Source: Salmonella phage vB_SenS-3. From it: a stretch of DNA of 64,000 nucleotides. Of this stretch, positions 1 through 64,000 are shown piece by piece; the first letter of the stretch is position 1; the number at the start of each line of letters is the position of its first letter. The DNA lies in the sequence record OR896822.1; one strand, given 5' to 3'. A model generated the notes under the pieces. The model searched no databases, was not told where the DNA came from, and saw only the letters and a program-made list of their open reading frames with translations. Both the position numbers and the translations under genes were made by a program.

Positions 1-170
1 GTAGCATCCCACGTCCAGACTTTAACTTCATCAGTAAAAGGAACTGGAACCTTCAATTCACCTTTACCCCACATAACAGATAGGAACAGAGAATAAATGG
101 TAATCATACCGATTAGGTTGACAAACCATACTAGACCTTTCCAGATACCCTTAAAAATCTTCTTCACCAT
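1..170 (-). CDS. hypothetical membrane protein, partial (runs off window start)
   Basis: ATG at 170 on minus strand with AGGAGG RBS upstream; hydrophobic N-terminus; open to window edge. Confidence 0.35.
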   Translation of the reverse strand, partial: MVKKIFKGIWKGLVWFVNLIGMITIYSLFLSVMWGKGELKVPVPFTDEVKVWTWDA

Positions 171-333
171 ATTCTCCCTCCTTAATAAGGAACTCTTTCC
201 ATTCTGCTGTATCCTCATAGATAACGCAGAAATCATCACTCTTCCATGAGAAGTCATCAGTAGCAAATTCGAAACGGTAGCACCAACTACCGTCTGGCCA
301 TACTAAAAGATCACACATGCTTTTCTGGGACAT
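151..333 (-). CDS. hypothetical small acidic protein
   Basis: C-terminal part of track ORF 151..474; internal ATG at 333 has GGAGGG RBS; upstream part overlaps Sir2 gene. Confidence 0.3.
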   Translation of the reverse strand: MSQKSMCDLLVWPDGSWCYRFEFATDDFSWKSDDFCVIYEDTAEWKEFLIKEGEYGEEDF

Positions 334-1162
334 AAATATTTCCCTCCATAAAAGCTTCAACTTGATCAATAAAGTGTTTATTACCAAAAACTTCGGCAGC
401 TCCAGCACGCCATACAGTAACACCACGTTTCTCATATTCAAGCTGTTCATCATAGCGAACTTGAGGGTTAACAACCATCATCTTAGTTCCACGACATACA
501 GCAGGGAATAGTTCCCAGTTGAAGTCAATCACTTGGTTGCTACAACCTACTACAATAACCATATCATTGCTAGTAAGTGTATCAAACAGGTTAATCTGAC
601 CCATATACCACGGAGCCGTCTCACCAAAGAATGTTACGTTTGGTTTTACCCATTCGTAATCTTCAGGAACAATTGCAGTGTATCCAACATCTTCGATGAT
701 TTGATTGCGACCCCGACGATAGATCACCTCTTTCAAGTACCCGTGAGCGTGAATGATTTCATCACGAGGGATACCAGCACGTTCCAGAAGGTCATCAACG
801 TTAGTAGTGAAGTTCTTCACGCTATCCGCACCATAACGCTGGAACCATTCTGCAATTCGCAGATGGGCAATGTTAGGCTCAACAGTCTGTAATTCCTGAC
901 GACGCATGTTGTAGAACTCATGAGTCTTGAGATACAGATCGTTACCCTCTTCATCAATGCCAGGGAAACGAGCACTGAAGTAGTTAGGATCATCTTCACC
1001 ACAGAAGCGACGGAAGCCAGCTTCAAAGTTAGGCAAGCTACATACTTCCTCTAGATCGTACTCATCCCACAAAGATTTTCCACTAGCAGTATCAGTACGG
1101 AAAGCACGAACACCACTATCAACACTTAAACCAGCACCACTAACAATGATTAGTCTACGCAT
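311..1162 (-). CDS. Sir2-family (sirtuin-like) NAD-dependent protein
   Basis: 283 aa; GAGLSVDSG Rossmann motif, TTNVDDL and HAHG motifs typical of Sir2 fold; zinc-ribbon cysteines not obvious. Confidence 0.7.
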   Translation of the reverse strand: MRRLIIVSGAGLSVDSGVRAFRTDTASGKSLWDEYDLEEVCSLPNFEAGFRRFCGEDDPNYFSARFPGIDEEGNDLYLKTHEFYNMRRQELQTVEPNIAHLRIAEWFQRYGADSVKNFTTNVDDLLERAGIPRDEIIHAHGYLKEVIYRRGRNQIIEDVGYTAIVPEDYEWVKPNVTFFGETAPWYMGQINLFDTLTSNDMVIVVGCSNQVIDFNWELFPAVCRGTKMMVVNPQVRYDEQLEYEKRGVTVWRAGAAEVFGNKHFIDQVEAFMEGNIYVPEKHV

Positions 1163-1356
1163 TATACGATTCCTTGCTTGAATCCTTCGATGATATTTTG
1201 GAGCAGAATTGCTTCTTCTGGGCGAACCTTCTCTTGCTTAATAAGCATATCCAAACCAGCAATACAGGTAGCTACTCCAGCATTATACCCAGCATTCCAC
1301 TGCTCCATAAGCATATTTTCTAAATTACTTTTTAGATTCTGATTCAAGAAGTCCAT
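1162..1356 (-). CDS. hypothetical protein
   Basis: Internal ATG of track ORF 1162..1440 with GGAGGA RBS; overlaps next ORF. Confidence 0.35.
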   Translation of the reverse strand: MDFLNQNLKSNLENMLMEQWNAGYNAGVATCIAGLDMLIKQEKVRPEEAILLQNIIEGFKQGIV

Positions 1357-1528
1357 AAAGTTTTTCCTCCAATTCCATAATACGATTTTCGTAAGAAGCA
1401 CGCAGCTTCTCGATGGACAAAGCACGAACTGTAACTTCATCTGAATTGATCGCTAGCTGAGCTAGATCTTCTGTTTCCATACGTCCGTTGTAAATTAAGC
1501 GATATTTAAGATGTTTTACGTTTTTCAT
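1325..1528 (-). CDS. hypothetical protein
   Basis: 67-aa ORF, AAGGAA RBS upstream of ATG at 1528. Confidence 0.4.
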   Translation of the reverse strand: MKNVKHLKYRLIYNGRMETEDLAQLAINSDEVTVRALSIEKLRASYENRIMELEEKLYGLLESESKK

Positions 1529-1537
1529 TCTTGTTCC

Positions 1538-1819
1538 TTAGTTCTGTACTGTAAATTCATTCTTATCACAGTGAGCATAATAATACCCATACATACGATA
1601 AATTTTCACAGCCTTAGTAGACCCCTTCGATTCTTCATAATCAATCCAGAGCCACTTGTCTTTACCTACATAATGTACCCGAAACTTCTTAACTTTCTTA
1701 TCATTCCATGTTGCAACAACACGACGATAATCAAATCCGCCCAACCAATCTAGAGCCTTACGTTCTTCACTAGGCTCTCCAAGATGGGAAACATCTACTT
1801 TCGGAAGCAATTCGCTCAT
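1538..1819 (-). CDS. hypothetical protein
   Basis: 93-aa ORF directly downstream of nrdD on minus strand. Confidence 0.45.
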   Translation of the reverse strand: MSELLPKVDVSHLGEPSEERKALDWLGGFDYRRVVATWNDKKVKKFRVHYVGKDKWLWIDYEESKGSTKAVKIYRMYGYYYAHCDKNEFTVQN

Positions 1820-1917
1820 AGCTTTCTCCTCTCAAATTTATAAATCAATTATACATAAGTTTTAGCTCGAAAGCAAATAAAATAAAAGCCAGGTCGACTA
1901 GCAACCTGGCTGATTCA

Positions 1918-3792
1918 TTATTTAGCGCGAATGTCTTGATGTTTCACTCGACCCATAACCTCATGTTGTTTACCTGGGTTAAACGGACGAGCACCTGGAT
2001 TTCCAAGATATCCACAAACTCGACGAGTTACCTCAAGAGTCTCAGGATCATGATTGCCACAAATTGGGCATTTGAAACCATCCTCAGAAGCTATAGTTTC
2101 ACCCAAGAACCCACATTCCCCACAAGAGTCTACTGGAGTATTAATACCGAAGTAATGAACTTTACTTGCAGCATAGTTAATAACCCATTCCAGTGCATCA
2201 GGGAATCGTTTCATATCAGGCAATTCCACATAGGAAATGCACCCACCAGAAGCAATTGGGGTAAAGTTAGACTCATAATCGAACTTCACGTTCGGAGCAA
2301 CCTTACGCTCCACATCAAGGTGATGAGAGTTAGTGTAATATCCTTTAACCAGAATATCTTCATGCTCTGGGAAATACTCACGATCTAGACGACAGAAGCG
2401 ATCACATAGAGATTCAGATGGTGTAGCATACAGACTATACCCTAATTGAGTCTCTTCCTTCTTCTGATCAGCACGATCACGCATGTATTGTAGCACACGT
2501 TGAACGAACTTGATACAGGATTCAGACATTGTATCTACATCTTTACCAAACATGAACTGTAACATTTCGTGGCAGCCAATATATCCTAGAGATACAGAAG
2601 CACGCTTGTAGAAATGATCAAATACATATTCATCTGGCCCCAGACGTAATCCAAAGGCTCCTGACATATAGAGGATGGGCGCAGCTTTAGCTTGAATGTA
2701 CTTTAAGCGATCAACCCTCCACTCCAATGCTTTTAACGCGGTATCCACACGCAGCTCAAGCAGATCGAAGAATAGATCAATATTACCTTCCGCTTCGATA
2801 GCAATTCGAGGTAGGTTTACAGAAACAACGCCTAAGTTGTTACGACCAGAAGTTTCACCATCTTCCGCAGCAGCCAGGAATGAACGACAGCCCATAGAGA
2901 CTTTGTAGTCTCCCGTAACTTCTACAACCTTATCATAACTGATGTAGTCAGGATACATACGTTCAGCAGTACATTTCATAGCTAACTTCTTGATATCATA
3001 GTTAACATCACCAGGTTTCATGTTTACGCCATCACGCAAAACAAATACCAGTTTAGGGAAGATAGCTGTACGTTTATTGATACCCAAACCATCCATACGC
3101 ACTTCTAGGATTGCTTTCTGTACAAGACGTGCTTCCCAAGAAGTTCCTAGACCAAACCCAAAGGTAATAAACGGACTTTGACCATTAGAGTTGAACATCG
3201 TATTGATTTCATACTCCAGGCCCTGACAGGCATCGTAAACTTCTTTCTCAGTCATTTCCGTAGCCATTACAGATGCTTTAGCTTCATCCTTAGTCCAACG
3301 CTTTGCAAACGCATGATTCTTATCATAAGACTTACGAACATAAGGAGCCAATACTTCATCTAATCGGTCTACAGAAGTACCCCCATATTGATGTGAACTA
3401 ACCTGAGTGATAATCTGAGCTGTGATAGCAGCCGCAGTAGTAATAGAGTTTGGTGTACTGATTTCAGCATTACCAACCTTCATACCATTCTTCAACATAT
3501 CTTCCAAAGCAACCAGGCAACAGTTAGTCATACCTAACGCAGCGTAATCAGCATCATGGAAGTGAATATCACCAATCATGTGAGCATTTCGAATCTGGAT
3601 TGGCATTTCTTCCAGAATCAGATGTTTACTCAATTCCCCTGCAAGCATGTCCCTTTGTGTAGGGAAACGTTCGCTTGGTTTGTTCGCATTATTAAAGAGT
3701 AGCTCTTCATCTGCTGATCCTTCGATAATTTCTTTGCAGTTTCGAATTAAGGACTGCACTCCTTTATACTTTAGTTCTTCATTGCGATTCAT
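1918..3792 (-). CDS. nrdD: anaerobic ribonucleoside-triphosphate reductase (class III)
   Basis: 624 aa; C-terminal glycyl-radical motif RVCGYLG and CPICG zinc site. Confidence 0.9.
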   Translation of the reverse strand: MNRNEELKYKGVQSLIRNCKEIIEGSADEELLFNNANKPSERFPTQRDMLAGELSKHLILEEMPIQIRNAHMIGDIHFHDADYAALGMTNCCLVALEDMLKNGMKVGNAEISTPNSITTAAAITAQIITQVSSHQYGGTSVDRLDEVLAPYVRKSYDKNHAFAKRWTKDEAKASVMATEMTEKEVYDACQGLEYEINTMFNSNGQSPFITFGFGLGTSWEARLVQKAILEVRMDGLGINKRTAIFPKLVFVLRDGVNMKPGDVNYDIKKLAMKCTAERMYPDYISYDKVVEVTGDYKVSMGCRSFLAAAEDGETSGRNNLGVVSVNLPRIAIEAEGNIDLFFDLLELRVDTALKALEWRVDRLKYIQAKAAPILYMSGAFGLRLGPDEYVFDHFYKRASVSLGYIGCHEMLQFMFGKDVDTMSESCIKFVQRVLQYMRDRADQKKEETQLGYSLYATPSESLCDRFCRLDREYFPEHEDILVKGYYTNSHHLDVERKVAPNVKFDYESNFTPIASGGCISYVELPDMKRFPDALEWVINYAASKVHYFGINTPVDSCGECGFLGETIASEDGFKCPICGNHDPETLEVTRRVCGYLGNPGARPFNPGKQHEVMGRVKHQDIRAK

Positions 3793-3901
3793 TACACCCT
3801 CCTTCTCTAATTAAGACTACTATTATAACTCATTCGAAGGCGGATGTCAACAATATTTTACCATAAAGTTCTGTAACATGATCTGAGTCAAAAAATTTTA
3901 T

Positions 3902-3930
3902 TTGCCAACCTCTATTAAAAATAGTATAAT
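3902..3930 (+). promoter_or_regulatory. sigma70-type promoter (TTGCCA N17 TATAAT)
   Basis: In divergent nrdD/phoH intergenic region. Confidence 0.5.
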
Positions 3931-4042
3931 CACACGCCCGTGTACGCGATATAAAATGATTATCTAGTACCATACATCTCCCAATAAAAGCAAGTAAATT
4001 TTTTATTTAAAAGCAATATCATGGGTTTATTTAAAATTATAC

Positions 4043-4071
4043 TTGCTTTTTGCTGTAAACCTTGTTATAAT
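4043..4071 (+). promoter_or_regulatory. sigma70-type promoter (TTGCTT N17 TATAAT)
   Basis: Second tandem promoter upstream of phoH. Confidence 0.5.
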
Positions 4072-4147
4072 ATATTTGTAAGTTGATAAACAAGATCTCT
4101 TTGTTGATCCTCTGTTAGAAGCGAAGTACACTATAGGAGTGTTATTT

Positions 4148-4900
4148 ATGGGAAAAGCACGTCAAAAAAGAGAGAACCGCAATGGTTCAAGAAAGCGTGG
4201 CAACAAGTATGATAGTAACGTAATTCAAGCAGATTTCTCTGGTGATTACGCCAATCCAGTTGCTAAATCCCTAGTTGGTAAAAACCGTGAGCAAAAATCA
4301 TATATCAATATGATCAAGAACAACACAGTGACTGTTGGTATTGGTGAACCAGGTACTGGTAAAACCTTTATTCCGTCCGTTCTTGCAGCTCAGGAACTCG
4401 TAGACATTCACTCAGATATTGAGCAAGTGATCCTCGTGCGTCCGAACGAACCTCTAGGTAAATCTCTTGGTATGCTCCCAGGTGATCTGGCAGAAAAGCT
4501 AGAGCCTTGGTTGGAACCAATAGCCGATGGCATGAAATGGGCAATCGGTGATCACGCCTACAAAGGATATGTCGAACGTCAGAAAATTAAATTCCTGGCT
4601 ATCGAACATGCCCGTGGCCGAACTTTCAACAACTCCTATGTAATTGTCGATGAAGCTCAGAATATCTCCGTTGAAGCAATGATCTGTCTCCTGACTCGTG
4701 TAGGACAAGATTGTCGTTTAATTATCTGTGGGGATATAGCGCAGAAAGACATCAAGGGTGATTCAGGTCTAGCACTTCTTATGGAAGTCTATGAGAAGTA
4801 TGAAAACTCTCCTTTCTCTATGATCGAACTGATCGACAACGTTCGCTCACCAGAGTCTAAAGCATTCTACGATATCTTTAAGGATATGGGGAAGGTGTAA
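4148..4900 (+). CDS. phoH: PhoH-like ATPase
   Basis: Walker A GEPGTGKT and IVDEAQN Walker B; AGGAG RBS 8 nt upstream of ATG 4148. Confidence 0.85.
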   Translation: MGKARQKRENRNGSRKRGNKYDSNVIQADFSGDYANPVAKSLVGKNREQKSYINMIKNNTVTVGIGEPGTGKTFIPSVLAAQELVDIHSDIEQVILVRPNEPLGKSLGMLPGDLAEKLEPWLEPIADGMKWAIGDHAYKGYVERQKIKFLAIEHARGRTFNNSYVIVDEAQNISVEAMICLLTRVGQDCRLIICGDIAQKDIKGDSGLALLMEVYEKYENSPFSMIELIDNVRSPESKAFYDIFKDMGKV

Positions 4901-4901
4901 T

Positions 4902-5144
4902 ATGGGAAACGTCGTACATCTGCACCGCAAAACTAAGATTCACCGTACTTCACTGAGTGCTGCTAATATGATTACACGTAAGGAAGGGGAAGAAAGTCCT
5001 AAGACTACCCTAGCGTGGAAAATTGTAGCCTCTAATCCAAATCGGCCTTTTAATTATAACGAATTGAGTACTTCTATAGACATTCTTATGGCTAAGGAAA
5101 TACGACAGAAACTAACTGATATGACCGATAAACTTAAATGGTAA
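4902..5144 (+). CDS. hypothetical protein
   Basis: 80-aa ORF abutting phoH stop. Confidence 0.4.
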   Translation: MGNVVHLHRKTKIHRTSLSAANMITRKEGEESPKTTLAWKIVASNPNRPFNYNELSTSIDILMAKEIRQKLTDMTDKLKW

Positions 5145-5267
5145 GACAGACGAGCCTGGGTATGAAAATATCCGGGCTCTTTTTATCTGTAAAATTGTAC
5201 TTGCAAAATGACCCAAAACAAAGTAGAATATTTCCTAAATCCTGATAACTACAAAAAGGAAAGCCAA

Positions 5268-7598
5268 ATGAGCCATCGCATCGAAAAAGTAATTAAACGT
5301 GACGGTACTGTTCAGGACTTTGCTCCTGAAAAACTCAATGATTGGGCTGCATGGGCATGTAAAGATACTGACGTAAGTTGGTCTGCCGTAGTTATGGCTG
5401 CCCTGAAAAATCTACCCAAAGGTGTTGTAGACTCCGATACACTCCAAGATGTGTTAATTAAAGCCGCTGAAGGTCTTATCAAAGACAACCCAGCATATGA
5501 TACTGTAGCAAAGGAATTACGTCTTGCGCAGATGCGTAAACGCCTATATGATTCCTTTGAACCTCCTTCTCTGCGTTTCTTCCACGATCATATGATTCGT
5601 GTTGGCGCCTGGGAAGACATGAGTGCATGGATTAGCGATGATCAGTTTGATGCTCTGAATCAAGTTATTGATCATGATCGCGATCGTTTATTCACCAGTG
5701 GTGGACTGAAACAGTTCTTCGACAAGTATTCCCGTCGTAATATTGCAACTGGTGAAATTTATGAAACCCCGCAGTTTGCCTACATGGGTATGGCAATGGC
5801 GATGTTATCTCAACCTAACTGGACAATTCTCGATGCAATCGACCTCTACAACGCAATGTCACTCCATAAAATCAACGTGCCGACTCCACCTCTCGTGGGT
5901 CTTAGGAGCAGCGACCGCGGTTTTGCTTCTTGTTGTCTTGTTGATAGTACTGATACCCTCGATTCAATCGACACAGCCGAGCACATCGTCTTCAAAATGG
6001 TCGCAGCCAGAGCGGGAATCGGGTATCATCTTGAAAGCCGATCAATTGCTGATCCGGTGCGAAATGGGGCATTCCCGCATTCCGGAAAACTGCCATATTA
6101 TCGACACATTGACCGATCAGTAAAAGCTAACACTCAGCAAACCCGTGGTGGTTCTGCTACTGTGTCTTACCCATACTTCGATCCTGAAATCATTCAGTTG
6201 ATGCAGGTTAAGCAGCAACGTGCTACAGACGAGAATAAAATCGATAAGATGGATTACTCTCTGAGCTTTAACAACCTTCTGTTAAAACGTTACCTGAAAA
6301 ATGAAGATATTACGCTAATGTCCTACTTCTACGCACCAGAAGTTCATGAAGCGTTTTATGGCGAAGATGAGGCTAAGTTTGAAGAAATCTACGTGGCAGC
6401 GGAGAAACGTGTGGCATCTCTTACAAAGATCGACCACGAAGGAAAAACAATTCCAGCAGCTCCTAGAATCTCTGCAAAAGAAATCCTAGATACTTGGTTA
6501 CGTATCCGTATGGAAACAGGGCGTATGTATGCTCATCACATTGGTGAATCTAACCGTCATGGTAACTTCCTTGACCCGATTCGTATGACCAACCTTTGTG
6601 TTGAAATTACTCAGCCAACCCGTCCATTCCATCACATTACGGAGCTGTATAAGACCCAAGATCAGTTAGACGATATGCGTCCAGAAGATATTGGTGAAGT
6701 ATCTCTGTGTAACTTAGGTGGTGTTGTACTAGGTCGTATGGAATCTCTGGCTGAATGGGAGAAAACTTGCTACATTCTTCTGAAATTCGTTGATACAATC
6801 ATCGAGATTCAGGATTACCCATTCCCAACTATGGAGTACACGGCTAAGAAACGTCGTAACGTTGGTATTGGTCTGATGAACGCAGCAGGTGCAATGGCAG
6901 CAGAAGGTTTGGCTTACGAAGGTGTTGAAGCCCGTAACTGGATTCACCGTGAAGCTGAAAAGCTGTCCTACTTCCTACATAAAGCCTCTGTACGTCTGGC
7001 TAAAGAACAAGGTGCATGTGACTGGTTTAATCGTACTAAGCCTTCGCAAGGAACTCTGGTAATCGACACGTACAAGAAAACTGTTGATGAACTGGTAACT
7101 GTAGGTCTAGAAATGGATTGGGAATCTCTGCGTGCAGATATTCTGAAATATGGTATGCGCAACTCTGTTCTGACTGCTCAGATGCCAGGTGAAAGTTCCT
7201 CTGTACTGCTAGGTGTTACTAACTCTATCGAACCGCCCCGTAAGATCGTATCTATCAAGGGTAGTGCAGTGAATAAAGTAATTGCAATTGCTCCAGGTGC
7301 AACTGATTGGGATACATTAATGAGCTATAAACTGGCTTATGATGTAGATCGTATCGAGTGGATCAAATGGGTAGCAACCATGCAGAAATTATTCAGCCAG
7401 TCTATCAGTACGAATATGTACTATGACTACACCAAGTTCGAGAATGAAATCATTCCCGGCCCAGTAGTAGTTCGTGACTTTATGACTGCTGTTAAGTACG
7501 GTTGGAAAACTTGGTACTACGCTAACTTCAACACTGAAAATGGTGGTGGAGCTGGTGAAGAAGCAGCAGGTTGTGCATCAGGTGGTTGTAACCTATAA
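5268..7598 (+). CDS. nrdA: ribonucleoside-diphosphate reductase large subunit (class Ia)
   Basis: ATP-cone-like N-terminus (IEKVIKRDG), catalytic-core NxC/E motifs; C-terminal CxxC tail; start set at ATG 5268 with AGGAAA RBS. Confidence 0.9.
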   Translation: MSHRIEKVIKRDGTVQDFAPEKLNDWAAWACKDTDVSWSAVVMAALKNLPKGVVDSDTLQDVLIKAAEGLIKDNPAYDTVAKELRLAQMRKRLYDSFEPPSLRFFHDHMIRVGAWEDMSAWISDDQFDALNQVIDHDRDRLFTSGGLKQFFDKYSRRNIATGEIYETPQFAYMGMAMAMLSQPNWTILDAIDLYNAMSLHKINVPTPPLVGLRSSDRGFASCCLVDSTDTLDSIDTAEHIVFKMVAARAGIGYHLESRSIADPVRNGAFPHSGKLPYYRHIDRSVKANTQQTRGGSATVSYPYFDPEIIQLMQVKQQRATDENKIDKMDYSLSFNNLLLKRYLKNEDITLMSYFYAPEVHEAFYGEDEAKFEEIYVAAEKRVASLTKIDHEGKTIPAAPRISAKEILDTWLRIRMETGRMYAHHIGESNRHGNFLDPIRMTNLCVEITQPTRPFHHITELYKTQDQLDDMRPEDIGEVSLCNLGGVVLGRMESLAEWEKTCYILLKFVDTIIEIQDYPFPTMEYTAKKRRNVGIGLMNAAGAMAAEGLAYEGVEARNWIHREAEKLSYFLHKASVRLAKEQGACDWFNRTKPSQGTLVIDTYKKTVDELVTVGLEMDWESLRADILKYGMRNSVLTAQMPGESSSVLLGVTNSIEPPRKIVSIKGSAVNKVIAIAPGATDWDTLMSYKLAYDVDRIEWIKWVATMQKLFSQSISTNMYYDYTKFENEIIPGPVVVRDFMTAVKYGWKTWYYANFNTENGGGAGEEAAGCASGGCNL

Positions 7599-7705
7599 TA
7601 AAAACAAGGAGATCTTCGGGTCTCCTTTTTTCTTTGAAATTTTACTTGCTAATCTCTACCAGATTTGCTATAATATTCCTGAAATAGTGAGAAAGAGGAA
7701 AATCA

Positions 7706-8851
7706 ATGACTACTTTACTAAACCTGAATTGGGATCATACTAACGCTGACCTTTTCCTGGGCGATTCTCTTGGTATCGCAGATTACGTTCGTGTAGCACA
7801 TCCTGAACTTGAGCGTCTAGCACTTCTGCAACGTTCTCAATTTTGGACTGAAACTGAAATCAGTCTGGAAGCTGATAAGAAACAATGGCCAAACCTCCCG
7901 CGTGATATCCAGGAAATTACTCTCCTGAACTTAGCATGGCAAACTCAAACAGATTCTTTCATTAGTCGTGCTCCTGAGGCAGCTATTATGCCACTTGTAA
8001 GCCGTCCTGAATTGGAAGGTATGCTCAAGCAGTGGAGCTACTTCGAAGATCTACATAGCCGTGCGTATAGTAACATTATTCGTAACGTTCTGACTGACCC
8101 AGCAGAATTTATTGATTCTGTAACTAAAAACCAAGAAGCATTTGCACGTATCGCAGATTCTGTTGAACTGTTTGATGAATTGTATCTGTTAGGTCAGTAT
8201 TTCCTTGCAGTACGTGATCATCGTGGTGATAATACTTATCCAGAAACTGAGTTCCCTGAAGTTAAACGTGAAACTCAGGCTAAACTGTTAGACGCTTACT
8301 TTGCAATCTACGGTCTGGAAGCAATGCAGTTCTACGCATCCTTTGCATGTACCTTTGCTCTAGCAGAGAACGATATTCTGCAAGGTATTGCTAAGAACCT
8401 GCAATTAATCGCTAAAGATGAAGCTCTACATACTCAAATGTCTAAAGCTATCATCCAGATTATGTTCCAGCAGTTTGATAAAGATCTGGTAGATGAAGCA
8501 TTAGCTAAAGCACCAGCACAACTCCTAAAAACTCTGAAAACTGAGATTGAATGGGGCCACTTTATCTTTAAAGGCCGCAGTCTGATTGGTTTGAACGCAG
8601 AATTGCTTGAAGAATACCTTTACTTTGTAGGACGTAACGCATTTATGCACATTGGTGTAGAATGGCCAAGCCACTTACCTGTAATTACTAAGAACCCTAT
8701 TCCGTGGATTATGAACTGGTTGGATACTACATCTTTACAACCTGCTCCACAAGAGATTCAGATTGGTGCAGCGTACCGTGTAGGTCAAGTAACTGAAACC
8801 TCTGCTGATACTCTGAAAGATCTTGGCAACGAATTTGAGGATATGTTCTAA
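7706..8851 (+). CDS. nrdB: ribonucleoside-diphosphate reductase small subunit
   Basis: 381 aa directly after nrdA; ferritin-like diiron E/H motifs; acidic C-terminus. Confidence 0.9.
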   Translation: MTTLLNLNWDHTNADLFLGDSLGIADYVRVAHPELERLALLQRSQFWTETEISLEADKKQWPNLPRDIQEITLLNLAWQTQTDSFISRAPEAAIMPLVSRPELEGMLKQWSYFEDLHSRAYSNIIRNVLTDPAEFIDSVTKNQEAFARIADSVELFDELYLLGQYFLAVRDHRGDNTYPETEFPEVKRETQAKLLDAYFAIYGLEAMQFYASFACTFALAENDILQGIAKNLQLIAKDEALHTQMSKAIIQIMFQQFDKDLVDEALAKAPAQLLKTLKTEIEWGHFIFKGRSLIGLNAELLEEYLYFVGRNAFMHIGVEWPSHLPVITKNPIPWIMNWLDTTSLQPAPQEIQIGAAYRVGQVTETSADTLKDLGNEFEDMF

Positions 8852-9381
8852 TGATAGCAGCAATCTATGCAACTGGGCCGAATGGGGAGTTCGGCCTCAA
8901 TGGTAAGCTCCCCTGGGGTTCTTTCAAAGAAGAACTAGATATCTTCTATGCTACATTGGATTCTCTGGCACCTGACAATATTATTGTAGGAGCAGGAACT
9001 TGGTTAGCATTCCCTGAGACTCTGCAAAAAAGAATACTAGGAGATTCTGACCTATTTATTTATGCAAATAGACCACTACCGAACTCTATAAGATCAGCTA
9101 CACGCATAAGCAACATTGGATACCGTCTGCCTGATTTTCTCAAGGAAGAGGTAACTGTAGTATTAGGGGGAGCAACTCTGCTTCTTGAAATGTATGTCAA
9201 AAATCATCTAGATATGGCGTATATCTCTACTGTTACTTCAGCCACACCATTATCTGCTGATGTACATCTGCATCATCATATTACTTTAACTAATTCAATG
9301 GCAACTAGAATGGACTATGTGGCAGGACAGAATGCAGATAAAACGCTTTCATTCTTACAAGAATTGGTGATATTTAAATGA
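8851..9381 (+). CDS. dihydrofolate reductase-like protein
   Basis: 176 aa; N-terminal IAAIYATG...LPW resembles DHFR; sits between nrdB and thyA. Confidence 0.65.
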
Positions 9382-10232
9382 AGCAATATATTGAAACTGG
9401 AAAACGTATTCTTGAAGAGGGTGTATGGGTAACGAATCCTAGAACAGGGGTTCGTTGCCTAACCATTATTGATGCAGACTTTACCTTTAACGTAGGAGCA
9501 GGAGAACTGCCGCTAGTAACTACTCGTAAAGCATTTGCTAAACAAGCAATAATGGAAATGATCGGATATCTACGTGGGTACGACTCAGCAGCACAATTCC
9601 GCGCTATTGGTGTTAATACATGGAATGCTAATGCAAATGAAAATATTGCCTGGCTAGGTAATCCATTCCGTAAAGGCGAGGATGATATGGGACGAGTCTA
9701 TGGTGTTCAAGGACGTCATTGGACTAATTCTGATGGTATGGTATTTGATCAGTTAGCCAAAGTCTACCATAATTTGAAAAGAGGGATTGACGATCGTGGA
9801 GAAATTTTAACTTTTTGGAACCCTGGGGAATTTCGTAAAGGATGCCTACGTCCGTGTATGCATACCCATCAATTCTCTATTTTAGGTGATACACTATACC
9901 TAAACTCTTTCCAGAGGTCTAATGATTTCTTGCTGGGCCAAGTATTTAATATGGTGCAATGCTATGCACTTCTAGCTATTATGGCACAGATTACAGGTCT
10001 TAAGCCAGGTATTGCTCGTCAAAAGATTATTAATCTTCATATCTATGAAGATCAGTATAATGTTCTGATGGAGCACAAGCAATTCGATCGTGAACCTTTT
10101 GCACCTCCTACTTTAGAAATCAATCCAAATATTAGAACTTTGGATGATGTATTAACGTGGGTAAGTAAGGATGATTTTACTGTTCGTGGCTATGAACACC
10201 ATCCTGCTATTGCATATCCATTTACGGTGTAA
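9378..10232 (+). CDS. thyA: thymidylate synthase
   Basis: 284 aa; active-site [10 protein letters not shown] matches the ThyA PCH..QF signature. Confidence 0.85.
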
Positions 10233-10235
10233 CAT

Positions 10236-10589
10236 ATGTTAATTATACTATTATTTGTCATATTCTTTCTAAAACATTTTATGGCCGATTATCCACTCCA
10301 AACACCATATATGCTAAGAAAGACGCATAAAATAGGGTGGAAACTTCCATTATTAACCCATTCGCTAGTACATGCTGGATTAACATTTGCAATTCTAATC
10401 CTATTCACATCACCAGGAATGTCTATAGCTTTAGCTATTATGGAATTAATTCTACACTTTATTATAGATTATTGGAAAGCACAACGCTGTAAATACGCTA
10501 TAAGCGATGCTAAGTTTTGGATAGCTTTAGGATTTGATCAGTTACTGCATTATCTGACATACGCCCTAATAATCTTGATTATAATCTAA
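10236..10589 (+). CDS. hypothetical membrane protein
   Basis: 117 aa, several hydrophobic segments. Confidence 0.45.
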   Translation: MLIILLFVIFFLKHFMADYPLQTPYMLRKTHKIGWKLPLLTHSLVHAGLTFAILILFTSPGMSIALAIMELILHFIIDYWKAQRCKYAISDAKFWIALGFDQLLHYLTYALIILIII

Positions 10590-10687
10590 TTCAAATAGCC
10601 CTTCGGGGCTATTATATTTAAATTTCATTTGCTTACTGAGTGAAATTCAAATATAATATACTTCTAATTTGACAGAAGGATTTAATA

Positions 10688-11266
10688 ATGACAGCCATAG
10701 TAGCATTTAAATATAAAGATAAAGTATACTTAGCTGGTGATCGTATGGGTTCTAATGGCTATACGAAACTGCTGGTTAAAAATCCGAAAGTATTCAAAAT
10801 CTCTGATGATTTGTACTTCGGATACACTAGTTCCTTCTACATGGGACAATTACTAGAGCATAGCTTTACTGTACCACCACGTTTAGCAGATATTTCCGAT
10901 GATAAATATTTATATACGGAAATAGTACCTAAATTACGTGATATGTTTAACCAGAAAGATTTTGGCGAAAAGAAAAATGAAAAATATGCTGAACCTAATC
11001 TGGGACAATTTATTATGCTCTACAAAGGAAGAATCTTTATTTTCCAATCTAATGCTTCTATTCTAGAAGTTGAATATGCCGGTGTAGGCTGTGGAGGAGA
11101 AGATGTACTTTCCAGTATTCGTACAGGTTTAGCTATTGCGGATTGTCGAGCCACAGATTTAGATGTAGATGATATATTTGAAATCATTGATCTGGCTTTT
11201 ACGCATTGTGCAGATTATATGTGTGGTGTATCTTCCCAACATGATGTTTTAGTAATTGGAGAATAA
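10688..11266 (+). CDS. Ntn-hydrolase / HslV-like peptidase (putative)
   Basis: N-terminus MTAIVAFKYKDKVYLAGDRMGSNG resembles HslV/proteasome beta subunit with Thr at position 2. Confidence 0.4.
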   Translation: MTAIVAFKYKDKVYLAGDRMGSNGYTKLLVKNPKVFKISDDLYFGYTSSFYMGQLLEHSFTVPPRLADISDDKYLYTEIVPKLRDMFNQKDFGEKKNEKYAEPNLGQFIMLYKGRIFIFQSNASILEVEYAGVGCGGEDVLSSIRTGLAIADCRATDLDVDDIFEIIDLAFTHCADYMCGVSSQHDVLVIGE

Positions 11267-11268
11267 AT

Positions 11269-11538
11269 ATGTCTATTCTTTTATCTGCTTTAGAAGCAAA
11301 ACAAAATACTATTGCTAGCATTAAAAAGGAAGTAATTGACCTAGAATCACTTATTGCCGTAGAGATTGACAAAGCTATTAAAGATAAAGAATTTAACTGT
11401 CACATCCAGGGATTAACTGAATACTCAGAAAACGCTAGAAATAGCGTCATGCAAAAACTTAGCAAACTAGGTTATGTTGTAGAAGCTAAGTATGAACAGC
11501 GTGAAGGTTTTTGGCTTGAAATTGATTGGAGCAAATAA
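11269..11538 (+). CDS. hypothetical protein
   Basis: 89-aa ORF. Confidence 0.4.
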   Translation: MSILLSALEAKQNTIASIKKEVIDLESLIAVEIDKAIKDKEFNCHIQGLTEYSENARNSVMQKLSKLGYVVEAKYEQREGFWLEIDWSK

Positions 11539-12014
11539 TGTCGGTTTTCCACATATATACAGATGGTGCATGTAAGGGCAATCCTGGTTTAGGTGCGTGG
11601 GGATTCGTTGTCTATAATGATAATGATGATCGTATTGGCTCTAAATCTGGCTTCAGCCATAAAACTACTAATAACGAAATGGAACTTACTGCAATTGTTG
11701 AAGTTCTTCGTTGGTCTACTAAGAAAGATAATCGTCCAGTAATTATCTACACTGATTCTGCTTACTGCAAAAATGGTATGGAAAGCTGGATGTGGTCTTG
11801 GCAGAAGAAAGGATGGAAGAAAGGAGATGGTGAAACTCCTCTTAATCTAGAACTCTGGCAAGAAGCGTTTAAACTAACTCAACAGTATATTAATTTCCAT
11901 GATACTAACCCAACCTTTGTTAAGGTTAAAGGTCACTCAGGTATTCGTGGTAATGAAGAAGTTGATGCTCTATGCAATACTGTAATTACTGAGCAAGAAC
12001 TTGCTGAGATGTAA
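11538..12014 (+). CDS. rnhA: ribonuclease H
   Basis: IYTDGAC..G, NNEMEL, YTDS and GHSG..NEEVD motifs of RNase H1; ATG 11538. Confidence 0.8.
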   Translation: MSVFHIYTDGACKGNPGLGAWGFVVYNDNDDRIGSKSGFSHKTTNNEMELTAIVEVLRWSTKKDNRPVIIYTDSAYCKNGMESWMWSWQKKGWKKGDGETPLNLELWQEAFKLTQQYINFHDTNPTFVKVKGHSGIRGNEEVDALCNTVITEQELAEM

Positions 12015-12034
12015 TAAATAAATTAAAAATTCAC

Positions 12035-12063
12035 TTGCTTAAAGCCCTCGAATTTATTATAAT
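12035..12063 (+). promoter_or_regulatory. early-type promoter (TTGCTT N17 TATAAT)
   Basis: A-rich UP-like tract AAAAATTCA upstream. Confidence 0.55.
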
Positions 12064-12090
12064 ATTCGTATTGAAAGTGAGGAGGGCTTT

Positions 12091-12369
12091 ATGCGAATTT
12101 ACAACTCAAATTCATTAGGATTTAAACCTTTGAGAAAACGCGCACAATCTCCGCGTCAGATCAGAAAGGCAAATATTGGTGAGCCAGAAACTAGGCTTCC
12201 ACCACCTCCGGAGCAACGTCTAGTTTACTTAGACGAAGAATTAGCCGAAAGGGAACGTAAAGCTCAAGAAGAAATTGAGCGTAAGAAACTGTGTACTGCT
12301 CCTGCATATAATAAGGGTGGTTATCAGTACGTTTCCAGTGAGGAACAAGCTAAGATGATCGGCAGATAA
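12091..12369 (+). CDS. hypothetical basic protein
   Basis: 92 aa; own promoter upstream. Confidence 0.45.
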   Translation: MRIYNSNSLGFKPLRKRAQSPRQIRKANIGEPETRLPPPPEQRLVYLDEELAERERKAQEEIERKKLCTAPAYNKGGYQYVSSEEQAKMIGR

Positions 12370-12385
12370 TTTTTAAAAAATTCAT

Positions 12386-12414
12386 TTGCTAAACGCTTCA
12401 AAATTTCGTATAAT
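12386..12414 (+). promoter_or_regulatory. early-type promoter (TTGCTA N17 TATAAT)
   Basis: Same architecture. Confidence 0.55.
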
Positions 12415-12452
12415 ATATCTCATAAATTGATCAACAAAAAGGAAAACAAATA

Positions 12453-12968
12453 ATGGCTAAGCAGAAAAACGCAAAAACTCAGGCAGCTCCGGCAGTTAAA
12501 ACTTTCGCTCAGACCGAAGCCAATCGTAAGGCTCGTCTGGAACGTCATCTGCGTAAGCATCCTACTGATGCTCAGGCTCAGACTGCCCTGAAGTCTGCGG
12601 CTCCGGTTCGCCAGAAGCCGAAGGCCAAGAACTCTACTCGCGCAACTGCTAAGCAGGTTGTGTTCATCAAGGGTGAAGGTCATAAGTCTGTACCGGTAAC
12701 TCTGAGCTTTAACGGTGGTGCTGAGATGTTCGCCCGCAACGGTATGGCTCTGAAAGACTACGAAAAAGCAGTCAATCAGAAGCGTAAGCCAATGGCTGAC
12801 GTAATGCGTGAATCGCGTGGACAGTTTGGCTCCGTTAAACCGAATATCTTCGGTGTAGAGTACAGCCGTGACAACGTTCGCGCTCTGTGCTACGGTATCG
12901 GTATTAAGTTTACTGGTGCTTCTGATCGTAAATCCGCTAAACCTACTCGTAAGCGTAAAGCGAAGTAA
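12453..12968 (+). CDS. hypothetical highly basic protein (possible nucleic-acid binding)
   Basis: 171 aa, Lys/Arg/Ala rich; codon usage shifted to CGT/CTG/GGT; own promoter and GNRA hairpin downstream. Confidence 0.55.
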   Translation: MAKQKNAKTQAAPAVKTFAQTEANRKARLERHLRKHPTDAQAQTALKSAAPVRQKPKAKNSTRATAKQVVFIKGEGHKSVPVTLSFNGGAEMFARNGMALKDYEKAVNQKRKPMADVMRESRGQFGSVKPNIFGVEYSRDNVRALCYGIGIKFTGASDRKSAKPTRKRKAK

Positions 12969-12976
12969 TGATTGAT

Positions 12977-12990
12977 GGGGCGAAAGCCCC
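12977..12990 (+). terminator. GNRA-tetraloop hairpin GGGGC GAAA GCCCC (terminator/RNA-stability element candidate)
   Basis: Immediately after stop of 12453..12968; no clear U-tract. Confidence 0.4.
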
Positions 12991-13029
12991 ATATACTAAC
13001 TCTTTCTCTGACTAATCAAGGATATTTTT

Positions 13030-13245
13030 ATGTTCTCTAAGAAACCACGTTCCGTTACTGAAATCGTTGCTTCCTTTACCACTATTACTGATGAACTTCA
13101 AGCTCGTATTGAAGCTGACCAGAAAACTGCTGCTGATATTCAGAAACAGCAGGAAGAACTCGCTCTGAAACTGGCTGAAACCAATAAGAGTGAAAAATCT
13201 GCTCAAACTATTAAGGAAAATATCCTTAAACTGCTGGGCAAGTAA
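13030..13245 (+). CDS. hypothetical coiled-coil protein
   Basis: 71 aa; followed by GGGGGCGAAAGCCCCC hairpin. Confidence 0.45.
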   Translation: MFSKKPRSVTEIVASFTTITDELQARIEADQKTAADIQKQQEELALKLAETNKSEKSAQTIKENILKLLGK

Positions 13246-13254
13246 TTTAAATCA

Positions 13255-13271
13255 GGGGGCGAAAGCCCCTC
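13255..13271 (+). terminator. GNRA-tetraloop hairpin GGGGGC GAAA GCCCCC followed by T-rich tract
   Basis: After stop of 13030..13245. Confidence 0.45.
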
Positions 13272-13286
13272 TTATTTGGAGAAACT

Positions 13287-13499
13287 ATGCGTAACTTCGT
13301 TGCAAAGAATGATTTTAACCGTGCTAGCACTCACAAGTCTGCTAGAGACTACACTCGTCTTTCTAAACATGAGCTTCTAGAAGAAATCATGGAAGAAAAC
13401 TGGGATGTTAGTGAAAATGGAACAGACCTGTTTGAAGAAGAGGAACTTCCTCTGAAAGACCCCAAACAGTGGGAGTCTATTAAAGAGACAGCTCTTTAA
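13287..13499 (+). CDS. hypothetical acidic protein
   Basis: 70-aa ORF. Confidence 0.45.
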   Translation: MRNFVAKNDFNRASTHKSARDYTRLSKHELLEEIMEENWDVSENGTDLFEEEELPLKDPKQWESIKETAL

Positions 13500-13529
13500 T
13501 AGTTTTCTACAACAATAAAGGACATAATT

Positions 13530-14231
13530 ATGAAATTCAAGCCCTTTGGTATGCTGGACATTGAATCTCTAGGTACTCCAGGAAATTGCGGTACTACTCA
13601 TATTGCAATGCCTTCTTTCGCTTTTGTAGCGATGCACGGAATTGATAAAGATCCTGATCTGGTATTCGTTACTCTAGACGTTCAAGATCAGCTTAATGCG
13701 GGTGCTAAGGTAACTGCCTCTACTATTGCATTCTGGATGGATCAAGCTAAAAACAGTCCATCTGCGCTCCATATTATGGAGGCTCTAAATGGTCGTAATC
13801 CTAAACTGATTGCCTTCCGTGATGGTAAGCATCACTGCACTAATGACGTAGGCTCTAATTATGCTGCCTTCTCTATGGCTCAGAACATTATGGAATTGTC
13901 TCTAGGAGATAATGCTCTGTATTATGGCAATGGCCCAGAGTTTGATATGACAATCTACTCTGCAAATACGTTCCATGCCGGAACCCATGAAGAAATAGTT
14001 CCGTGGAAATTCTGGAACTTAGGTAACGTTCGATCTTTCCGTAATCAGTGGATGCAAGCTGGTTATAGCTATAAAGATCTAGAAGCCGAAGGTGCTAGCT
14101 GGGCAAAAGCTAAAATGGAAAAGATGGACACCATTCGTTATGGAATCTATCCTGTGAAGCATGATCCAGCATTCGATGCTTTAGTTGAAAGTTATTGTGT
14201 AGCCGTCATGATCGAAAAAATCAAAATTTGA
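13530..14231 (+). CDS. DEDDh-type 3'-5' exonuclease-like protein (putative)
   Basis: LDIES (Exo I-like D-x-E) near N-terminus and HDPAFDAL (Exo III-like H-x4-D) near C-terminus. Confidence 0.45.
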   Translation: MKFKPFGMLDIESLGTPGNCGTTHIAMPSFAFVAMHGIDKDPDLVFVTLDVQDQLNAGAKVTASTIAFWMDQAKNSPSALHIMEALNGRNPKLIAFRDGKHHCTNDVGSNYAAFSMAQNIMELSLGDNALYYGNGPEFDMTIYSANTFHAGTHEEIVPWKFWNLGNVRSFRNQWMQAGYSYKDLEAEGASWAKAKMEKMDTIRYGIYPVKHDPAFDALVESYCVAVMIEKIKI

Positions 14232-14232
14232 T

Positions 14233-14261
14233 TTGCTTTCAGCTCCAAAATTCTGTATAAT
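14233..14261 (+). promoter_or_regulatory. early-type promoter (TTGCTT N17 TATAAT)
   Basis: Same architecture. Confidence 0.55.
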
Positions 14262-14301
14262 ATATTCATAAATTTGAGAGAACAACAAAAGGAAAATAAT
14301 T

Positions 14302-14484
14302 ATGCCAGTATCTAAAAACGTCCGTAAAAATGGTAAAGTAGCAAAACGTAACCTGGGTCTGCGTCGTATGGCTGAGCGTCAGTCCGGCATCCAGAAAATC
14401 TTTAATGTGCTGAATCGCGCCAACCCGAATATTGATAACAGTTCTGATACTGTTCTGCGCACTCTGCTGGCAATCGGTCTGTAA
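14302..14484 (+). CDS. hypothetical small basic protein
   Basis: 60 aa; own promoter. Confidence 0.45.
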   Translation: MPVSKNVRKNGKVAKRNLGLRRMAERQSGIQKIFNVLNRANPNIDNSSDTVLRTLLAIGL

Positions 14485-14537
14485 TAGACCATTTTTAAAA
14501 CAAATTCAAATCTCAAACTTCATATAAGGAAGAAATA

Positions 14538-15176
14538 ATGACTACTCGTATCTCTAAAACTCGTGCTCTGGCAACTATCAAGTCTCTAGAAGCTAAAATC
14601 CGTAAAGCTACTGAACAACAGCTTTTGATTGCTGTTGGTGAAGGTAAGGATAAGAACCAAGTTGTAGTTGGCGCTGCAATCGAAGTAGATGCTCTGTCTA
14701 CTCGTATTAAGACTGATTTCCAGTCTCTGTTGGATATGATGTCCCAGCGTGATCATCTGAAAGCAGCGCTGATCAAGAGCAATGCTGAAACTGTTGTAGA
14801 GATCGGTTCCCGATCTATGACTGTTGCGGAAGCAATCGAAGCTAAGCGTTCTATGGAACTCAAAGCTCAGTTGCTGGCTAACATGCGTAAGCAGTTCCAT
14901 GCTGCTACTGTTAAGTTTAACACTCAGAAGGCTCAGTTTGATAACAAGTATGAGCGTTTGCAGGATACCATGGCTACCCGCGACAAGAAGACTTCTGAGG
15001 ATGAAGTTAAGATGCAGCTTAACCTGCTGGAACTCAAGAACACTCCGTTCCTGATCGATCCGCTGGAGCTGGAAAAGCTGATCAAGCAACACGACGAAGA
15101 ATACCAGGATTTTGCAACCAACGTTGACTTTGTTATGTCTGAGTCCAACGCCTCTACTTTTATCGAAGTAGAGTAA
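14538..15176 (+). CDS. hypothetical coiled-coil protein
   Basis: 212 aa, helical heptad-rich. Confidence 0.5.
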   Translation: MTTRISKTRALATIKSLEAKIRKATEQQLLIAVGEGKDKNQVVVGAAIEVDALSTRIKTDFQSLLDMMSQRDHLKAALIKSNAETVVEIGSRSMTVAEAIEAKRSMELKAQLLANMRKQFHAATVKFNTQKAQFDNKYERLQDTMATRDKKTSEDEVKMQLNLLELKNTPFLIDPLELEKLIKQHDEEYQDFATNVDFVMSESNASTFIEVE

Positions 15177-15566
15177 TGATTTAAAAGACTAGTAAATCGG
15201 TAGACGAAAGCCCAAGCATCTTACCTCGCAGCAGCGGTTGAAATACGAGGTTAAATAAGACCGCTGACCATACTATAAAGTATAATCTATTGGAGATTAT
15301 CTTAATTTATTTTTCGGCAGATGTTGCATCTGTCAAAATAAAACAAGACGTCGTTGGTAGTACCAACACAACTTCAAAGATCAACGCTCAAGTATGAAAG
15401 CTGAAAAGTTAAAAGCACTCAAACTTCTAACCTTCTAAAGCTAAAAGATGCAAAGTATTCGTTGATGATTCAAACCCTAGATCAAAGGTACATGGCTCAT
15501 AAGATATGGCCTGTGGCGCCTCTAGGCTATTTATCGGTTTACTAGTTTCACAATTTAAAAATGTAT

Positions 15567-15595
15567 TTGCTAATTAGTTTAGTTTTCTGTATAAT
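15567..15595 (+). promoter_or_regulatory. early-type promoter (TTGCTA N17 TATAAT)
   Basis: Same architecture. Confidence 0.55.
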
Positions 15596-15625
15596 ATATT
15601 TTTAAATTGATGAGACGAGGCTATT

Positions 15626-15943
15626 ATGATTTTTCATATTCTTATTGATGATGTGCGTAACCTTCATGGAATGGACATTATAATTCGAACCCCCGAAGCC
15701 GCTGTTGAGTTTCTGAATAAAACCGATACCACAGGTCATTTCGTTTATATGGATAACGATCTGGCTGTAGATGATATGGAAGGTTATCAAATTCTTCGTT
15801 TACTCCTAGAATTTGGTCAGAGACCCAAGAAAGTGGTACTAGTAACCTCGAACCCAGTAGCTAAAGAGACCATGCGTAATGATCTCTTAGACGAAGGGTA
15901 TCAAGAAAGCCCTAATCGTATTGAGTACGATTGGCCGGAGTAA
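15626..15943 (+). CDS. hypothetical protein
   Basis: 105 aa; promoter upstream. Confidence 0.45.
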   Translation: MIFHILIDDVRNLHGMDIIIRTPEAAVEFLNKTDTTGHFVYMDNDLAVDDMEGYQILRLLLEFGQRPKKVVLVTSNPVAKETMRNDLLDEGYQESPNRIEYDWPE

Positions 15944-15948
15944 ATAAA

Positions 15949-16398
15949 ATGAAGGCAGCTTTGCTTTTAATAGCTGCCCTAACCTATAGCTTCAATAGTC
16001 ATGCTACCTACGACGCTAAACAGATTGATTGCATTGCAAAAAATGTCTATTTTGAGAGCCGAGGTGAGGGCACGAAGGGAATGGTTGCAGTTGCACAGGT
16101 CACCAAAAACCGTGTTAACTCTGGTACATTCCCGGATTCTTACTGTAAAGTAGTATATCAGTCTAACCAGTTCTCTTGGGTATCTAAGAGACCAAAAGTT
16201 GATAAAACCGATGCGGCTTGGCAAACTGCTAAGAATGTAGCTAGAGTGATATACTACGTTGATTTACCCCATGATCCAACATATGGAGCGTTATACTTCC
16301 ATAGTGGTAAAGAAAAGCCGTACTGGACGAAAACGTTCAAGAAAACAACTAAAATTCAAGGCCACACGTTCTATAAGCCTGTGACTAAGAAAATTTAA
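15949..16398 (+). CDS. secreted cell-wall hydrolase (SleB-like)
   Basis: Signal peptide MKAALLLIAALTYSFNSHA; NVYFESRGE...VAQV..NRV core resembles SleB-type hydrolase domain. Confidence 0.55.
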   Translation: MKAALLLIAALTYSFNSHATYDAKQIDCIAKNVYFESRGEGTKGMVAVAQVTKNRVNSGTFPDSYCKVVYQSNQFSWVSKRPKVDKTDAAWQTAKNVARVIYYVDLPHDPTYGALYFHSGKEKPYWTKTFKKTTKIQGHTFYKPVTKKI

Positions 16399-16406
16399 AA
16401 ATTCAA

Positions 16407-16435
16407 TTGCTTTAAGCCTTAAAATTCTGTATAAT
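16407..16435 (+). promoter_or_regulatory. early-type promoter (TTGCTT N17 TATAAT)
   Basis: Same architecture. Confidence 0.55.
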
Positions 16436-16467
16436 AACTGTATAAATTGATGAGAGGAAAGCGAACA

Positions 16468-16638
16468 ATGAAAACCTTAGTAATTATTGGTGTTAATACT
16501 CATGGTATTCGTACTACGAAAACAGTTAAAACTACTAACATTGCTGAAATTACTACAAATCCTAAGAAGTTTGATTTCGCCAAAGTCTCAGCAGTTATGA
16601 CAGAACAATCTTTTAACCAAGCACTGGGAATTAAATAA
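16468..16638 (+). CDS. hypothetical small protein
   Basis: ATG 16468 after GAGAGGAAAG RBS. Confidence 0.35.
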   Translation: MKTLVIIGVNTHGIRTTKTVKTTNIAEITTNPKKFDFAKVSAVMTEQSFNQALGIK

Positions 16639-17081
16639 TGGAAGAGAATATTCTAGATGTTTTGCGTAGGGCTTTGCAGGAATCCAAGTTTGATGGTTCT
16701 GATAAAGAAGTAGCTAAAAGCTACCAGACCATAATCGGAGATCTTCAGCGTGTTGATAAAGACTTCATTACTTCTGAACAGTTTATATCTTATCTAAAAG
16801 CTCAACTGAAAAGCATTAATCAGACGAAAGCTAAACTTCACAGTCAAGATCTTGATAATTATAGCTTGCAGTCTGCTCAGTATGAATATATACTGAACAA
16901 ATGGTTACAGCAGTATTTGCCTCCTCAGCTATCTGATTCTGAGATTCGCAAATACTTCGCAGAATTAGTTAAGCTGAATCCTGGGATTACAAAGGGTATG
17001 CTGATGAAAGCGATTAAGGAAGAGTTTCCTGGTCGTTACGACGGTGGCATTGCTGCTCAGGTTGCTGGCGAATTTAATTAA
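16638..17081 (+). CDS. GatB/YqeY-domain-like protein (putative)
   Basis: C-terminus NPGITKGMLMKAIKEEFPGRYDGGIAAQV resembles YqeY/GatB C-terminal domain. Confidence 0.45.
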   Translation: MEENILDVLRRALQESKFDGSDKEVAKSYQTIIGDLQRVDKDFITSEQFISYLKAQLKSINQTKAKLHSQDLDNYSLQSAQYEYILNKWLQQYLPPQLSDSEIRKYFAELVKLNPGITKGMLMKAIKEEFPGRYDGGIAAQVAGEFN

Positions 17082-17089
17082 AAATTAAT

Positions 17090-17118
17090 TTGCTAAACGC
17101 TTCAAAATTCTGTATAAT
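17090..17118 (+). promoter_or_regulatory. early-type promoter (TTGCTA N17 TATAAT)
   Basis: Upstream of HNH gene. Confidence 0.5.
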
Positions 17119-17124
17119 ATATTC

Positions 17125-17607
17125 ATGAAAAGGAAAGAATACCCTACTAAAGAAATACTTGAAAAATATTTTGTAGCTGATCCTGATAATGGGATACTAT
17201 ATAGGAAAACAAAGAAAGGTTTGAAAGAGTGTTGTGCCAATAATAAGAAATCACATCCAGATGTGGGATTTCAGGGCGACACCTATCAACTGCATGTCTT
17301 ATTATTTATTATGTACTATGGATATATGCCTGAAGAAGTAGATCATAAGGATACTAATCCTAGAAATAATAGGAAAAATAATCTAAGGGACGCCTCTAGA
17401 TCGCAAAATAATGCGAATAGAAACCAACAATGCAATAATACTTCTTGGTACAAAGGAGTAAGTTGGGAAGGCTCTTCCTTGAGATACCAAGTAAGACATG
17501 AAGGAAAAAATTACAGTAAAAGAGGGTTTAAAACTGCGGAAGAGGCTTTCGAGGCCTCTAAGATATTAAGAGAATCCTTACATAAAGAATTTACTAACTT
17601 TGGTTAG
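17125..17607 (+). CDS. HNH homing endonuclease with AP2-like domain
   Basis: VDHKDTNPRNNRKNNL HNH motif; YKGVSW...RYQVRHEGK AP2-like DNA-binding segment. Confidence 0.7.
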   Translation: MKRKEYPTKEILEKYFVADPDNGILYRKTKKGLKECCANNKKSHPDVGFQGDTYQLHVLLFIMYYGYMPEEVDHKDTNPRNNRKNNLRDASRSQNNANRNQQCNNTSWYKGVSWEGSSLRYQVRHEGKNYSKRGFKTAEEAFEASKILRESLHKEFTNFG

Positions 17608-18237
17608 TAATAGTGGGGTGCCGAAACCACTTATGTAACAACACTGCCGTCCTAGTATAATAGGTATTATTAGGGCTTCACCGCCTGAAGATGTGGGTTC
17701 GAGTCCCACGGTCGGAAAGAGTTGGATAACTGGTGCTTCTAATGGCGAAGCAATCGCAGGCAGTTGCGCACTGCCAAAACCACGCGGTAGTTGGTTCCAG
17801 GCTAACCAACCACTCTTGAAAAGTATATACTACGGTTTTGCTTGTTCAGGAAGCTTCGCATCGAAAATCGGAGGTGCGATTTTATCAGACCGCGTGGAGG
17901 ACGTCTCTCCGTTAAGTGACGAAAAGTGGGACGATTCAGGTAGAGCTGGATATGGAACACCTATACATATGCGGAGTGCGCACAAAGCATATTGCGGTGG
18001 TACTAAACGAAATTAGGAGTCATGACCTGCACAAGTTTAGTATGTCATAACCGATGTACATTCAGTACAAAAACCACTGAAGCTAAGATAGATAGTCACC
18101 TTGACTTAAACTGGAAGATATTGTCTGACGGAAGGGCTGCAGAGCTTAATCTGAGGGGGCTGACCCTACCTACCGTCGGGTATCTTTAAGAGTTCTTACG
18201 AGAACTCTTAAAGATACCTAAACATTAAGGAATACTG
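17608..18237 (+). ncRNA. candidate structured RNA (GC-rich, tRNA-like T-arm at 5' end, several hairpins)
   Basis: No RBS or promoter-proximal start; GTGGGTTCGAGTCCCAC T-arm at 17693-17709 without matching acceptor stem; local GC rise; many stems. Confidence 0.3.
18179..18218 (+). other. perfect 18-bp stem / 4-nt loop hairpin
   Basis: GGTATCTTTAAGAGTTCT / AGAACTCTTAAAGATACC inverted repeat just upstream of the ORF at 18238. Confidence 0.7.
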
Positions 18238-18747
18238 ATGAATCTAGGAACTACTTGTATATTTGATCACAGAGAAATGTGTTGCCCACATATTCTGTAT
18301 GTAGTTCACTTTGCAGAACGTCTTACTCTGGATGAAGCTCGTGAGAAAATGGGTGGAATTACTGGATATGATTTCCGTGAAGGTGAATACTTTAGCATTG
18401 CTCTTGATTACATTGACAATACCCGTCTCTATCATCTAGTGCAGCTAGGGGAAGAAACTGATGAAGTGAAAATGGCGAAAGATACTCTACGTCGTTATCG
18501 TCCTCAGATTCTAGAACGTACACTTCGTGGAGAACGTAGTGACCCATTGTTCTTGAAGTGCTATGACGCAGATGTTAATGAGTATCTAGGACAGCAACGG
18601 TTTTACACTGAAATCAAAGAGTTTGTTCGTGAAAAATACGACGCTCTACTAATTGATTCCAGAGCACGACGTGCAGCTAAAAATGCTGAGAAATCTGCTA
18701 AAGCAGCACTAGAAAGCCAAACCAAACTGAACGAAATCGTTAAGTGA
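18238..18747 (+). CDS. hypothetical protein
   Basis: 169-aa ORF, AAGG RBS. Confidence 0.5.
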   Translation: MNLGTTCIFDHREMCCPHILYVVHFAERLTLDEAREKMGGITGYDFREGEYFSIALDYIDNTRLYHLVQLGEETDEVKMAKDTLRRYRPQILERTLRGERSDPLFLKCYDADVNEYLGQQRFYTEIKEFVREKYDALLIDSRARRAAKNAEKSAKAALESQTKLNEIVK

Positions 18748-18755
18748 TCTAATTT

Positions 18756-18830
18756 CGGGGTGTAGTCTAAGGGATAGGCAGGAGTCTTCTAAATTCCTTT
18801 ATGCAGGTTCGAATCCTGTCACCTCGGCCA
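18756..18830 (+). tRNA. tRNA-Arg (anticodon TCT)
   Basis: Hand-folded cloverleaf: acceptor CGGGGTG/CACCTCG, T-loop TTCGAAT, anticodon loop CTTCTAA, CCA encoded. Confidence 0.65.
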
Positions 18831-18856
18831 ATCTTATTACCTGTTAGGAAAATAAA

Positions 18857-19057
18857 ATGAAAACACGATATATAGTAAAAGTAGTAGGTGAACATTCGCA
18901 AGTAAATACCACGGATGTTACAGCACTAGCATTTGAGGTAGTCTCCGGTATAGTCATATTTCATAATGGGGATATCAAAGCTCCTGAATTTGCTGTGGAT
19001 GCTGGCCTGTTTATTTCTGCAACTAAAGTAACTGTAGTAGCTAACTCTTCTAAATAA
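18857..19057 (+). CDS. hypothetical protein
   Basis: 66-aa ORF. Confidence 0.35.
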   Translation: MKTRYIVKVVGEHSQVNTTDVTALAFEVVSGIVIFHNGDIKAPEFAVDAGLFISATKVTVVANSSK

Positions 19058-19068
19058 TAAGGAAATAT

Positions 19069-20013
19069 ATGTTTACTAAAAACACTAAAGAACTGACTTC
19101 TGAGCAAAAAGTAATTCGTACTATTAAACGTTGGGGTGTTGGTGCTGCTATTAGTCTTGGTGCTCTTATTCTGGCTCTCAATTCCTATACAGTTGTTCAG
19201 GATGGTACTGTTAAGACCCAAACCTTCCTGGGTAAAGTTAGCCCTAATCCTGTATTGCCAGGCTTCCATATTGTTAACCCATTTGCTTCTTTTGATACTT
19301 TTAGTACGAAAGATATTTCCATGAAACTGGATAAACTTCAGGTTCCTAGCCAGGATAAGTTTAAGTCCACTGTTGACATTACCGTTATGTTGCAGTTTGA
19401 TGGTGCTAAAGCTCCTATGAACCGTGTTAACGCAGGTACTCAGGATCAAGCTCTGAACAAGTACGTTGAAGAGAAGATGCTGTCTACGATTCGTGAGTTT
19501 GGTAAGTCTGTACCAAAAGCACAAGATCTGTTCGACGCTAAGATTCAGGCTCAACTGCAAACCGCTATTCAGCAAGAAGTAGAAGAGTATGCGCGTCCTT
19601 ATGGTTACACCGTTAAGCAAGTATTCCTTCAGGATATTACTCTGCCACCGGTAATCATGGAACAGGTACAGAACACCAAAGTTCGTGAAGAACAAGTTAA
19701 CGCTGCAAAAGCTGAACTGGCTCGTGTTGAACAAGAAGCACAGCAGAAAGTTAAGCAAGCTGAGGCGGATCGTTCCGCTCGTGAAAACATGGCAGTAGCT
19801 AACGAACGTGACGCAGATGCTAAACTGTACGCAGCTAAGAAAGAAGCTGAAGCTAACGCCGCTCTGCAACGTACCATTACTCCTGAAATGATTCGTTGGA
19901 AGCAGCTGGAAGTTGAAATGCTTCGTGCTGAAAAATACCAAGGTGGTGTACCACAGACTGTTGTCGGTACTGGCTACGATGGTCAAATGATCATGGATAT
20001 GCGTAACAAGTAA
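19069..20013 (+). CDS. SPFH/band-7 (prohibitin/HflK-like) membrane protein
   Basis: N-terminal TM then VVQDGTVKTQTFLGK band-7 core and long coiled-coil Ala/Glu/Gln-rich C-terminus. Confidence 0.65.
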   Translation: MFTKNTKELTSEQKVIRTIKRWGVGAAISLGALILALNSYTVVQDGTVKTQTFLGKVSPNPVLPGFHIVNPFASFDTFSTKDISMKLDKLQVPSQDKFKSTVDITVMLQFDGAKAPMNRVNAGTQDQALNKYVEEKMLSTIREFGKSVPKAQDLFDAKIQAQLQTAIQQEVEEYARPYGYTVKQVFLQDITLPPVIMEQVQNTKVREEQVNAAKAELARVEQEAQQKVKQAEADRSARENMAVANERDADAKLYAAKKEAEANAALQRTITPEMIRWKQLEVEMLRAEKYQGGVPQTVVGTGYDGQMIMDMRNK

Positions 20014-20046
20014 TAGTTACACGTAATCTTCGAACCAAGCCCGCGT

Positions 20047-20082
20047 TTCCTTCGAGAGCGCGGGCTTTTCTGTATTTAAGGC
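20047..20082 (+). terminator. rho-independent terminator
   Basis: GCCCGCG...CGCGGGC stem followed by TTTTCTGTATTT. Confidence 0.6.
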
Positions 20083-20217
20083 AAAAGAAAAAGCCCATAA
20101 GTTATTCAACTAAGGTCTTTAGTATTTAATTCTTTAGAATCATATACTATTATTGCAGCAACAACGTGCTAACCTTAAGTGCCCTGCGATTTTCCTCTAA
20201 AAAGTTAAAAAATTCGA

Positions 20218-20246
20218 TTGCTTGAATGCTAAATTCTCTGTATAAT
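20218..20246 (+). promoter_or_regulatory. early-type promoter (TTGCTT N17 TATAAT)
   Basis: Upstream of nadR-pnuC. Confidence 0.55.
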
Positions 20247-20276
20247 ATATTTATAAATTTGAGAGAGGAATCAAAT

Positions 20277-21332
20277 ATGATTAAGACTGGTCTAGTAATT
20301 GGTAAGTTCGCACCATTAACGCGTGGTCATATTAACCTAATAAACACAGCAGCAACTATGTGTGAACGAGTTATTGTTGTAGTTAGTCATGATAATCGTT
20401 GGCTGGATAAGCAGAACACACGTGATAAGGAAGTATTACAGTTAAAGAATCGACTTCGTTGGTTAGAACAAACTTACGCGGATATTGAGCACATTTCGGT
20501 AGAGTACATTATTGAAGATGATATTCCTGAATATCCGAATGGTTGGCCGGAATATGCTAGAATCCTTAATGAAAATTACGGACATTTGCCTGAGATCACC
20601 GTTTTCTCTAGCGAACTAGACTATGATGCAGAATATAAGAAATATCTGCCGAAGTTTGGTCATTATATTGTAGATTCTGATCGGACTCGTGTTCCAATCT
20701 CAGCTACAATGATTCGTAATGATCTTATGAAGTATTGGGAGTTTCTTCCTAGCGTAGTTCGTAAAGATTACGTGCGTAAGGTTGTAATCATTGGGACTGA
20801 AAGCTCGGGAAAGACTACTTTAACAAAATACCTTGCGAAGCTATACAACACTTCGTGGGTAGAAGAATATGGTCGAACGTATTGTGAAGTTGATCTAGTT
20901 GGTAACGAAAATCTGCTTACCAGCGAAGATTATAGTAAAATTGCGTTCAGACACAAAGAGCTAGAGTTTGAAGCAGAACGTACTGCAAATAAGATCATGT
21001 TTGTGGATACAAATGCTTTTATTACTGAGTTCTACCACAGACTTTATGAACATAGTAAGAATCCTGTGGTTACAGCAATTGCAAAAGAAGAACATTATGA
21101 TTTAGTAATTGTTCTAGCGCCTACTGTCAAGTGGGTAGATGATGGTTTACGTATTAACTCCGATCGTTCAATTACTTCTGAACTATTCGAGCAGATGAAG
21201 AAAGAATTTCCAAATCAGTTCCCTGAAGGGCGTACTGTTTACATCGACTCTCCGGACTACAAAGTTCGTATGGACGAAGCAGTAAACGCAGTAGACTGGC
21301 TGATTCATCACTTTAACGTTGGAGAGTTTTAA
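20277..21332 (+). CDS. nadR: NadR-like bifunctional NMN adenylyltransferase / ribosylnicotinamide kinase
   Basis: GKFAPLTRGH nucleotidyltransferase motif plus IIGTESSGKTT P-loop; ATG 20277. Confidence 0.75.
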   Translation: MIKTGLVIGKFAPLTRGHINLINTAATMCERVIVVVSHDNRWLDKQNTRDKEVLQLKNRLRWLEQTYADIEHISVEYIIEDDIPEYPNGWPEYARILNENYGHLPEITVFSSELDYDAEYKKYLPKFGHYIVDSDRTRVPISATMIRNDLMKYWEFLPSVVRKDYVRKVVIIGTESSGKTTLTKYLAKLYNTSWVEEYGRTYCEVDLVGNENLLTSEDYSKIAFRHKELEFEAERTANKIMFVDTNAFITEFYHRLYEHSKNPVVTAIAKEEHYDLVIVLAPTVKWVDDGLRINSDRSITSELFEQMKKEFPNQFPEGRTVYIDSPDYKVRMDEAVNAVDWLIHHFNVGEF

Positions 21333-21333
21333 T

Positions 21334-21990
21334 ATGACTAACTATCTCGTAAATGACTTTAAAAACTGGAAACCTCTGGAATATCTGTGGCTGTTCATAG
21401 CGGTTGTCTTCATTAGTTTAGCAAACTATAATGGTACAGCTCTAGATTGGGCTACTGCAATAACCAATGTGGTTTGTGTTATTCTGGTTGCAAAAGGACG
21501 TATTTCCAACTATATTTGGGGCTTAGTGGGTGTTCTTACATATGGTATTACAGCTTTAAACGCAGATCTTTATGGTAACGCTGCACTAAACCTGCTATAC
21601 TACGTTCCTATGCAGTTTTATGGAATGTACTTATGGCATAAAAATAAGCCAAGTAATCTGCCAGATGTTCCAACTAAGGTTCTGACTAAAGCCCAAGCTC
21701 TGCTGACTCTAGGGATTCTAGCAGTAGCCACGTTAGGGTATGGTAGTTTCTTAGCTACTACGGCTGATCCATTTCCAATGTTGGATGCATTTACTGCTGT
21801 AGGTAGTGTGATCGCTATGTGGCTTATGGTTAAGCAATATGCCGAGCAGTGGCTGATCTGGATTGCTATTAACATTGGTACTGTGTACATTTGGCTTGTA
21901 ACTGCTCAATCTACAGGTGCATCTTATGCAATCCTAGCAATGTGGCTAGTATTCTTAGGTAACTCTATTATAGGAGCCTATAAAGGATAA
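21334..21990 (+). CDS. pnuC: PnuC-family nicotinamide riboside transporter
   Basis: Multi-TM protein with PnuC-like NxxxWxxG and LYYVPMQFYGMYLWHKN segments; immediately after nadR. Confidence 0.75.
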   Translation: MTNYLVNDFKNWKPLEYLWLFIAVVFISLANYNGTALDWATAITNVVCVILVAKGRISNYIWGLVGVLTYGITALNADLYGNAALNLLYYVPMQFYGMYLWHKNKPSNLPDVPTKVLTKAQALLTLGILAVATLGYGSFLATTADPFPMLDAFTAVGSVIAMWLMVKQYAEQWLIWIAINIGTVYIWLVTAQSTGASYAILAMWLVFLGNSIIGAYKG

Positions 21991-22018
21991 TTTGTACGCG
22001 TTAACAAATAAAGTAGTT

Positions 22019-22040
22019 ATAGCCCTCGCTTAGAGGGCTA
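22019..22040 (+). terminator. hairpin terminator candidate
   Basis: TAGCCCTC GCTTA GAGGGCTA stem-loop after pnuC. Confidence 0.5.
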
Positions 22041-22058
22041 TTATACAGAAATTTTCAC

Positions 22059-22087
22059 TTGCTTAATATAGAAAATTTCTGTATAAT
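22059..22087 (+). promoter_or_regulatory. early-type promoter (TTGCTT N17 TATAAT)
   Basis: Same architecture. Confidence 0.55.
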
Positions 22088-22117
22088 ATATTTATAAATT
22101 TGAGAGAGGAATCAAAT

Positions 22118-22414
22118 ATGAAACGCATTGTACTTGCATTGACTCTAGTATCTACTTCTGTATTTGCTGCTCCACAACAGGAACTTTGTCAAGTTCAAGT
22201 TTGTAATAAGCTAGAACGATTTACTCTAGACATTTGGTCCCACATTAAAGATAATATGGGTGAACAGTGTTTTGATATTGTTCTGCCAAAAGAACAAGCT
22301 GTTCCTGGGGCTGTTCTCAGCTCAGAATCACGTTGGTGGCAAGGTTCTTCTATCAACCCAACTAAGAAGTCAGTGACACGTATCAAACAAGTATATCAGT
22401 GCAACGTTCAGTAA
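22118..22414 (+). CDS. hypothetical secreted protein
   Basis: Signal peptide MKRIVLALTLVSTSVFAAP; Cys-containing. Confidence 0.45.
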   Translation: MKRIVLALTLVSTSVFAAPQQELCQVQVCNKLERFTLDIWSHIKDNMGEQCFDIVLPKEQAVPGAVLSSESRWWQGSSINPTKKSVTRIKQVYQCNVQ

Positions 22415-22422
22415 AATTTCAC

Positions 22423-22451
22423 TTGCTTAATGCCTAAATTTTCTGTATAAT
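22423..22451 (+). promoter_or_regulatory. early-type promoter (TTGCTT N17 TATAAT)
   Basis: Upstream of HNH gene and tRNAs. Confidence 0.55.
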
Positions 22452-22484
22452 ATATTCATAAATTTGGAAGATTAGGAACTATTT

Positions 22485-22994
22485 ATGTTAGACTATGAGT
22501 CTATACTTTATAGATTCCGTTTAGAAGATGGTGTACTGGTGTGGAATCCGCTCTCCGGAAACTCCAGAGAGGAGAAGATATTTAATACTAAGTTTGCCAA
22601 TAAACCTGCGGGATCTTTGCACAAAAGCTCTGGGTATATCAGAGTTAACGTTGATCACCAAGATTACTTAGCTCATATCATAGTATTTATACTATATTAT
22701 GGGTATAGGCCGGAAATGGTTGATCATAAAGACTGCAATAAGTTAAATATACATCCTTTAAATTTAAGAGCAGCGGATAGTACCACTAATACTCATAATG
22801 CTAGTAAATCTTCTAGGAATACTAGCGGATTTAAGGGAGTATCCTACCACAAAGCATCTGGTCAGTGGCAGGGTAGAATAATGTTTAAAGGTAAGTCATA
22901 CTCCGCAGGGCTGCACAGTACTCCTGAAGCAGCAAATGAAGCTCTAATTCAACTGAGAGAGAAACTTCATGGGGAATATGCCCGAAATAATTAA
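22485..22994 (+). CDS. HNH homing endonuclease with AP2-like domain
   Basis: VDHKDCNKLN HNH motif and FKGVSYHKASGQWQGRI AP2-like segment; paralog of the 17125 gene. Confidence 0.7.
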   Translation: MLDYESILYRFRLEDGVLVWNPLSGNSREEKIFNTKFANKPAGSLHKSSGYIRVNVDHQDYLAHIIVFILYYGYRPEMVDHKDCNKLNIHPLNLRAADSTTNTHNASKSSRNTSGFKGVSYHKASGQWQGRIMFKGKSYSAGLHSTPEAANEALIQLREKLHGEYARNN

Positions 22995-23083
22995 GGAAGA
23001 ATAGCATAACGGTATTGCAGCAGATTGCTAATCTGTCGGTTTGAAACATAGCCTTGTGGGTTCGATTCCCACTTCTTCCGCCA
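22995..23083 (+). tRNA. tRNA-Ser (anticodon GCT)
   Basis: Acceptor GGAAGAA/TTCTTCC, long variable arm, anticodon loop TTGCTAA, T-loop TTCGATT, CCA. Confidence 0.7.
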
Positions 23084-23088
23084 AATTT

Positions 23089-23166
23089 GGTTCTCAAGCT
23101 CATTTGGTATGAGCCGTCGCCTCATAAGCGAAAGGTAGGTAGGTTCGAATCCTCCGGGAGCCACCA
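23089..23166 (+). tRNA. tRNA-Met/Ile2 type (anticodon CAT)
   Basis: Acceptor with two G-U pairs, anticodon loop CTCATAA, T-loop TTCGAAT, CCA; one T-stem mismatch. Confidence 0.5.
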
Positions 23167-23315
23167 GATAACTAGGAGACTTTATGTCACGCTTTCACGA
23201 AATTAAGCAAGAACTAGAAGAATGTATGTGTACTGAATGTTGGGGTTCTGGCACTTAATGTTCCAGTGACTGGATTCCCTGATTGGCTGCAAGGTTACGA
23301 ACTCTAACAAAATTT

Positions 23316-23401
23316 GGATCTGTGGTGGAATTGGCAATACACACCATGCTTAAAACGTGGCGCTTAAATGATTGAGGGTTCGAGCCCCTCCAGATCCACC
23401 A
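23316..23401 (+). tRNA. tRNA-Leu (anticodon TAA)
   Basis: Acceptor GGATCTG/CAGATCC, anticodon loop CTTAAAA, long variable arm, T-loop TTCGAGC, CCA. Confidence 0.65.
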
Positions 23402-23417
23402 AATTAAGGAAGTAAAA

Positions 23418-23552
23418 ATGAAATCTATTAAGAAAGCTATTCGTGAACTTATCCGTTGTCGCTTCCATAGCATCAAGGCTTCAACTAATGGTACTACTTA
23501 CGATCGCTACGATCGCTATGATCCTAAGTTTGGCTTACATTCTAAATAACTG
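23418..23552 (+). CDS. hypothetical small basic protein
   Basis: 44-codon ORF with AAGGAAG RBS directly after tRNA-Leu; not in ORF track (below 60 aa). Confidence 0.25.
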
Positions 23553-23562
23553 GAGAAAACAA

Positions 23563-23769
23563 ATGGCTAATCCTGAAATTACGGCACAACGTTTTATGCT
23601 GAAAGGAATTATTGCTGAAGCAGGCGTGACACAAGAAGTGGAAGATTTCCATAAGCAGTTCCTAAATATTCTCACTCAAGCCAAAGAGCTAGGAGAGAAA
23701 GAACATGGCGCGGCTATTATGGCAATCACATTGGTTGGGCTTGATCTGGCAGAAGAATCAGGAGTTTAA
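23563..23769 (+). CDS. hypothetical protein
   Basis: ATG with GGAG RBS inside track ORF 23443..23769. Confidence 0.3.
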   Translation: MANPEITAQRFMLKGIIAEAGVTQEVEDFHKQFLNILTQAKELGEKEHGAAIMAITLVGLDLAEESGV

Positions 23770-23798
23770 CTTCTCCAAGCAGAAATTTTAAAAATGTA

Positions 23799-23829
23799 CT
23801 TGCTTTTTACTTAAGATTTCTGCTATAAT
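23799..23829 (+). promoter_or_regulatory. early-type promoter (TTGCTT, TATAAT, 19-bp spacer)
   Basis: Slightly long spacer. Confidence 0.4.
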
Positions 23830-23858
23830 AGTTATATAAGTTGATGAGAGGAATCAGA

Positions 23859-24134
23859 ATGTTAAAACGTTTTGCAGCAACTGGTATTGAAAGCTCAGTA
23901 TGTAAATCCTGGGGTGGTTGGGAAGGTGAGATCGAGTGGCTTTATTTCTACAATGTAGAACTTCTTCCAGAGATCAAAGCTCAATGTATTAAGGCTGGTA
24001 TGGCTCCTGATGCTACGGCTGATGTTGAAATCAGCATGAATAAGCTAGAGGGTCGAGTAGTCACTGTTACTGATGAAGGTGAAGAGGTATTCGAACTTCC
24101 ATTCACTTTGAAAGTCACTCCTTCATTTGATTAA
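23859..24134 (+). CDS. hypothetical protein
   Basis: 92 aa; promoter at 23799. Confidence 0.45.
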   Translation: MLKRFAATGIESSVCKSWGGWEGEIEWLYFYNVELLPEIKAQCIKAGMAPDATADVEISMNKLEGRVVTVTDEGEEVFELPFTLKVTPSFD

Positions 24135-24142
24135 CTGATACA

Positions 24143-24183
24143 GCACTTGAGCAAGTTCTTTAAAATTTGACTTGCTCAAGTGC
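24143..24183 (+). promoter_or_regulatory. 13-bp inverted repeat overlapping the -35 of a promoter (candidate operator)
   Basis: GCACTTGAGCAAG ... CTTGCTCAAGTGC flanking TTGACT -35; TATAAT at 24196. Confidence 0.45.
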
Positions 24184-24325
24184 CTTAAAACTTGATATAA
24201 TAGTTACCTAATTTGGAAACATATCTGAATGAGAAGTAATTAAGCGAGTTGCTTTGAGGGATAAAGTCAGGATAGCCGGAAATATTCCACCTTGAGTTTA
24301 ACCGACTTACTTTTCATTCAAATAT

Positions 24326-24406
24326 GGGGGATTGGCTCAGTGGCGACGGCGCCTGGCTGTAGACCGGGTATATCACGCGGAGGTTCGAGTCCTCCATCCC
24401 CCACCA
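24326..24406 (+). tRNA. tRNA-Tyr (anticodon GTA)
   Basis: Acceptor GGGGGAT/ATCCCCC, anticodon loop CTGTAGA, T-loop TTCGAGT, CCA. Confidence 0.6.
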
Positions 24407-24414
24407 AAATTAAT

Positions 24415-24489
24415 GCACCTATCGTCTAATGGTTAGGACATCAGGATTTCAATCTGAGAATTGAACTCCGATTCTCCGTGGGTGTGCCA
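24415..24489 (+). tRNA. tRNA-Glu-like element (anticodon TTC), aberrant T-arm, possible pseudogene
   Basis: D-arm TCGTCTAATGGTTAGGACA and anticodon loop ATTTCAA look Glu-like; T-arm region forms a 6-bp stem with 9-nt loop instead of canonical T-arm. Confidence 0.35.
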
Positions 24490-24498
24490 ATTAATAAT

Positions 24499-24569
24499 TG
24501 GGGTACGCATAGGTTGCTAGTGGGCCTCCAAAACCCATGAAAAGGTTTCGAATACCTTTACCCCTGCCA
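24499..24569 (+). tRNA. tRNA-Trp (anticodon CCA), weak D-arm
   Basis: Anticodon loop CTCCAAA, T-arm AAGGT TTCGAAT ACCTT, acceptor 6/7 pairs, CCA. Confidence 0.5.
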
Positions 24570-24575
24570 ATATTT

Positions 24576-24650
24576 GCACCTTTAGCTGAGATGGATTAGC
24601 GCTTGCCTGAAGAGCTTGAGAGGTTCGTTCAATTCGAACAGGGTGCACCA
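24576..24650 (+). tRNA. tRNA-Phe-like element (GAA loop) with disrupted anticodon stem
   Basis: Perfect acceptor and T-arm (GTTCG TTCAATT CGAAC), loop CTGAAGA, but flanking CTTGC/GCTTG cannot pair. Confidence 0.4.
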
Positions 24651-24667
24651 ATTTGAAGGAGATGCTG

Positions 24668-24940
24668 ATGCATCCTGAAAACTTCTTTATATACTGTACT
24701 AGTCCTTTGCTTAAACGCCGGATTAATAAAGTATATCACTACAGAGCTAGTCAACAGCCTTATGTTTATGATTCTAGTGGAGATCATATTCCACTTGAGC
24801 AACTAGGGACTGATTATATGGTTTTGAAGCACTTTAATGAGGCGAAGATCTCTAGCGTTCATAACCGACAAAACTCTAAAACGTGGTGGCATAAGAAGCG
24901 TAAGAAAGGCATCAAATTTCTTAAAAATGTAGTTGCTTAA
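24668..24940 (+). CDS. hypothetical basic protein
   Basis: AAGGAG RBS, ATG 24668; 3' end overlaps next promoter. Confidence 0.35.
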   Translation: MHPENFFIYCTSPLLKRRINKVYHYRASQQPYVYDSSGDHIPLEQLGTDYMVLKHFNEAKISSVHNRQNSKTWWHKKRKKGIKFLKNVVA

Positions 24941-24961
24941 ATCCTTAAAGTTCTGTATAAT
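24933..24961 (+). promoter_or_regulatory. early-type promoter (TTGCTT N17 TATAAT)
   Basis: Same architecture. Confidence 0.55.
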
Positions 24962-24989
24962 TATTACATAAATTGAACTGGAGAACTAG

Positions 24990-25178
24990 ATGAAAGCACC
25001 TAAACCGAAATTAGTTAAGTTCGACTGCTGTGATACTGAAATCTTATTTACTAAGTTTGGTGAATTTAAGATGTGTGAATGTGGAACATGTGGTTACGAT
25101 CATGGTGATGGATATTATTGCAGAACCCTAGGGCCTTCTGAACTAATCCACTTCTCATGGCCGGAAAGTAAAGAATAA
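24990..25178 (+). CDS. hypothetical Cys-rich small protein
   Basis: 62 aa with CC..C.C..C..C pattern (possible zinc ribbon). Confidence 0.4.
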   Translation: MKAPKPKLVKFDCCDTEILFTKFGEFKMCECGTCGYDHGDGYYCRTLGPSELIHFSWPESKE

Positions 25179-25180
25179 TA

Positions 25181-25256
25181 CGACCGTTGGCTGAATGGCT
25201 TAGGCGGAGGCCTGCAAAACCTCCTTATGTGAGTTCGAATCTCATGCGGTCGTCCA
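25181..25256 (+). tRNA. tRNA-Cys (anticodon GCA)
   Basis: Anticodon loop CTGCAAA, T-loop TTCGAAT, discriminator T, CCA; 5' base C. Confidence 0.5.
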
Positions 25257-25408
25257 ATTTGCTGAAAGAATTGTTAAATCAATTCAGGCACGCGTAGGAA
25301 CACTGCCTCAGTAATTGAAAGATGAGGCACGGTTTGGAGAGGTATGCCGCTACACGCTACGGTGCTAACTCCGTCTAGGTGAAAATCCTAGTCAGCAATA
25401 TAAATTTA

Positions 25409-25491
25409 GGGTCGTTAGCCAAGCGGTTTGGCGGTGGACTGTTAATCCATGTCGAAAGACAACGTAGGTTCGAATCCTACACGGCCCGCCA
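25409..25491 (+). tRNA. tRNA with anticodon GTT (Asn), atypically long variable region
   Basis: Acceptor GGGTCGT/ACGGCCC, anticodon loop CTGTTAA, T-loop TTCGAAT, CCA. Confidence 0.45.
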
Positions 25492-25594
25492 TATTCTATG
25501 TAGGATTAAGTAAACCGGTAGCCAACCAGCTATCATTACTGATATCGAATTCAGTCACAGATACCATTTTTCACTAACAACTGAGGAAATAGAT

Positions 25595-25780
25595 ATGACA
25601 ACTCGTGCAATTGCTCGACTAGAAGCTGATCGTGATAATCTGATTAATAATATTAAGGTTCGTGGTAATATTATTAAGGCTCTGAAAGCTGAACTTCTTG
25701 AAGAACTTCAAGGTCAAGTAGAGCGTCGTGAAGCTCTAAAAGAGGTTGAGGAAGCTATCGAAAAACTCAAGGCTGAATAA
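25595..25780 (+). CDS. hypothetical coiled-coil protein
   Basis: 61-aa ORF. Confidence 0.4.
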   Translation: MTTRAIARLEADRDNLINNIKVRGNIIKALKAELLEELQGQVERREALKEVEEAIEKLKAE

Positions 25781-25783
25781 ATT

Positions 25784-26365
25784 ATGCACGGAATATCCTT
25801 ACCCATTCCAGGGTTTGAGGAGTACTTAGTAAGTTTGGATGGGTTAGTATTTAGTATCAAATCAAACAAAATACTAACCCCAATAACCAGTAATTACGGA
25901 TACTTATCTATACGTCTCCATAAAAATGGTCAACAGAGAAATACCGGTGTACATAGGATTTTAGCATGTGCATTTAAGAAATTACCAAGTCTAGACTCTG
26001 AACTAGAAGTTGACCATATTAACACAGACATTACTTATTGGGGTCTTAATAACTTACAAGTGCTCACAAAAGAGCAGCATCTAGAAAAGACTTTAAAAGA
26101 TAAAGGATTTAGTAAACTAAACCATGATAATTGTTGTAAGGATTGTGGTAAAGCTATTTCTTTAAAAGCTGAAAAATGTCAGGAGTGCTCTTCACATAAA
26201 CCAAAAGATATCTCTATAACTAAAGAAATAATCGAGGTTACAGTAAGAGAGCTAGGCTGGTCAGGTGCAGGGAGAAAGTTAAATTATTCAGATAATGGGT
26301 TGCGTAAAAGATACACTTCTTTAGGAGGCAATCCTAAAGAACTTAAAAAGTTAAAGGTACTATAG
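25784..26365 (+). CDS. HNH endonuclease (NUMOD-like N-terminus, Cys-rich C-terminus)
   Basis: EVDHINTDITYWGLNNLQVLTKEQH HNH motif; CCKDCGKA..C.EC zinc-finger-like tail; 3' end overlaps tRNA-Asp 5' end. Confidence 0.6.
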   Translation: MHGISLPIPGFEEYLVSLDGLVFSIKSNKILTPITSNYGYLSIRLHKNGQQRNTGVHRILACAFKKLPSLDSELEVDHINTDITYWGLNNLQVLTKEQHLEKTLKDKGFSKLNHDNCCKDCGKAISLKAEKCQECSSHKPKDISITKEIIEVTVRELGWSGAGRKLNYSDNGLRKRYTSLGGNPKELKKLKVL

Positions 26366-26430
26366 TCTAACGGTTAGGATACTCCCCTGTCACGGGAGAG
26401 GTAGGGTTTCGATTACCCTTAGTACCGCCA
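26356..26430 (+). tRNA. tRNA-Asp (anticodon GTC)
   Basis: Acceptor GGTACTA/TAGTACC, anticodon loop CTGTCAC, T-loop TTCGATT, CCA. Confidence 0.7.
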
Positions 26431-26436
26431 AATTAT

Positions 26437-26513
26437 ACATCCATAGCTCAACTGGTCAGAGCTACCGCCTCTTAAGCGGAGGGTTGAAGGTTCAAGTCCT
26501 TCTGGGAGTACCA
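26437..26513 (+). tRNA. tRNA-Lys (anticodon CTT)
   Basis: Anticodon loop CTCTTAA, T-arm GAAGG TTCAAGT CCTTC, acceptor 6/7 pairs, CCA. Confidence 0.5.
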
Positions 26514-26715
26514 AACAAATAGAGTAAAGGCTACAGTAGGTGCACCCTTACGGACTGCTACACCGGACTCTATTCATTAACAAACATTCTAGCGTGGTGG
26601 AGAGGGGACACCAGCTGTGCGAGGGTAGAAGCTTGTTCGATTCAAGTGAAAGAATGGTTCTCGTAAATCCGCAGCAGTGATAGTAGGTTCAAGTCCTACC
26701 TAGATTGACTTATTA

Positions 26716-26790
26716 TGCGTTCGTAGTTAAAAGGTATAATTTTTGGTTGCCAACCAGAAGTTGAGGGTTCGATTCCCTCCGACCGCACCA
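26716..26790 (+). tRNA. tRNA-Gly (anticodon GCC)
   Basis: Anticodon loop TTGCCAA, T-arm GAGGG TTCGATT CCCTC, acceptor 6/7, CCA. Confidence 0.55.
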
Positions 26791-27041
26791 AATTTAGGTT
26801 TCTGCTTCCTAGAGAACGGACTCCTAGATAAACAAGGCGATGAGTTTCCGGCCGGTTCTAGTCGCTGAAAATCCTCCCGACCAGGTAGGTGTAGGTAAAC
26901 GAAAGTTTACTTATTGAGTAGGTTCCGATAGATCGGCGGATCTATTCTGGCATTTAAGAGAAGTCTCGCAAACTTCTTTGTCAGCAGAGCGTTTGAAGCG
27001 TGAGGTGGCCTACACAATAAGTAAATTTATTAAAAACTCAT

Positions 27042-27070
27042 TTGCTATTTCACTTAATTCTCTTTATAAT
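27042..27070 (+). promoter_or_regulatory. early-type promoter (TTGCTA N17 TATAAT) driving tRNA operon
   Basis: tRNA-Pro begins 33 nt downstream. Confidence 0.55.
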
Positions 27071-27102
27071 ATATCTTATAAAGTGAGTTAACAAAGAATA
27101 TT

Positions 27103-27180
27103 CTCCGTGTAGCTCAGTTTGGCCAGAGCGTTCCGTTTGGGGCGGTAGGGTCGGGGGTTCAAATCCTCCCACGGAGACCA
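27103..27180 (+). tRNA. tRNA-Pro (anticodon TGG)
   Basis: Acceptor CTCCGTG/CACGGAG, anticodon loop TTTGGGG, T-loop TTCAAAT, CCA. Confidence 0.6.
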
Positions 27181-27186
27181 AACAAT

Positions 27187-27264
27187 TGCGGGTTAGATCT
27201 CTGGTAGAGATCGCTAGTCTCATAAGCTAGAAAGAGGTAGGTTAGATTCCTACACCCGCTTCCA
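27187..27264 (+). tRNA. tRNA-Met (anticodon CAT)
   Basis: D-stem GATC/GATC, anticodon arm CTAGT CTCATAA GCTAG, T-loop TTAGATT, CCA. Confidence 0.55.
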
Positions 27265-27283
27265 ATTTAATAGAGGATACGAA

Positions 27284-27447
27284 ATGAAATTATTTCGATT
27301 GGTAGTAAGTGATAGACGGTCTAGCAAAGATCGTTCGAAGTATACCTTAGCCCATTATGGGAAAGATGAAAATGAAGTAATGGCTGAATTTGGTATTAAT
27401 CATCGCTACTTAGAAGTTTACTCTATTAAGGAAGTTTATCCGTATTA
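27284..27447 (+). CDS. hypothetical small protein
   Basis: 54-codon ORF between tRNAs with AGAGGA RBS. Confidence 0.3.
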
Positions 27448-27448
27448 A

Positions 27449-27526
27449 GGGTCGTTAGCTCAATTGGTTAGTAGCACTTGCCTTTTAAGCAATAGGTTGA
27501 AGGTTCGAGTCCTTCACGACCCACCA
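27449..27526 (+). tRNA. tRNA-Lys (anticodon TTT)
   Basis: Acceptor GGGTCGT/ACGACCC, anticodon loop CTTTTAA, T-arm GAAGG TTCGAGT CCTTC, CCA. Confidence 0.65.
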
Positions 27527-27535
27527 AATTACTTT

Positions 27536-27609
27536 GCTCGGTTAGTTTAATGGGAGAACCCCGTCTTTACACGGCGGTTGCGATAGTTCGATTCTATCAC
27601 CGAGTACCA
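27536..27609 (+). tRNA. tRNA-Val (anticodon TAC)
   Basis: Anticodon arm CCGTC TTTACAC GGCGG, T-arm GATAG TTCGATT CTATC, CCA. Confidence 0.6.
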
Positions 27610-27634
27610 ATTAACTCAAAATAAGGAATTGCAA

Positions 27635-27988
27635 ATGCAATTATCAAGCAAGATTCAAGGCTATTTTGGTCATGTAACAATGGAGTTCGCTATCTCTAAA
27701 GGTTGGGATTTCGAGCAAGATCTAGCTGAGTTCTACAAAGATATTGATCTGAACGTACCATACATGGGACTCTCCACTGGTCAAGAGATCACAGAAGGCG
27801 ATGTGTTCAAGGCAAGTCAAGGTGAGGTAACACCTAGTTTTGCCAAGTTCTGGTTAGGACTTACTTTGAAGGAAGATGCACCAGAGGATGGTGTGGTTAT
27901 GCAGAGTATGCACTCTGGAAGCTCTGATTACCTTTTCGTTAGCGACGTTAAGGAACTACAAGAAATCGCTAAAAATGTACTTGCTTGA
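27635..27988 (+). CDS. hypothetical protein
   Basis: ATG 27635 after AAGGA RBS. Confidence 0.45.
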   Translation: MQLSSKIQGYFGHVTMEFAISKGWDFEQDLAEFYKDIDLNVPYMGLSTGQEITEGDVFKASQGEVTPSFAKFWLGLTLKEDAPEDGVVMQSMHSGSSDYLFVSDVKELQEIAKNVLA

Positions 27989-28009
27989 TGCTTAATTTCT
28001 TGTTATAAT
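27981..28009 (+). promoter_or_regulatory. early-type promoter (TTGCTT N17 TATAAT) driving 250-nt leader plus tRNAs
   Basis: No ORF for 260 nt downstream, then tRNA-Ala pair. Confidence 0.55.
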
Positions 28010-28271
28010 ATTTATATAAATTGATGAGGAGAAATCCTCATCAAAGTTCACTAAGGTATTAGCTCGACCTAGGGCTGGCTGCCAAAAAGCACAATTGCAA
28101 TTAGACCCCTAATGGCGGGGGATACTTTGCAATAAGTTCTAGATTAGTCCACTAGATTCAGTGGCAACTGAATAGTGTATCGGGTTTGTGAAGAGCGGTT
28201 ATCCTCTACTGGCTAATGTCTGAGGGTAATACGCACACCGAGCTAATAGCCTTAGTAAACTTAAAGATTTT

Positions 28272-28350
28272 GGGGAATGGGTCTGCTTGGAGTGGACACC
28301 TCGCTTGCACCGAGGATATCAGAAGAGTTCGAATCTCTTATTCTCCACCA
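28272..28350 (+). tRNA. tRNA-Ala (anticodon TGC), copy 1
   Basis: G3:U70 pair in acceptor, anticodon arm CCTCG CTTGCAC CGAGG, T-loop TTCGAAT, CCA. Confidence 0.55.
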
Positions 28351-28355
28351 AATTC

Positions 28356-28431
28356 GGGGTCATAGGTTATTTGGTTAAACTTACTGCCTTGCAAGCAGTG
28401 GAACTCAGTTCAATTCTGAGTGACTCCACCA
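28356..28431 (+). tRNA. tRNA-Ala (anticodon TGC), copy 2
   Basis: G3:U70 pair, anticodon arm ACTGC CTTGCAA GCAGT, T-arm CTCAG TTCAATT CTGAG, CCA. Confidence 0.6.
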
Positions 28432-28450
28432 AACAAATTAAGGAAATAAT

Positions 28451-28669
28451 ATGGTATTCTTAGCAGCCTCTGTAGTTCTTGCAGCTTTAGCACTAGCTAT
28501 CTATTTTAGAACTATTAAAGATTTAGCTAAAGAAAAGAAAACTTTCTTTACTGATTATTCTTGGGGCGCTCCATATAACGTCCGCTTTATCAGCTTAGAA
28601 GCTATGCTGATAATGGTATTCAGTGGCATAGGTTCCATTGTTGCAGGGTTACTATTTATTTCTAACTAA
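28451..28669 (+). CDS. hypothetical membrane protein
   Basis: 72 aa, two hydrophobic helices. Confidence 0.4.
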   Translation: MVFLAASVVLAALALAIYFRTIKDLAKEKKTFFTDYSWGAPYNVRFISLEAMLIMVFSGIGSIVAGLLFISN

Positions 28670-28685
28670 ATAAAATGGGGATGTG

Positions 28686-28766
28686 GCGAAATTGGCAGAC
28701 GCGCTAGATTTAGGTTCTAGTCTTCGGGTGTGGGTTCGAGTCCCTCCATCCCTACCAAACATTGGA
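28686..28766 (+). tRNA. tRNA-Leu (anticodon TAG)
   Basis: D-arm GGCGAAATTGGCAGACGC, anticodon arm CTAGA TTTAGGT TCTAG, long variable arm, CCA. Confidence 0.7.
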
Positions 28767-28782
28767 TTAACTCATGATGAAA

Positions 28783-28950
28783 ACTCCTATAACTGATATC
28801 TGGTTAGCTGTTAATACATCAACTAAAGAGTATGTGTTTATAGAGTATGGTCAGAGGTATGACCAAAAGATGTATAATCTCATACTTCCAGTATCTGCTA
28901 ATGAAGTTTATGATTTAATCCTGAGATCTACGGAAGAGCAAATCGATTAG
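28783..28950 (+). CDS. hypothetical small protein
   Basis: 55-codon ORF between tRNAs; 3' end overlaps next tRNA candidate. Confidence 0.25.
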   Translation, partial: TPITDIWLAVNTSTKEYVFIEYGQRYDQKMYNLILPVSANEVYDLILRSTEEQID

Positions 28951-29024
28951 GTGACGAAAACCGCTTGGAAAGTGGCTGACTTGTTAAAGCAGGCTTGAGA
29001 ATTCGAATCTCTCTTCTTCCGCCA
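28932..29024 (+). tRNA. class II tRNA, tentatively tRNA-Ser (anticodon GGA)
   Basis: Acceptor GGAAGAG/TTCTTCC, T-loop TTCGAAT, CCA; anticodon arm assignment uncertain. Confidence 0.4.
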
Positions 29025-29045
29025 AACAACTAATAGGGAATATAA

Positions 29046-29288
29046 ATGAAAGTCAAGATTATGATGTTGGATTTAGCTAATGATAAGTTTTTCTTGCGTC
29101 ATACATTCCCTAGTAAGCAAGCTTTAGAGTTTCATATCAAGTACGCAATAGGCATGAAACTTCCTGAGCGAGAAATATTTGATAAAGCATGTGATACTGG
29201 AGTTATTTATGTATGGCAAACAACCTATCATGATAATCCAGAAGATCTTCGAAAAGAAGTAGAACAAATACTAGAAGATAGGACGTAG
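29046..29288 (+). CDS. hypothetical protein
   Basis: 80-aa ORF; 3' end overlaps tRNA-Ser(TGA) 5' end. Confidence 0.4.
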   Translation: MKVKIMMLDLANDKFFLRHTFPSKQALEFHIKYAIGMKLPEREIFDKACDTGVIYVWQTTYHDNPEDLRKEVEQILEDRT

Positions 29289-29362
29289 TGGTATGTAACC
29301 GGTCTTGAAAACCGGCCCGCTGTAGTGATACGGTGATGGTTCGACTCCATTATCTTCTGCCA
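29273..29362 (+). tRNA. tRNA-Ser (anticodon TGA)
   Basis: Acceptor AGAAGAT/ATCTTCT, perfect anticodon arm CCGGT CTTGAAA ACCGG, long variable arm, T-loop TTCGACT, CCA. Confidence 0.6.
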
Positions 29363-29687
29363 AATCTTGAAGTATGCCGGAATCGGTAGACGGGGCTTCC
29401 TAAAGGGCGTAAGGGGAACATCCACTCCTCATAAGATACCCGAAAACGAGGCTGAGATAACTGGTCTATCTCGTGAAGGTTCGAGTCCTTCTGCTTCTTG
29501 ATATTCATCAATGGCTCAAAGTGTAACGGTGCTATTTGATGCTCTTAGTAAGACTTTCCCGACATGCGTTCGGGAGTAAGCTGCTAAGGCTAGAGTAGAA
29601 GAGTTTCGGAGAGCCGCCACAATTGAAGTCTTTAGAATGGGTATCGCCCTTTAGCCCCTCCGAAAGGGATAACTAGAGATTTCAATT

Positions 29688-29764
29688 GTGGTTATATCAT
29701 AATTGGTTAATGATCCTGATTGTGAATCAGGCCTATGTGGATTCGAATTCCACTAACCACCCCA
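29688..29764 (+). tRNA. tRNA-His (anticodon GTG)
   Basis: Acceptor GTGGTTA/TAACCAC, anticodon arm CCTGA TTGTGAA TCAGG, T-arm GTGGA TTCGAAT TCCAC, CCA. Confidence 0.7.
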
Positions 29765-29770
29765 AATATT

Positions 29771-29845
29771 GCGTCCTTATTTCAATGGAAAGAATGTAAA
29801 GCTACGAACTTTACGATCGGGGTTCGATTCCCTGAGGATGCACCA
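29771..29845 (+). tRNA. tRNA-Arg (anticodon ACG)
   Basis: Anticodon arm GTAAAG CTACGAA CTTTAC, T-loop TTCGATT, CCA. Confidence 0.65.
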
Positions 29846-29869
29846 ATTAACTTATACAGGAACTAAAAT

Positions 29870-30070
29870 ATGGCTGATTTCTGCAAAGAATGCTCTATCG
29901 ATATGTGGGGCAAAGATACTGGTGATCTTTCTGGTCTGATTACAGAAGCCGAAGTTAAAGAAGGCTATGGTGCTGTTGTAATCTGTGAAGGTTGTGGTAT
30001 TATTCGTGTTGACCATAATGGTAAACGTCTAGAAGAACCAGATCCAATTGCCACGGTTCCTGTAGAATAA
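29870..30070 (+). CDS. hypothetical Cys-containing protein
   Basis: 66 aa; CKEC...CEGC pairs. Confidence 0.4.
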   Translation: MADFCKECSIDMWGKDTGDLSGLITEAEVKEGYGAVVICEGCGIIRVDHNGKRLEEPDPIATVPVE

Positions 30071-30077
30071 AAATTAT

Positions 30078-30153
30078 TGGGATGTAGATCAATTGGCAGA
30101 TCGTCGGCCTCTGACTCCGAAGGTTCCACGTTCGATCCGTGGCATCCCAGCCA
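30078..30153 (+). tRNA. tRNA-Gln (anticodon CTG)
   Basis: 5' U start, D-stem GATC/GATC, anticodon loop CTCTGAC, T-arm CCACG TTCGATC CGTGG, CCA. Confidence 0.65.
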
Positions 30154-30159
30154 AACAAT

Positions 30160-30235
30160 TGGAGAGTAGTGTAACGGTTAGCACAACGGCCTTTGACTCC
30201 GTTAATGGTAGGTTCGATTCCTCCTTCTCCAGCCA
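30160..30235 (+). tRNA. tRNA-Gln (anticodon TTG)
   Basis: Acceptor TGGAGAG/TTCTCCA, anticodon loop CTTTGAC, T-loop TTCGATT, CCA. Confidence 0.6.
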
Positions 30236-30241
30236 ATTTAT

Positions 30242-30316
30242 GCGTGATTAGTTCAGTGGCTAGAATAACTGGCTTCCAACCAGTAGACACGAGTTCGACT
30301 CTCGTATCCCGCACCA
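30242..30316 (+). tRNA. tRNA-Gly (anticodon TCC)
   Basis: Anticodon arm ACTGG CTTCCAA CCAGT, T-arm ACGAG TTCGACT CTCGT, acceptor 6/7, CCA. Confidence 0.65.
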
Positions 30317-30332
30317 AATATAAGGAAACGTT

Positions 30333-30554
30333 ATGGACGTTTTTGAGTTTCGTAATAAAAACCCCAATAGACGAGTTTTAATTATTGGTGAAACATATAG
30401 AGCTTATGAGCAAGAAGATGGTTCGGTTTTATTAAATGATGAAAAACAAGGCTATAGCTTTCATCCAGAAGAAACATATGAAGAATTTCGTACTAAGTTT
30501 CTTTTACCAGACTGGCTAGCAATAGCTGAGCAAAGAGAATCCAAAGATGGCTGA
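30333..30554 (+). CDS. hypothetical protein
   Basis: 73-aa ORF after tRNA-Gly. Confidence 0.4.
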   Translation: MDVFEFRNKNPNRRVLIIGETYRAYEQEDGSVLLNDEKQGYSFHPEETYEEFRTKFLLPDWLAIAEQRESKDG

Positions 30555-30711
30555 TAATCTAAAGCTAAAAGTAGATAAACGAATGAAGTGCGTTGAGGTT
30601 GAGTTGGGTGAAGAACGTTTAAAACTCTCCTTCGAATTCTTACAGCAGTTGGCTATGACAGTAATGTCTGATAAGTCTCCTGTATTTGAAAAAGAAATCC
30701 CGTTGAAATAA
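30547..30711 (+). CDS. hypothetical small protein
   Basis: 54-codon ORF overlapping previous stop; followed by CCCGTTGAAATAACGGG hairpin. Confidence 0.25.
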   Translation: MADNLKLKVDKRMKCVEVELGEERLKLSFEFLQQLAMTVMSDKSPVFEKEIPLK

Positions 30712-30720
30712 CGGGTTTAT
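30698..30720 (+). terminator. hairpin terminator candidate
   Basis: CCCGTT GAAATA ACGGG followed by TTTATT. Confidence 0.5.
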
Positions 30721-30721
30721 T

Positions 30722-30796
30722 GCTCCTAAAGCATTGCTGGCGATGCAGTTGCCTTGTAAGCATCTGAACCGGGTTCGATTCCTGGTGGGAGCACCA
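30722..30796 (+). tRNA. tRNA-Thr (anticodon TGT)
   Basis: Acceptor GCTCCTA/TGGGAGC, anticodon loop CTTGTAA, T-arm CCGGG TTCGATT CCTGG, CCA. Confidence 0.6.
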
Positions 30797-30811
30797 AATT
30801 TAAAAATTCAT

Positions 30812-30840
30812 TTGCCTTCTCTCTTATTTCTTGTTATAAT
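30812..30840 (+). promoter_or_regulatory. early-type promoter (TTGCCT N17 TATAAT)
   Basis: Same architecture. Confidence 0.5.
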
Positions 30841-30870
30841 ATTTATATAAATTAATGAGAGGGAAACCAA

Positions 30871-31164
30871 ATGAAACGTTATCTTTCTGTCGTATTCCAA
30901 ACGGGTGGTCAACGCTACACTTATGAATTTCCTGAGTCCTGGAAAATTAAAGAAGGTGATCAAGTTGTTGTATTAACACCTCGTGAAGGCTTCAAAGTAG
31001 TAACGGTTAAACAAGTATTTCCAAAAGATCACGAACCATCTAAGTCTATTCAGTACAAGATGATTCATGGTCTAGTTCGTAAAGTACCACGAACTGAGGT
31101 AGAAGTAGATAAGACTGGTGAAGCTAAATACCAGTATACTTCTTACTTAGACGAGTTGTTATAA
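30871..31164 (+). CDS. hypothetical protein
   Basis: 97 aa; promoter at 30812. Confidence 0.45.
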   Translation: MKRYLSVVFQTGGQRYTYEFPESWKIKEGDQVVVLTPREGFKVVTVKQVFPKDHEPSKSIQYKMIHGLVRKVPRTEVEVDKTGEAKYQYTSYLDELL

Positions 31165-31370
31165 TGAGAATTACTTTCACAGAAAAGATTATGGGCAATG
31201 GTGTTATGATCATTACCGCATGGGATGGTAATCAGTGGTGTAGTGTTTCAGGTATTAAGCCTGAAGAACAAACACTAGAAAATATCTCAAAGATTAAGCG
31301 AAGAATGGCAGAACGTGCACGACTTCCAGGTGCTCCTAGAAATGGTAAACGTTCTGCAATTAAATGTTAA
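31164..31370 (+). CDS. hypothetical protein
   Basis: 68 aa, ATGA overlap with previous gene. Confidence 0.4.
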   Translation: MRITFTEKIMGNGVMIITAWDGNQWCSVSGIKPEEQTLENISKIKRRMAERARLPGAPRNGKRSAIKC

Positions 31371-31371
31371 T

Positions 31372-31448
31372 GCTTCGGTAGCTTAGCGATCTAAAGCACT
31401 CGGCTGATAACCGAGAGATCGGGGGTTTAAATCCCTCCCGGAGTACCA
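31372..31448 (+). tRNA. tRNA-Ile (anticodon GAT)
   Basis: Anticodon arm CTCGG CTGATAA CCGAG, T-loop TTTAAAT, acceptor with G-U pairs, CCA. Confidence 0.6.
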
Positions 31449-31544
31449 AATTTAGGAAGTAAGACTATGCGTCCAGGAAAGTTTAAAAAAGCTAATTGGT
31501 CTAAAGAGTATAAAGAATACTTACTTAGTCTAGTAAAACATAAT

Positions 31545-31617
31545 AGTTAGTTGGCAGAGAGGTTATGCACCTCCTTCATACGGAGCGCCTACAGTGGTTC
31601 AAATCCACTACTAACTA
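31545..31617 (+). tRNA. tRNA with anticodon CAT (third CAT tRNA), CCA not encoded
   Basis: Acceptor AGTTAGT/ACTAACT, anticodon loop TTCATAC, T-arm AGTGG TTCAAAT CCACT. Confidence 0.45.
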
Positions 31618-31984
31618 CTAAACAGAGGATCAGATCATTGTACCAGATCCTGCTGAGAAGAGAGTCCACATTCTATAAATGGCCGGGCGTGACAGCAGGA
31701 AGTAGACTGCAACTCCATGCTATACAGGAGTATAAATGTAGAAGCTAGGGCTTTAGATAGCCATTGTCTTAGCGTGAGCAATCACGTAGTTGCAACAGAC
31801 CAGGGGATAGCAACGTTAAAATCAAAGCTCCTGTGCTTATTAAACTGAATGGGACTATCAATCCACAAGCCGGACTACGAGCGATTATCGGGTATTCACT
31901 TAATAAGCAAGCCTGCCTTCCAGTTTTTATCTTGCTTCTGGGTTAACAAAAAGCTGAGCCAAATTCTAGCATCAGGGAGATCTA

Positions 31985-32353
31985 ATGAAAGCATATCAAA
32001 GTCTTAAGTCTGGCGTAATTAACCTTGTTCATAACAATCAGATCATTCAACTATATTCTAAAGATGGTGAACTTAAACAGAAAGTTCTAGTCGAAGATCT
32101 AGAAGGTATCACACCTCACTTTGACCCTGAGGCCTTTCGCATTGTAGATGTGGAAGTGATTCCTCAAGTCGAGGGTGGTCAGCACCTAAATGTCAACGTG
32201 TTAAGCCGTGATCAGCTTTTGGATGCACAGAAACATCCTGAAAAATATCCTCAGTTGACCATCCGTGTCTCTGGATATGCTGTTCGATTTAACGCATTGA
32301 CGCGTGAACAACAGAACGACGTTATTAGTCGTACATTTACTCAGGCGATATAA
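31985..32353 (+). CDS. grcA: GrcA/YfiD-like autonomous glycyl-radical cofactor protein
   Basis: 122 aa; C-terminal [25 protein letters not shown] matches glycyl-radical domain fingerprint. Confidence 0.7.
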
Positions 32354-32434
32354 TGGGGTTTGGATATGATTTCTCCCAGCTACGCAAGGTAGTCGAGCAA
32401 ACTCCATTTATCTCCCAAGTTTTAGGAGAAATGT

Positions 32435-32734
32435 GTGGATCGAGCATTAAGACGCCATCACCGGCAACGTGTGAAAAACAATCGCAAAAAGTATTGGACA
32501 GTCTTCCCACATGAAGAAAGTCCTAAGCGGTTAGGCATTATCACTACCACTCCTTGCATCTGTTCTTGTTGGATGTGTGGGAATCCTCGCAAATACTATA
32601 AGAATAGTAAAGCAGGTATGAAAATCTCGGAGATTAAAAAGATGGATGCAATGATTATGGGCATCACCTTTACAGGCGGTATCTCTGATGAATTCGACGG
32701 TTTTGTAACTCAGGATATTGTCGAAATTATCTAA
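32435..32734 (+). CDS. hypothetical Cys-cluster protein
   Basis: GTG start with AGGAG RBS; basic N-terminus, CICSCWMC cluster; not a canonical CxxxCxxC radical-SAM motif. Confidence 0.4.
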   Translation: MDRALRRHHRQRVKNNRKKYWTVFPHEESPKRLGIITTTPCICSCWMCGNPRKYYKNSKAGMKISEIKKMDAMIMGITFTGGISDEFDGFVTQDIVEII

Positions 32735-32743
32735 TTAATAATA

Positions 32744-32778
32744 AACCCCAGCTATTGAATAGGTAGTCTGGGGTTTTC
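32744..32778 (+). terminator. rho-independent terminator
   Basis: AACCCCAG...CTGGGGTTTTC. Confidence 0.6.
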
Positions 32779-32801
32779 TTGTAGTATGTAGGATTTTCGA
32801 A

Positions 32802-32987
32802 ATGAAAATTTTTAAAGTGAACTATAGCGGCCTGTGGTTAGGTGGTACAGCTATTGTCGTTGCAGAAACTGCAGAAGAAGCAATCGAACTGGCTAGAAAC
32901 CATAGAAGTTCTATAGAATTCGAGGATGTGACAGTAGAAGAACTCCCGAGCAGTGGGGTAGTATACAACGACAACGGAGATTACTGA
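32802..32987 (+). CDS. hypothetical protein
   Basis: 61-aa ORF. Confidence 0.35.
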   Translation: MKIFKVNYSGLWLGGTAIVVAETAEEAIELARNHRSSIEFEDVTVEELPSSGVVYNDNGDY

Positions 32988-33045
32988 TGTTATATTTTGA
33001 AGTTCGCCCACATTAAGTTAATTTAAAAGACTTAATGGAGGTAAT

Positions 33046-33441
33046 ATGAGCCGTACATATCGTAAACAATCTGGTGATCGTCACTGGCGTGATGCACATC
33101 GTTCTACTTATAATTTTCATAGCACTAATATCCGTATTCCGTATATCTACACGGATAGGGATGGTAGGCAGTGGAAGTATTATCAAGTTCGATCCAATGA
33201 AGCATGGGCTAAAACTTGGGATGAAATTGAGAAGGAGATTCAGGAAAATATCATCCGTAACGAGAAGAAAGATGGGCACTGGTGGGATTCTGTTAGTAGG
33301 AATGTTAAGTGGCATTCTAACAAAATGGTTCGTCAGGGAAACCGTCGCGAACTTCATCGTGTGATGAAAGATCCAGAAAATTACGACTATAATCGCGATC
33401 ATGATCTGCGTAAGCGTGGGTTATGGTGGTGCTACGACTAA
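33046..33441 (+). CDS. hypothetical Trp/Arg-rich protein
   Basis: 131-aa ORF. Confidence 0.45.
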   Translation: MSRTYRKQSGDRHWRDAHRSTYNFHSTNIRIPYIYTDRDGRQWKYYQVRSNEAWAKTWDEIEKEIQENIIRNEKKDGHWWDSVSRNVKWHSNKMVRQGNRRELHRVMKDPENYDYNRDHDLRKRGLWWCYD

Positions 33442-33458
33442 TTTCATAAATAATTCAT

Positions 33459-33487
33459 TTGCTAAAACCCTCTCCTTTTGATATAAT
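33459..33487 (+). promoter_or_regulatory. early-type promoter (TTGCTA N17 TATAAT)
   Basis: Same architecture. Confidence 0.55.
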
Positions 33488-33517
33488 ATTTATATAAATT
33501 GATGAGAGGGCTTTGAA

Positions 33518-33790
33518 ATGAAAGAAGCAGAAATTAATGAAATGGCTAGAATATTCATCGTTTCCTATATGCAAGGCAGTTGCAATAGTTTATTCGAGTC
33601 TGCTATAGTATTTCAGGAAATGTTAGCCGAGAAAGGCGTACATATGGAAGATACTGAAATTGAAGATCTTCTAATGGAAACTTGTAGTAGTGCTGAAGTC
33701 TTCCAGTGTGGTAACTGTAATTGGTGGTGTCCAGAGCATGATCGTTCTGAAGAAGGTTCCTACTGTTCCGATTGTGAAGGAGAAGAATAA
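33518..33790 (+). CDS. hypothetical Cys-rich acidic protein
   Basis: 90 aa; CGNCNWWC...CSDC. Confidence 0.45.
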   Translation: MKEAEINEMARIFIVSYMQGSCNSLFESAIVFQEMLAEKGVHMEDTEIEDLLMETCSSAEVFQCGNCNWWCPEHDRSEEGSYCSDCEGEE

Positions 33791-34089
33791 TGAATAAGTT
33801 TATTATTGCTCTAGTAATTTCAGCAGTTAGTTTCGGTTCTCTGGCATCTACCAAAGTTTCTATGAAAAATGGTAATGTTAAAGTTCAGCAGAATGGCATT
33901 ACCACCGAATATGGTAAAGTACGTGATGTAAAAGAACGTAATGGCAAAGTAGAAATATATACTAATAAAAACTTCTCTACTCCGGCTGTTACTGTTAGTA
34001 AACGTGGTGAAATCACTACTCAACGTACTAATAGTTCTGATTCTTTTACTTGCCGTTATGACTGCGGCTTTGAAGGTGAAGATGAGTAA
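33790..34089 (+). CDS. hypothetical secreted protein
   Basis: Signal peptide MNKFIIALVISAVSFGSLAS. Confidence 0.45.
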   Translation: MNKFIIALVISAVSFGSLASTKVSMKNGNVKVQQNGITTEYGKVRDVKERNGKVEIYTNKNFSTPAVTVSKRGEITTQRTNSSDSFTCRYDCGFEGEDE

Positions 34090-34501
34090 TTTAGACCCTA
34101 GAATTAAACATGCAGTTGAAGAAATCCAAGATCAAATCGATGAGGATTTCACTGTTTGGTCAAGATTTGGTAATGGTGAAGGTTGTCAGCTTTATAGCAT
34201 GAAAATGGGTATCTCGATTGAACTTAGTATCAATCCCGAGGGTAACGTAGAAGCCCAACCCATGTTCAGTGTTCCAGGCTTCTCTGGATTTGTTATGGGC
34301 ATGAAACTATGTCTACCAAATAAACATCTTTACCGCGTTATCTGTCAGCTAGAAACAATTAAACATTTCTTACCAGAAGATAACATTAATGACTACTATC
34401 ATGAAGTTGTAGCAGCTTACATGATGAAAGAACGCAAACGTCGGAGAGCAGAACGTGAAAGAGCTAAATCTCAACAGTCTAGTACAGATTCCAGCAACTG
34501 A
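34082..34501 (+). CDS. hypothetical protein
   Basis: In-frame ATG 34082 (ATGA overlap with previous stop); basic C-terminus. Confidence 0.45.
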   Translation: MSNLDPRIKHAVEEIQDQIDEDFTVWSRFGNGEGCQLYSMKMGISIELSINPEGNVEAQPMFSVPGFSGFVMGMKLCLPNKHLYRVICQLETIKHFLPEDNINDYYHEVVAAYMMKERKRRRAERERAKSQQSSTDSSN

Positions 34502-34751
34502 TGCTGTACTAGACTTCCCCAAGCAGGAACATATTAAGTTCTGGACTAACTATGCAGAACAGTACGAAGAAACTTCTAGTGCAATAACATTCGCGGATAA
34601 ACGAATAGCTGAGTATACAGATCCTAGAGTTAAAAATGGTATGATTACCTTACCACTTTGGGATGTAATGGAAAAGTTTGGTAAAGATTTGTGCCCAGGT
34701 TGTATACCATTGTTTGTTACTATTCTAATTGACGAAAAGGATCTTAAATGA
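34455..34751 (+). CDS. hypothetical protein (start uncertain)
   Basis: Track ORF; only non-ATG start available, 47-nt overlap with upstream gene. Confidence 0.3.
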   Translation: MKELNLNSLVQIPATDAVLDFPKQEHIKFWTNYAEQYEETSSAITFADKRIAEYTDPRVKNGMITLPLWDVMEKFGKDLCPGCIPLFVTILIDEKDLK

Positions 34752-35032
34752 TTATCTCTCCATTTGCTTTGTGGTTTGTTATTGGTGCAGTTGTCGCGAT
34801 TTACAGTCTGATTGATGATCTGTATATCTCTAAAAATAAAGATGTTATTCTTTATGTTATAAACAAATATCGTCCGCCAGAATTAACAGAATTTGACGAT
34901 GAAAAGATGTTCAAATTCATTATGTCAGGTATGCTTATTATGGATACCTTGTTCGGGCCAGTAGCTACTTATTTCTTCTTCCGTAAAACTCGTAAGATGA
35001 AAAAGTTCCGTGCTGAAATGCAGAGCAAGTAA
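34748..35032 (+). CDS. hypothetical membrane protein
   Basis: 94 aa, two TM helices. Confidence 0.45.
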   Translation: MIISPFALWFVIGAVVAIYSLIDDLYISKNKDVILYVINKYRPPELTEFDDEKMFKFIMSGMLIMDTLFGPVATYFFFRKTRKMKKFRAEMQSK

Positions 35033-35148
35033 AGAACTCGCGTAGGACCGAGTTGCGTCACCTGCAACTGTTACGGATAAGGGAGTCGTGCCCCTTAGTG
35101 CGGTAAGTGGTGAGTTGGTCGCTGACCTCAACTTTAACTGGAGATATC

Positions 35149-35496
35149 ATGAGCTTTATTTTATTCATTGTAGCAGCATGGTTTATTATTGGTTTAGGCT
35201 ATGCTATTGCAGTTATTCGTCATCTGGATGAATATTCTGCTGAATGGTTTATTAAGTACCTACGTTTAGACGATCAAGAACACGAGTTCGACAGTGCTGA
35301 GGAAAGACAGGCTGTCCAGTCAATGACTCCCAAAGAATGCTTGCTTTACATGCGTGTAATTGGTTTCTTTGGACTGTTGGTAGCGGGGCCGCTAGGTCTT
35401 ACTATTGCTCCCTACAAAGAAGTTGTTGACGACATTAAACTATGGAGAACCGCTGGATCGCTACGTCGTGCTAGAGAATTAAGTAAACAAGAGTGA
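35149..35496 (+). CDS. hypothetical membrane protein
   Basis: ATG 35149 after GGAG RBS; N-terminal TM. Confidence 0.45.
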   Translation: MSFILFIVAAWFIIGLGYAIAVIRHLDEYSAEWFIKYLRLDDQEHEFDSAEERQAVQSMTPKECLLYMRVIGFFGLLVAGPLGLTIAPYKEVVDDIKLWRTAGSLRRARELSKQE

Positions 35497-35529
35497 TGAT
35501 AATCACCTCCTAGCAAGAATAATAATGAC

Positions 35530-35566
35530 AAAGCCCAGCCTGCAATTTTGCGACTGGGCTATTTTT
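35530..35566 (+). terminator. rho-independent terminator
   Basis: GCCCAGCC...CTGGGCTATTTTT. Confidence 0.6.
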
Positions 35567-35580
35567 GTAATAAAATTTCA

Positions 35581-35609
35581 GTTGCTCAGATGCCACAAGT
35601 ATTGTATAA
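35581..35609 (+). promoter_or_regulatory. early-type promoter (TTGCTC N17 TATAAT)
   Basis: Follows terminator at 35530. Confidence 0.5.
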
Positions 35610-35641
35610 TATGTTTATAGATTGAGGCAAAAGGATAATTT

Positions 35642-36340
35642 ATGAGAATCATTTCAAAGTTCAATGATGTATACGATTTGCAGAATAGTTTATTTGATCC
35701 AGATCGTGTCTGGGAGCGTAAAACTGAAGAGCTGCTAGTAAAAGTAACTGACGATGTAGAAAAGAATATCGTTCATAATCGTCAGGTGTTTCGTGAGGGT
35801 TCCTTATCCTTCCGTGGTGACTTCGAATACTCAGTAAATCCACTGTTTATTGCAGGTGAAGTTTACTGGTTACATGAACTGTCCTGCTGGCATCCAGCAT
35901 TCAGTTTCAAAACGTTCAACATCGATGCTGTGTTCGATAAAATGGAAGAAATGGGATTACATGCCCGTTCTTACTTACTAGATAAGAATCGTGGTGATGT
36001 TCGTGAAACCATGCGAGATATGTTGGTTGAAGCAAAACCTAAAGCAGAACGTATCTTATCTGAACTGCGCGTACCAATTGCATATGTGAAAGGTATTAAG
36101 AAGAACGATAACGATGATGTTCGTAACTTCGTAATTCAGACAAACATTCGTTTCCATCAGTCAGGTATTCCGTGGCAGGAAATTGAAAGTAACTTATACC
36201 GTTTACACCAAGTTCTCGAACAGTATATTTTCGGTGTACTAGGAACTGGTGAGCCTGATATGATTACCGTATCAGATAAAGACAGGTTAGCAGCACATGG
36301 ATTTGATACAAAAACTTCTTTCAGGAATATGGCAAGGTAA
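35642..36340 (+). CDS. hypothetical protein
   Basis: 232-aa ORF; promoter at 35581. Confidence 0.5.
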   Translation: MRIISKFNDVYDLQNSLFDPDRVWERKTEELLVKVTDDVEKNIVHNRQVFREGSLSFRGDFEYSVNPLFIAGEVYWLHELSCWHPAFSFKTFNIDAVFDKMEEMGLHARSYLLDKNRGDVRETMRDMLVEAKPKAERILSELRVPIAYVKGIKKNDNDDVRNFVIQTNIRFHQSGIPWQEIESNLYRLHQVLEQYIFGVLGTGEPDMITVSDKDRLAAHGFDTKTSFRNMAR

Positions 36341-36746
36341 GTGGTATATCCTGGGAGCTGGTCTTGCGATAGGTATCGGATTCGGTGCTTATCACTTAGT
36401 AAATAAGGTTGAAACTCTAGCTGGGGATCTTGCAGTTGCGGCTAAAAAGATCTCCACTCTAGAGACTTCCCTTAATAAGGTGAAAACTGAAAGTGAACTT
36501 CGGGAGACTCGAATGAACCAGTATTTCACAATGAATAATATTTCGCAAGCAGATCTAGACAAAAAGATTAAGCAGTTAGATAAAGCTCTTAATCGTCAAG
36601 ATGTTATCGCTGCAAAGCCTGGATTGGTAACATTAATTGCTAAAAAGCAGAATAAAGAGTTCGAGGAAAGATTAGCGTGTTTAACTGGAAACTTGGAGTA
36701 CTGCTCGCAGCCGCAATCACAATCACAGGCTGTGCAGAAGAAATAA
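36297..36746 (+). CDS. candidate i-spanin (N-terminal TM, periplasmic coiled coil)
   Basis: TM WYILGAGLAIGIGFGAYHLV followed by helical Lys/Glu-rich domain; 3' end overlapped by lipoprotein gene. Confidence 0.4.
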   Translation: MDLIQKLLSGIWQGKWYILGAGLAIGIGFGAYHLVNKVETLAGDLAVAAKKISTLETSLNKVKTESELRETRMNQYFTMNNISQADLDKKIKQLDKALNRQDVIAAKPGLVTLIAKKQNKEFEERLACLTGNLEYCSQPQSQSQAVQKK

Positions 36747-37030
36747 AACCAGAGCCATCCCATGAGTTAAAGCAAGCTCATATCGATTGGCCTAAAGGAC
36801 TTCAGCCTTGTAGTTTTGATTTCAAATTCGAAAAGAAATTAGCTACAAATGGTGAAGATGGCGTAGTAGTTGTTGTACCTTACAAAGATTGGAATGCAAA
36901 AGCAAAATGCGAGGAAGCAGTTTACTCTTACATTTCACGACTGACCGGTATGGTTTGCTTCTATCGTCAGGATTTACAAGAAAAACGTTGCTTAGTTTAT
37001 TATCCACCCATTACAAATAGGAAAGATTAA
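36677..37030 (+). CDS. candidate o-spanin (lipoprotein)
   Basis: GTG start, lipobox ITGC after signal peptide; overlaps 3' end of upstream TM/coiled-coil gene in another frame. Confidence 0.4.
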   Translation: MFNWKLGVLLAAAITITGCAEEIKPEPSHELKQAHIDWPKGLQPCSFDFKFEKKLATNGEDGVVVVVPYKDWNAKAKCEEAVYSYISRLTGMVCFYRQDLQEKRCLVYYPPITNRKD

Positions 37031-37782
37031 TGTCAGTATTAGTCGGTTTACATGGTGAGGCTGGTGCGGGAAAAGATACTGTTGCAAAATTAATGATTGA
37101 CTGGTGTAATGACACGTTCCCAACGTGTTTATCCCGTCGTTATAGTTTTGCTAAACCCGTTTACGAACTTGCATCCGTAATCCTCGGGGTAACTCCAGAG
37201 TTTCTGGGAGAGCGCAGGAGAAAAGAGATTGACCAATGGTTTACGATCACACAATCTCAATTGGAGCGAGCTAGAGACGTATGGTTTAAGTATGGTATCG
37301 ATAAGTTTGAGGACTTCTCGTACGTTTGGCCGATTTTTGAAGGAAAATACCTTGATCCTCAGCAGTTAATTGGGCAAGCTGATGATGCGCTGTATAGCGT
37401 GTTTATCTCCCCAAGAAAAATGCTACAGCTTGTAGGTACTGAGTTAGGAAGGCAGCTGGTGCATGAACGCATTTGGCTCATAATTCTGGAGCAATCCATC
37501 GATAAAGACGACCCAGACGTCGCAATCGTTACCGATGTGCGTTTCCCCAATGAGGGAGAGCTAATCATGGAAACCAATACTCTAGATATGGATTCCATGC
37601 TTATTAAGGTTGAATCTGGTATTACTAATAAGTATCGCATCGAGACAGATCATCCGTCTGAAAGCGGTATTCCTGAAAAATACATTTCTCATAAATTTGA
37701 GAATACCTTCAACGGACTTGATGCACTTCGTACCGATGTGTACCACTTCTGTGACTTAGAGCTAGAACCACTAGTTGGATAA
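37030..37782 (+). CDS. dnk: deoxynucleoside monophosphate kinase
   Basis: P-loop GLHGEAGAGKDT; 250 aa, T5 dNMP-kinase-like size and position. Confidence 0.7.
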   Translation: MSVLVGLHGEAGAGKDTVAKLMIDWCNDTFPTCLSRRYSFAKPVYELASVILGVTPEFLGERRRKEIDQWFTITQSQLERARDVWFKYGIDKFEDFSYVWPIFEGKYLDPQQLIGQADDALYSVFISPRKMLQLVGTELGRQLVHERIWLIILEQSIDKDDPDVAIVTDVRFPNEGELIMETNTLDMDSMLIKVESGITNKYRIETDHPSESGIPEKYISHKFENTFNGLDALRTDVYHFCDLELEPLVG

Positions 37783-37794
37783 TTAAGGATCACT

Positions 37795-38394
37795 ATGACT
37801 AATAAGAAAGAAGAAAAGACTAACTTGTTTCACACTGTTCGCCAATCTAACGAATATACCTTTTTCTTTGATGAAGAATTAGGCTCACCGGATGAGTATC
37901 GTGACCTATCCATGATACTTATGCAGGCTGGTGAAGAAGATGAAATTAATCTGATGATTAATGGGCCTGGTGGTTACGTTGATACTGCTGCACAACTATC
38001 TAACCTAATCGCTAACTGTCGTGGAACGGTTATTGGACACCTGCTCGGTCCTAGTGCTTCTGCTTACTGTACAATCTTCCTGTCTTGCCACGGTTGGGTT
38101 GTACATCCACATGCTACGCTTATGGGACATACGTTCTCTGGCGGATTCTGCGAGAAAGGTCAAGAAATCAAGAAAGCCTATGAATCCTACAACCAGTTTG
38201 TAGAAGATATGATGCTAGATATTTACTTTCCGTTCTTCTCTGTCGACGAAATCGAGGATATGGTAAAAGAGAATAAGAATATCTATCTCAACAGCAAAGA
38301 AATCAATAAGCGTATTGAAATTTTGGCGAATTATCGTAAAGAGCAGTGTAGTAAAGCTCAAGCCCCGCATCCAGAAGAACATGGAGAAGTGTAA
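37795..38394 (+). CDS. ClpP-like serine peptidase (putative)
   Basis: INGPGGYVDTAAQL resembles ClpP/S14 fold motif. Confidence 0.5.
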   Translation: MTNKKEEKTNLFHTVRQSNEYTFFFDEELGSPDEYRDLSMILMQAGEEDEINLMINGPGGYVDTAAQLSNLIANCRGTVIGHLLGPSASAYCTIFLSCHGWVVHPHATLMGHTFSGGFCEKGQEIKKAYESYNQFVEDMMLDIYFPFFSVDEIEDMVKENKNIYLNSKEINKRIEILANYRKEQCSKAQAPHPEEHGEV

Positions 38395-38403
38395 GTAGTT
38401 TTA

Positions 38404-38438
38404 AGCCAGAGTTTAACGACTCTGGCTTTTCTTTTGCC
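38404..38438 (+). terminator. rho-independent terminator
   Basis: AGCCAGAGT...ACTCTGGCTTTTCTTTT. Confidence 0.65.
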
Positions 38439-38550
38439 TAAAATTCTTCTTGACAACGACAAAAAATTGTGCTCCAGAAGTGATCTTAAAAAACACATTG
38501 TAATTTTACTCTAGAATTAGTATAATGGTAGTGGTTAGAGGAGGTTACAA

Positions 38551-39207
38551 GTGGAAAAGTTTATACAACTATTAACGATACTGCTACAAGAAGCGAAAGA
38601 TCCAGCTTCGCTACTAAAACGTCTGCTAACTATCTTAGTTGCTGTCATTATTTTCTTGTTTATAAGTAACACTAGCGAGGTGATGTCATTTTTAAAGACT
38701 TTCTCCACGTCTTCGGTTTTACAGGATGTTCAAACCCAAAGGATAGATAACTTTCCTAATGTAGCACGAGAAAAGAGTATGGTTCTTTTCTCCCAGACTG
38801 GTGCGGATGCCGTTTTTGTAGTAAAGTATAAACCAGATGCTATAAATGATTATTCAAACATTATTGCATGGGAAAGCAATGCGCAATTGGATAGGGCTGA
38901 CTTGGCAGATAAAGCAGTAAACAAGACGTCTGAACTTTATAGACGTCACCTGGAAGGCTTTAACTATGCTGCGGATTTAAGTGTAAAAGTAAATAAATAT
39001 ACGGGGTCAAATATACCAGCGTTTAAGAACATTACTTTTAATTACGTCTACACTTGTCCATATTTCAACCTAAATAATATCTATGCTGGATACATAGGTA
39101 TTGCATGGAAGGATAAACCCGTAGATACAGCTGATTCGGAACAATTTAATGAGTACTTAGCAAAGCTCTGTTCCCCACAACGGAGATCATTAGGTAGATC
39201 TATATGA
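38551..39207 (+). CDS. putative holin (membrane protein upstream of endolysin)
   Basis: GTG start with GGAGG RBS; N-terminal TM LLTILVAVIIFLFI; position immediately 5' of endolysin. Confidence 0.45.
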   Translation: MEKFIQLLTILLQEAKDPASLLKRLLTILVAVIIFLFISNTSEVMSFLKTFSTSSVLQDVQTQRIDNFPNVAREKSMVLFSQTGADAVFVVKYKPDAINDYSNIIAWESNAQLDRADLADKAVNKTSELYRRHLEGFNYAADLSVKVNKYTGSNIPAFKNITFNYVYTCPYFNLNNIYAGYIGIAWKDKPVDTADSEQFNEYLAKLCSPQRRSLGRSI

Positions 39208-39617
39208 GTTTTAAATTTGGTAAAAATAGCGAAAAACAATTAGCAACTGTTAAGCCCGAGCTACAGAAGGTAGCTCGTAGGGCTTTAGAATTATCTCCAT
39301 ATGATTTCACAATCGTACAGGGTATTCGTACAGTAGCACAAAGTGCCCAAAACATTGCTAATGGTACTTCATTTTTGAAAGACCCTAGCAAAAGTAAGCA
39401 TGTAACTGGAGACGCTATCGATTTTGCACCATATATTAATGGTAAGATTGATTGGAAAGATCTGGAAGCATTTTGGGCTGTTAAGAAGGCTTTTGAACAA
39501 GCTGGTAAGGAACTTGGTGTCAAACTTCGTTTTGGTGCCGACTGGAATAGTTCTGGTGATTATCATGATGAGATCGATCGTGGTACTTACGACGGTGGTC
39601 ACGTAGAATTAGTCTGA
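39204..39617 (+). CDS. lys: endolysin, L-alanyl-D-glutamate peptidase type
   Basis: 137 aa; H..D...H zinc-peptidase pattern (SKHVTGDAIDF ... DGGHVE). Confidence 0.75.
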   Translation: MSFKFGKNSEKQLATVKPELQKVARRALELSPYDFTIVQGIRTVAQSAQNIANGTSFLKDPSKSKHVTGDAIDFAPYINGKIDWKDLEAFWAVKKAFEQAGKELGVKLRFGADWNSSGDYHDEIDRGTYDGGHVELV

Positions 39618-39628
39618 TAATAAATCAA

Positions 39629-39650
39629 GGCGGGGTAATTCCCGCCTTTT
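39629..39650 (+). terminator. rho-independent terminator
   Basis: GGCGGG GTAATT CCCGCC TTTT. Confidence 0.65.
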
Positions 39651-39692
39651 AAAGCAAAGGGGGCTTTAAAAACTTAATGATAGGAGAAAGCC

Positions 39693-40109
39693 ATGTTTGC
39701 AGAACTATTCACCATGATATTACTAGGAATATGGAAAATAAGCCTAGTAGTTTTCATCTTAATGATAATTCTCACTGTTGTCGCACTAGTTACCCAAAAT
39801 GATACATTAAAGAAAGTCGTTCATGGGCTAGAGTATATAATTATGGGCACATTCGGCGTTTGCAAATGCAACTGCCAGAGGAATACGAAATATTGTTGGC
39901 TTTGGATGGAGTTAGAGAACTGCATCACAGTAGCCTTGGCTGTCTCATTCGGTATGATTCTTATGGCCCTTACTCTAGCATTGATACCACTAATGTTAGC
40001 TGGGGGAGTCACGGCTTATTTCACCCTTTTCTCCCCTATACTTATGTATTCAATATACCCAATAACTATGTACTTAGTTAGGAAGAGATTCCCACATCAA
40101 GCACACTAA
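39693..40109 (+). CDS. hypothetical polytopic membrane protein
   Basis: 138 aa, 3-4 hydrophobic helices. Confidence 0.45.
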   Translation: MFAELFTMILLGIWKISLVVFILMIILTVVALVTQNDTLKKVVHGLEYIIMGTFGVCKCNCQRNTKYCWLWMELENCITVALAVSFGMILMALTLALIPLMLAGGVTAYFTLFSPILMYSIYPITMYLVRKRFPHQAH

Positions 40110-40122
40110 TATAAAAAAGTAG

Positions 40123-40151
40123 TTGACTTTCCGCTGAAATTTTTATATAAT
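40123..40151 (+). promoter_or_regulatory. sigma70 promoter (TTGACT N17 TATAAT)
   Basis: Near-consensus -35. Confidence 0.6.
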
Positions 40152-40184
40152 ATTTGTATAAATTGAATCAGAGGAGTTTCACAA

Positions 40185-40595
40185 ATGTCAGATCGTTACT
40201 ATACTCAGATGGCTAACCATTACAATATGGCTCCGTATGAATTGAACATCGCATTACGTGACCTAGATTCACCAGAGCGTGCAAAACTTGAGAAAAAGGC
40301 GGGAATTCGTATGTCTAGCAAGGGCAAGAAACTTACTCGTATTGACTTAAATACCATGCTAATGGAAGAGCTTGGCGTGAATATTGAAGGTCAGAAGTTG
40401 CCTCTCAATGTTCTTGAAACGATGCTGGATAAAGTCAAGAAGAAAACCTATAAGAAAGTACAAGTACCGGAAGGCAGGCTAAAAGCCCCTTATCAAGCTG
40501 CTGTATCCGAGTGCTTAGGTGCTACCTTAGATCTTAGCACTGCAACTGTCAAGGTAATGAAAGGCTTTTTGGAGGCCATTAATAAACATGAGTAA
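40185..40595 (+). CDS. hypothetical protein
   Basis: 136-aa ORF; TTGACT/TATAAT promoter upstream. Confidence 0.45.
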   Translation: MSDRYYTQMANHYNMAPYELNIALRDLDSPERAKLEKKAGIRMSSKGKKLTRIDLNTMLMEELGVNIEGQKLPLNVLETMLDKVKKKTYKKVQVPEGRLKAPYQAAVSECLGATLDLSTATVKVMKGFLEAINKHE

Positions 40596-40878
40596 ATTAA
40601 TATATCTATTAAAAGGTTCCACTTGCAACCCATGTAAACTTTTCGAGCCTGTATTCGATAAAGTAGTACAGGGCTACAGTCTAGAAGTTCATAAAGAGAC
40701 TGATAATACAGAACTTATGCAGAAGTTCGGTGTTAGACAAGTTCCTGTAGTAGTTCTAGCAGATCGTCTACCGAATGGTCGTGTGGAAGCCAACCACATT
40801 CTGATTGATCGTCAGCTTCGTAAGGAAACTATGCACGATGCAATCAAAAACTTCCTGGAAGATAATCCAGAAGATTAA
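40588..40878 (+). CDS. thioredoxin/glutaredoxin-like protein
   Basis: CNPC redox motif near N-terminus, ~96 aa. Confidence 0.5.
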   Translation: MSKLIYLLKGSTCNPCKLFEPVFDKVVQGYSLEVHKETDNTELMQKFGVRQVPVVVLADRLPNGRVEANHILIDRQLRKETMHDAIKNFLEDNPED

Positions 40879-40886
40879 TAAATCCA

Positions 40887-40916
40887 ACCCAGATCTTAGC
40901 TGATCTGGGTTTTTCT
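40887..40916 (+). terminator. rho-independent terminator
   Basis: ACCCAGATC TTAGCT GATCTGGGT TTTTC. Confidence 0.65.
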
Positions 40917-40920
40917 TTAT

Positions 40921-40949
40921 TTGCTAAACGCTTAAAATTTTGATATAAT
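40921..40949 (+). promoter_or_regulatory. early-type promoter (TTGCTA N17 TATAAT)
   Basis: Upstream of phosphatase gene. Confidence 0.55.
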
Positions 40950-40980
40950 ATACCTATAAACTTGAGAAAGGAACCAGATA

Positions 40981-41844
40981 ATGAAAAAAGAATTTAACCT
41001 GCATGAAATGTTAGTAGTACCAGACGATGTTAACCTGTTCTTCGTAGGAGATATTCACGGCTGTAATGATATGCTGGAAGATGCTCTTAAACTAGCAGGA
41101 TATAAAGAGAAGCGTGACTATGTTGTCTGTGTTGGCGACTTAATTGACCGTGGCCCGCAGAACTTACAGGTTCTAGCCAAATTCTTATATAACCCACGCT
41201 TCCGCAGCGTTCGTGGCAACCATGATCAGTTTATGATTGCTGGTGACTACGCCAACTGGATGTATAATGGTGGAATGTGGGCAATGAATGATCTAGATAC
41301 CGATACAATTAAAGGTATCGCAGAAGATATGGCAGTTAAAATGCCAGTATTCATGACTGTACTCCATCGTGGCAAGAAATATGGTGTTGTTCATGGTGGA
41401 ATACCATTCCAATATAAAGATGCGGGATTCGATGTACATACACCTAATTGGGATGATATTATTGATCATATCGCTGCAAGTGAAAATGATCCTAATGATC
41501 ATCCTAGTTATTACATTGAGCCATATCTATGGGATCGTGATGTAATTCAGGAAATTGGTTTTCATCTGTCTAAGCAAGGTGCAGAGCACCCCTATTTCCA
41601 GCGTTATGCAGGATTTAAAGATGAATTGACGGTGGAAGTACCAGAAGTTGAAAGTGTGGATTTCGTATTCCACGGCCACACTGGTGTTCCTTACCCGATT
41701 CTATATAAGAACCGTGTTTATCTTGATACTGGCGGTGTTTTCAACGGGCAGTTGACGGTTGCGCAAGTTAATGATGAAGCCGGTAAAATCATGACATTTA
41801 CCACAGATAAAAATGATAGCTGTGGTGTACAGAGGATTCTATAA
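40981..41844 (+). CDS. Ser/Thr protein phosphatase (calcineurin-like metallophosphoesterase)
   Basis: GDIHGC, GDLIDRGP, RGNHD, GH motifs. Confidence 0.8.
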   Translation: MKKEFNLHEMLVVPDDVNLFFVGDIHGCNDMLEDALKLAGYKEKRDYVVCVGDLIDRGPQNLQVLAKFLYNPRFRSVRGNHDQFMIAGDYANWMYNGGMWAMNDLDTDTIKGIAEDMAVKMPVFMTVLHRGKKYGVVHGGIPFQYKDAGFDVHTPNWDDIIDHIAASENDPNDHPSYYIEPYLWDRDVIQEIGFHLSKQGAEHPYFQRYAGFKDELTVEVPEVESVDFVFHGHTGVPYPILYKNRVYLDTGGVFNGQLTVAQVNDEAGKIMTFTTDKNDSCGVQRIL

Positions 41845-42212
41845 TGGAACGTGAAGAACGTTATGTAGTAATAAAGTTGTCTGATATTGAGAAAGCCCTA
41901 GAATTAGGGCATATCACTCAAAGCAACTTTACCACTTTGGAACATATCTTATCCAAACTGTGGTATAGTCGAGCACAACGTGGAAAAGAGGATCTCAAAA
42001 CCGTTGTGGTAGAGCATGACTGGCCAGAGTATGAAGAAGTCTGGAAAATGCTAGAGAATCGTGTTGATTTTGAGCAAGCACGACAAGAAGAACTTGACAA
42101 AGGATATCAAGAAGCAAAAGAACATCATGAGATTCATGATGAAATATTCAAACTTCGTGGTATTAGTAGTTATTGTCAGGGTTGGAATAAATATGCGGAG
42201 GAAGTTCTGTAA
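41844..42212 (+). CDS. hypothetical acidic protein
   Basis: 122-aa ORF. Confidence 0.45.
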   Translation: MEREERYVVIKLSDIEKALELGHITQSNFTTLEHILSKLWYSRAQRGKEDLKTVVVEHDWPEYEEVWKMLENRVDFEQARQEELDKGYQEAKEHHEIHDEIFKLRGISSYCQGWNKYAEEVL

Positions 42213-42730
42213 TGAAAGTTTATTTTTGGAGCGACCTACACTTAGGGCATGTTAATATCCCTAAGTTTCGAACTATGTTCTCTAGTATGGAAGAGCACGA
42301 CGAATTTATCATGGATACTATTACGTCTATGAAGGATAAACGTACTGTATTTTTCATTTTAGGGGACGCATTTGTATCTAGAAAGGGTCTGGAGAAGTTT
42401 GAAAAACTATTTAGCAATGTTAGGACTACTTTAGTTCTGGGAAACCACGATTTGGAACGAGAAGGCTTATCTTTTACAGACTTAGTAGGTGTAGTAGATA
42501 ATGTGCAGTCTTTAGTTAAATATAAGAACTTCTGGCTTTCTCATGCCCCCGTGCACCCAGGAGAGTTAAGGGGTAAAAAGAATTTACATGGGCATACTCA
42601 CTTTGAATTAATGGGAGATCCACGTTACATTAACGTTTGTGTTGAGTATGCAAAGTCGCCTGTACGATTAGAAGATATTATGAGTGGTAAGTATACTTCT
42701 CATGATAAAACTAGCTGGATGTTGGAATGA
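42212..42730 (+). CDS. metallophosphoesterase
   Basis: SDLHLGH, GDAF, GNHD, HGHTH motifs. Confidence 0.65.
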   Translation: MKVYFWSDLHLGHVNIPKFRTMFSSMEEHDEFIMDTITSMKDKRTVFFILGDAFVSRKGLEKFEKLFSNVRTTLVLGNHDLEREGLSFTDLVGVVDNVQSLVKYKNFWLSHAPVHPGELRGKKNLHGHTHFELMGDPRYINVCVEYAKSPVRLEDIMSGKYTSHDKTSWMLE

Positions 42731-43194
42731 TATGGATACAAATTACAGAATATCCTAACTATGCTGTATCAGAAGATGGTGAAGTTAAGAATATATCACG
42801 AGGTAGACTTTTAACTCCCCATATAGATAGAGATGGATATGTTATTTATACACTATATAACAAGGGTAAACCTAAAAAGTTAAAAGCCCATAGATTAGTC
42901 GCGCAATACCATCTAGATTTACCAGATAACTGGGAAAACCTACCTGTTAATCACAAGGATGGGGATAAGCAGAATAACCATAAATCTAATGTAGAATGGT
43001 CTACTATACTGGAAAATAATAGACATACTAGAATTAATGGGTTAACTACAGATGCGCTTACAGTAGAACAAGTATGGGAAATTAGAAGTCTGCTTATACA
43101 AGGCAGATCTAATACCGAAATTGCCAAAATCTATAAAGTAGATCAGTCTACTATCAGTAATATAAAGACAGGAAGAACGTGGAATTATGTTTGA
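42727..43194 (+). CDS. HNH homing endonuclease
   Basis: NUMOD-like N-terminus, NHKDGDKQNNHKSN HNH motif, C-terminal HTH-like segment. Confidence 0.65.
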   Translation: MIWIQITEYPNYAVSEDGEVKNISRGRLLTPHIDRDGYVIYTLYNKGKPKKLKAHRLVAQYHLDLPDNWENLPVNHKDGDKQNNHKSNVEWSTILENNRHTRINGLTTDALTVEQVWEIRSLLIQGRSNTEIAKIYKVDQSTISNIKTGRTWNYV

Positions 43195-43296
43195 TTTTGA
43201 TGGCATGGCTCGTGAGATATTTATAGCAATAGGGATAGTAGTTCTTATCTCTTTCTTTACGGGCCTAGGCTTAGGCCTTTTATTTTAAAACTTCAT

Positions 43297-43325
43297 TTGC
43301 TAAAATGCTTAGTTTTCTGTATAAT
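43297..43325 (+). promoter_or_regulatory. early-type promoter (TTGCTA N17 TATAAT)
   Basis: Same architecture. Confidence 0.55.
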
Positions 43326-43356
43326 TACTTTATAAATTGATGAGAAGGAATCAAAA

Positions 43357-43788
43357 ATGCAAAAGATTGATAAAGCACTTTTAATCGCAACAGCAGATAA
43401 GTTTGAGCAAGTTAAAACTACTTTTAAGGCAGTCTTTCAGTCCTATGTTCAAGACAAATCGAACCCGATTTCTGAGCGTTTGATGATGTGGGAATGTTTT
43501 ACTTGCAATGCTCTGCTAATTTCCGATTATAGGGGAGAAGTATCTGAGGAATTGCAGGAGATCTTTATTAATGAAGATACTACACGCTATCAGTTAGTGA
43601 ACTTCCAGGATCTAGCCGAGCAAGTTATTCCAGATGATCTTTGGGACAAGTATTACGGTGATCCTGAAGAAGATGGTATGGAACCTGAGAAGTGCATCGA
43701 ACTGATCTGTAAGGATTATCCTGAAATTGCTGAGAAATTTGAGTTAGTATTTGCTTCGGAGTTCTCAGGTTTCGTTAACGATTGGTAA
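43357..43788 (+). CDS. hypothetical acidic protein
   Basis: 143-aa ORF; promoter at 43297. Confidence 0.45.
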   Translation: MQKIDKALLIATADKFEQVKTTFKAVFQSYVQDKSNPISERLMMWECFTCNALLISDYRGEVSEELQEIFINEDTTRYQLVNFQDLAEQVIPDDLWDKYYGDPEEDGMEPEKCIELICKDYPEIAEKFELVFASEFSGFVNDW

Positions 43789-43801
43789 ATAAATAATTTA
43801 C

Positions 43802-43830
43802 TTGCTAAATGTCCAGAAATCTTATATAAT
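43802..43830 (+). promoter_or_regulatory. early-type promoter (TTGCTA N17 TATAAT)
   Basis: Same architecture. Confidence 0.55.
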
Positions 43831-43862
43831 ATATTTATAAATTAATGAGAGAGGAAGTTCAA

Positions 43863-44123
43863 ATGGAAAACATGACTAAAACTGAAATGGCAAACGTATT
43901 GGCTATCCTGCTGGACATGCAAGGGTTTGAAGGTCAGCTCATGAAGATGTCTATTCCGGCAATGAAAAAGATGTATGATTCTCTGAACAAGAATGCTATG
44001 GCATTCAACCTAGCAAAACAGGAAGCACGTTTTGCGAAAGAGCATCAGGCAACTGCCGAACGTCGTGCAGCATCTTTTGAGCGTGAAGTTAAGCAACTGA
44101 AAGGTAAGAAAAATGGAAGCTAA
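43863..44123 (+). CDS. hypothetical protein
   Basis: ATG 43863 after GAGAGGAAG RBS. Confidence 0.45.
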   Translation: MENMTKTEMANVLAILLDMQGFEGQLMKMSIPAMKKMYDSLNKNAMAFNLAKQEARFAKEHQATAERRAASFEREVKQLKGKKNGS

Positions 44124-44271
44124 ACTAGCTATATTAGTAGTATTAGCTTTCCAAGCAATGGTATTAGGATTTATTCATGGTAAAGTGTCCCATTTAGAGA
44201 ATTCAGTGAAGGAATTAAAAGTAGAAATGTGCAAAAATATCCCAGATAATGAAAAATGCAGGAGCACTTAA
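44113..44271 (+). CDS. hypothetical small membrane protein
   Basis: 52-codon ORF, hydrophobic N-terminus. Confidence 0.25.
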   Translation: MEAKLAILVVLAFQAMVLGFIHGKVSHLENSVKELKVEMCKNIPDNEKCRST

Positions 44272-44552
44272 TGATTATAGAAATTTTAATTGGATTGCTG
44301 GTTCTTACTACTTTAGCAGCAATTGGAGGAATCATTGGCATTCTTAATGCTAGTAAAAATATGGAAGCAATGAAGGCTACCAACAATGCGCTTTGGGAAA
44401 AATATATAGCTGCGGAAAAAGATATCGAGGACACACAAAGACGTTCAGATCTTCTTAAAGAAAAGCTAAAGAATGTTGAAACTCTTGTTGGTAACACTAA
44501 ACTTCCTATTAAAGTCCTGCGCGCTCAGGTAATCACGGAGATTAAGAAATGA
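44271..44552 (+). CDS. hypothetical membrane protein
   Basis: ATG 44271 after AGGAG; TM then coiled coil. Confidence 0.4.
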   Translation: MIIEILIGLLVLTTLAAIGGIIGILNASKNMEAMKATNNALWEKYIAAEKDIEDTQRRSDLLKEKLKNVETLVGNTKLPIKVLRAQVITEIKK

Positions 44553-44794
44553 TGTTAATTATCTTAGCTTTTTATCTGGTTATTGTTGGTGTTCTGGTTA
44601 CTAAGTATCACACCTGGACTCCGAAGAACGTTGGTAAAGTAGCACTGTTTGTTCTGCCAGTTCCTATCATCATCGTTGCAATGCTGTTCACGATGTTGGC
44701 CGGTAAAGTGACAAAAACTGACGTTAAACGCATTGTAGACGAACTACAGCAATCTTCTGACATGATCGAGGATATTCTGAAAGATGAAGCTTAA
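44549..44794 (+). CDS. hypothetical membrane protein
   Basis: 81 aa, two TM helices. Confidence 0.4.
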   Translation: MMLIILAFYLVIVGVLVTKYHTWTPKNVGKVALFVLPVPIIIVAMLFTMLAGKVTKTDVKRIVDELQQSSDMIEDILKDEA

Positions 44795-45116
44795 TTTTAG
44801 TGAATTAACCCTGCTGGACGAGTTTCTAGGTTTTGTTACTGAACGTGGGTTTATTAACGTAGACCACCAGACACTAGAAGTCCTTCAATCTATCCAGAAT
44901 AAAACTAAAACAGATCTGGAAGACTTATGGCGACCGCTTTCTGAGTTAACTCCTCTTAATATGAAAGTGATTATTAAAAATATTGAAACTGGTGAAGAAC
45001 GTGAGATGGTTCGTAAAGAACTGGCTAATAGTTATTCTCCAGAGTCCCTAGTGATGCATCATGACGATGAACCAGAAACACTTTGGACAGCCCATTATAT
45101 TTGGCGTCTGCCTTGA
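44784..45116 (+). CDS. hypothetical protein
   Basis: 110-aa ORF. Confidence 0.45.
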   Translation: MKLNFSELTLLDEFLGFVTERGFINVDHQTLEVLQSIQNKTKTDLEDLWRPLSELTPLNMKVIIKNIETGEEREMVRKELANSYSPESLVMHHDDEPETLWTAHYIWRLP

Positions 45117-45215
45117 TTGATTTAACAACTGTTACGGCAATCTTAATCTTCGGTTTAGTGGTTGCAGTTTTCATAATCGTTGAGCAGGCCAAAGTAATAC
45201 GGAGACTTAAAAACA

Positions 45216-45416
45216 ATGCTAAGACTTCTTAGTTCCAAGCTCTCCCAATCCATTTGGGAGTATTTTATAATTCTACCAGCTTTTATGTTAAGTTGTGCAA
45301 TCATTAACATTATGTATCAAGAAGCTGGTTGGACAGTCCAAGATTTCCACATTTCACAAGTTCTTCCCTTCATGTATGAAGGCGTTATCGCAGCAATAAA
45401 TGGAGTTCGTAAATGA
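45216..45416 (+). CDS. hypothetical protein
   Basis: 66-aa ORF. Confidence 0.35.
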   Translation: MLRLLSSKLSQSIWEYFIILPAFMLSCAIINIMYQEAGWTVQDFHISQVLPFMYEGVIAAINGVRK

Positions 45417-45880
45417 CAGCACTGCAAAGATTACAAAATTACTGGTTTGATGGCCAATTTAATGATTTATTCATCCAGTTGTTTGTCGAAACGAATGGAC
45501 GCTTTAACTACCGCTTCTTTAATACCTTCCATGAAACGAAGTTCTCACATACAGAGATTAATGCGGCGATTCAAGATCTCACCGGTTCTAAGGTAGTTCC
45601 TTATCGTGATGTAGATTTTGCACCTGACTGTTTTGGTTTTGAACTGTTCAAGAAAGCATATAAGTTCGGTAAGTTTGAAAATGCACGACATTGGGTTCAT
45701 GACTTCTGGTATAATACCGATATCGTTCCTAGCCGTGTACTGATCCTCAACTGGATTGCTAAACAACATCCGCCGAAAGCACAATCGGCATTCCTTCCAA
45801 CTGATACAGGAAACCTTTACCATGACACAAAAGAAAAATCCAGTGCTAGAGCAGATGAAGCAGTTGGAGAAGCAGATTGA
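45413..45880 (+). CDS. hypothetical protein
   Basis: 155-aa ORF. Confidence 0.45.
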   Translation: MTALQRLQNYWFDGQFNDLFIQLFVETNGRFNYRFFNTFHETKFSHTEINAAIQDLTGSKVVPYRDVDFAPDCFGFELFKKAYKFGKFENARHWVHDFWYNTDIVPSRVLILNWIAKQHPPKAQSAFLPTDTGNLYHDTKEKSSARADEAVGEAD

Positions 45881-46205
45881 GGAAGGAAGCGTTGATGGGC
45901 AGTCAATTGTCAATCATGCTTTCGATCTTACAGTAGGATGTGCTAATCCGCTGGTGGCAGGTGAAACAACAGATATTCTTGGGCTTTTAATGGCTGTTGG
46001 CCAGTTAATTGAGATTACCAAAGAAGAGTTAGACAAGGATGAAGAAGTAACTGTTCATGATGTTCTTGGTGCTCTAGATCTGATTGTTAATGCTTATGCC
46101 TATAAACGCCGCCACTCAATTGATGAATATCTAGTTTCTCGAGAGATTACCGAATCTCTTCTGGAAACCGCTGATATGGCCTTAAACGGCAAGCAACTTC
46201 ACTAA
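45822..46205 (+). CDS. hypothetical acidic protein
   Basis: In-frame ATG 45822 within track ORF 45756..46205; overlaps upstream gene. Confidence 0.35.
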   Translation: MTQKKNPVLEQMKQLEKQIEEGSVDGQSIVNHAFDLTVGCANPLVAGETTDILGLLMAVGQLIEITKEELDKDEEVTVHDVLGALDLIVNAYAYKRRHSIDEYLVSREITESLLETADMALNGKQLH

Positions 46206-46210
46206 TCCTA

Positions 46211-46240
46211 GAGGCCAGGACTTAATTGTTCTGGCCTTTC
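46211..46240 (+). terminator. rho-independent terminator
   Basis: AGGCCAG...CTGGCCTTTC. Confidence 0.55.
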
Positions 46241-46249
46241 GTGTATGCT

Positions 46250-46768
46250 ATGAGAGATAAAATAAACGAATTACTTTATGAGGAAGCATTACAATTCCCC
46301 ATAAATAGCTTCACTAAATCAGATGGATCTATTAATAGAACTAAGCTCAAACAACTTCATCCAGACTTCCAGCAAGACGCACTTAATCTTATCTTTATCA
46401 GGAGAGCTGTAGAAGCACATGGTAAGTTCTTTGGATATGAAAGAGTTAAGTATAGAACTATGCAGCAGCAGGTTGAGATCTATTGCCCAGATCACGATGG
46501 TTACTTCTTGCAAACTGCACGGTCTCACTTAGAAGGACATGGTTGCCGATTATGCGCTCATAAAGTTGTGACACGCTTAACAGAGTATGGAGTGTACACC
46601 GTACCAGCACCTTTCCACAAATTTGTAGTTGACGGTGAGCATATAATTTGGTATAATAAAGATCAAAAGTTAAAACAGGAGTTAAAGAAAGATGGAGTAC
46701 GTAGTCTGGTCAAACCCATTAGCTCTACTCTCCCACAAACTGTTCAAGACGACGTGGGGAAGGCATGA
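46250..46768 (+). CDS. hypothetical protein with Cys/His cluster
   Basis: ATG 46250; CPDHDG...HGCRLCAH. Confidence 0.45.
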   Translation: MRDKINELLYEEALQFPINSFTKSDGSINRTKLKQLHPDFQQDALNLIFIRRAVEAHGKFFGYERVKYRTMQQQVEIYCPDHDGYFLQTARSHLEGHGCRLCAHKVVTRLTEYGVYTVPAPFHKFVVDGEHIIWYNKDQKLKQELKKDGVRSLVKPISSTLPQTVQDDVGKA

Positions 46769-46976
46769 AGTCTTTATAGATACAAATCCTTATCCAAATA
46801 GCCCTCCATTAGTTCCTACATTATTTAAGGTAAAAATTGATGGTAAAGAATATTTACTAGATTCTTTTGGGCATGAGTTTGTAATAGAAGCTGTAGAAAA
46901 TAATAGTATCTCTATGCGTGAAGTAATTAATAGAGTAGCCACCTTTGATAAGAGTTGGATGTTAATCTGGGGTTAA
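46692..46976 (+). CDS. hypothetical protein (start uncertain)
   Basis: Track ORF with 77-nt overlap on upstream gene. Confidence 0.3.
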   Translation: MEYVVWSNPLALLSHKLFKTTWGRHEVFIDTNPYPNSPPLVPTLFKVKIDGKEYLLDSFGHEFVIEAVENNSISMREVINRVATFDKSWMLIWG

Positions 46977-47202
46977 TATGGAAATTATAGTAAGTGTCTT
47001 AGTAGTTATGTTATTCATCGTAATACTCGTATCTTTCGCTATTATGCGTAGAACTAGCAGCAGATCTAACAAAGTTACGTGGCGAAGTAGCTGGTTTTAA
47101 ACTACAACGTGAAGCTCTCAAGTTATTCGTGGCTCAAGGTAGCCTAGAACATAAAGCGGAAGACTTTATCGTATATCTTAAACATTACATGGGAATCAAA
47201 TA

Positions 47203-47388
47203 ATGGAAACATTACTTCTTGTATTACTAGGCGGCTCACTCTTAACCATCCTAGGCTTGATAATTGTGTGCAGTCGCCTCAATACTAAGAATCTAGAGTT
47301 AATCTGTGAGAATGAAATTCTCAATAATGAACTCTTTCAATATAACATCGCAGCTCATAAACTGTTAGACAAACTGGAGAATATATAA
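47203..47388 (+). CDS. hypothetical membrane protein
   Basis: 61 aa, N-terminal TM. Confidence 0.35.
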   Translation: METLLLVLLGGSLLTILGLIIVCSRLNTKNLELICENEILNNELFQYNIAAHKLLDKLENI

Positions 47389-47993
47389 TGTTTACACAAC
47401 AACCTATTCAAGTAGTACCGGATCATGAACTGAACACATGGGATTATAGCTTTAAAGATTTAACTGCTACTGTACAATTCAAATCTATGAAGCTAACATT
47501 TGCACACAATGACCTTAGAGCATGTAAAGATCTTGAGGGTAAGCTCGAAGATGCTCGCAAGATTTTTGGTAAGGCCCGCATCCCGGCGGATAATCTGATT
47601 AATGCACTGATCGATGCAGGATACAAACTCGTGAAGACTGAGGTGAACCGCCCGAGTACTACAACTATTCCTCGTAATGACCCTTGGCATATTACTGCAC
47701 TGACTAATTCTGATAAAAGATTAATGTCTGATATGCACAATGTTCCTTGTGGTGGCGTGGTAAGCAATACGCAATCATATAAGTTTGGGGAGGATTGCAG
47801 TCCTTCTGTACAATTGAAACATACTCAAGAAGCTCTTGAATCTGATATGCGAAGCGTAGCACCAGCGGATACTGGAGTTTCTAGGAACTCATACACCATT
47901 CATCTGAGTACACCATCTAGTAGAAATGAGAGCTTTGCTGATGCAGTTATGGAAGCTCTTGTTGATCTGACTAATAGTAAGGGTTTTAATTAA
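47388..47993 (+). CDS. hypothetical protein
   Basis: 201-aa ORF. Confidence 0.5.
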   Translation: MFTQQPIQVVPDHELNTWDYSFKDLTATVQFKSMKLTFAHNDLRACKDLEGKLEDARKIFGKARIPADNLINALIDAGYKLVKTEVNRPSTTTIPRNDPWHITALTNSDKRLMSDMHNVPCGGVVSNTQSYKFGEDCSPSVQLKHTQEALESDMRSVAPADTGVSRNSYTIHLSTPSSRNESFADAVMEALVDLTNSKGFN

Positions 47994-48343
47994 TGGAACT
48001 AGTTACTGAATTTACTATAGGCCACTGCAAGGTGGCTTTTCTCAATGAAAAGTCTTTTAATAACGAAGAAACTATTGGGATCTTTGAAATTAAGGAGGAT
48101 GAATATGAACGTGTGGAAAGGCTAGCGTATTTATTCTTTGCTGATGGTCATTTAATGAATGATCTCAAAGAGCTAGTATTTAGGCTGCCAAAAGATATAC
48201 CTTTCACAGCTAGAAACATGTCTCATATTGTTGCTCAACTAAATCTAATATGGATTAAATTAGATCCCGCTATAGATAGAGTCATAACATTAAAAGAAAG
48301 ACCAGTTAAAAAATTTACAGGTGATCAAGCCTGTGATATCTAG
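47993..48343 (+). CDS. hypothetical protein
   Basis: 116-aa ORF. Confidence 0.45.
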   Translation: MELVTEFTIGHCKVAFLNEKSFNNEETIGIFEIKEDEYERVERLAYLFFADGHLMNDLKELVFRLPKDIPFTARNMSHIVAQLNLIWIKLDPAIDRVITLKERPVKKFTGDQACDI

Positions 48344-48354
48344 TAATAAAGCAT

Positions 48355-48377
48355 GAGCCTCTACGGAGGCTCTAAAA
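48355..48377 (+). terminator. hairpin terminator candidate
   Basis: GAGCCTC TACG GAGGCTC then TAAAATAAAAA. Confidence 0.5.
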
Positions 48378-48419
48378 TAAAAAGAAGGTCACAATGACCT
48401 TAAAAACGAGATATAACTA

Positions 48420-49301
48420 ATGTATAACTTTAAAGATAAACTAAGACAAAATGCTGGTAAAGGAAAAGCTAAAGAGAACAATAATATTCCTAGTGCTAAA
48501 ATATTACCTTTTCCTGAACTAACACAGGAAGAAAAAGATAAACTAGCATTTATGTTCGATGCACTTATAGGATTAAGTGGACGCCTATATTCCACTCTTA
48601 GTATTAATGAGAAACGTCTAGTAGAGATGTTCTGCAAACGTTATCAAGTTACTTCAAAAGGTAACTCTTATAAAGAAGGTGAAAAAGCATTCACAGTCTT
48701 AAAAATCAGTGCGTATGCACATCGTTTCTTAGTTTATGGATTACAGATGGAATACTTCACCCTCCCACCATTTAAATCATTCCATATCTTTGAGGATGAA
48801 CGAATGAATATTGATGATCTTTATGGAGATACGTACAAATATTCAGGAAGCCCATTCCATGATGCATTAAGAAGCTACCCTACTAGTTACCTACCAGTTA
48901 GAGCATCACAAGGCAAAGCTAGCATCTTTGCTGTATACTCAGGATCTAAAGCATCTGATCTAGAAACTTATATATTTAAAGAGCGTAAATCTGCAATTCC
49001 AGATGAAGCATTATATAATAATCCACTTCTTCCAGAAGAACCGGAGAAAATTGATGTAACTCCCCCAACCCCATCCGAATCTCAATATTTAGTCTATGAA
49101 AAACAAGTTAAGTTGTCTCTAGACATTGGGTTGGTTACACCGCTTGCTGCAGCATTCATAAATAAGTATCTAGAAATTCCTGACGAGTTCCATGCACGTT
49201 ATAACACGAATATTCAGATCACAGATGAACTAGTTGCATTAGCAAAAGATACACCTACTGACACTGAGGCGTATCAAAAAGCATACCAAGAGTTACTGTA
49301 A
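48420..49301 (+). CDS. hypothetical protein
   Basis: 293-aa ORF, last + strand early-type gene before repeat region. Confidence 0.5.
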   Translation: MYNFKDKLRQNAGKGKAKENNNIPSAKILPFPELTQEEKDKLAFMFDALIGLSGRLYSTLSINEKRLVEMFCKRYQVTSKGNSYKEGEKAFTVLKISAYAHRFLVYGLQMEYFTLPPFKSFHIFEDERMNIDDLYGDTYKYSGSPFHDALRSYPTSYLPVRASQGKASIFAVYSGSKASDLETYIFKERKSAIPDEALYNNPLLPEEPEKIDVTPPTPSESQYLVYEKQVKLSLDIGLVTPLAAAFINKYLEIPDEFHARYNTNIQITDELVALAKDTPTDTEAYQKAYQELL

Positions 49302-49310
49302 GATCCTGCA

Positions 49311-49340
49311 AGTCTCGGTGCACAATACCTGTACCGAGAC
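49311..49340 (+). terminator. hairpin after last early gene
   Basis: GTCTCGGT...ACCGAGAC 8-bp stem. Confidence 0.45.
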
Positions 49341-49829
49341 TCAAATACAAACTCTCGTTGACAGATAACTAAATGTATGTTATCATAACTCTATGAGTTA
49401 ATAAAATTAACCATTTAGAGTTGCCACACAGAAGGTGTGGTGGTTCAGGAATCTTAAATTACTGACTTGTAGCGTAGGTTACGGAGCGACAGGACAAGTC
49501 AACAGGTAATTTAATAAAGATTACTAGAAACATCACGAGACCTTCTGGCGGGGGCAAAGCTCTATATGAGAACCCTGGGGGATCTTATACTTATATAAAA
49601 ACTAATACTGTTGAATAGATAAATTAACGTTCAAGATGATACACTCGGTTGCCGCTCATCTGCTAGGATGGCACAACACTTTCTTCTAGACTCCTAAGTT
49701 TCTAGGAGAACTCTCGTCAACTCAGGCGGTTTTCATTGTTCCTAGAAACTCTAGCAATAGGCGGTTAATACAGGGCGGTTATAGGGAGGGCGGTTATTTC
49801 TAGGAGTCATTTTTTGAAAACACATTTCT

Positions 49830-50445
49830 GGAGATTGCTATCGGATTTGCACATTATGTTTCTAGAAATTTATGGTCGGATTTGCACAATTGCCTAAGTT
49901 TTTAGGAACATATAATCTCCCGAAAATAGCAGCATTATTTCGGGCCGAAGGCCCATGATTGCCTGAGTTTTTAGAGCCACAGGAATTTTCACTTGTCAAG
50001 CTATTTTGCCCCATTTTGCTAATAAAATTTCGCTTTATCTCCCCCAATCTCAATTCTAGCCAAAACATCCCGCATTATCCCCAAAAACGCAGCAAACCGG
50101 TGCTAAAGCACCATCACCGCTGCTCCTTCCGTAGTTACTCCCAAAATCTCATCGGATTCGCACTTCTCCCCAAACCCACACAATCACACACCCTCCAATC
50201 GAAGTCACAAAAATCTTGTCGGATTCGCACACCTTAACACTTGTCGGTTTTGCACATATTCTAGTAAATCCAGCTGGATTGCATCGCAGTTGCGGATTGC
50301 TAGAGTTTTTAGGAAAATTCATTGTCGGATTCGCACACTATAAAAATATTTGCCATCGGATTTGCACACTACCAAAAATTGTCGGATTCGCACATGCACG
50401 CTGGCACGTAATCCGTGGGGGCAAATGTCGGATTTGCACAAAAGC
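49830..50445. repeat. iteron array: about 9-10 copies of TCGGATT(C/T)GCACA plus TTTCTAGGAG-like and GGCGGTTA repeats
   Basis: Copies near 49843, 49876, 50146, 50220, 50245, 50326, 50353, 50379, 50428; motif resembles a degenerate DnaA box (ATTTGCACA). Confidence 0.8.
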
Positions 50446-50464
50446 GCAGGGCAAATAGAAAATG

Positions 50465-50640
50465 CCCTGCCTGCCGAAATGCGAATGATAATGAGATTGA
50501 TTCGCATTTGAGAAGTTGAATGCGAATGATAATGATTCGCGTTTAGAAAGGGGAATGAGAATGGTTATCCTTTACAGAGTTGAATGCGAATGAGTTGCGT
50601 AATGAGAATGATTCGCATTTAGAAAGGGAAGTGAGAAACA
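50465..50640. repeat. cluster of GAATGCGAATGA / ATTCGCATT inverted and direct repeats
   Basis: At least four TGAATGCGAATGA-like units alternating with ATTCGCATTT/ATTCGCGTTT. Confidence 0.75.
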
Positions 50641-50652
50641 CTATTATTTAAG

Positions 50653-50661
50653 TTATCCACA
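50653..50661 (+). promoter_or_regulatory. consensus DnaA box TTATCCACA
   Basis: Exact 9-mer; TTATCAACA variants follow at 50715-50740. Confidence 0.5.
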
Positions 50662-50742
50662 GGTTTATTAACAGCACGATCTGACTTGACAAAATCCTAG
50701 TGATTTTGAGGCGTTATCAACAGACTTATCAACAGGTTATTC

Positions 50743-50762
50743 TACTGTATATTTATACAGTA
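50743..50762. repeat. 20-bp perfect palindrome TACTGTATATTTATACAGTA (core also at 54516)
   Basis: Self-complementary; CTGTATATTTATACAG core recurs at 54516-54531. Confidence 0.8.
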
Positions 50763-50792
50763 TTACTGCGTAGTGAATAACTCTAATATAGC

Positions 50793-50822
50793 TCTAAAAC
50801 GCTCTGTAACTCATTCTAAGCG
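50793..50822 (+). repeat. 30-bp direct repeat copy A (TCTAAAACGCTCTGTAACTCATTCTAAGCG)
   Basis: 29/30 identical to 54942-54971, same orientation. Confidence 0.8.
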
Positions 50823-50907
50823 ATTTAATTTTGGAGGAGGTATTTTAATAGGGGGAATTTGAGGAAGGCCAGAAAAAGCGGGGCCAGATAGTTGCACCCC
50901 GTTATTA

Positions 50908-51102
50908 TTAGTCTGGTAGTCGATGTGTGATCTTTTCGCTTTCGCCGTAGGAGTCTACCAAATGTTGATAGTAACCATCGTTATCATAAATCACTTTATC
51001 ATAATCGCCACGCTCCACCGCTTGCCGATTTTCCAGCGTATCAGGCACAAAGAAAGTATCAACGGTAACAGTAGTTTTAGTTACAACAATTTTATCACTC
51101 AT
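50908..51102 (-). CDS. hypothetical protein
   Basis: 64-aa ORF, minus-strand block. Confidence 0.3.
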   Translation of the reverse strand: MSDKIVVTKTTVTVDTFFVPDTLENRQAVERGDYDKVIYDNDGYYQHLVDSYGESEKITHRLPD

Positions 51103-51232
51103 AACGCCATCGCTCCTAGAATGAGAATGATTATCAATATCATTGTAAAGCCATTACCAAATCGTAAACGCTGGGAATGTTTCCCAGCGGTATTATTAGA
51201 TTTATGGCTTTGTGTTTTTCGCCACCAGCTAT

Positions 51233-51445
51233 TCACGGTTTTAAATTCTCTATAGTTAATTTTGCGCGAATAGTGATTCCATATAATTCGCCTCCCTTGT
51301 TTCTTACATCAGGTAGCCAGTCCCACAATTCAGGGTATCCGCTTAAAATTCCTAGCGATGCAAGATTAGCAATAAAACCGGCTATAGTAACCGCTTCCAG
51401 TGAAATAGTTACACGATTATTAATAACTAAAGTAAACTTTTTCAT
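51233..51445 (-). CDS. hypothetical protein
   Basis: 70-aa ORF, minus-strand block. Confidence 0.35.
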   Translation of the reverse strand: MKKFTLVINNRVTISLEAVTIAGFIANLASLGILSGYPELWDWLPDVRNKGGELYGITIRAKLTIENLKP

Positions 51446-51786
51446 TGCGCCACCTTTCGAAACGCTGTTTCGATACTTTCAGCGGTTGATTGAATATACG
51501 CGCCTTTCATAATCAGGCGCTCTGTACACACTTTGCGGAAAATGTCAATAAATTCATTTTCATTTTCCGCTATTAACGCTTCCCCCATAACCTGAACGTC
51601 ACAAGACCCAAAAGTTAAAAATTGAAATGCTAGTTCACGGGCGACAACGGCAGAAATTTTATAATGTGCTTTGCCCTCATAGATATTAACCACGCCTTTA
51701 TAAACTGGTGAAAGCTGATTTAAATAGTTTGCTAATAATGCCGGACGGCAATTAGTAATAAAGCGATTGCCCTCATAAATTACCAT
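51442..51786 (-). CDS. hypothetical protein
   Basis: 114-aa ORF, ATGA-type overlap with downstream ORF. Confidence 0.4.
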   Translation of the reverse strand: MVIYEGNRFITNCRPALLANYLNQLSPVYKGVVNIYEGKAHYKISAVVARELAFQFLTFGSCDVQVMGEALIAENENEFIDIFRKVCTERLIMKGAYIQSTAESIETAFRKVAQ

Positions 51787-51909
51787 CTGCCAACCTCCCT
51801 AGCAAATAGCCAAAACAAATCGAATAAACGCCTAACAGTGCAGGATCACTTTTAAAGTAGGTAGCAATAAAGCCACCAGCAGCACCGAGCAAAATAGAAA
51901 ATAAAGTTT

Positions 51910-52122
51910 TCATAATACCCCACGAAACGCAGCGTAAAAGGTGGCAAAGTGTTTAACCGTTTCGGCTACCAAATTGCCGCGCTTGTCAAATTTCTTTTCT
52001 GTAACACGGAAAGCGTTTTTGTTGCGTGCTACATATTCGATTTTACAATCTGGACGCTCGAACGTGTTAACATCCACCAGCTTAAAACCTTTGGAACGGG
52101 CAAGGGAAACATTCTTTAACAT
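51910..52122 (-). CDS. hypothetical protein
   Basis: 70-aa ORF. Confidence 0.35.
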   Translation of the reverse strand: MLKNVSLARSKGFKLVDVNTFERPDCKIEYVARNKNAFRVTEKKFDKRGNLVAETVKHFATFYAAFRGVL

Positions 52123-52124
52123 TT

Positions 52125-52274
52125 TTATTCCCCTTTACCAGTCATACAGCCTAACAAGTAAGAAAACCCCGCGATACCTGCTCCGATAATAACCACGTGA
52201 ACGCCGAAAGCTATTACAAACAGCGATAAAATAGCGCCCAAGATACTAGCCAGAATAGATCGAAAAATAACCAT
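52125..52274 (-). CDS. hypothetical small membrane protein
   Basis: 49-codon ORF with AGGAGG RBS; hydrophobic; below ORF-track cutoff. Confidence 0.3.
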   Translation of the reverse strand: MVIFRSILASILGAILSLFVIAFGVHVVIIGAGIAGFSYLLGCMTGKGE

Positions 52275-52381
52275 TTTAACGCCTCCTAGAAATTAGGGAA
52301 AATTTTCAGTCCACCGTTTCGGTGTAAAGGCATTATAACAAAAAAGGCCGCCGATTAGGGCGACCTTTACAAAACTTTACA

Positions 52382-52876
52382 TTAGACTATTTCTAGTGCT
52401 TCCACGCCGAAACAGCGTTTTAATTCTTTCTGTAAAACGGCATATTCATCCCAACGGGAATTATCAGGAATATAAACAAGCTGTTTTAGTCGATTTGCAT
52501 ATAATAACGCCTTGTTACCAATTATTTCCGCGCCACCGTGTTTAATAATTAGTTTCATAACGGTATTAATAGGATCGCCGCCATTTACATAAGTACCGGA
52601 CTTACTCAATTGATAATGATAAAGACTCGCATATACATTATCATTTTCAATCCATTCCCCTGTTTCTTCATCTTCTTCCCCATCGCTACCGAAACGAGAA
52701 GCATTATCATATGCGTGTTCGTTTGCGAAAGCGTCCAGATCACAGCCAGCGGGAACAAAATGTTCCTCCGTCCAGCCTTCCCCACAATAGCCAGTGTGAC
52801 AATCAACTAAAACGATCATATCGTGTTTAGCTTCATTCACACTTTCTAGAGAAAAGCCATATTTTTCTTCTGACAT
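52382..52876 (-). CDS. hypothetical acidic protein
   Basis: 164 aa with Asp/Glu-rich stretch SDGEEDEETGEWIEND. Confidence 0.45.
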   Translation of the reverse strand: MSEEKYGFSLESVNEAKHDMIVLVDCHTGYCGEGWTEEHFVPAGCDLDAFANEHAYDNASRFGSDGEEDEETGEWIENDNVYASLYHYQLSKSGTYVNGGDPINTVMKLIIKHGGAEIIGNKALLYANRLKQLVYIPDNSRWDEYAVLQKELKRCFGVEALEIV

Positions 52877-52889
52877 AACTAGACTCCTA

Positions 52890-53198
52890 TTAATTAGCAG
52901 GGAAATAAAGAGAATTTGCTACACTGTAAAATCCTTTATTTAAGAAAATTACGTCATCACGGACTATTTCATCCATTCCATAATCCAGCAAAGTTTCGTC
53001 TACAAAAATACATAGCCAGCCATAACCACGATCAAAGAAAGCATGATAATTATTAGCGCTTTCTACATGTTCCCATAAAAAGGGACGGCCTTGTTTTTCC
53101 CATATAGGAATATTGCTTTGATCGTCCGAATAATTAACATGGGGGCTATTCGGCATTTTTTCGGCTAATTGCGTCAACATGATTTGATTCAGTTGCAT
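52890..53198 (-). CDS. hypothetical protein
   Basis: 102-aa ORF. Confidence 0.45.
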   Translation of the reverse strand: MQLNQIMLTQLAEKMPNSPHVNYSDDQSNIPIWEKQGRPFLWEHVESANNYHAFFDRGYGWLCIFVDETLLDYGMDEIVRDDVIFLNKGFYSVANSLYFPAN

Positions 53199-53264
53199 AA
53201 TAAGTAGTCTCCTAACAATTAACAGGGAAATAGTAAAGCGGGAAATAATCCCCGCTAGTAATTA

Positions 53265-54266
53265 TTACTCTGTTTCGGCGCTTTGGGTAAAGGTAGAAAT
53301 GTCAATGCCTTTTACCATTTCATCGATCATTTCAGCAATATTGAAACTCTGTACCATTTCCAGCATTGCCGCTTCCATTGCCGCGCCTGCTACCGCTTTC
53401 GCTTTCGCATTAGTCGGGGCGTACTGGTCAACCGCTACGCTTAACAGGTTAGCGATCACTACGCGACCGATCGGCGTATCGATATAACCTTTAATCATAA
53501 ACGGCGCTTTTTTCGCCGCTACTTTTGTGATTTGAGTCAGTGCAATTTTACCCGCTTCCAATTTAGCAGCGTTAACAACGGCGGATTTATTAGCGGCAAC
53601 GATAGAAGATACTTTAGACATAATATTTCCTTTATTTTCAGTAGTTTGCGCATTTGCGCTTGAAGTTTGAGATTGTACAGCCTGTTTTGTTACATTGTCA
53701 AGCGATTTTAATGTAAATCCAGCGTTTGCAACGTTTGATTCATTCCCATACTCTAAATAATCGTTAGGAATCAACATGTTACCGCTAGCGCGTTCAAAAC
53801 ACAATACGCCAGTTGTTTCGATTGCGTCACTATCCGCACCTTTATAACTGGATGATAATTCACGCCAGATACTATTTAATAACGATCCGACACTATCCAG
53901 TCTGATATTATTTACTTTTGTTGCTGTTACCTGCTCTTTTTCTTGCACGTTATATAATCGCGCAATGTAACCACTATGAGACTCACTATAACCAACAATG
54001 ATAAAATCAATATCAGTTCCCCGACTATTACGGAAAATGTGATAATCACGGTTGAAAATTACTAGCGCCCTTGTCTGGTCTAGTAATAGCGTGAAATCAT
54101 CGACTGAATAATGAGTATCATTATTATCTAAAATTTCATCGTGAATCTTTTCAACCATTGCCGCCGTATGTTGTACGCTTGCCACACTACTACCATCTAG
54201 CAGGTTGCGCAAACTACCCTTAATAATAGTGGCGTTTGCTGGTACTGCAATTCTTACAGTAGACAT
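53265..54266 (-). CDS. hypothetical protein
   Basis: 333-aa ORF, first gene of minus-strand block, Ala/Lys-rich C-terminal half. Confidence 0.5.
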   Translation of the reverse strand: MSTVRIAVPANATIIKGSLRNLLDGSSVASVQHTAAMVEKIHDEILDNNDTHYSVDDFTLLLDQTRALVIFNRDYHIFRNSRGTDIDFIIVGYSESHSGYIARLYNVQEKEQVTATKVNNIRLDSVGSLLNSIWRELSSSYKGADSDAIETTGVLCFERASGNMLIPNDYLEYGNESNVANAGFTLKSLDNVTKQAVQSQTSSANAQTTENKGNIMSKVSSIVAANKSAVVNAAKLEAGKIALTQITKVAAKKAPFMIKGYIDTPIGRVVIANLLSVAVDQYAPTNAKAKAVAGAAMEAAMLEMVQSFNIAEMIDEMVKGIDISTFTQSAETE

Positions 54267-54515
54267 TTCTTTGTCTCCCTCGTTAATCGGTGAGTGAATG
54301 ATATAGATAATTGTTCGCTAGGGGCAAGAAAAAAGAAAAGGTTTTTTATTCCTTGCCTACTGCCCGTTTTTATGATAATCGCGCGTTTTCTATTTCTAGC
54401 TCTCTGTAAGCGTACACAAGGCTTTATTATAATAAGGGTAGCAGTGAGAAAACGCCGTGTAGCGCGTTCTAGGCCGCTTAAATTTGATTGCGGTTGTTAC
54501 TGCTACCATTCTACC

Positions 54516-54531
54516 CTGTATATTTATACAG
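54516..54531. repeat. palindrome core CTGTATATTTATACAG (second copy)
   Basis: Identical core to 50745-50760. Confidence 0.8.
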
Positions 54532-54553
54532 TAGGATAACCTGTATATAAGTC

Positions 54554-54611
54554 TGTGGATAAGTCACCAAAACGTCGCCTATTGCGTCAAGTTATTTTGT
54601 GCTGTGGATAA
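54554..54611 (-). promoter_or_regulatory. two DnaA boxes in minus orientation (TGTGGATAA at 54554 and 54603)
   Basis: Reverse complements of TTATCCACA; a third AGTGGATAA at 54888. Confidence 0.5.
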
Positions 54612-54941
54612 CTTTGTGCATAACCTAAATGATAGTGGTTCTCACTTAGCCCGATAGTTTCTCATAGTTATTATTTCTCATTAATTTATGTGTATATTAT
54701 ATATTATGAAATAGTTAGTTGGCTAATAGATTTTTAGGGTATTAATAGTCTGCTAACTGTTTCGGCTGTTACAATCCACCAGCGTGATTATCGTCCTAGC
54801 GATTATTAGTCTGCTAATGCTCTGATGCACGTCCAGACTTATTTGTCAATGAAAAATAACAGCAGAAAATACTTTTTTGAAAAATCAAGTGGATAACTCA
54901 TTAAATTTCATTTTTGCTTTTTGTATAAGTTATTAACAGGG

Positions 54942-54971
54942 TCTAAAACGCTCTGTAACGCATTCTAAGCG
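54942..54971 (+). repeat. 30-bp direct repeat copy B (TCTAAAACGCTCTGTAACGCATTCTAAGCG)
   Basis: 29/30 identical to 50793-50822. Confidence 0.8.
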
Positions 54972-55316
54972 CCTCAAAGGAAAAGATAGGCAATCATAAG
55001 GGGTACACCGAGAAAACCTCACCACGAGGATTTTAGATTTTGTCAAGTACCCTAGAGCAGATATAAATGAAAAAATTACTTGCTAAAATGGTTGTTTTGG
55101 TGTTATTCGCGCGCCCGTTTCATTAAATTTAATGCGCCGCTGGACGTTTGCGAGTAGTGGTTTTCTTTACGTTTCTTTACAAAAATACGCTTGCGCCCTT
55201 CTCGGTATTCTCCTATTATTTATCACGTAGGGCGGCAATGACGAACTACACGGCGGGGATAACAGCGATTGACAGTCTGTTTGACCTTTCAAAACCCTGC
55301 CATGCTCTTTAAAAAT

Positions 55317-55342
55317 TAGGGAACATCTTAAAGCCTATCGGC
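55317..55342. repeat. 26-bp inverted repeat, left arm
   Basis: TAGGGAACATCTTAAAGCCTATCGGC; partner at 55593-55618 (25/26 complementary). Confidence 0.75.
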
Positions 55343-55374
55343 GGTAAACTTAGATATTATAAGGAATCGACGAT

Positions 55375-55584
55375 ATGAAACAAACGCTTTTGATCACTGG
55401 CAAGCCTATCAAGTCGCTTGATAGCAGAACAAAAAATTTGTTGACAGTAGCGCAACGATCTGTAAAATACAGATTCAAGCAATACAAGAAAGGCAAGCAA
55501 CAAGGGCTGGAAATGGTGTGGCGTAATATAATGATTGATTTATATAACTCCCATCAAATCGAAAAAAGTTTAAAAAACGATTGA
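55375..55584 (+). CDS. hypothetical small basic protein enclosed by 26-bp inverted repeats
   Basis: 69-aa ORF, GGAATCGACGAT then ATG; flanked by IR arms. Confidence 0.3.
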   Translation: MKQTLLITGKPIKSLDSRTKNLLTVAQRSVKYRFKQYKKGKQQGLEMVWRNIMIDLYNSHQIEKSLKND

Positions 55585-55592
55585 CACGCTAG

Positions 55593-55618
55593 CCGATAGG
55601 TTTTAAGATGTTCCCTAG
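55593..55618. repeat. 26-bp inverted repeat, right arm
   Basis: GCCGATAGGTTTTAAGATGTTCCCTA. Confidence 0.75.
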
Positions 55619-55815
55619 TTTTTAAATAGTGATAACTTGATAAAATTTGACGGTCGGCACTTACCATAATGTGCCTCGCCCCCTAACTGGGATATAGCGG
55701 CCCGCGCGGAGTTCTTTAAATTTATTATATTGGCGAGCGGATTATAATCTAATAGCGTTTCAAAGTATCGAGGCGCTATTGTGGAATAATCCCACAATAA
55801 ACCGGAGTATTAAAA

Positions 55816-56067
55816 ATGCAAAACGTTATCACCGCACCGAAAGTAGGTCAATCCGTTTTTATTCCTTTCGTTACTAAAACGGATGAATTAACTGGAAAAG
55901 CTGAACGTATTAAAGGTGCGGCGCTTGATCCCTTTGATAAAATTGAAGCGGTATACGCGGAAACGGAACGCAGTAACAACGGCAAGCCAATTTATAACGT
56001 TCGCGTTAAATCTGGCGACGTTGTAAAAATCATTCAGAAAGATGATAAATGGCAAGCTATTAGCTAA
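55816..56067 (+). CDS. hypothetical protein
   Basis: 83-aa ORF with GGAG RBS. Confidence 0.4.
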   Translation: MQNVITAPKVGQSVFIPFVTKTDELTGKAERIKGAALDPFDKIEAVYAETERSNNGKPIYNVRVKSGDVVKIIQKDDKWQAIS

Positions 56068-56166
56068 TTAGTGTTACTTTTATATTCCCCTGAAATATGG
56101 GGAATATATGGATTAACATTAGTTAATCATAATCCCTTAATTAATAATTGAATGGAGTATTAAATT

Positions 56167-56583
56167 ATGTCTAACGTTAAAACCGAAAAAACCGCAAAAT
56201 TCGCTTGGAACGAAGAAAACACTGAAAAAGCTGTTTCTATGTATTCTGAAATGGTCGCTAAAAGCGGAATTGAATTTGCTAACAGTGACGGCCTGAAAGA
56301 AATTGCCGCCGCCGTTGGTGCTGCTAGTCCGGTGTCTGTACGTTCTAAACTGACAAGCGCAAAAGCCTATCAGAAAAGCGATAAACCTCGCAAAGTTGGC
56401 GGCGGTAGCTCAATTCGTAAAGCTCACTATGTGCGTGTTATTGCAAAACATGCCATCGACGCTGGCGTTATTAAAGACGCTGATGACTTGGCAAGCCTTG
56501 AAAGTGCTAAACTGGAAACACTGGACGCCGTAGCGCAATTATTAGGCGTAGCGGAGGAAGTAAAACAGGCCGCAGGTGAATAA
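56167..56583 (+). CDS. hypothetical protein
   Basis: 138-aa ORF, Ala-rich; hairpin AGCGGGG AATATT CCCCGCT follows. Confidence 0.45.
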   Translation: MSNVKTEKTAKFAWNEENTEKAVSMYSEMVAKSGIEFANSDGLKEIAAAVGAASPVSVRSKLTSAKAYQKSDKPRKVGGGSSIRKAHYVRVIAKHAIDAGVIKDADDLASLESAKLETLDAVAQLLGVAEEVKQAAGE

Positions 56584-56633
56584 ATTTTAATTAGCGGGGA
56601 ATATTCCCCGCTAACCCTTAAAGGAGAATAATC

Positions 56634-56861
56634 TTGATCTTTTATCCTAGCGAAGCGTTTATTTTAGGTTTATTTATTATTGCCGCTATATTTATATTTA
56701 ATTACGGCAAATATATAATTTCTATTATCGGCATTAATTCAGCTTATGCCGCTGATATGTTTAAACGTCAAGCTAATAAACAAAAATATCTGGCGATTAT
56801 ATTTTTAACGCTGGCTATTAGTTGCGGTTTTAGTTCTAGTCTTATGCCAATTCTAGAATAA
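56634..56861 (+). CDS. hypothetical membrane protein
   Basis: TTG start after AGGAG RBS; two TM helices. Confidence 0.3.
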   Translation: MIFYPSEAFILGLFIIAAIFIFNYGKYIISIIGINSAYAADMFKRQANKQKYLAIIFLTLAISCGFSSSLMPILE

Positions 56862-56969
56862 TATTGCAAATTATAACGCCTTTTAAATTGTCCTCACTTC
56901 AGGCAAGGCGTTATATTTGGCAATATTGCCAGTATTAATATTTATCCCTTTATAGGAGTTGATTTAGTT

Positions 56970-58634
56970 ATGAATATTTCCGCAGAAAAACAAGCTCAAA
57001 TTTTGAAAATGGCCGCTGATTTCAATTTCTACGGTAAGCGTTTACGCGCTACTAAGCTGGAAGTTTGCGACGATATTTCAAAAGCTGTTTATGATACGCC
57101 GAAACATTCAACCGCAATTTGTGACTGGCTGGAAGCAAACAAGCCAGCGAAACCGAAAGCGGCAAAAGCTGAAAAGGCGATTAAAAATGATGATCGCCCC
57201 GAGGCGGCGGGAATTGTTTCTAGCACCGTTGAGCAATGGGAAGTTAAATCCGGTCGCCGTTTTATTCTAACGTCGATTCAGAATAATACTTTCCCGCATA
57301 AAAACTTTTTAGCAAGTCTGGAAAAATTCGCTGAATATTGCGGCGCTGAATTACTTGTTAGCAAATTCATTTACAACAAAAACGGATTTCAGAACGGGGA
57401 AGGGGCAAACGGTATTAAATACGATCCCGCATTTGATAAATATGTTTGTGATAAAAACGTATTTTTAAATAACCGCCGCTTTGCCTTCATGGCTGAAATT
57501 AACGTTTTACCAACGGCAGATTATCCGCTTTCAGGATTCGCAGAAACCGCCACGGCTTTAAATATCGAAGGTCTGGCAATTGGTCACGCAAAAATTACCG
57601 CTGAAAGTGTTCCCGCGCTTAAAGGTGAAGTAGTGCGCCGTATGTATTCAACCGGAACGGCTACGCTTAAAAACTACATTCAGCAGAAAGCAGGACAAAA
57701 GGCCGAGGCTTTACATAACTACGGCGCTTTGCTGGTAGAATTTGACGACGGCGGAGAATTTTTCGTGCGCCAGCTTGAAACAATGGACGAAAGCGGAATG
57801 TTCTATGATCTGAATATTTGCGCCACTCCTAGCGGTTGCAAAGAAATTACCGGACACATTTTAGGCTTACAATATGGCGATATTCACGCCGAAAAATTAG
57901 ATGATGAATGCGCCGTCGCTTCATGGGCTAGTGAAAATTCATTGCTTGATATTCTTAAACCGAAATATCAGTTTATTCATGATGTGCATGATTTTACATC
58001 GCGTAACCATCACAACCGCGCTAGTGGTGTATTCCTTGCTAAACAGTACGCCGCAGGACGTGATAAAGTTATTGATGATCTCATTGATACCGGTCGCGTG
58101 TTGGAATCTATGGAACGTGAATTTAGTCAAACAATCATTGTGGAATCCAACCATGATTTAGCTCTTTCACGCTGGCTTGATGATCGTAACGCAAACATTA
58201 AGGACGATCCCGCAAACGCCGAGCTATATCACAGCCTAAACGCTGCGATTTACGCCGCAATTGCAAAACAAGATGATACCTTTAACGTATTGGATTACGC
58301 GCTTAGAAACGTTGCAGGTTGCGAATTTAACGCTATTTTCCTGACTACTGACCAGTCATTTAAAATCGCTGGCATTGAATGTGGCGTACATGGTCACAAC
58401 GGCATTAATGGCAGTCGGGGCAATCCTAAACAGTTTAAAAAGTTGGGACGCCTTAACACTGGTCACACTCACACGGCTAGCATATACGGCGGCGTTTATA
58501 CCGCTGGCGTGGCGGGGTCGCTTGATATGGGCTATAACGTGGGCGCGTCAAGCTGGACGCAAACGCATTTAATTACCTATGCAAACGGGCAACGTACTTT
58601 GATTGATTTCAAAAACGGTAAATTCTTTGCATAA
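56970..58634 (+). CDS. A1: pre-early A1-like protein (metallophosphoesterase domain)
   Basis: 554 aa; GDIHAE, HDVHD, GHNG, GHTH metallophosphatase motifs in C-terminal half; size matches T5 A1 as recalled. Confidence 0.65.
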   Translation: MNISAEKQAQILKMAADFNFYGKRLRATKLEVCDDISKAVYDTPKHSTAICDWLEANKPAKPKAAKAEKAIKNDDRPEAAGIVSSTVEQWEVKSGRRFILTSIQNNTFPHKNFLASLEKFAEYCGAELLVSKFIYNKNGFQNGEGANGIKYDPAFDKYVCDKNVFLNNRRFAFMAEINVLPTADYPLSGFAETATALNIEGLAIGHAKITAESVPALKGEVVRRMYSTGTATLKNYIQQKAGQKAEALHNYGALLVEFDDGGEFFVRQLETMDESGMFYDLNICATPSGCKEITGHILGLQYGDIHAEKLDDECAVASWASENSLLDILKPKYQFIHDVHDFTSRNHHNRASGVFLAKQYAAGRDKVIDDLIDTGRVLESMEREFSQTIIVESNHDLALSRWLDDRNANIKDDPANAELYHSLNAAIYAAIAKQDDTFNVLDYALRNVAGCEFNAIFLTTDQSFKIAGIECGVHGHNGINGSRGNPKQFKKLGRLNTGHTHTASIYGGVYTAGVAGSLDMGYNVGASSWTQTHLITYANGQRTLIDFKNGKFFA

Positions 58635-58686
58635 TTAAATTTAATCGGCGGTTGAAATATACCGCCATTAATAAAAGGTTTATTAA

Positions 58687-58965
58687 ATGGCTAGTAAAAT
58701 TAATATATCTATCCCTGATAGCAATTGTTTAGAAGATATTGCATGGTCTGAAATGTCTTTTGATAGTTGCGTTTATTTAGTTACCCGTGGAATGTACGCG
58801 GGAATGTACGCCGTATGGGATAGTAATATTGGCGAAAATATGATCTTTTTCGGAAAAGATTCTATTCAGGTAATGACAGGCGATTACCTTAATCAAGAAA
58901 GGAAAGACGGCGACGAAACATATTTTCGTAAAACTGATTTATCTTTAAATGTATTTTTTCAATAA
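58687..58965 (+). CDS. hypothetical protein
   Basis: 92-aa ORF. Confidence 0.4.
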   Translation: MASKINISIPDSNCLEDIAWSEMSFDSCVYLVTRGMYAGMYAVWDSNIGENMIFFGKDSIQVMTGDYLNQERKDGDETYFRKTDLSLNVFFQ

Positions 58966-58997
58966 ATCCCGTAATTAAATAATCTGGAGTCATAAAC

Positions 58998-59390
58998 ATG
59001 AAAAACCAAAACATTCCTTTTGATCGTGCTACTTCTTCCATCGTTCTAGTTTATTCTAATGGCGAACGTTATCACGTCGAAGCGGGGCAAGTTAATTTCG
59101 ATTTGCTGAATTATAACGACGCTTTGCAGGTTACTACCTTTGCTTATGATACCGGCAAAGTGGCAAGCCATACGAAAGCAAAAGGCGTTTACGCTGATAC
59201 TTTGACAGTGCAAACAATCATTATTGATGCGCTTAAATCCGGTCTAGCGTTTGCGGTTGTTAAGCCGTGTCCGGTCTGCAATCCCGAAGCTAGCGCAATG
59301 GTTTATACTTGCGCGGGTATCCGTTCTAGCGTACATGGTGAAGATCTTTCCTTTATCGGTGACGCGCTAGCGTATGGCCTCACTAACTAA
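58998..59390 (+). CDS. hypothetical protein (possible A2-like pre-early protein)
   Basis: 130 aa adjacent to A1-like gene; assignment by position and size only. Confidence 0.35.
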   Translation: MKNQNIPFDRATSSIVLVYSNGERYHVEAGQVNFDLLNYNDALQVTTFAYDTGKVASHTKAKGVYADTLTVQTIIIDALKSGLAFAVVKPCPVCNPEASAMVYTCAGIRSSVHGEDLSFIGDALAYGLTN

Positions 59391-59477
59391 TAGTTAATTG
59401 AACATTGCCAGCTAATCTAATATAATTAGCTGGCAAGATTGAATTAACCTAAATCCCTTAAATGGAGAATGTAACAA

Positions 59478-60212
59478 ATGAATCAAGTCAACATGAATAT
59501 TACCCGCACTTTCTCGCATATTTCCCGCGTTATGATTTGGGATTTAGACGGGACAATCATTAATTCATTCCATCGTGTAGCGCCTTGCTTTGATGATAAC
59601 GGGAATTTAGATTTAAATAAGTATTCCCGCGAAGCCTGCAAACATGAATTAATTATGCAGGATTCCTTATTACCATTGGTTGAATATATGCGCCAATGTA
59701 TGAATGATCCCAATACCTTAAACCTTATTTGTACCGCTCGCTTAATGGGTAAATCTGATTATTATTTCTTGCGTAAACAAAGTCTAAGAGGACGCGGAAA
59801 TAGTAATATTCGCGTATTTTCCCGCGATACTTTGCATAAATACTTTGAAGCGGATAAGGTTAGCGAAATATACCACAGCAAAGATGCTGTATATAAATCT
59901 TATTACTTTGAACTGTTTAAACAGCTATATCCTAACGCTGATTTTACGATGATTGATGATCATAAAGGTGTATTATCGGCGGCGGCAAGTGCTGGATTTA
60001 AAACGCTGGACGCTCAAGCCGTTAATGATATCCTATCAATCGGCGTAACATTGATCGGTGAAACCTTTATTGATGAATCACTTGATGATGATAACGATTA
60101 TCAATTCCTAGCCGAACGTTTAAAAATGTGTTGGGAAGGTATGACCGAGGAAGAACGAGCGGAATATAGTACCACACCGCAACAATTCATTGATAAATTA
60201 AAAGTCGCGTAA
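59478..60212 (+). CDS. dmp: 5'-deoxyribonucleotidase (HAD-like), dmp-like
   Basis: 244 aa; N-terminal WDLDGT HAD motif I; size matches T5 dmp as recalled. Confidence 0.65.
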   Translation: MNQVNMNITRTFSHISRVMIWDLDGTIINSFHRVAPCFDDNGNLDLNKYSREACKHELIMQDSLLPLVEYMRQCMNDPNTLNLICTARLMGKSDYYFLRKQSLRGRGNSNIRVFSRDTLHKYFEADKVSEIYHSKDAVYKSYYFELFKQLYPNADFTMIDDHKGVLSAAASAGFKTLDAQAVNDILSIGVTLIGETFIDESLDDDNDYQFLAERLKMCWEGMTEEERAEYSTTPQQFIDKLKVA

Positions 60213-60375
60213 TAATTAAAAATAAAATAGTCACACTGTGTTATCATCACATAGTGTGACTATTAGCTTGCTAAGTACCGGGGCGGTAATGAGACTCATT
60301 CTCATCTAGGGAACCTCTGGGCACACCTTCATGTGTAATCTTATGAAATTTCGAGAATTGGTAATTAGCGCTAAC

Positions 60376-60621
60376 TTAGGAAGAACACCGGTCTACTGGC
60401 TTGTCTCCTGATTCTGACATACGAAATCTCCTCCGCGACGCCCGAGATCCATCAGACCATTCTCGCTCAAACTCCGCACGTTTCTCCGCAAACCTCCGCT
60501 CTCTTTCCGAAAGCTCCCGCGATACTCCCGCAATATATTCACGATGCTTATTAATCGCCCCGAGTGTTCCGAAGATTCCCGCAAGTACCCCGATAATGAA
60601 GATAGCTACAAAGCTAAACAT
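60376..60621 (-). CDS. hypothetical membrane protein
   Basis: 81 aa, N-terminal TM, Arg/Glu-rich tail. Confidence 0.35.
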   Translation of the reverse strand: MFSFVAIFIIGVLAGIFGTLGAINKHREYIAGVSRELSERERRFAEKRAEFEREWSDGSRASRRRFRMSESGDKPVDRCSS

Positions 60622-60808
60622 CTAATTCCCTCTCAAGTTGGTGAATACGTGCCCGATCATTACGTTGGGAGTCCAGTAACTTATCCATATTAATGTTTAG
60701 TTGGGTGACTTTATCCTCTAGCCGCTGTATACGATTACGATGTGACGTCATATATCCAACAATCCAGACAAGCCATACTACAAGTGTAATAAGTCCTAGC
60801 CAATCCAT
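60614..60808 (-). CDS. hypothetical membrane protein
   Basis: 64 aa, N-terminal TM then coiled coil. Confidence 0.35.
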   Translation of the reverse strand: MDWLGLITLVVWLVWIVGYMTSHRNRIQRLEDKVTQLNINMDKLLDSQRNDRARIHQLERELDV

Positions 60809-61376
60809 TATTTATCTCCCCGCAGCTTACGTTCGATATGAGCTAAGTGGTTATCTAAAATGCACTGCCCGATAATTACCACAACTAGTAAAGCAATAAT
60901 TACTACTTCCATTATAACCACCCCGCCATAGCTGCTAACCAAAAGAGTACAAAGATAAAGAATAACACAGTCCCGAATCCGAAACTATTTATCCAACTTT
61001 CGTACACTTCCCCGCGTCTGTTCTTTCTTCTGTTGTCGCCTGACATCTCTTTGCTTCTCCTGTAAGTCCGGTATTTGGAATACCCTAGCAAATTGCACGA
61101 ACCATTATGACTGTCCCGATAAGATCCATTACTTCGTCGAAGCCGGATTCTTCTAGTAAGAAGGATGTTCCCATCACGTCTTCTATTGTATCTTCTATGA
61201 CGTCTTGAATGATTTCATCAATTGCATCATGTATTGCTTTTTAGTCCTGGGATCTATTTCAAAGTTAACAGGTTCCTGAAAGGACTTTTCTTCATCTTGC
61301 ATTGTGTTTGCTACCTGTACCTCATCCCAGAAATAAAAATTTTTGTTTACTTCGAGATCTTTTTACTTTATACTAA

Positions 61377-61643
61377 TTACAAGTGACCAGATTGTTCTAG
61401 TTTAAATTTGCAATCGCCATATTTGAGATCAAACTGTGACAGATCCCACCACCCAAACTTAGTGCGTAACTGAGTTTTAGGGAATCGATAGCCCACAGTA
61501 CGTGCTTCTCGAATATCTAAAGCATAGTGTTCTTCACCAACATGACCATAAGACTTCACGTATGCCTTACAGAACGGCTTAGGAGCTGGTACACAACCAG
61601 TCAACACTACTGCTGCAACTACGATAGCTAGTAACTTTTTCAT
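61377..61643 (-). CDS. lipoprotein, candidate lytic-conversion / receptor-blocking protein (Llp-like)
   Basis: Signal peptide with lipobox LTGC; divergent from and adjacent to the receptor-binding-like gene. Confidence 0.45.
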   Translation of the reverse strand: MKKLLAIVVAAVVLTGCVPAPKPFCKAYVKSYGHVGEEHYALDIREARTVGYRFPKTQLRTKFGWWDLSQFDLKYGDCKFKLEQSGHL

Positions 61644-61726
61644 AATCGTTCCTCTGTTTAATTTATAAATATATTATAGCAAAATAGAGGGATCTAAGCA
61701 AATACATTTTTAAAGAAGGAGATTGT

Positions 61727-63508
61727 ATGAGTTTTTTCGCAGGAAAATTTAGTGATGGTAAAACTGTATTATCTCTAAACGCTGCTAATGGTGGTGATGT
61801 AAATCAGCACTACTCTCCAAATACTAATAGTATCTTCCACTCAGATATGCCATTTGTCCTAGTTGATGGGACTTACGAGGCTGCTCTAGGTGATGCAGGT
61901 AATGGGTATTTTGTTACTCAGATGCCTTGGGATATTATAAACATTAAATCCAATGATCCTGGTAGAGTTATATTAACTGCTATTGAGATAAATGGTACTC
62001 ATAGGGGTTTCCTTAATGGTACACAATCTCAGGTTGGCCAGTTCTTATCATTCTTTGAAGACCAACCACGTGCTGGTGCTGAATTATCTGTAACATCTGC
62101 TTTTGCGATCGGTGATAGTTTAGCTCATGGTACCTATATCTATAATGGTGGTCTTGGCCATGAGGAATCTATTGCTCGGCAAGGTTCTGGAGGCAGTTTA
62201 CTACAGTCCTCTGGTTTCCAGATCTTTAGACCTGGTGGTGTTTCTGCTGGTGAAGCCATTGCCAGAGCCTGGAGTCTTATGGGTTTTCCAACTGGTGTCT
62301 CTACTGTTCCTTTAGATGGTGGTAACGCAGATTATTGGGAACCTAACTGGCAGGCGCCTGTTGGTTCTGCGGGTAGAGGCCATGATTGGTTTTATGTTTG
62401 TAGTTCTAATATTCGTGGCTTCGCAGGTAAAAAAGGCGTACTACCAGATAACGTAAACGTTCTTTACCAATCTCCTGCATATCCAGAAAAAATATATGTT
62501 TGTAGAGGTTCTACTTCTAATATGGCTGCTCAGTCCGCTAGAAAGGTATATGTACAGGACTGGTATAATGTTACGCCAACTAAGGTTATTTGGTATGTGC
62601 TAAATCTGCGCTATTCTAATGGTAGTATGGGAGTTTCTGGTAATCCATTTACCGGTTCAGATATCCTAATATCTCCATCTAACTTTACTATTAAAGGGGT
62701 TAGTTTACCAAATACAGGATATAAATTCATTAACCAGAATGCCTTTGGAAACTTAGGCTATCGCCCTGATATGGAGTATGTTGGTAATAATGCTGCGTAT
62801 ACCGGAGTTTTTGGTGATAATACTGCACGATGTGAATTTATCGGCTCTAGTAATGGTGGGTTGTGGTCGCCCGTTAACTACGGGGGTGCAGCTTCTCAAA
62901 TTAGCTTATATAAATTTGGTGTAGGTAAACAATGGTATGTAGATACTAATACCAACTCCATTGGTAATGAACATGGACCTGTGTGGAGTCCTAGTACTGT
63001 ACCACTCAGGTTATTCCCAGGCAACGTTGCAAGTACTTATGTAGGGGACGATATAACTCCATCCTACCCTGGTGCTGGTGACTTCTACACACCTTTGGCC
63101 ACAGTTTGGTTGGGATTACCGAATGCTCACTCTACTGTTATATTAACTACTGAAGTTATTATGGGTAATCTTAATACTGCTGGAATGCCTGTGCGTACTT
63201 ACGGCGGTAGCGCTTGGCAGGTACAAGGTAGACGTCAACAAAGTTATACAGCTGGTGATGGTGTATTCCATCAGATTCTTACTCTGCCACCTGGATATCT
63301 AGTACCTTATCACAGTACAACTTCCTATAGTTATACACAAACTTGGGCTAGTAGGCCTGATGAGTTTGCTTTCCGTAGGAACGGATATATTTATACTATT
63401 AAAAACCTTGGTAATGGCAACGTTGAGTTGGGTGTTATCATTCACGCTGCAGAAGCGGCAGCTGTTTTCTTGCCAAGACTACGTGTAACAGTTCAACGCC
63501 TAACCTAA
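61727..63508 (+). CDS. tail receptor-binding protein candidate (pb5/Oad-like)
   Basis: 593 aa, Gly/Asn/Thr/Ser-rich, no enzymatic motifs; adjacent divergent lipoprotein as in T5 llp-oad arrangement. Confidence 0.45.
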
Positions 63509-63528
63509 AGGAGGATATATGGCAAATG

Positions 63529-64000
63529 ATGTATTAGTTCCCGATCTCATGTCTCCCGAAGGCATGGATGTTATTGAAGCCTATTTACAGTGTGGTAGTG
63601 ATATTCCTGCCGCTGCTCGTAGTCTTGGGATGTCCGAGATTGCATTCCGTGATATAATGAATCGTGGGGAAGTTAAAAACTATCTCAACGATATCTTTAT
63701 GGAAAGTGGCTTCCGTAATCGTGACCGCTTATTCGGAGTTCTTGATGAAGTTATCAAGCGCAAGTTGGAAGAACTCGAAGAAACTGGCATGGGTTCTGAC
63801 CAGGATATCATGGATATTCTCTGGAAGGCGCACAAGATGAAAATGGAAGAAATGAAAATGATGGTAGAACTGGAGAAAGTGAAGGCAGCAGCCCGTACTC
63901 CGGCTAACCAGACTAACATTCAGAATAATATTATTGCTGGAAGTGGTGACGAAAACTATATGAATCTTATTACCGCTCTAGCAGGAGGAGGTAAGAGATA
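63529..64000 (+). CDS. hypothetical protein, partial (runs off window end)
   Basis: ATG 63529 after AGGAGG RBS; no stop before window end; helix-turn-helix-like N-terminus. Confidence 0.4.

Follow-up and report, generated by a model that had tools for sequence, protein, structure and literature searches.

Two separate NAD+-linked units are probably encoded in the 64,000-nt stretch of Salmonella phage vB_SenS-3 DNA analysed here (OR896822.1, hereafter the window): a NadR-PnuC operon, which represents the NARP3 system, and a Sir2-like protein, which appears to be a phage-specific, zinc-less offshoot of the class III sirtuins. The two would have a metabolite in common, and neither an operon nor an inheritance pattern; we put the probability of this whole reading at roughly 75%. 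The NadR-PnuC part of the finding is already known as the published NARP3 system; the leads left are the substrate of the phage sirtuin and the way in which, in other phage lineages, it repeatedly lies close to genes for NAD+ reconstitution. The source of the window is a T5-like phage (Epseptimavirus), with ~100% identity to Salmonella phages RA40 and polluks. Profile searches scored well over the thresholds for NadR, PnuC and Sir2, bearing out all three assignments of an earlier sequence-only reading.

Table 1. Features of the window discussed in the text.
Feature	Position	Strand	Description
HAD_SAK_2 phosphatase gene (first 7 nt)	1..7	-	remainder beyond the left edge of the window
Small ORF between Sir2 and the HAD_SAK_2 gene	151..333	-	60 aa; polluks_72; PHROG 5116, function unknown
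Sir2, putative phage-clade sirtuin	311..1162	-	283 aa; Pfam SIR2, PHROG 2162, AlphaFold2 model
cREC_REC protein	15626..15943	+	105 aa; Pfam PF20274, E 8.5e-15
Intrinsic terminator after the SPFH gene, upstream of the operon	20037..20067	+	12-bp stem, then T-run
Predicted sigma-70-type early promoter of NadR-PnuC	20218..20246	+	read from sequence
NadR-PnuC operon	20277-21990	+	own promoter, hairpin at either side
NadR-like bifunctional enzyme	20277..21332	+	351 aa; NMN adenylyltransferase and ribosylnicotinamide kinase domains
PnuC-type nicotinamide riboside transporter	21334..21990	+	218 aa; Pfam NMN_transporter, E 3.3e-43
GC-rich hairpin 3' of PnuC	22019..22041	+	9 bp; folding energy -18 kcal/mol, z = -4.1

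The NadR-PnuC operon

The sequence-only reading had PnuC directly following NadR under one promoter at 20218, and both points proved sound: the PnuC start codon lies 1 nt past the NadR stop codon (21330-21332), and the promoter is legible in the sequence (-35 box TTGCTT at 20218-20223, a 17-nt spacer, -10 box TATAAT at 20241-20246), with the upstream terminator and the hairpin after PnuC bounding the operon. A generic promoter scanner missed this promoter because its -35 box matches the consensus at only three of six bases. The same -35 box occurs again before the next gene, together with an identical stretch of 45 nt that begins shortly 5' of the -10 box and extends as far as the ATG. The upstream terminator (folding energy -20.7 kcal/mol, z = -3.6) is predicted to keep upstream transcription out of the operon; the hairpin 3' of PnuC, which has a weak T-tail and was not called by the terminator scanner, is probably the operon terminator. 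The operon is flanked by an SPFH gene upstream and tRNA-Ser downstream.

The start of NadR was set at ATG 20277 in place of the mechanical ORF start at 20226. This ATG is preceded by the ribosome-binding site GAGAGAGGA and agrees with annotated and crystallised homologues, and the longer ORF would contain the -10 box. For PnuC, ATG 21334 replaces TTG 21319. NadR matched Pfam AAA_28 (E 1.2e-31) and CTP_transf_like (E 2.3e-7) and scored 253.6 bits against NCBIfam NadR PRK08099 (cut-off 201); its alignment covers positions 65-407 of the NadR profile (411 positions), thus the N-terminal HTH domain is missing. PnuC scored 120 bits against TIGR01528 (cut-off 42) and matched PDB 4QTN with E 6.8e-33.

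The proteins share their domains (NMNAT and RNK) and their transporter family with cellular NadR and PnuC, as reflected in the E values for H. influenzae NadR 1LW7 (2e-55), E. coli NadR 8X7F (1e-50) and Neisseria mucosa PnuC 4QTN (7e-33). Enteric NadR, however, has an N-terminal HTH repressor domain, whereas phage NadR is without it (PMC13464706), which leaves only the enzyme. In the window protein the HxGH motif reads TRGH, with Thr in place of the first His, a change shared with the active Bas30_86.

The closest known system is NARP3, formed by Bas30_86 and Bas30_87 of Escherichia phage TrudiRoth (Yan et al., Sci Adv 2026, PMC13464706; PDB 9X6H/9X6F), for which regeneration of NAD+ from nicotinamide riboside (NR) taken up by the cell has been demonstrated as a counter to NAD-depleting defences. 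The experiments relied on plasmid expression, not on native phage, a gap that the authors name as a limitation (PMC13464706). With this qualification, the proposal that phage NAD+ salvage works against NAD-depleting defences has experimental backing from a near-identical operon. The genus Epseptimavirus, the two-gene order and the flanking genes of NARP3 all match the window. Window NadR is identical to Bas30_86 (PDB 9X6F/9X6H) at 349/351 positions (99.4%); the two substitutions, K51Q and V109I, fall outside the 17 residues named functional (PMC13464706), all of which are kept and nine of which are covered by function-impairing mutations. Window PnuC is 99% identical to Bas30_87 over 218 aa and keeps all three residues needed for NR binding (N45, Q94 and N180; PMC13464706), each of them covered by function-impairing mutations. 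It carries I57V and I213M, and the last 7 aa of the assayed Bas30_87 are absent because of a TAT-to-TAA change at 21988-21990; no differences beyond these were found in either protein. We infer that the window NadR-PnuC is the NARP3 counter-defence operon and would act as the ~99% identical published proteins do. The shortening of PnuC by seven residues is an observation that counts against NARP3 function of the window copy.

In the proposed action, the two genes would be expressed early as a single, translationally coupled transcript, PnuC would import NR, and NadR would convert it to NMN with its kinase domain and then to NAD+ with its adenylyltransferase domain. The NAD+ pool could in this way be refilled after its destruction by defences such as Sir2-HerA or DSR1, and the process would rely on external NR. 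NARP1 (Adps and Namat) and NARP2 (NadV and NatV) have the same purpose, NAD+ restoration during infection, but differ in enzymes and substrates: NARP1 uses ADPR and nicotinamide and NARP2 nicotinamide and PRPP (Osterman et al. 2024), whereas the substrate of NARP3 is NR brought in from outside. A tblastn search of the window for PRPS-like genes, the NARP1 type, found none.

The Sir2-like protein

The Sir2 protein matched Pfam SIR2 with E 2e-21 (77 bits, cut-off 24) and PHROG 2162 'Sir2' with E 2.5e-107, and its AlphaFold2 model has a mean pLDDT of 87.5. The kept motifs, GAGLS 9-13, F21-R22, TNVD 120-123, FFGE 178-181 and the class III pair Y84/R87 together with the catalytic residue, are invariant across 45 homologues. 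Of the two features by which the earlier reading would have recognised an intact sirtuin, the catalytic His is present (His140) and the zinc ribbon is absent; no zinc-ribbon cysteines were found in any of the 44 sirtuin family members checked (window Sir2 and 43 others).

With the class III sirtuins (CobB 1S5P/6RXJ, Sir2Af1 and human SIRT5) the protein shares the Rossmann NAD+ pocket, the catalytic His, the YxxR pair and the FGE loop. These three are the best structural matches of the model (TM 0.83 for CobB, normalised by the CobB chain), and CobB is also the best sequence match (profile E 2e-24), with ~26% identity to class III sirtuins. The phage protein differs from them as follows: the zinc ribbon is replaced by a cysteine-free beta-hairpin, the Gln of TQNxD is Thr, the Val-x-Pro of the G-T-S-x-x-V-x-P cleft motif is replaced by V-I-(N/D)-F-N-W, invariant in the phage family, and residues 47-76 form a variable 30-aa insertion.

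Genomic context of Sir2

Sir2 sits in a leftward early replication and nucleotide-metabolism operon, and its 3' end is overlapped by 23 nt by the small ORF, which is 57% identical to its T5 counterpart. For the HAD_SAK_2 gene we used polluks, which is 100% identical over window positions 1-4000; there the gene occupies record positions 60895-61410 and encodes a PF18143 match (E 3.5e-17) with an intact DIDGV motif. HAD_SAK_2 lies 0.8-1.3 kb from Sir2 in 28 of the 31 T5-like loci. In rV5/Mydo-like phages the conserved neighbours of Sir2 are an RNA ligase, cREC and a kinase. The cREC gene, encoding the same predicted cyclic-phosphate-processing domain as in the window (rV5 protein E 4.5e-15), stands immediately upstream of Sir2 in rV5-like phages; in rV5, RNA_lig_T4_1, cREC and Sir2 all point the same way, and genes for a P-loop kinase and a metallophosphoesterase lie beside them. 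This gene set recurs in 11 further loci, whose Sir2 proteins are 45-56% identical to that of the window. Searches of the window and of T5_ev212 by tblastn turned up nothing related to the RNA ligases of rV5/Mydo or to the polynucleotide kinase of rV5. Phapecoctavirus-like phages have a different context, a metallophosphoesterase and an Acb2/Tad1-like gene. The Sir2 block is 52% identical to T5, between flanking genes at 90-98%, and is an allelic-replacement hotspot.

An RNA-repair role was predicted for a phage sirtuin clade by Iyer, Burroughs, Anantharaman and Aravind (2022; PMC9503650, section 3.7.3), who name the V5/Mydo group and the T5-like phage SP15. Window Sir2 falls within this clade, with orthologues in Mydo and the rV5-type Vequintavirus (rV5_ev156), and we re-verified the HAD_SAK neighbours in T5-like phages and the RNA ligase, cREC and kinase neighbours in rV5-like phages. 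In the window phage, however, cREC and Sir2 are not adjacent but 15 kb apart, and an RNA ligase was not found by tblastn; the role of the clade is itself a prediction.

Relation of Sir2 to the salvage operon

The grouping of the three genes into one NAD-centred gene set was not supported by the analysis. Sir2 and NadR-PnuC lie 19 kb apart on opposite strands, in separate transcription units with separate promoters, and the genes conserved beside Sir2 belong to RNA-end processing rather than to salvage. Searched by tblastn over its whole genome, T5_ev212 yielded Sir2, HAD_SAK_2, cREC, NrdD and SPFH, but neither NadR nor PnuC; two unrelated ORFs occupy the syntenic slot instead. Sir2 and NadR-PnuC are not inherited together.

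A single module, in which the sirtuin and the NAD+-dependent DNA ligase are consumers fed mainly by NadR-PnuC and counter-defence is a side benefit, has to be weighed against this pattern, and we regard it as improbable. Such a module has been proposed before for KVP40-like phages (PMC5107563) and jumbo phages (PMC11662467), and the phage does encode a split NAD+-dependent DNA ligase. Elsewhere, nine IMG/VR loci and Mydo have a NAMPT-like gene paired with a PRPS-like one, as in NARP1, at a distance of 2-8 kb from Sir2; in the jumbo phage GAP32, 6 kb of DNA hold NMNAT-Nudix, NadV, Sir2 and Nudix genes that all run in one direction; and NadV-like and/or NMNAT-Nudix-like genes lie within 9 kb of Sir2 in loci L063 and L065. 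Since the same sirtuin clade is found 2-9 kb from NARP1- or NARP2-type genes in other lineages, a looser metabolic link may exist, and this proximity suggests that the sirtuin is not completely independent of NAD+ supply. T5_ev212, however, keeps Sir2 and the NAD+-dependent ligase while lacking NadR, PnuC and any PRPS-like gene, and the nicotinamide and ADP-ribose released by a sirtuin are not recycled by NARP3, which imports NR. The usual place of Sir2 is among early genes of nucleotide metabolism (NrdD, PhoH, ThyA, ligases), a region in which salvage genes tend to gather as well, so the proximity may be non-specific.

Possible functions of Sir2

With its NAD+ pocket and catalytic His intact, Sir2 would most likely cleave NAD+ and move the ADP-ribose to a negatively charged acceptor. 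As this acceptor we tentatively favour, at somewhat less than even odds, the 2'-phosphate end of RNA, in a Tpt1/KptA-like step of tRNA/RNA repair in which the partners of Sir2 would be cREC and the HAD_SAK_2 phosphatase encoded close by. The HAD_SAK_2, RNA ligase, cREC and kinase neighbours, the cREC protein and 28 tRNAs in the window, and the earlier prediction by Iyer et al. point in this direction. On the other side, HAD_SAK and cREC are themselves predicted RNA-repair domains, the tblastn searches described above found no RNA ligase or polynucleotide kinase relatives, the Phapecoctavirus-like context differs, and an acidic family (median pI 5.05) is unusual for RNA-binding enzymes. To the best of our knowledge, no sirtuin has been shown by experiment to act on RNA.

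Homology alone favours a conventional NAD+-dependent protein lysine deacylase of the CobB/SIRT5 kind, remodelling host or phage proteins early in infection; the protein is so annotated in public records, it matches CobB, Sir2Af1 and SIRT5 best in both sequence and fold, the YxxR pair, FGE loop and catalytic His are invariant across the family, and the family is acidic, like CobB. We nevertheless consider this role rather unlikely. In canonical sirtuins, deacetylase activity depends structurally on the zinc site, and its cysteines occur in 0/44 family members; the Val-x-Pro of the cleft motif is lost, TQNxD has become TTNVD in every member, the scores are far under the NCBIfam CobB cut-offs (70.5 vs 320 and 86.7 vs 243), and the genes conserved next to Sir2 are for RNA-end enzymes and not for protein modification. 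If Sir2 is a deacylase, it is probably a desuccinylase/demalonylase (succinyl- or malonyl-lysine), the next most likely role after that on RNA 2'-phosphate.

Least probable, and in our estimate very unlikely, is an anti-defence or NAD-consuming factor that destroys or modifies NAD-derived immune signals, or acts as an NADase like the defence SIR2 domains. Bacterial defence SIR2 domains (ThsA, DSR1/2, SIR2-HerA) likewise have the SIR2 fold without a zinc ribbon, the Sir2 block is the hotspot noted above, and in a Phapecoctavirus-like genome Sir2 shares one operon with an Acb2/Tad1-hairpin family protein. Window Sir2, however, matches no PADLOC defence model and has no sensor or partner domain fused to it, and an NADase would oppose the phage's own NARP3 operon and NAD+-dependent ligase. 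All 50 of the best structural matches listed are canonical sirtuins and none is a defence NADase; ThsA, DSR1/2 and SIR2-HerA are targets of NARP3, not relatives of window Sir2.

The NadR-PnuC operon

All three protein assignments of the sequence-only reading were upheld by profile searches, well over the thresholds. NadR matched AAA_28 (E 1.2e-31), CTP_transf_like (E 2.3e-7) and NCBIfam NadR PRK08099 (253.6 bits, cut-off 201), PnuC matched NMN_transporter (E 3.3e-43) and TIGR01528 (120 bits, cut-off 42), and Sir2 matched Pfam SIR2 (E 2e-21). The 351-aa NadR aligned to positions 65-407 of the 411 of PRK08099, so that the NMNAT and RNK domains are present and the HTH domain is missing. The mechanically called starts of both operon genes were corrected. 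The NadR ORF as called is longer and has the -10 box within it; the ATG now assigned has a GAGAGAGGA ribosome-binding site on its 5' side. The PnuC start was moved to ATG 21334. The proposal that one promoter drives the two genes, which are coupled, is sound, as NadR and PnuC are adjacent, co-directional and 1 nt apart (the NadR stop codon ends one base before the PnuC ATG), with a terminator before the promoter and a hairpin after PnuC. This promoter was not reported by a generic promoter scanner; its reading by eye is supported by the duplicated promoter and leader sequence.

In the PDB sequence search, 349/351 residues of NadR were identical to those of 9X6F/9X6H (E 1e-240), the structures of Bas30_86 from Escherichia phage TrudiRoth, where the gene context is the same as in the window. 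The NadR-PnuC pair is NARP3, an already published system, and the operon had been predicted before by Iyer et al. 2022 (PMC9503650) and Osterman et al. 2024. The window NadR differs from Bas30_86 only by K51Q and V109I, and PnuC differs from its TrudiRoth counterpart, Bas30_87, by I57V, I213M and a TAT-to-TAA change that trims the last 7 residues. As to the functional residues named in the NARP3 paper (Yan et al., Sci Adv 2026, PMC13464706), 17/17 are kept in NadR (K10, F11, S37, E80, P84, G89, F110, S112, D115, V139, I141, K163, D164, R167, K168, E230 and D275), and N45, Q94 and N180 are identical in PnuC. The final residues YFVRVNK are missing from PnuC of the window and of Salmonella phage polluks, which leaves the reported functional residues unaffected; the codon read as TAA here is TAT in Bas30_87 and in phage bux.

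It was reported that NR is bound by Bas30_87 and turned by Bas30_86 first into NMN and then into NAD+, and that co-expression of the two, depending on NR, restored NAD+ and protected phages T7 and lambda against Sir2-HerA and DSR1 (Yan et al., PMC13464706). These rescue results come from plasmid-expressed proteins 99% identical to those of the window (PMC13464706), from which the window pair is predicted to convert NR to NAD+ and to rescue from Sir2-HerA and DSR1. By tblastn, NadR-like genes were found in 795 and PnuC-like genes in 834 phage records, far more than the 124 NARP3 operons counted by Yan et al. (PMC13464706). Given NR, NARP3 would explain why T5-like phages of Salmonella and E. 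coli can in many cases plate on hosts with NAD-depleting defences. This is already published, and the window contributes only one more copy, nearly identical, in which PnuC is slightly shorter.

The cassette is flanked by direct repeats of 45 identical nucleotides, located before NadR and before the next gene. Each copy starts just 5' of the -10 box, takes in the leader and the ribosome-binding site and reaches the ATG, and the -35 TTGCTT is also common to both. If the repeats recombined, the cassette would be excised cleanly and a single promoter would remain. The Tequintavirus genome T5_ev212 has, in its slot corresponding by synteny to window 20200-22000, two unrelated opposite-strand ORFs of 329 and 138 aa, neither of which gave a match in Pfam; the site between SPFH and tRNA-Ser seems to take variable cargo.

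Features of the window and of related phage loci (L002, polluks; L006, T5_ev212; L072, OP172792)
Feature	Position	Strand	Remark
Leftward early cluster		minus	nrdD, three small ORFs, Sir2, then past the window edge
Sir2	311-1162	minus	
Sir2 block	151-1356		aligned to L006 28808-29973
Rightward early cluster		plus	PhoH, NrdAB, DHFR, ThyA, RNase H, others, then SPFH, NadR-PnuC, start of tRNA array
DUF3307	10236-10589		
Proteasome subunit match	10688-11266		192 aa, Pfam E 1.2e-9
ORF	11269-11538		
Rv2179c-like 3'-5' exoribonuclease domain	13530-14231		E 1.3e-7
cREC protein	15626-15943		
ORF with homologue in phage bux	17125-17607		
tRNA labelled SeC	17645-17718		anticodon UCA, ARAGORN
Strong terminator 5' of operon promoter	20037-20067		
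Operon promoter	from 20218	plus	TTGCTT, 17 nt, TATAAT; read by eye from sequence
45-nt repeat, two copies	20235-20279; 22076-22120		
NadR-PnuC operon	20277-21990	plus	NadR ATG 20277; PnuC ATG 21334, stop TAA 21988-21990
9-bp hairpin 3' of PnuC	22019-22041		
Gene after the cassette	ATG 22118		
Slot syntenic to the cassette	L006 9611-11038		
Split NAD+-dependent DNA ligase	L002 3993-5949		subunits A and B
Acb2_Tad1_hairpin gene	L072 2940-3215		
Loci with sirtuin near NARP1-/NARP2-type genes	L005 1-1133; L073 1-2879		also L022, L024, L025, L047, L050, L057, L058, L060, L061, L063, L065

Separation of Sir2 from the operon

Megablast with window 19000-23000 and 1-4000 gave hundreds of matches to T5-like phages (Demerecviridae), with ~100% identity in Salmonella phages RA40 and polluks; among annotated phages, the nearest relatives belong to Epseptimavirus. 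Positions 311-21990, which the sequence-only reading had presented as a single NAD-centred gene set, span two transcription directions, one leftward and one rightward early cluster. The assignments and the operon from that reading stand, but the union of the three genes into one set does not: Sir2 lies 19 kb from NadR, on the opposite strand and in a separate transcription unit, and T5_ev212 has Sir2 without NadR or PnuC. The complete T5_ev212 genome encodes Sir2 (52% identity), HAD_SAK_2 (90%), cREC (91%), NrdD (98%) and SPFH (91%), and local tblastn detected in it no NadR, PnuC or any PRPS-like gene. The whole T5 genome and local tblastn were used because the IMG/VR NadR scan returned 4 loci only and left out a contig in which the gene is almost certainly present; co-occurrence by contig name was left unused. 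Since T5_ev212 keeps Sir2 without the NARP3 genes, the two are not inherited together. NARP3 thus sits in what appears to be a variable slot, and Sir2 belongs to the conserved T5-like backbone.

Sir2 and the adjoining small ORFs share no more than 34-57% identity with the corresponding T5 sequences, and the genes flanking them are conserved (NrdD 98%, s2 88%, HAD_SAK_2 90%), so this stretch looks like an allelic-replacement block. The same pattern was seen for DHFR (58%) and YqeY (51%). Some phages, such as 1Sgal2PP, carry the T5-type Sir2 together with NARP3.

Properties of the phage sirtuin

By tblastn, 983 phage records were seen to carry this sirtuin, which is a long-annotated phage family of putative function. 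Across 45 homologues (55-87% identity), the invariant elements are GAGLS 9-13, F21-R22, TNVD including N121 and D123, the catalytic H140, FFGE, GCS (G206-S208), the adenine-ribose N232 and the class III YxxR pair, Y84 and R87, which aligned to FYNARR of CobB. The canonical TQNxD reads TTNVD in every family member, and the Val-x-Pro part of the cleft motif G-T-S-x-x-V-x-P gives way to an invariant V-I-(N/D)-F-N-W. Of the two features by which the sequence-only reading proposed to check Sir2, the catalytic His (His140) is intact and the zinc ribbon is missing. The small domain lacks the four cysteines, the whole protein having only C41, C54, C207 and C223, and 0/44 family members have more than one Cys in the segment from the HG to the KPN motif. 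In the AlphaFold2 model (mean pLDDT 87.5), a beta-hairpin is predicted in place of the zinc ribbon, and the best PDB fold matches of the model are CobB, Sir2Af1 and SIRT5. The scores against the NCBIfam CobB equivalogs fell far short of the cut-offs (NF040867, 70.5 bits vs 320; NF001753, 86.7 vs 243). A zinc-less phage Sir2/CobB was noted in silico for KVP40-like phages, with T5 also listed as a carrier (PMC5107563), and our literature search returned no biochemical work on members of this phage sirtuin clade.

The reading of Sir2 as a defence-type SIR2 NADase (Thoeris ThsA, DSR, SIR2-HerA) was dropped because no PADLOC defence model matched it at E 0.01; the scan of the three proteins gave only weak P-loop matches, for NadR. 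Sir2 is a single-domain protein and has no HerA, SLOG or TIR neighbour.

Possible function of Sir2

Hints about the substrate come from the gene neighbourhood, which was counted over 59 IMG/VR loci with this sirtuin, the neighbours being confirmed by Pfam. Polluks, whose sequence is identical to that of the window, encodes a HAD_SAK_2 phosphatase in the third gene 3' of Sir2, and the DxD motif of this protein is intact; just the first 7 nt of the gene fall within the window. The phosphatase gene is located 0.8-1.3 kb from Sir2 in 28/31 T5-like loci. In 11 other loci, which are rV5-, Mydo- and 4MG-like, the stretch within ~3.7 kb upstream of Sir2 encodes an RNA ligase, a P-loop kinase and a metallophosphoesterase, and in most of these loci also a cREC protein. 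The present loci reproduce the neighbourhoods from which a KptA/Tpt1-like role in RNA repair was predicted (Iyer et al. 2022, PMC9503650), and for the Sir2 of the window the conserved RNA-end-processing neighbour of that RNA-repair-associated sirtuin clade is HAD_SAK_2. A cREC protein is also encoded in the window, at 15626-15943.

Sirtuins react by attack of an acceptor oxygen on C1'' of NAD+, after which the His activates the ribose hydroxyl. Because this parallels Tpt1, RNA-repair chemistry is plausible for Sir2 on the basis of established mechanisms. The sirtuin YxxR pair recognises acidic acyl groups, and, being carboxylate-binding in SIRT5, it could hold phosphate instead. We tentatively favour a role of Sir2 in RNA-end repair (probability about 0.4). 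Against this role stand the missing partners, since tblastn with rV5 and Mydo queries detected no relative of RNA ligase or polynucleotide kinase in the window or T5_ev212, and the different Sir2 context in Phapecoctavirus-like phages; the acidity of the family (median pI 5.05) also counts weakly against an RNA substrate. Sir2 might otherwise be a lysine deacylase, a prediction that we consider somewhat less likely, and other roles are rated lower than either. If the sirtuin were shown to act on RNA ends, sirtuin chemistry would be extended and NAD+ supply would be tied to RNA repair during infection.

In the Phapecoctavirus-like OP172792, a gene of the Acb2_Tad1_hairpin family (anti-CBASS/anti-Thoeris sponges) lies 4 kb upstream of Sir2, forming one co-directional run with a metallophosphoesterase gene and Sir2.

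NAD+ supply near the sirtuin in other phages

In other lineages, members of this sirtuin clade are found close to NAD+ reconstitution genes. Mydo and 9 IMG/VR loci have a NAMPT-like and PRPS-like pair, the NARP1 architecture, 2-8 kb from Sir2; GAP32 has an NMNAT-Nudix gene, NadV, Sir2 and a Nudix gene, all pointing the same way inside 6 kb; and in L063 and L065, NadV-like and/or NMNAT-Nudix-like genes lie at most 9 kb from Sir2. Taken over the clade, distances of 2-9 kb to NARP1-type genes or to NARP2-type genes, the latter being NadV plus NMNAT-Nudix, are seen in Mydo/4MG-like phages, GAP32-like jumbo phages and some uncultured phages. This link is a lead and not a result, because the lineages are few and Sir2 is generally found among early nucleotide-metabolism genes; as T5 has the sirtuin without such a pathway, the sirtuin does not require NAD+ reconstitution genes.

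The split NAD+-dependent DNA ligase of polluks, ~7.5-9.4 kb beyond the left edge of the window, shares the leftward operon series with Sir2 and is a second NAD+ consumer encoded by the phage.

A wider proposal is that the zinc-less sirtuin is an NAD+-dependent ADP-ribosyltransferase acting on an RNA 2'-phosphate or another phospho-acceptor and working with HAD_SAK_2 and cREC in tRNA/RNA repair, and that NAD+ reconstitution partly fuels the sirtuin and the ligase; we regard this combination as improbable. Under it, NAD+ reconstitution would be kept partly as fuel for these two enzymes, beyond defeating NAD-depleting defences, and the supply would come from NARP3 here, from NARP1-type genes in Mydo/4MG-like phages and from NARP2-type genes in GAP32-like phages.

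Other features of the region

The 192-aa protein with the Proteasome subunit match, DUF3307 and the ORF at 11269-11538 have no counterparts in T5_ev212. The protein with the Rv2179c-like domain, called 'metallopeptidase' in relatives, may be another RNA-processing gene of its region. The tRNA labelled SeC heads an array of 28 tRNAs and could be a UGA-reading suppressor-type tRNA; in phage bux, a 'tRNA-OTHER' follows just after the homologue of the ORF at 17125-17607 and is apparently the tRNA syntenic to the one labelled SeC.

What the first reader, a model, noticed from the sequence alone, without database searches (positions are those of the whole stretch)
10688..11266. HslV / proteasome-like Ntn-hydrolase candidate
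The N-terminus MTAIVAFKYKDKVYLAGDRMGSNG aligns by eye with HslV (TTIVSVRRNGKVVIAGDGQ...), with a Thr at position 2 that would be the nucleophile after Met removal. A phage-encoded self-compartmentalising peptidase would be unusual; a ClpP-like protein is also present at 37795.
Basis: inference. Interest (0 to 1): 0.5.

Follow-up and report, generated by a model that had tools for sequence, protein, structure and literature searches.

The report
Phage proteasome-like threonine hydrolase gene
A T5-like Salmonella/E. coli phage carries a real, well-conserved gene for a small proteasome/HslV-like enzyme; this kind of phage gene is already catalogued, but nobody knows what it does.

Summary
The ORF at 10688..11266 (+, 192 aa) is real. 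The window is an Epseptimavirus (EPS7-like, T5 relatives), and the protein is 100% identical to proteins RefSeq already calls "peptidase HslV family".

- Pfam Proteasome PF00227 scores 38.5 bits (cut-off 22.4) over the full length.
- Met1-Thr2, Asp18, Lys34 and Gly45 are invariant in 70 diverse relatives.
- pN/pS is about 0.05.

It is not a true HslV. Identity is 16-19%, the loop after helix 2 is longer, the HslU-docking residues are not conserved, and no ATPase partner is encoded nearby. The Ser129-equivalent residue is Cys.

Its bacterial relatives (Streptomyces, Azospirillum, rhizobia, myxobacteria) and its compact four-helix subunit best fit the uncharacterised "AAH" clade of Fuchs, Alva and Lupas (2021), which they already noted in phages.

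The gene is an accessory early gene with its own T5-type promoter, sitting between thy and rnh. It is absent from T5 and from some close relatives.

The likely mechanism, inferred only, is an N-terminal-threonine peptidase, probably ring-forming. Its substrates are unknown.

It is an ordinary, already-annotated family member.

The parts
10594..10613 (+). Stem-loop (8-bp stem, UUCG loop) just after the stop of the upstream DUF3307 gene. It is terminator-like and separates the upstream gene from the promoter of the proteasome-homolog gene.
   Evidence: RNA fold -12.2 kcal/mol, z -3.2, 0 of 200 shuffles fold as well. The consensus terminator scan did not call it because the T-run is weak.
10629..10657 (+). 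T5-type early promoter TTGCTT-N17-TATAAT, 31 bp upstream of the start codon.
   Evidence: The exact pattern occurs 12 times in the window against 0.04 expected. Window 10587-10663 aligns to the segment of T5 (L004 3905-3985) that overlaps the annotated promoter (3918-3992) between thy and rnh.
10676..10680 (+). Shine-Dalgarno-like AAGGA, 7 nt before the ATG.
   Evidence: Read directly from the sequence.
10688..11266 (+). CDS, 192 aa: proteasome-like N-terminal-threonine (family T1) hydrolase, best fit the AAH clade. Key codons: Thr2 10691-10693 (nucleophile after Met removal), Asp18 10739-10741, Lys34 10787-10789, Gly45 10820-10822 (oxyanion), Cys135 11090-11092 (at the Ser129/Ser124 position).

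Best explanation
The ORF encodes a functional, early-expressed accessory enzyme of the proteasome-like (MEROPS T1 type) Ntn-hydrolase superfamily. It is a compact 'group I' homolog and most probably belongs to the AAH clade of Fuchs, Alva and Lupas (2021). Proposed mechanism: the gene is transcribed from its own T5-type sigma-70 early promoter. Host methionine aminopeptidase removes Met1, since there is no propeptide. The exposed Thr1 then acts as nucleophile with the Asp17/Lys33 pair and the Gly oxyanion hole, exactly as in HslV, BPH and the proteasome. A Cys replaces the Ser that normally hydrogen-bonds Thr1. By analogy with its closest structural relatives (BPH, HslV), the subunit most likely assembles into stacked homo-oligomeric rings and cleaves peptides or unfolded proteins inside the infected cell. 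It has no dedicated phage ATPase, so it would be either unfoldase-independent like BPH or would borrow a host factor. What is shown: the gene is real, conserved under purifying selection and promoter-equipped, and it has the fold and the catalytic residue set. What is inferred: Met removal, peptidase activity, ring assembly and ATP-independence. The physiological substrates are unknown. The gene is dispensable for the phage lineage, because it is absent from T5 and from some Epseptimaviruses.

For: Active site: M1, T2, D18, K34, G45 and G134 are invariant in 70 relatives sharing only 27-74% identity. Position 135 is Cys in 47 and Ser in 20 of those 70. Profile alignment puts T1/D17/K33/G44/C134 (mature numbering) on HslV T1/D17/K33/G45/S124.

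Functional gene: pN/pS is 0.045-0.067. The protein is 100% identical in many phages. Relatives with only 50-57% identity sit in the same thy-to-rnh slot.

Expression: promoter TTGCTT-N17-TATAAT lies at 10629-10657, one of 12 in the window against 0.04 expected. It falls in the window segment that aligns to the thy-rnh intergenic region of T5 carrying an annotated promoter.

No partner ATPase: none is annotated across the collinear stretch covering roughly the first 50 kb of the window. No conserved neighbour appears in 80 bacterial or 80 viral loci. This agrees with PMC8665760, which says 'no co-occurring AAA+ interactors'.

AAH placement: bacterial relatives are mainly Streptomyces, Azospirillum, rhizobia and Polyangiaceae, and the family is widespread in phages. 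This matches the published AAH distribution (PMC8665760). PPH is excluded by length and by the presence of helix H2.
Against: No biochemical data exist for this protein or for any AAH member. No functional paper was found. The closest characterised relative, BPH, showed no activity against a wide range of standard peptide substrates and casein despite a complete active site (PMC5777263). A complete active site therefore does not guarantee general peptidase activity. The Ser129-equivalent is Cys. Oligomeric state could not be modelled with the tools available. AAH membership was not tested against the published AAH sequences, which were unavailable here. Genomic contexts across phages are heterogeneous (replication, head morphogenesis and PhoH neighbourhoods) and give no functional clue.
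Confidence: 0.6

Rival explanations
1. It is a genuine HslV-type protease subunit that docks onto the host HslU (ClpY) unfoldase, alone or mixed with host HslV. The phage thereby redirects ATP-dependent proteolysis in E. coli or Salmonella.
For: The hosts encode HslUV (established knowledge). The phage encodes no ATPase partner. HslV is among the top structural hits. RefSeq, IMG and UniRef name the family 'peptidase HslV family' or 'ATP-dependent protease HslVU peptidase subunit'.
Against: Identity to HslV is only 16-19%. No HslV NCBIfam model matches. The residues that accommodate the HslU C-terminus in E. coli and H. influenzae HslV are Phe54, Phe57 and Gln114 (PMC6429459). They align to His/Gln, Thr/Glu and Glu here. 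Lys28, which I recall as a further contact, aligns to Leu. Family positions 25-32 have no consensus. The loop after H2 is about 9-10 residues longer than in HslV, which is BPH-like. The same family is abundant in Streptomyces, a phylum in which HslV is not listed (Table 1 of PMC8665760). The family function therefore cannot depend on HslU.
Confidence: 0.12
2. It is not a bulk protease. It would be a specialised Ntn enzyme, such as a sequence-specific endopeptidase or transpeptidase like connectase, or an amidohydrolase acting on one defined host or phage target. It might be monomeric or form small oligomers.
Confidence: 0.2
3. It is a decaying or catalytically dead passenger gene with no function for the phage.
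For: The gene is dispensable. It is absent from T5 and from Epseptimaviruses S116 and S126. Its GC content is slightly lower than the window average, 34.5% vs 39.6%.
Against: pN/pS is 0.045-0.067. All catalytic residues are invariant. The reading frame is intact, with its own promoter and SD. The gene is retained in the same slot at 50-57% protein identity.
Confidence: 0.03

Closest known systems
[quoted passage not shown]
   Same: It is a compact subunit of about 180-190 aa with H1-H4, no propeptide, no insertions and no C-terminal S12/H5. It has the Thr1/Asp17/Lys33/Gly set. The distribution matches: alpha-proteobacteria, Actinobacteria (Streptomyces), some Firmicutes and many phages. No associated AAA+ partner is found.
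   Different: Membership is inferred from distribution and architecture. The published AAH representative (WP_035979212) could not be retrieved for a direct comparison. The Epseptimavirus branch has Ala instead of the usual Cys at position 3, and Tyr instead of Arg in the GYTSSF(R/Y)MGQ motif.
BPH (bacterial/beta-proteobacterial proteasome homolog; PDB 5ovs, 5ovu; PMC5777263)
   Different: Identity is only 13-20%. The BPH pore loop is highly acidic, whereas here it is mixed-charge with net charge 0. BPH keeps Ser at the Ser129 position, and here it is Cys. The BPH tetradecamer is proven, while the oligomeric state here is unknown.
HslV (ClpQ), peptidase subunit of HslUV
   Different: Several HslV features are missing. 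There is no hslU neighbour. The HslU-pocket residues are not conserved. The pore loop is longer. GSG is replaced by GCG. Identity is 16-19%. No HslV NCBIfam hit is found.
[quoted passage not shown]
   Same: It is a phage-borne group I proteasome homolog, and PHROG 1040 lumps such proteins together.
   Different: PPH is about 140 aa and lacks helix H2. This protein is 192 aa with a clear H2 at residues 71-89.

Membership tests
Proteasome-like Ntn hydrolases (Pfam PF00227 / MEROPS T1) | Sequence profile match above the curated threshold | tested here: met
   PF00227 scores 38.5 bits against a gathering score of 22.4, covering residues 2-189 and profile positions 5-188 of 189.
Proteasome-like Ntn hydrolases (Pfam PF00227 / MEROPS T1) | Alpha-beta-beta-alpha Ntn sandwich with helices H1-H4 | tested here: met
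Proteasome-like Ntn hydrolases (Pfam PF00227 / MEROPS T1) | N-terminal Thr (or Ser) nucleophile exposed at residue 1 of the mature chain | tested here: met
   M1-T2 is invariant in 70 of 70 relatives, and no upstream in-frame start is possible. Actual Met removal is not testable here.
Proteasome-like Ntn hydrolases (Pfam PF00227 / MEROPS T1) | Asp17 and Lys33 catalytic partners and the Gly47 oxyanion residue | tested here: met
   D18, K34 and G45 (Met-numbered) are invariant in 70 of 70. They align to HslV D17, K33 and G45.
Proteasome-like Ntn hydrolases (Pfam PF00227 / MEROPS T1) | Ser129 (HslV Ser124, BPH Ser139) hydrogen-bonding Thr1 | tested here: not met
   The residue is Cys135 here. Across the family it is Cys in 47, Ser in 20 and Ala in 2 of 70. 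It aligns to the Ser of the HslV GSG motif. This is a conservative variant, not a loss of the motif G-x-G.
Proteasome-like Ntn hydrolases (Pfam PF00227 / MEROPS T1) | Thr1-dependent peptidase activity or covalent epoxomicin labelling | not testable with these tools
   This needs purified protein.
HslV (ClpQ) | Orthologue-level sequence similarity | tested here: not met
   No HslV NCBIfam model matches. The family profile hits HslV only weakly (E 4.9e-6 to 0.07), about as well as PrcB and BPH. Structural identity is 16-19%.
HslV (ClpQ) | Pocket residues that accommodate the HslU C-terminal tail (Phe54, Phe57, Gln114 in E. coli and H. influenzae HslV, from PMC6429459; Lys28 from my own recollection) | tested here: not met
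   Profile alignment gives His/Gln, Thr/Glu, Glu and Leu at these positions. No register gives the Phe pair.
HslV (ClpQ) | Adjacent or co-encoded HslU ATPase | tested here: not met
   The neighbours are thy, DUF3307, an 89-aa ORF and rnh. No AAA+ unfoldase is annotated over the collinear genome stretch that covers about the first 50 kb of the window. No conserved neighbour appears in 160 related loci.
HslV (ClpQ) | Very short pore loop after H2 | tested here: not met
   The model has an 18-residue loop (residues 90-107) between H2 and the next strand. HslV shows a gap of 9-10 residues there.
HslV (ClpQ) | Dodecameric double hexamer | not testable with these tools
   Only monomer prediction was available.
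AAH clade (Fuchs et al. 2021) | Compact group I subunit: H1-H4 present, no insertions, no S12/H5, no propeptide | tested here: met
   The secondary-structure order is seen in the model. In the 150 best representatives, the match begins at or within a few residues of the N-terminus in nearly all.
AAH clade (Fuchs et al. 2021) | Phyletic pattern: alpha-proteobacteria plus Actinobacteria, also Firmicutes and many phages | tested here: met
   There are 396 bacterial loci. The best 80 are dominated by Streptomyces, Azospirillum, Mesorhizobium/Rhizobium/Ensifer/Devosia and Polyangiaceae, with some Paenibacillus, Brevibacillus and Oceanobacillus. A further 364 viral contigs encode relatives.
AAH clade (Fuchs et al. 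2021) | Clusters with the published AAH sequences (for example WP_035979212) in CLANS or HHpred | not tested
   The reference sequences are not held in the supplement. They were not recovered through cluster look-ups.
PPH (Fuchs et al. 2021) | About 140 residues, lacking helix H2 | tested here: not met
   The protein is 192 aa, with H2 at residues 71-89.
BPH | Elongated, highly acidic pore loop | tested here: inconclusive
   The loop is elongated but has net charge 0 here. The family median is -1.

The most novel reading that the evidence does not exclude
The phage proteasome homolog might be a host-takeover or counter-defence protease. Expressed early from a strong T5-type promoter in a hot-swappable accessory slot, it would destroy specific host proteins such as immunity or stress-response factors. 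Alternatively it would hijack or poison a host unfoldase. That would make it the first functionally defined viral proteasome-family enzyme and give a function to the orphan AAH clade.
Probability: 0.12. Interest if true: 0.7.

Novelty: already known. Interest (0 to 1): 0.28.

Why it matters
Identifying this gene adds nothing new. The identical protein is in GenBank (EPS7, 2008) and in RefSeq as 'peptidase HslV family'. Phage-borne proteasome homologs were catalogued in 2021.

The biology is what remains open. No member of this clade, with about 6,700 representatives at 50% identity in metagenomes, has a known substrate, oligomeric state or partner. T5-like phages of E. coli and Salmonella are genetically tractable. 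Natural isogenic-like variants with and without the gene exist (EPS7-type vs S116/S126). These phages would therefore be a convenient system for finding out what a viral proteasome homolog does.

Tried and rejected
1. Second copy or alpha/beta-type partner in the window. An HMM of the family run against all six-frame ORFs found only this gene.

2. Conserved neighbour or partner ATPase. ORFs from 80 bacterial loci and 80 viral loci were clustered all-against-all. Only antisense 'shadow' ORFs and lineage-specific synteny were recovered. Phage contexts vary: head morphogenesis, replication, PhoH.

3. Downstream 89-aa ORF (11269..11538) as a partner. Rejected. It is kept in S116 and S126, which lack the proteasome homolog. 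It is absent next to the homolog in KKP_3711 and L170. It shows no similarity to the C-terminal modules of the long forms.

4. Upstream DUF3307 membrane gene as a partner. Rejected. S126 has DUF3307 without the homolog, and annotation suggests SB13 has the homolog without it.

5. PADLOC defence models: no hit. NCBIfam: only sub-threshold proteasome hits.

6. Direct proof of AAH membership. The paper's supplement holds no sequences. Cluster look-ups gave only 'hypothetical protein', 'Ntn hydrolase' or 'HslVU peptidase subunit' names.

7. The AFDB50 fold library was not available.

8. Literature searches for a functional study of phage HslV-like or proteasome-like proteins found none.

9. Horizontal-transfer signal. 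GC and codon usage are only mildly atypical, and not diagnostic.

Full report
OBSERVATION. The ORF is present as described: 10688..11266 on the + strand, ATG start, 192 aa, with N-terminus MTAIVAFKYKDKVYLAGDRMGSNG. The stop-to-stop frame opens only five codons upstream, at 10673. No N-terminal extension or propeptide is therefore possible, and Thr is residue 2. An AAGGA Shine-Dalgarno lies 7 nt before the ATG.

WHERE THE WINDOW COMES FROM. The 2.8 kb around the gene is 99.4-99.5% identical to many Epseptimavirus genomes (T5 relatives, Demerecviridae). Examples are Salmonella phages OSY-STA, 3-29 and 118970_sal2, and Escherichia phage EPS7. The protein is 100% identical in EPS7, 118970_sal2 (YP_009323828) and many others. 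Its annotations vary: 'hypothetical protein', 'peptidase HslV family' (RefSeq), 'proteasome subunit-like protein', 'threonine-type endopeptidase' and, in UniRef, 'ATP-dependent protease'.

WHAT THE PROTEIN IS.
- Pfam PF00227 (Proteasome) matches residues 2-189 at 38.5 bits against a gathering score of 22.4. PHROG 1040 'peptidase HslV family' gives E 1.9e-21.
- A single-sequence search of the PDB gives only marginal proteasome beta hits.
- A profile of 18 relatives hits T. maritima HslV (E 4.9e-6), mycobacterial PrcB, archaeal beta subunits, BPH and E. coli HslV at about the same weak level.
- No HslV or proteasome NCBIfam equivalog is reached, and no PADLOC defence model matches.
- An AlphaFold2 model built on that alignment is confident (pLDDT 89.7, pTM 0.87). 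It has the canonical order of strands and helices: H1 50-59, H2 71-89, H3 137-153, H4 160-177.
- Foldseek against the PDB returns HslV and BPH first, at E about 1e-9 to 1e-8 and TM 0.63-0.74.

The Ntn or proteasome-like fold is therefore established. The protein is roughly equidistant from BPH, HslV and beta subunits.

ACTIVE SITE. In the 18-sequence alignment and in a 70-sequence alignment of relatives sharing only 27-74% identity with it, M1, T2, D18, K34, G45, G106 and G134 are invariant. T47, S49, F50, M52, G53, Q54, P63 and G136 are nearly so. Profile alignment with HslV places Thr1, Asp17, Lys33 and the oxyanion Gly on their HslV counterparts. It also places Cys135 on the Ser of the G-S-G motif, which is HslV Ser124, proteasome Ser129 and BPH Ser139 (residue roles from PMC5777263 and PMC8665760). 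Across the family that position is Cys in 47, Ser in 20 and Ala in 2 of 70 sequences. The catalytic apparatus is complete apart from a Ser-to-Cys change that is typical of this family. Removal of Met1 before Thr by methionine aminopeptidase is expected from its established specificity. It was directly shown for BPH, which likewise has Met-Thr (PMC5777263). It is inferred here.

IS IT A WORKING GENE? Against two diverged Epseptimavirus alleles, pN/pS is 0.067 (12 synonymous, 3 non-synonymous changes) and 0.045 (55.5 and 9.5). More distant Demerecviridae carry a 50-57% identical homolog in exactly the same place, between thymidylate synthase and RNase H. Examples are Enterobacter phage KKP_3711 and an 82-kb metagenomic contig. 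The gene is under strong purifying selection.

EXPRESSION AND GENOMIC SETTING. The order in the window is nrdA, nrdB, frd (DHFR), thy, a DUF3307 membrane protein, this gene, an 89-aa ORF, then rnh. A stable hairpin follows DUF3307 at 10594-10613 (-12.2 kcal/mol, z -3.2). After it comes TTGCTT-N17-TATAAT at 10629-10657. That exact pattern occurs 12 times in the window against 0.04 expected. The segment aligns to the thy-rnh intergenic region of T5 that carries an annotated promoter. The -35 TTGCTT is what I recall of T5 early promoters such as PN25 (own knowledge).

The gene is accessory:
- T5 has thy, then a promoter, then rnh, with nothing between.
- Epseptimavirus S116 lacks both DUF3307 and this gene.
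- S126 keeps DUF3307 but has about 270 bp with a different small ORF in place of this gene.
- tblastn finds no phage homolog in the 60-90% identity band. Tequintaviruses therefore lack it.
- The 89-aa downstream ORF and the DUF3307 gene vary independently of it, so they are not partners.

FAMILY SIZE AND DISTRIBUTION. An exhaustive profile search of 1.84 billion representatives found 6,704 proteins at E<=1e-3 and 836 at E<=1e-30. Among the 150 best, the match nearly always begins at or within a few residues of the N-terminus. A minority have acidic C-terminal extensions of 100-200 residues with no Pfam match. Relatives occur in 196 phage GenBank records. These include Aeromonas Plateaulakevirus, Vibrio phages, the 350-kb Asteriusvirus-type jumbo phages 121Q and PBECO4, and Moorella and Salicola phages. 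Relatives also occur in 364 IMG/VR contigs and in 26 BFVD structure clusters, which include Gordonia phages.

In bacterial genomes, 396 loci carry the signature G[YF]T[TSG]SF[RY]MG. The best 80 are mainly Streptomyces, Azospirillum, Mesorhizobium, Rhizobium, Ensifer, Devosia, Polyangiaceae and other Myxococcota, and Paraburkholderia. A few are Bacillales. There the proteins are named 'hypothetical', 'Ntn hydrolase family protein' or, by COG transfer, 'HslVU peptidase subunit'.

COMPARISON WITH WHAT IS KNOWN. Fuchs, Alva and Lupas (2021, PMC8665760) surveyed proteasome homologs and defined group I: HslV, BPH, AAH, CPH, PPH, RPC and DPH. They state that PPH (about 140 aa, lacking H2) is 'the first true viral member'. 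[quoted passage not shown] They found no co-occurring AAA+ partner or informative genomic context for the new homologs.

The present protein has H2 and is 192 aa, so it is not PPH. Its relatives show the AAH phyletic pattern and the compact group I architecture. I therefore assign it to AAH with about 0.7 confidence. I could not compare it with the published AAH sequences.

It is not an HslV orthologue, for these reasons:
- The residues that receive the HslU C-terminal tail are not conserved.
- The loop after H2 is about 18 residues against a very short one in HslV. The paper links a short loop with regulation by HslU and a long loop with the partner-less BPH.
- There is no hslU-like gene nearby or in the annotated collinear region, which covers about the first 50 kb of the window.
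- The family thrives in Streptomyces, a phylum for which HslV is not listed (Table 1 of PMC8665760).

MECHANISM (best estimate). This is an early-expressed accessory N-terminal-threonine hydrolase. The steps would be Met1 removal, then Thr1 nucleophile with Asp17, Lys33 and the Gly oxyanion. It probably assembles into BPH- or HslV-like stacked rings and hydrolyses peptides or unfolded proteins, without a dedicated ATPase.
- Shown: the gene, promoter, purifying selection, fold and catalytic residues.
- Inferred: Met processing, activity, ring assembly and ATP-independence.
- Unknown: the substrates.

One caution applies. BPH, the closest solved relative, has a perfect active site that binds epoxomicin, yet it showed no activity on a wide range of standard peptide substrates and casein (PMC5777263). 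A narrow substrate range is therefore a live alternative.

Conserved-neighbour analysis of 160 related loci gave no partner. Other phages show suggestive but inconsistent arrangements:
- Two adjacent proteasome homologs in Aeromonas phage 4L372D (both match PHROG 1040).
- A ClpP-like 'protease' two genes upstream in the jumbo phages.
- Long forms with an acidic linker and a C-terminal '...K(Y/F)PHNIG...' module.

VERDICT. The gene is already annotated, and its family has already been described in phages. Novelty is low, and the interest is modest. It rests only on the complete absence of functional data for this large clade and on the tractability of T5-like phages for obtaining it.

Noticed in passing
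window 37795-38394 (+): ClpP-like ORF of 199 aa (Pfam CLP_protease 30.8 bits vs gathering 20.2; annotated 'ATP-dependent Clp protease proteolytic subunit ClpP' in phage ZBSTP12). It sits between a dNMP kinase and holin/lysozyme genes, with no ClpX/ClpA-type ATPase annotated. The phage thus carries two orphan chambered-protease-type subunits. The jumbo phages with a homolog of the finding also have a ClpP-like 'protease' two genes upstream (L006 3065-3673).
   Followed up: partly
window 10236-10589 (+): DUF3307 membrane protein of 117 aa (Pfam 46.4 bits; PHROG 2470 'moron/host takeover'), with unusually low GC (31.9%) and atypical codon usage (correlation 0.30). It is a separate variable cassette: present in S126 without the proteasome homolog, and absent in S116.
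   Followed up: partly
L003 (Salmonella phage S126) 1787-2058; L002 (S116) 1430-1690: In these close relatives the proteasome-homolog gene is replaced by about 265-270 bp of unrelated sequence. In S126 this carries an 84-98 aa ORF (MGLFKKKVYLTQSQERRFLAL..., Pro-rich C-terminus). The thy-rnh gap, downstream of the same promoter, therefore behaves as a hot-swappable accessory slot.
   Followed up: partly
window, 12 sites (1848-1876 -, 4043-4071, 10629-10657, 12035-12063, 14233-14261, 16407-16435, 20218-20246, 22059-22087, 22423-22451, 24933-24961, 27981-28009, 61673-61701 -): The exact motif TTGCTT-N17-TATAAT occurs 12 times against 0.04 expected. These are presumably the T5-type early promoters. 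The generic sigma-70 scan missed them because TTGCTT matches only 3 of 6 positions of TTGACA.
   Followed up: partly
window 17645-31618 (+): A cluster of 28 tRNA genes called by ARAGORN. It includes one called tRNA-SeC (anticodon tca) at 17645-17718, which is more likely an opal-suppressor-like or mis-typed tRNA. It also includes duplicated tRNA-Ala(tgc) and three tRNA-Met(cat).
   Followed up: no
L005 (Aeromonas phage 4L372D) 4001-4552 and 4570-5454; L007 (Vibrio phage R16F) 4001-4642 and 4645-4989: Some phages carry two adjacent proteasome homologs. One is a 183-aa protein of the same family as the finding. The other is a 294-aa, more HslV-like protein with an acidic linker and a small C-terminal module. 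In Vibrio phage R16F a long-form gene appears split into 213-aa and 114-aa ORFs, which together resemble the 315-aa protein P0047. This might mean hetero-oligomers or docking domains.
   Followed up: partly
BFVD hits A0A345MIR8 (Gordonia phage Daredevil), A0A142KAQ6 (Gordonia phage Nymphadora): Structural relatives of the model occur in actinobacteriophages (Foldseek E 9.5e-9 and 2e-4). Fuchs et al. 2021 reported finding no Actinobacteria-specific phages encoding AAH. Whether these Gordonia proteins are AAH was not checked.
   Followed up: no
window 11269-11538 (+): An 89-aa ORF (PHROG 13270, unknown function) starts 2 nt after the stop of the proteasome homolog, with a GGAGA inside the upstream gene's 3' end. 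It abuts the rnh start. It looks translationally coupled but is evolutionarily independent of the proteasome homolog.
   Followed up: partly

What the first reader, a model, noticed from the sequence alone, without database searches (positions are those of the whole stretch)
12386..15176. Run of small basic proteins with host-optimal codon usage and GNRA-tetraloop hairpins
Genes at 12453, 13030, 14302 and 14538 switch to CGT/CTG/GGT/AAA-rich codon usage typical of highly expressed E. coli genes, unlike neighbouring AT-rich ORFs. Each has its own strong promoter, and two are followed by near-identical GGGGCGAAAGCCCC hairpins (12977 and 13255; a related GACGAAAGCCC at about 15200). This suggests very abundant early proteins, possibly nucleoid-binding or host-takeover factors, with a shared RNA stability or terminator element.
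Basis: seen in the sequence. Interest (0 to 1): 0.55.

Follow-up and report, generated by a model that had tools for sequence, protein, structure and literature searches.

The report
Top-expressed T5 early genes plus hidden RNA
The flagged genes really are among the most heavily expressed early genes of a T5-like phage, which is ordinary, but the last of them is followed by an unannotated, strongly conserved ~360-base structured RNA that accompanies this gene family in many large phages.

Summary
The window is a T5-like phage (Epseptimavirus). The region holds homologues of T5 genes T5.089 to T5.085. 

**Codon bias: confirmed.** The four genes have CAI 0.56-0.60, against a background of 0.28±0.09, and rank 1-4 in the window. 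In the related phage Bas33 the three homologues present rank 5-7 of 135 genes by CAI, beside the D5 DNA-binding protein, the major capsid protein and SSB. In published RNA-seq they rank 4th, 6th and 14th by mRNA level.

**Details that are wrong:**
- Only two of the four proteins are basic.
- AAG, not AAA, is the enriched lysine codon.
- Only two T5-type promoters exist (12386, the P-H207 homologue, and 14233), not four.

**Hairpins.** The two GGGGC-loop-GCCCC hairpins are real. Among relatives the stem is invariant but the loop varies (GAAA, GAGA, GUAA, UUCU, AGAA, UUUA, UUUC), so GNRA identity is not the selected feature. The U-tailed copy marks a 75-fold mRNA drop in Bas33. The "third hairpin" near 15200 is not a hairpin.

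**The unannotated RNA.** That site lies inside a ~360-nt structured RNA (15186-15548). It has a closing helix, a pseudoknot, about 11 NUYAAAG heptads and a conserved loop, with strong covariation and no Rfam match. A heptad array follows g212 homologues in 47 of 51 diverse phage loci, which lie in tRNA clusters.

**Function.** The function of the proteins and of the RNA is unknown.

The parts
12386..12414 (+). T5-type early promoter (TTGCTA, 17 nt, TATAAT), homologue of T5 promoter P-H207. An A-rich leader and an AAGGA Shine-Dalgarno follow it up to 12452.
   Evidence: Consensus scan, 10 of 12 matches. The T5 record annotates 'promoter P-H 207' directly upstream of T5.089. Sequence read.
12453..12968 (+). 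g171 = T5.089 homologue: 171 aa, pI 10.9, Pfam DUF7022, CAI 0.596. It ends in the tandem stop TAATGA.
   Evidence: DUF7022, E = 1.5e-79. The AF2 model is poor and mostly disordered (pLDDT 63). The Bas33 homologue has 7677 TPM.
12975..12992 (+). Hairpin 1: AU-GGGGC-GAAA-GCCCC-AU. No U-tract follows it.
   Evidence: -13.8 kcal/mol, z = -3.9. In relatives the stem is invariant and the loop is GAAA, GAGA, AGAA, UUCU or UUUA. The flanking AU/AU pairs swap to UA/UA, which is compensatory.
13030..13245 (+). g71: 71 aa, predicted coiled coil, CAI 0.561. An accessory gene present or absent among T5-like phages and bracketed by the two hairpin copies. Records mis-annotate it as 'tail tape measure protein'.
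   Evidence: phrog_2380, function unknown; present in 19 of 28 sequences; absent in T5 and Bas33. Annotation seen.
13254..13280 (+). Hairpin 2: AGGGGGC-GAAA-GCCCCU followed by CUUAUUUGG. This is the intrinsic-terminator-like end of the g171(-g71) unit.
   Evidence: -15.7 kcal/mol, z = -3.7. In relatives the loop is GAAA, GUAA or UUUC. In Bas33 the homologous hairpin separates 7677 TPM from 102 TPM.
13287..13499 (+). g70 = T5.088 homologue: 70 aa, acidic, CAI 0.37. It corresponds to the N-terminal part of the exonuclease family, which is fused into one protein in Sugarland-type phages.
   Evidence: phrog_255 profile positions 75-131; DUF7230; a 334-aa fused gene in phage Sugarland.
13530..14231 (+). 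DEDD-type 3'-5' exonuclease (T5.087 homologue), CAI 0.34. Many records mis-annotate it as 'metallopeptidase'.
   Evidence: Pfam Rv2179c-like, E = 1.3e-7; phrog_255, exonuclease.
14233..14261 (+). Second T5-type early promoter (TTGCTT, 17 nt, TATAAT). Its leader is nearly the same as that of the 12386 promoter.
   Evidence: Sequence read. The T5 record annotates an unnamed promoter upstream of T5.086.
14302..14484 (+). g60 = T5.086 homologue: 60 aa, pI 11.9, CAI 0.558. Tandem stop TAATAG.
   Evidence: phrog_5252, function unknown. The Bas33 homologue has 3368 TPM.
14538..15176 (+). g212 = T5.085 homologue: 212 aa, pI 6.0, CAI 0.573. A helical protein with SNAxT and MTVAEAI motifs, a remote relative of DIP1984 / PDB 3KDQ. 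Mis-annotated as 'tail fiber protein'.
15186..15548 (+). Unannotated structured RNA of about 360 nt. Closing helix: 15187-15203 with 15527-15547. Pseudoknot stem 1: 15223-15227 with 15247-15251. Pseudoknot stem 2: 15233-15238 with 15260-15265. Variable hairpins: about 15302-15370. About 11 NUYAAAG heptads: about 15372-15460. Three-tier 3' hairpin: 15476-15526, with the near-invariant loop UCAUAAGAUAUG at 15497-15508.
   Evidence: The gap is more conserved than the flanking genes. Fold z = -5.8. nhmmer hits occur 3' of distant g212 homologues. Covariation is shown, heptad periodicity, and the covariance-model search. No Rfam match.

Best explanation
**Two high-output early units (shown).** The region holds two early transcription units of a T5-like phage.
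- Unit 1: the P-H207-type promoter (12386) drives g171 and, in this phage, the accessory gene g71. The unit ends at a GC-stem hairpin with a U-rich tail (13254-13280).
- Unit 2: a near-identical promoter and leader (14233) drives g60 and g212. It runs straight into a ~360-nt structured RNA (15186-15548) that starts 10 nt after the g212 stop codon.

**Why the codons look host-optimal (inferred).** The four genes use host-preferred codons, strong AAGGA ribosome-binding sites and TAAT or tandem stops. The likely reason is that they are among the most heavily expressed phage genes, the same class as the D5 DNA-binding protein, SSB and the major capsid protein. Host-tRNA-matched codons would allow maximal translation early, before phage tRNAs accumulate.

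**Hairpins (partly shown).** The GGGGC/GCCCC hairpins act through their stem. The U-tailed copy is a terminator or 3'-end barrier. The copy without a U-tract probably only insulates or stabilises the message and allows read-through into g71. The GNRA loop is incidental.

**Protein and RNA function (not shown).**
- My best guess is that g171 (DUF7022, basic, disordered) binds nucleic acid stoichiometrically.
- My best guess for g212 is that it works together with the RNA encoded at its 3' end, possibly binding its heptad array as a multimer, in a process tied to the phage tRNA region.
For: **Identity and synteny.**

**Codon bias.**. In Bas33 the genome-wide CAI ranks are 5-7 of 135, next to D5, the major capsid protein and SSB, and CAI correlates with TPM at rho 0.38-0.43 (p about 1e-5).

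**Expression.** RNA-seq TPM values from PMC13250531.

**Promoters.**

**Hairpins.** Searches show they are real. One search shows the stem invariant, the loop variable, and the tail U-rich only for hairpin 2.

**RNA.**
- The gap has 5-10% variable columns, against 27% in g212 and 59% at its third codon positions.
- nhmmer E-values reach 4e-21 downstream of homologues whose proteins are only 38-42% identical.
- 93.8% of cells are paired against 80.8±1.1 in shuffles (0 of 500). 16 pairs have double changes against 7.6±1.6.
- Mix-and-match duplex energies: closing helix -24.2 for own partners against -8.8±4.0 across clades; pseudoknot stem 2 -11.6 against -5.3±2.8.
- Conserved G·U pairs fix the strand.
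- Heptad arrays follow 47 of 51 diverse loci.
- In the covariance-model search, 32 of 33 hits sit on the same strand just 3' of the gene.
Against: - There are no protein-level data. The expression data come from a Tequintavirus relative at a single time point (20 min), not from this phage.
- In Bas33 the exonuclease gene after the terminator is again well expressed (3569 TPM), yet I see no promoter for it. The simple terminator picture is therefore incomplete; processing or differential stability may be involved.
- Hairpin 1's read-through behaviour is inferred only from the missing U-tract.
- No experiment shows that the RNA accumulates or that g212 binds it. g212 is not basic (pI 6.0).
Confidence: 0.75

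Rival explanations
1. The four products are abundant nucleoid-binding or host-takeover proteins, and the GNRA-tetraloop hairpins are one shared, sequence-specific RNA stability element.
For: - The genes are highly expressed early genes.
- g171 and g60 are very basic, pI 10.9 and 11.9.
- g171 is predicted to be largely disordered, like many nucleic-acid binders.
- The most highly expressed Bas33 gene is a DNA-binding protein, D5.
Against: - g71 and g212 are not basic.
- T5's characterised host-takeover functions are pre-early genes such as A1, A2 and dmp (established knowledge; see also the text of PMC13250531). This is the early region next to RNase H, an exonuclease and the tRNA genes.
- The tetraloop is not conserved as GNRA.
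- The third 'hairpin' is not one.
- g212 travels with an RNA and with tRNA clusters in unrelated phages.
Confidence: 0.2
2. The conserved stretch after g212 is a DNA-level element rather than an RNA: an array of heptad iterons serving as an origin, a centromere-like site or an operator. The model is the 7-bp heptad arrays bound by the omega repressor of pSM19035. The binding protein would be g60 or g212.
For: - Tandem 7-nt repeats, about 11 copies, occur in all clades.
- Heptad DNA iterons bound cooperatively by small proteins are an established mechanism (omega/pSM19035; from memory).
- g60 is a small basic protein encoded just upstream.
Against: - Long-range helices covary, and several conserved G·U pairs would be A·C mismatches on the other strand. 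One pair is U·G in 14 of 14 sequences and another in 13 of 14.
- There is a covarying pseudoknot stem.
- The element always has the same orientation as g212 and, in rV5-like phages, abuts a tRNA gene. That layout fits co-transcription and RNase P processing.
- g60 is not conserved alongside g212 outside T5-like phages.
Confidence: 0.12
3. The genes encode virion components, as many GenBank records say ('tail fiber protein', 'tail tape measure protein', 'virion structural protein'). On this reading the high codon adaptation reflects structural-protein abundance.
For: - The annotations appear in many records.
- PHROG 1491 is labelled 'tail fiber'.
- Particle preparations of phage phiR2-01 contained many non-structural proteins, including D5 (PMC8624392).
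Against: - The genes lie in the early region behind T5-type early promoters, far from the late structural block.
- A 71-aa protein cannot be a tape measure. The real one in Bas33 is a 3.7-kb gene.
- The g212 model has no fibre-like fold; its best match is 3KDQ.
- The labels trace back to an unsupported T5 annotation that was then propagated.
Confidence: 0.04
4. The codon bias is a leftover of recent horizontal acquisition from an enterobacterial host and has nothing to do with expression.
For: The codon usage resembles that of the host's highly expressed genes.
Against: - GC content is only 39-49%.
- The homologues found come from phages or phage-like contigs apart from a few bacterial records.
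- The bias is conserved between Tequintavirus and Epseptimavirus and tracks mRNA abundance across the whole genome.
Confidence: 0.03

Closest known systems
Bacteriophage T5 early promoters (P-H207 class) and T5 genes T5.089 to T5.085
   Same: The gene order is the same (RNase H, T5.090, T5.089..., T5.085, gap, T5.084) at 85% DNA identity. The T5 record places promoter P-H 207 upstream of T5.089 and an unnamed promoter upstream of T5.086. P-H207 is one of the classic very strong T5 promoters (Gentz and Bujard 1985; from memory).
   Different: This phage carries an extra gene, g71, plus a second hairpin copy. None of the T5 gene products has a known function. I found no paper that mentions them.
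Intrinsic terminators, and the very stable intercistronic tetraloop hairpins of phage T4 (Tuerk et al. 1988; from memory)
   Same: A short GC stem capped by a tetraloop sits directly after highly expressed cistrons. The U-tailed copy coincides with a large drop in transcript level.
   Different: The loop sequence is free among relatives, so no special tetraloop is selected. Hairpin 1 lacks a U-tract. Expression resumes downstream without a visible promoter.
DIP1984 family (NCBIfam NF038048; PDB 3KDQ, Corynebacterium diphtheriae, function unknown)
   Different: g212 itself does not score on the NCBIfam model; one relative scores E = 0.0028. g212 is about 60 residues longer. No function is known for either protein, and I did not test whether an RNA follows the DIP1984 genes.
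RNAs that present repeated short motifs to multimeric proteins: the TRAP-binding trp leader with 11 (G/U)AG repeats, and CsrB/RsmZ with GGA repeats (from memory)
   Same: About 11 evenly spaced short repeats lie in a mostly single-stranded stretch framed by structured domains.
   Different: The repeat is a 7-nt NUYAAAG unit, not a triplet or a GGA loop. No binding protein is known. The RNA is about 360 nt with a pseudoknot and a 17-25-bp closing helix, and it is phage-encoded and tied to one protein family.
Phage-associated structured ncRNAs found beside tRNA genes (GOLLD, ROOL, drum)
   Same: A large structured RNA of unknown function, encoded by phages within or beside tRNA clusters.
   Different: No Rfam model, including these, matches at E <= 10. 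This RNA is always 3' of one particular protein gene and contains a heptad array.

Membership tests
Highly expressed, translationally optimised gene class | Codon adaptation clearly above the rest of the genome | tested here: met
   z = 3.2-3.6 against 75 ORFs. Ranks 5-7 of 135 genome-wide in Bas33.
Highly expressed, translationally optimised gene class | High measured expression | tested here: met
   mRNA only, and in the relative Bas33: TPM ranks about 4, 6 and 14. Protein abundance was not testable with these tools.
T5-type sigma-70 early promoter | -35 TTGCTW, 17-nt spacer, -10 TATAAT, A-rich upstream region, present in front of each of the four genes | tested here: not met
   Present before 12453 and 14302 only. 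Absent before 13030 and 14538.
Intrinsic (Rho-independent) terminator | GC-rich stem-loop directly followed by a U-tract | tested here: met
   Hairpin 2 (13254-13280) meets the criterion. Hairpin 1 (12975-12992) has the stem but no U-tract, so it does not.
Intrinsic (Rho-independent) terminator | Drop of transcript level across the element | tested here: inconclusive
   The drop is 75-fold across the homologous hairpin in Bas33. Only gene-level counts are available, and the next gene but one is high again.
GNRA-tetraloop motif as the conserved functional element | The GNRA loop sequence is conserved among homologues | tested here: not met
   Loops seen: GAAA, GAGA, GUAA, UUCU, AGAA, UUUA, UUUC. 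The stem is invariant.
Pfam DUF7022 (g171) | Match above the Pfam gathering score | tested here: met
   266.5 bits against a cutoff of 27, E = 1.5e-79.
DIP1984 family / 3KDQ fold (g212) | Match to the family HMM above its cutoff | tested here: not met
   g212 gets no hit. One family member scores E = 0.0028.
DIP1984 family / 3KDQ fold (g212) | Same fold and shared sequence motif | tested here: met
Phage tail fibre or tape-measure protein (record annotations) | Structural-module location and a fibre or tape-measure fold and length | tested here: not met
   The genes lie in the early region. The g212 fold is a helical bundle matching 3KDQ. g71 is only 71 aa.
Any Rfam 15 RNA family (including tmRNA, 6S, GOLLD, ROOL, drum) | Covariance-model match | tested here: not met
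   No match at gathering score or at E <= 10. None recurs at the homologous place in 20 diverse loci. ARAGORN finds no tmRNA.
Structured non-coding RNA (generic) | Conserved base pairs with compensatory changes, strand-specific G·U pairs, and conservation above neutral sites | tested here: met

The most novel reading that the evidence does not exclude
The g212 (T5.085) family protein and the ~360-nt heptad-repeat RNA encoded directly 3' of it form an undescribed, widely distributed phage ribonucleoprotein module. It is embedded in tRNA gene clusters of T5-like, My1-like and rV5/PVP-SE1-like phages and of Bacillus and marine phages, and it occurs in at least one bacterial chromosome. The roughly 11 NUYAAAG heptads would be bound by a multimer, either g212 itself or a sequestered host RNA-binding protein or nuclease. 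The module would act on translation, on tRNA or on RNA turnover during early infection.
Probability: 0.3. Interest if true: 0.8.

Novelty: new member of a known kind. Interest (0 to 1): 0.6.

Why it matters
It confirms that T5-like phages tune codons, leaders, stop signals and terminators for a handful of very highly expressed early genes. One of them sits behind the classic P-H207 promoter.

What matters more:
- **Unknown top-expressed genes.** Three of the ten or so most strongly expressed and best-adapted genes of a model phage still have no known function. They also carry misleading structural annotations that have spread through hundreds of records.
- **An overlooked RNA.** T5 and many other large phages carry an unannotated structured RNA with a regular heptad array. 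It is conserved better than the protein genes around it and is locked to one protein family within tRNA regions.

This gives a concrete, testable entry point into what phage tRNA regions do beyond supplying tRNAs.

Tried and rejected
- **Literature.** Searches for T5.085 to T5.089, DUF7022, DIP1984, 3KDQ, TTCAAAG heptads and T5 stable or non-coding RNAs found nothing relevant.
- **phiR2-01 proteomics.** The paper's supplementary tables are not held, so protein abundance could not be checked.
- **Sequence searches.** PDB sequence searches gave only weak coiled-coil noise apart from 3KDQ. Pfam, NCBIfam and PADLOC give no named family for g60, g71 or g212.
- **g171 structure.** The model is too poor (pLDDT 63) for a fold search.
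- **afdb50 Foldseek library.** Not available.
- **Tandem Repeats Finder.** It does not see the degenerate heptads; autocorrelation does.
- **MAFFT alignment A3.** It does not keep the outer closing helix or pseudoknot stem 2 in register between clades. I therefore used a mix-and-match duplex test instead.
- **RNAduplex on 230-nt arms.** I tried it to detect closing helices in distant loci. It was uninformative even for known cases and I discarded it.
- **General rule 'high-CAI gene followed by strong hairpin'.** It does not hold in this window (rho = -0.08).
- **tmRNA.** I considered it because of the closing helix, pseudoknot and A-rich centre. I rejected it: there is no tRNA-like domain, ARAGORN and Rfam are negative, and there is no conserved reading frame.
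- **Small-ORF reading of the gap.** I rejected it: the only ORF (15290-15397) spans the one poorly conserved patch.
- **Bas33 deletion as the cause of the low bas33_0072 counts.** Rejected: that laboratory's deletion lies elsewhere, at 69-79 kb.


Full report
**What the window is.** The region 12000-15600 is 99.9% identical to Salmonella phage vB_SenS-3 (Demerecviridae, Epseptimavirus). It is about 85% identical to T5-type Tequintaviruses, and 444 phage records match it. It lies in the early region, between thymidylate synthase and RNase H on one side and the tRNA cluster on the other. ARAGORN tRNA genes from 17.6 kb onward.

The genes map onto T5 as follows:

| Window gene | Coordinates | T5 homologue |
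|---|---|---|
| g171 | 12453-12968 | T5.089 |
| g70 | 13287-13499 | T5.088 |
| exonuclease | 13530-14231 | T5.087 |
| g60 | 14302-14484 | T5.086 |
| g212 | 14538-15176 | T5.085 |

g71 (13030-13245) has no counterpart in T5 itself.

**Codon usage.** The four flagged genes score CAI 0.596, 0.561, 0.558 and 0.573. The 75 other plus-strand ORFs of at least 80 aa average 0.276 (sd 0.089, maximum 0.529), so z = 3.2-3.6 and the four rank 1-4 in the window.

Raw codon fractions agree without any reference table (focus vs background): CTG 71% vs 18%, CGT 76 vs 47, GGT 75 vs 48, CCG 62 vs 16, ATC 69 vs 28, CAG 83 vs 45, TAC 80 vs 38. The claim 'AAA-rich' is wrong, because AAG makes up 58% of lysine codons against 33% in the background.

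All four genes end in TAAT, and three have tandem stops: TAATGA, TAATAG, TAATGA. My first ORF caller picked a 190-aa antisense shadow ORF (12420-12992) instead of g171.

Only g171 (pI 10.9) and g60 (pI 11.9) are basic. g71 has pI 8.0 and g212 has pI 6.0.

**Is the bias tied to expression?** A 2026 PNAS paper (PMC13250531, Dataset S1) gives TPM values for phage Bas33 (HildyBeyeler, a Tequintavirus) at 20 min after infection. The first-replicate values are:

| Bas33 gene | Equivalent | TPM |
|---|---|---|
| bas33_0071 | g171 | 7677 |
| bas33_0072 | g70 | 102 |
| bas33_0073 | exonuclease | 3569 |
| bas33_0074 | g60 | 3368 |
| bas33_0075 | g212 | 8541 |
| neighbours | | about 60-1800 |

I fetched the whole Bas33 genome and computed CAI for 135 CDS. 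The top seven were:

| Rank | Gene | CAI |
|---|---|---|
| 1 | D5-type DNA-binding protein | 0.714 |
| 2 | major capsid protein | 0.674 |
| 3 | SSB | 0.563 |
| 4 | bas33_0046 | 0.562 |
| 5 | bas33_0075 (g212) | 0.531 |
| 6 | bas33_0071 (g171) | 0.473 |
| 7 | bas33_0074 (g60) | 0.428 |

CAI correlates with TPM: Spearman 0.38 (n = 123) and 0.43 for early genes alone, p about 1e-5. The core of the observation, and the reading 'very abundant early products', therefore hold at the mRNA level in a close relative. I could not reach proteomic tables.

**Promoters.** Only two T5-type promoters lie inside the finding.
- TTGCTA-17-TATAAT at 12386-12414. The T5 record calls its homologue 'promoter P-H 207'.
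- TTGCTT-17-TATAAT at 14233-14261. It is annotated but unnamed in T5.

Their leaders are nearly the same: cataaatt(t)ga...aacaaaaaggaaaa...ATG. Nothing promoter-like precedes g71 or g212, so they are second cistrons.

**The hairpins.** GGGGCGAAAGCCCC occurs exactly twice in 64 kb, at 12977 and 13256. Chance expectation is 0.16. Both copies fold far better than shuffles.

I compared 28 T5-like sequences.
- The GGGGC/GCCCC stem never varies.
- The loop after g171 is GAAA, GAGA, AGAA, UUCU or UUUA.
- The loop before g70 is GAAA, GUAA or UUUC.
- The pairs extending hairpin 1 swap from AU/AU in this phage to UA/UA in Tequintaviruses.

The stem, not a GNRA loop, is therefore what is kept.

g71 is present in 19 of the 28 sequences and absent in 9, including T5 and Bas33. 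Where g71 is absent there is a single hairpin. Where it is present it is bracketed by two copies, like a cassette.

Only the copy in front of g70 has a U-rich tail (UCUUAUUUGG or UCAUAUUUUGG). That copy is the one across which Bas33 mRNA falls 75-fold. The drop is not a mapping artefact of that laboratory's 10-kb deletion, which lies elsewhere.

One thing stays unexplained. The exonuclease gene two genes further on is again at about 3500 TPM, with no recognisable promoter in between. Processing or differential stability probably contributes. There is no general rule in this window linking CAI to a strong downstream hairpin (rho = -0.08).

**The proteins.**
- **g171.** It is Pfam DUF7022 (E = 1.5e-79). 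It stays next to RNase H and the exonuclease even in Sugarlandvirus and an Aeromonas phage. Its AF2 model is poor (pLDDT 63) apart from an N-terminal helical hairpin. A profile search of 1.8 billion proteins shows that the N-terminal module (...NRxARLxRHLKKHPNDxQA...) recurs in many small basic proteins, all of them only DUF7022.
- **g70.** It matches the N-terminal part of the exonuclease family profile, which is one fused protein in phage Sugarland.
- **The 'metallopeptidase'.** It is a DEDD 3'-5' exonuclease.

The labels 'tail fiber', 'tape measure' and 'virion structural protein' seen in many records have no support.

**The 'third hairpin' and what it belongs to.** GACGAAAGCCC near 15200 forms no significant local hairpin (z = -0.3). 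The 446-nt gene-free stretch after g212 is unusual in several ways.
- Its length is constant, 443-447 nt in 25 of 27 T5-like loci.
- It is more conserved than the genes around it. Variable columns are 5-10%, against 27% in g212 and 59% at its third codon positions. The exception is a variable patch at 15302-15351.
- The plus strand folds at -102.7 kcal/mol against -75.2±4.7 for shuffles (z = -5.8), with its two ends paired.
- A nucleotide profile of the gap finds the same element, on the same strand, directly 3' of g212 homologues in distant phages. These include My1 and DU_PP_V, phages of about 146-148 kb (one contig has the length of PVP-SE1), and others. E-values reach 4e-21 although the proteins are only 38-42% identical.
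- A loop-based pattern hit 28 viral contigs. 27 are true instances, all in these phage groups.

**Structure of the RNA (window coordinates).**

| Element | Coordinates |
|---|---|
| Closing helix, 17-25 bp | 15187-15203 with 15527-15547 |
| Conserved box GGUWAGCGAAG | just 3' of the closing helix 5' strand |
| Pseudoknot stem 1 | 15223-15227 with 15247-15251 |
| Pseudoknot stem 2 | 15233-15238 with 15260-15265 |
| Variable hairpins | about 15302-15370 |
| About 11 degenerate NUYAAAG heptads | about 15372-15460 |
| Three-tier 3' hairpin | 15476-15526 |
| Near-invariant loop UCAYAAGAUAUG | 15497-15508 |

**Covariation support.**
- 93.8% of cells are paired against 80.8±1.1 in column shuffles (0 of 500).
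- 16 pairs carry double changes against 7.6±1.6 in shuffles (0 of 500).
- Versions with the 3' partner slid by 1-3 columns pair only 34-59%.
- Each 5' strand pairs well only with its own 3' strand. The closing helix scores -24.2 against -8.8±4.0 kcal/mol across clades. Pseudoknot stem 2 scores -11.6 against -5.3±2.8.
- Conserved G·U pairs place the RNA on the g212 strand.

**Heptad periodicity and breadth.**
- Lag-7 autocorrelation is significant in the main clades, z = 3.6-6.4. It is weaker (z about 2) in one clade where an inserted hairpin interrupts the array.
- A heptad array exceeding the 99th percentile of 604 control blocks lies just downstream of 47 of 51 diverse g212 homologues.
- The same holds for the Bacillus-phage and Tepidibacter copies. 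The strongest heptad-periodic spot in the whole 64-kb window is at 15373.
- A covariance model of the 3' domain gave 33 hits at E <= 1. 32 of them lie on the plus strand, 180-900 nt after the homologue's stop, which argues that even the weak hits are real.

**Novelty checks for the RNA.** No Rfam 15 family matches, at gathering score or at E <= 10. None recurs at this position in 20 diverse loci. Those loci are full of tRNA genes, and in several a tRNA starts right after the closing helix. The T5 reference record annotates nothing here. I found no paper describing it.

**How it most likely works.**

*Shown.* There are two strong early promoters with matched leaders. The cistrons are codon-optimised and highly transcribed. 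A conserved GC-stem hairpin with a U-tail marks the end of the abundant g171 message. A covarying structured RNA begins 10 nt after the g212 stop.

*Inferred.* Codon optimisation serves very high translation using host tRNAs early in infection. Hairpin 1 allows read-through into g71, whereas hairpin 2 terminates or blocks 3' decay. The RNA is made as the 3' part of the g60-g212 transcript and is trimmed at the closing helix or, in rV5-like phages, by tRNA processing.

*Speculative.* g171 coats nucleic acid. g212 or a host factor binds the heptad array as a multimer.

**Rivals.** I considered four alternatives: nucleoid or host-takeover proteins, DNA-level heptad iterons, virion proteins, and horizontally acquired codon usage. 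I judge all of them less likely, for the reasons given in their entries.

**Verdict.** It is wrong on several details. Its explanation is half right: the products are abundant early ones, but nothing shows a nucleoid role or a GNRA-specific element. Taken alone this is an ordinary feature of a well-studied phage family. The stretch immediately after the flagged region adds value. It holds a well-supported, apparently undescribed structured RNA that is coupled to one of the phage's most highly expressed genes of unknown function.

Noticed in passing
window 13287-13530; Bas33 locus L007 2125-2390: In Bas33 RNA-seq the small gene between the g171 homologue and the exonuclease (bas33_0072) has about 100 TPM. 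Its neighbours have 7677 and 3569 TPM. No sigma-70-like promoter is visible upstream of the exonuclease. An 11-bp AU-rich hairpin (window 13477-13502) overlaps the g70 stop codon and might protect a processed 5' end.
   Followed up: partly
window 12975-13280: g71 is a presence/absence polymorphism among T5-like phages, present in 19 of 28 sequences compared. When present it is bracketed by two copies of the same hairpin, like a small gene cassette inserted at the terminator.
   Followed up: partly
window 12420-12992, minus strand: A 190-aa antisense ORF fully overlaps g171 and is longer than the real gene. It is a shadow ORF of a strongly codon-biased gene and fooled a length-based gene caller.
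   Followed up: yes
window 13030-13245, 13530-14231, 14538-15176: Misleading product names have spread through hundreds of GenBank records. A 71-aa protein is called 'tail (length) tape measure protein'. The DEDD exonuclease is called 'metallopeptidase'. g212 is called 'tail fiber protein'. g171 is called 'virion structural protein' or 'swarming motility protein'.
   Followed up: partly
window 12453-12650 (g171 residues 1-66): The N-terminal basic module of DUF7022 (...NRxARLxRHLKKHPNDxQA...PRKxPKVKG) recurs in more than 100 small proteins (60-170 aa) in a 1.8-billion-protein library. It looks like an independent, widespread domain of unknown function.
   Followed up: partly
window 55816-56067, 56167-56583, 44549-44794, 43845-44123, 19069-20013: These ORFs also show raised CAI (0.44-0.53). 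The first two are followed by strong GC hairpins (TTCCCC...GGGGAA and GCGGGGAATATTCCCCGC). They may be further members of the highly expressed class.
   Followed up: no
window 17645-17718: ARAGORN calls a 'tRNA-SeC (tca)' here, and Rfam scores the same spot as a weak tRNA (33 bits). By synteny it lies in the stretch that the T5 record labels as the stable RNA of unknown function 'rnaX', upstream of tRNA-Arg.
   Followed up: no
locus L039 6001-6900 (Tepidibacter hydrothermalis chromosome): A g212 homologue sits in a bacterial chromosome with no obvious prophage genes within 6 kb. It is still followed by a heptad array and by a weak hit (E = 0.08) to the RNA 3'-domain model.
   Followed up: partly
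loci L027 and L032, downstream of the g212 homologue: In two T5-like phages the distance from g212 to the next conserved gene is 962 nt instead of about 446 nt. In Bas33 the next gene contains an intein. This boundary seems to attract mobile insertions.
   Followed up: no
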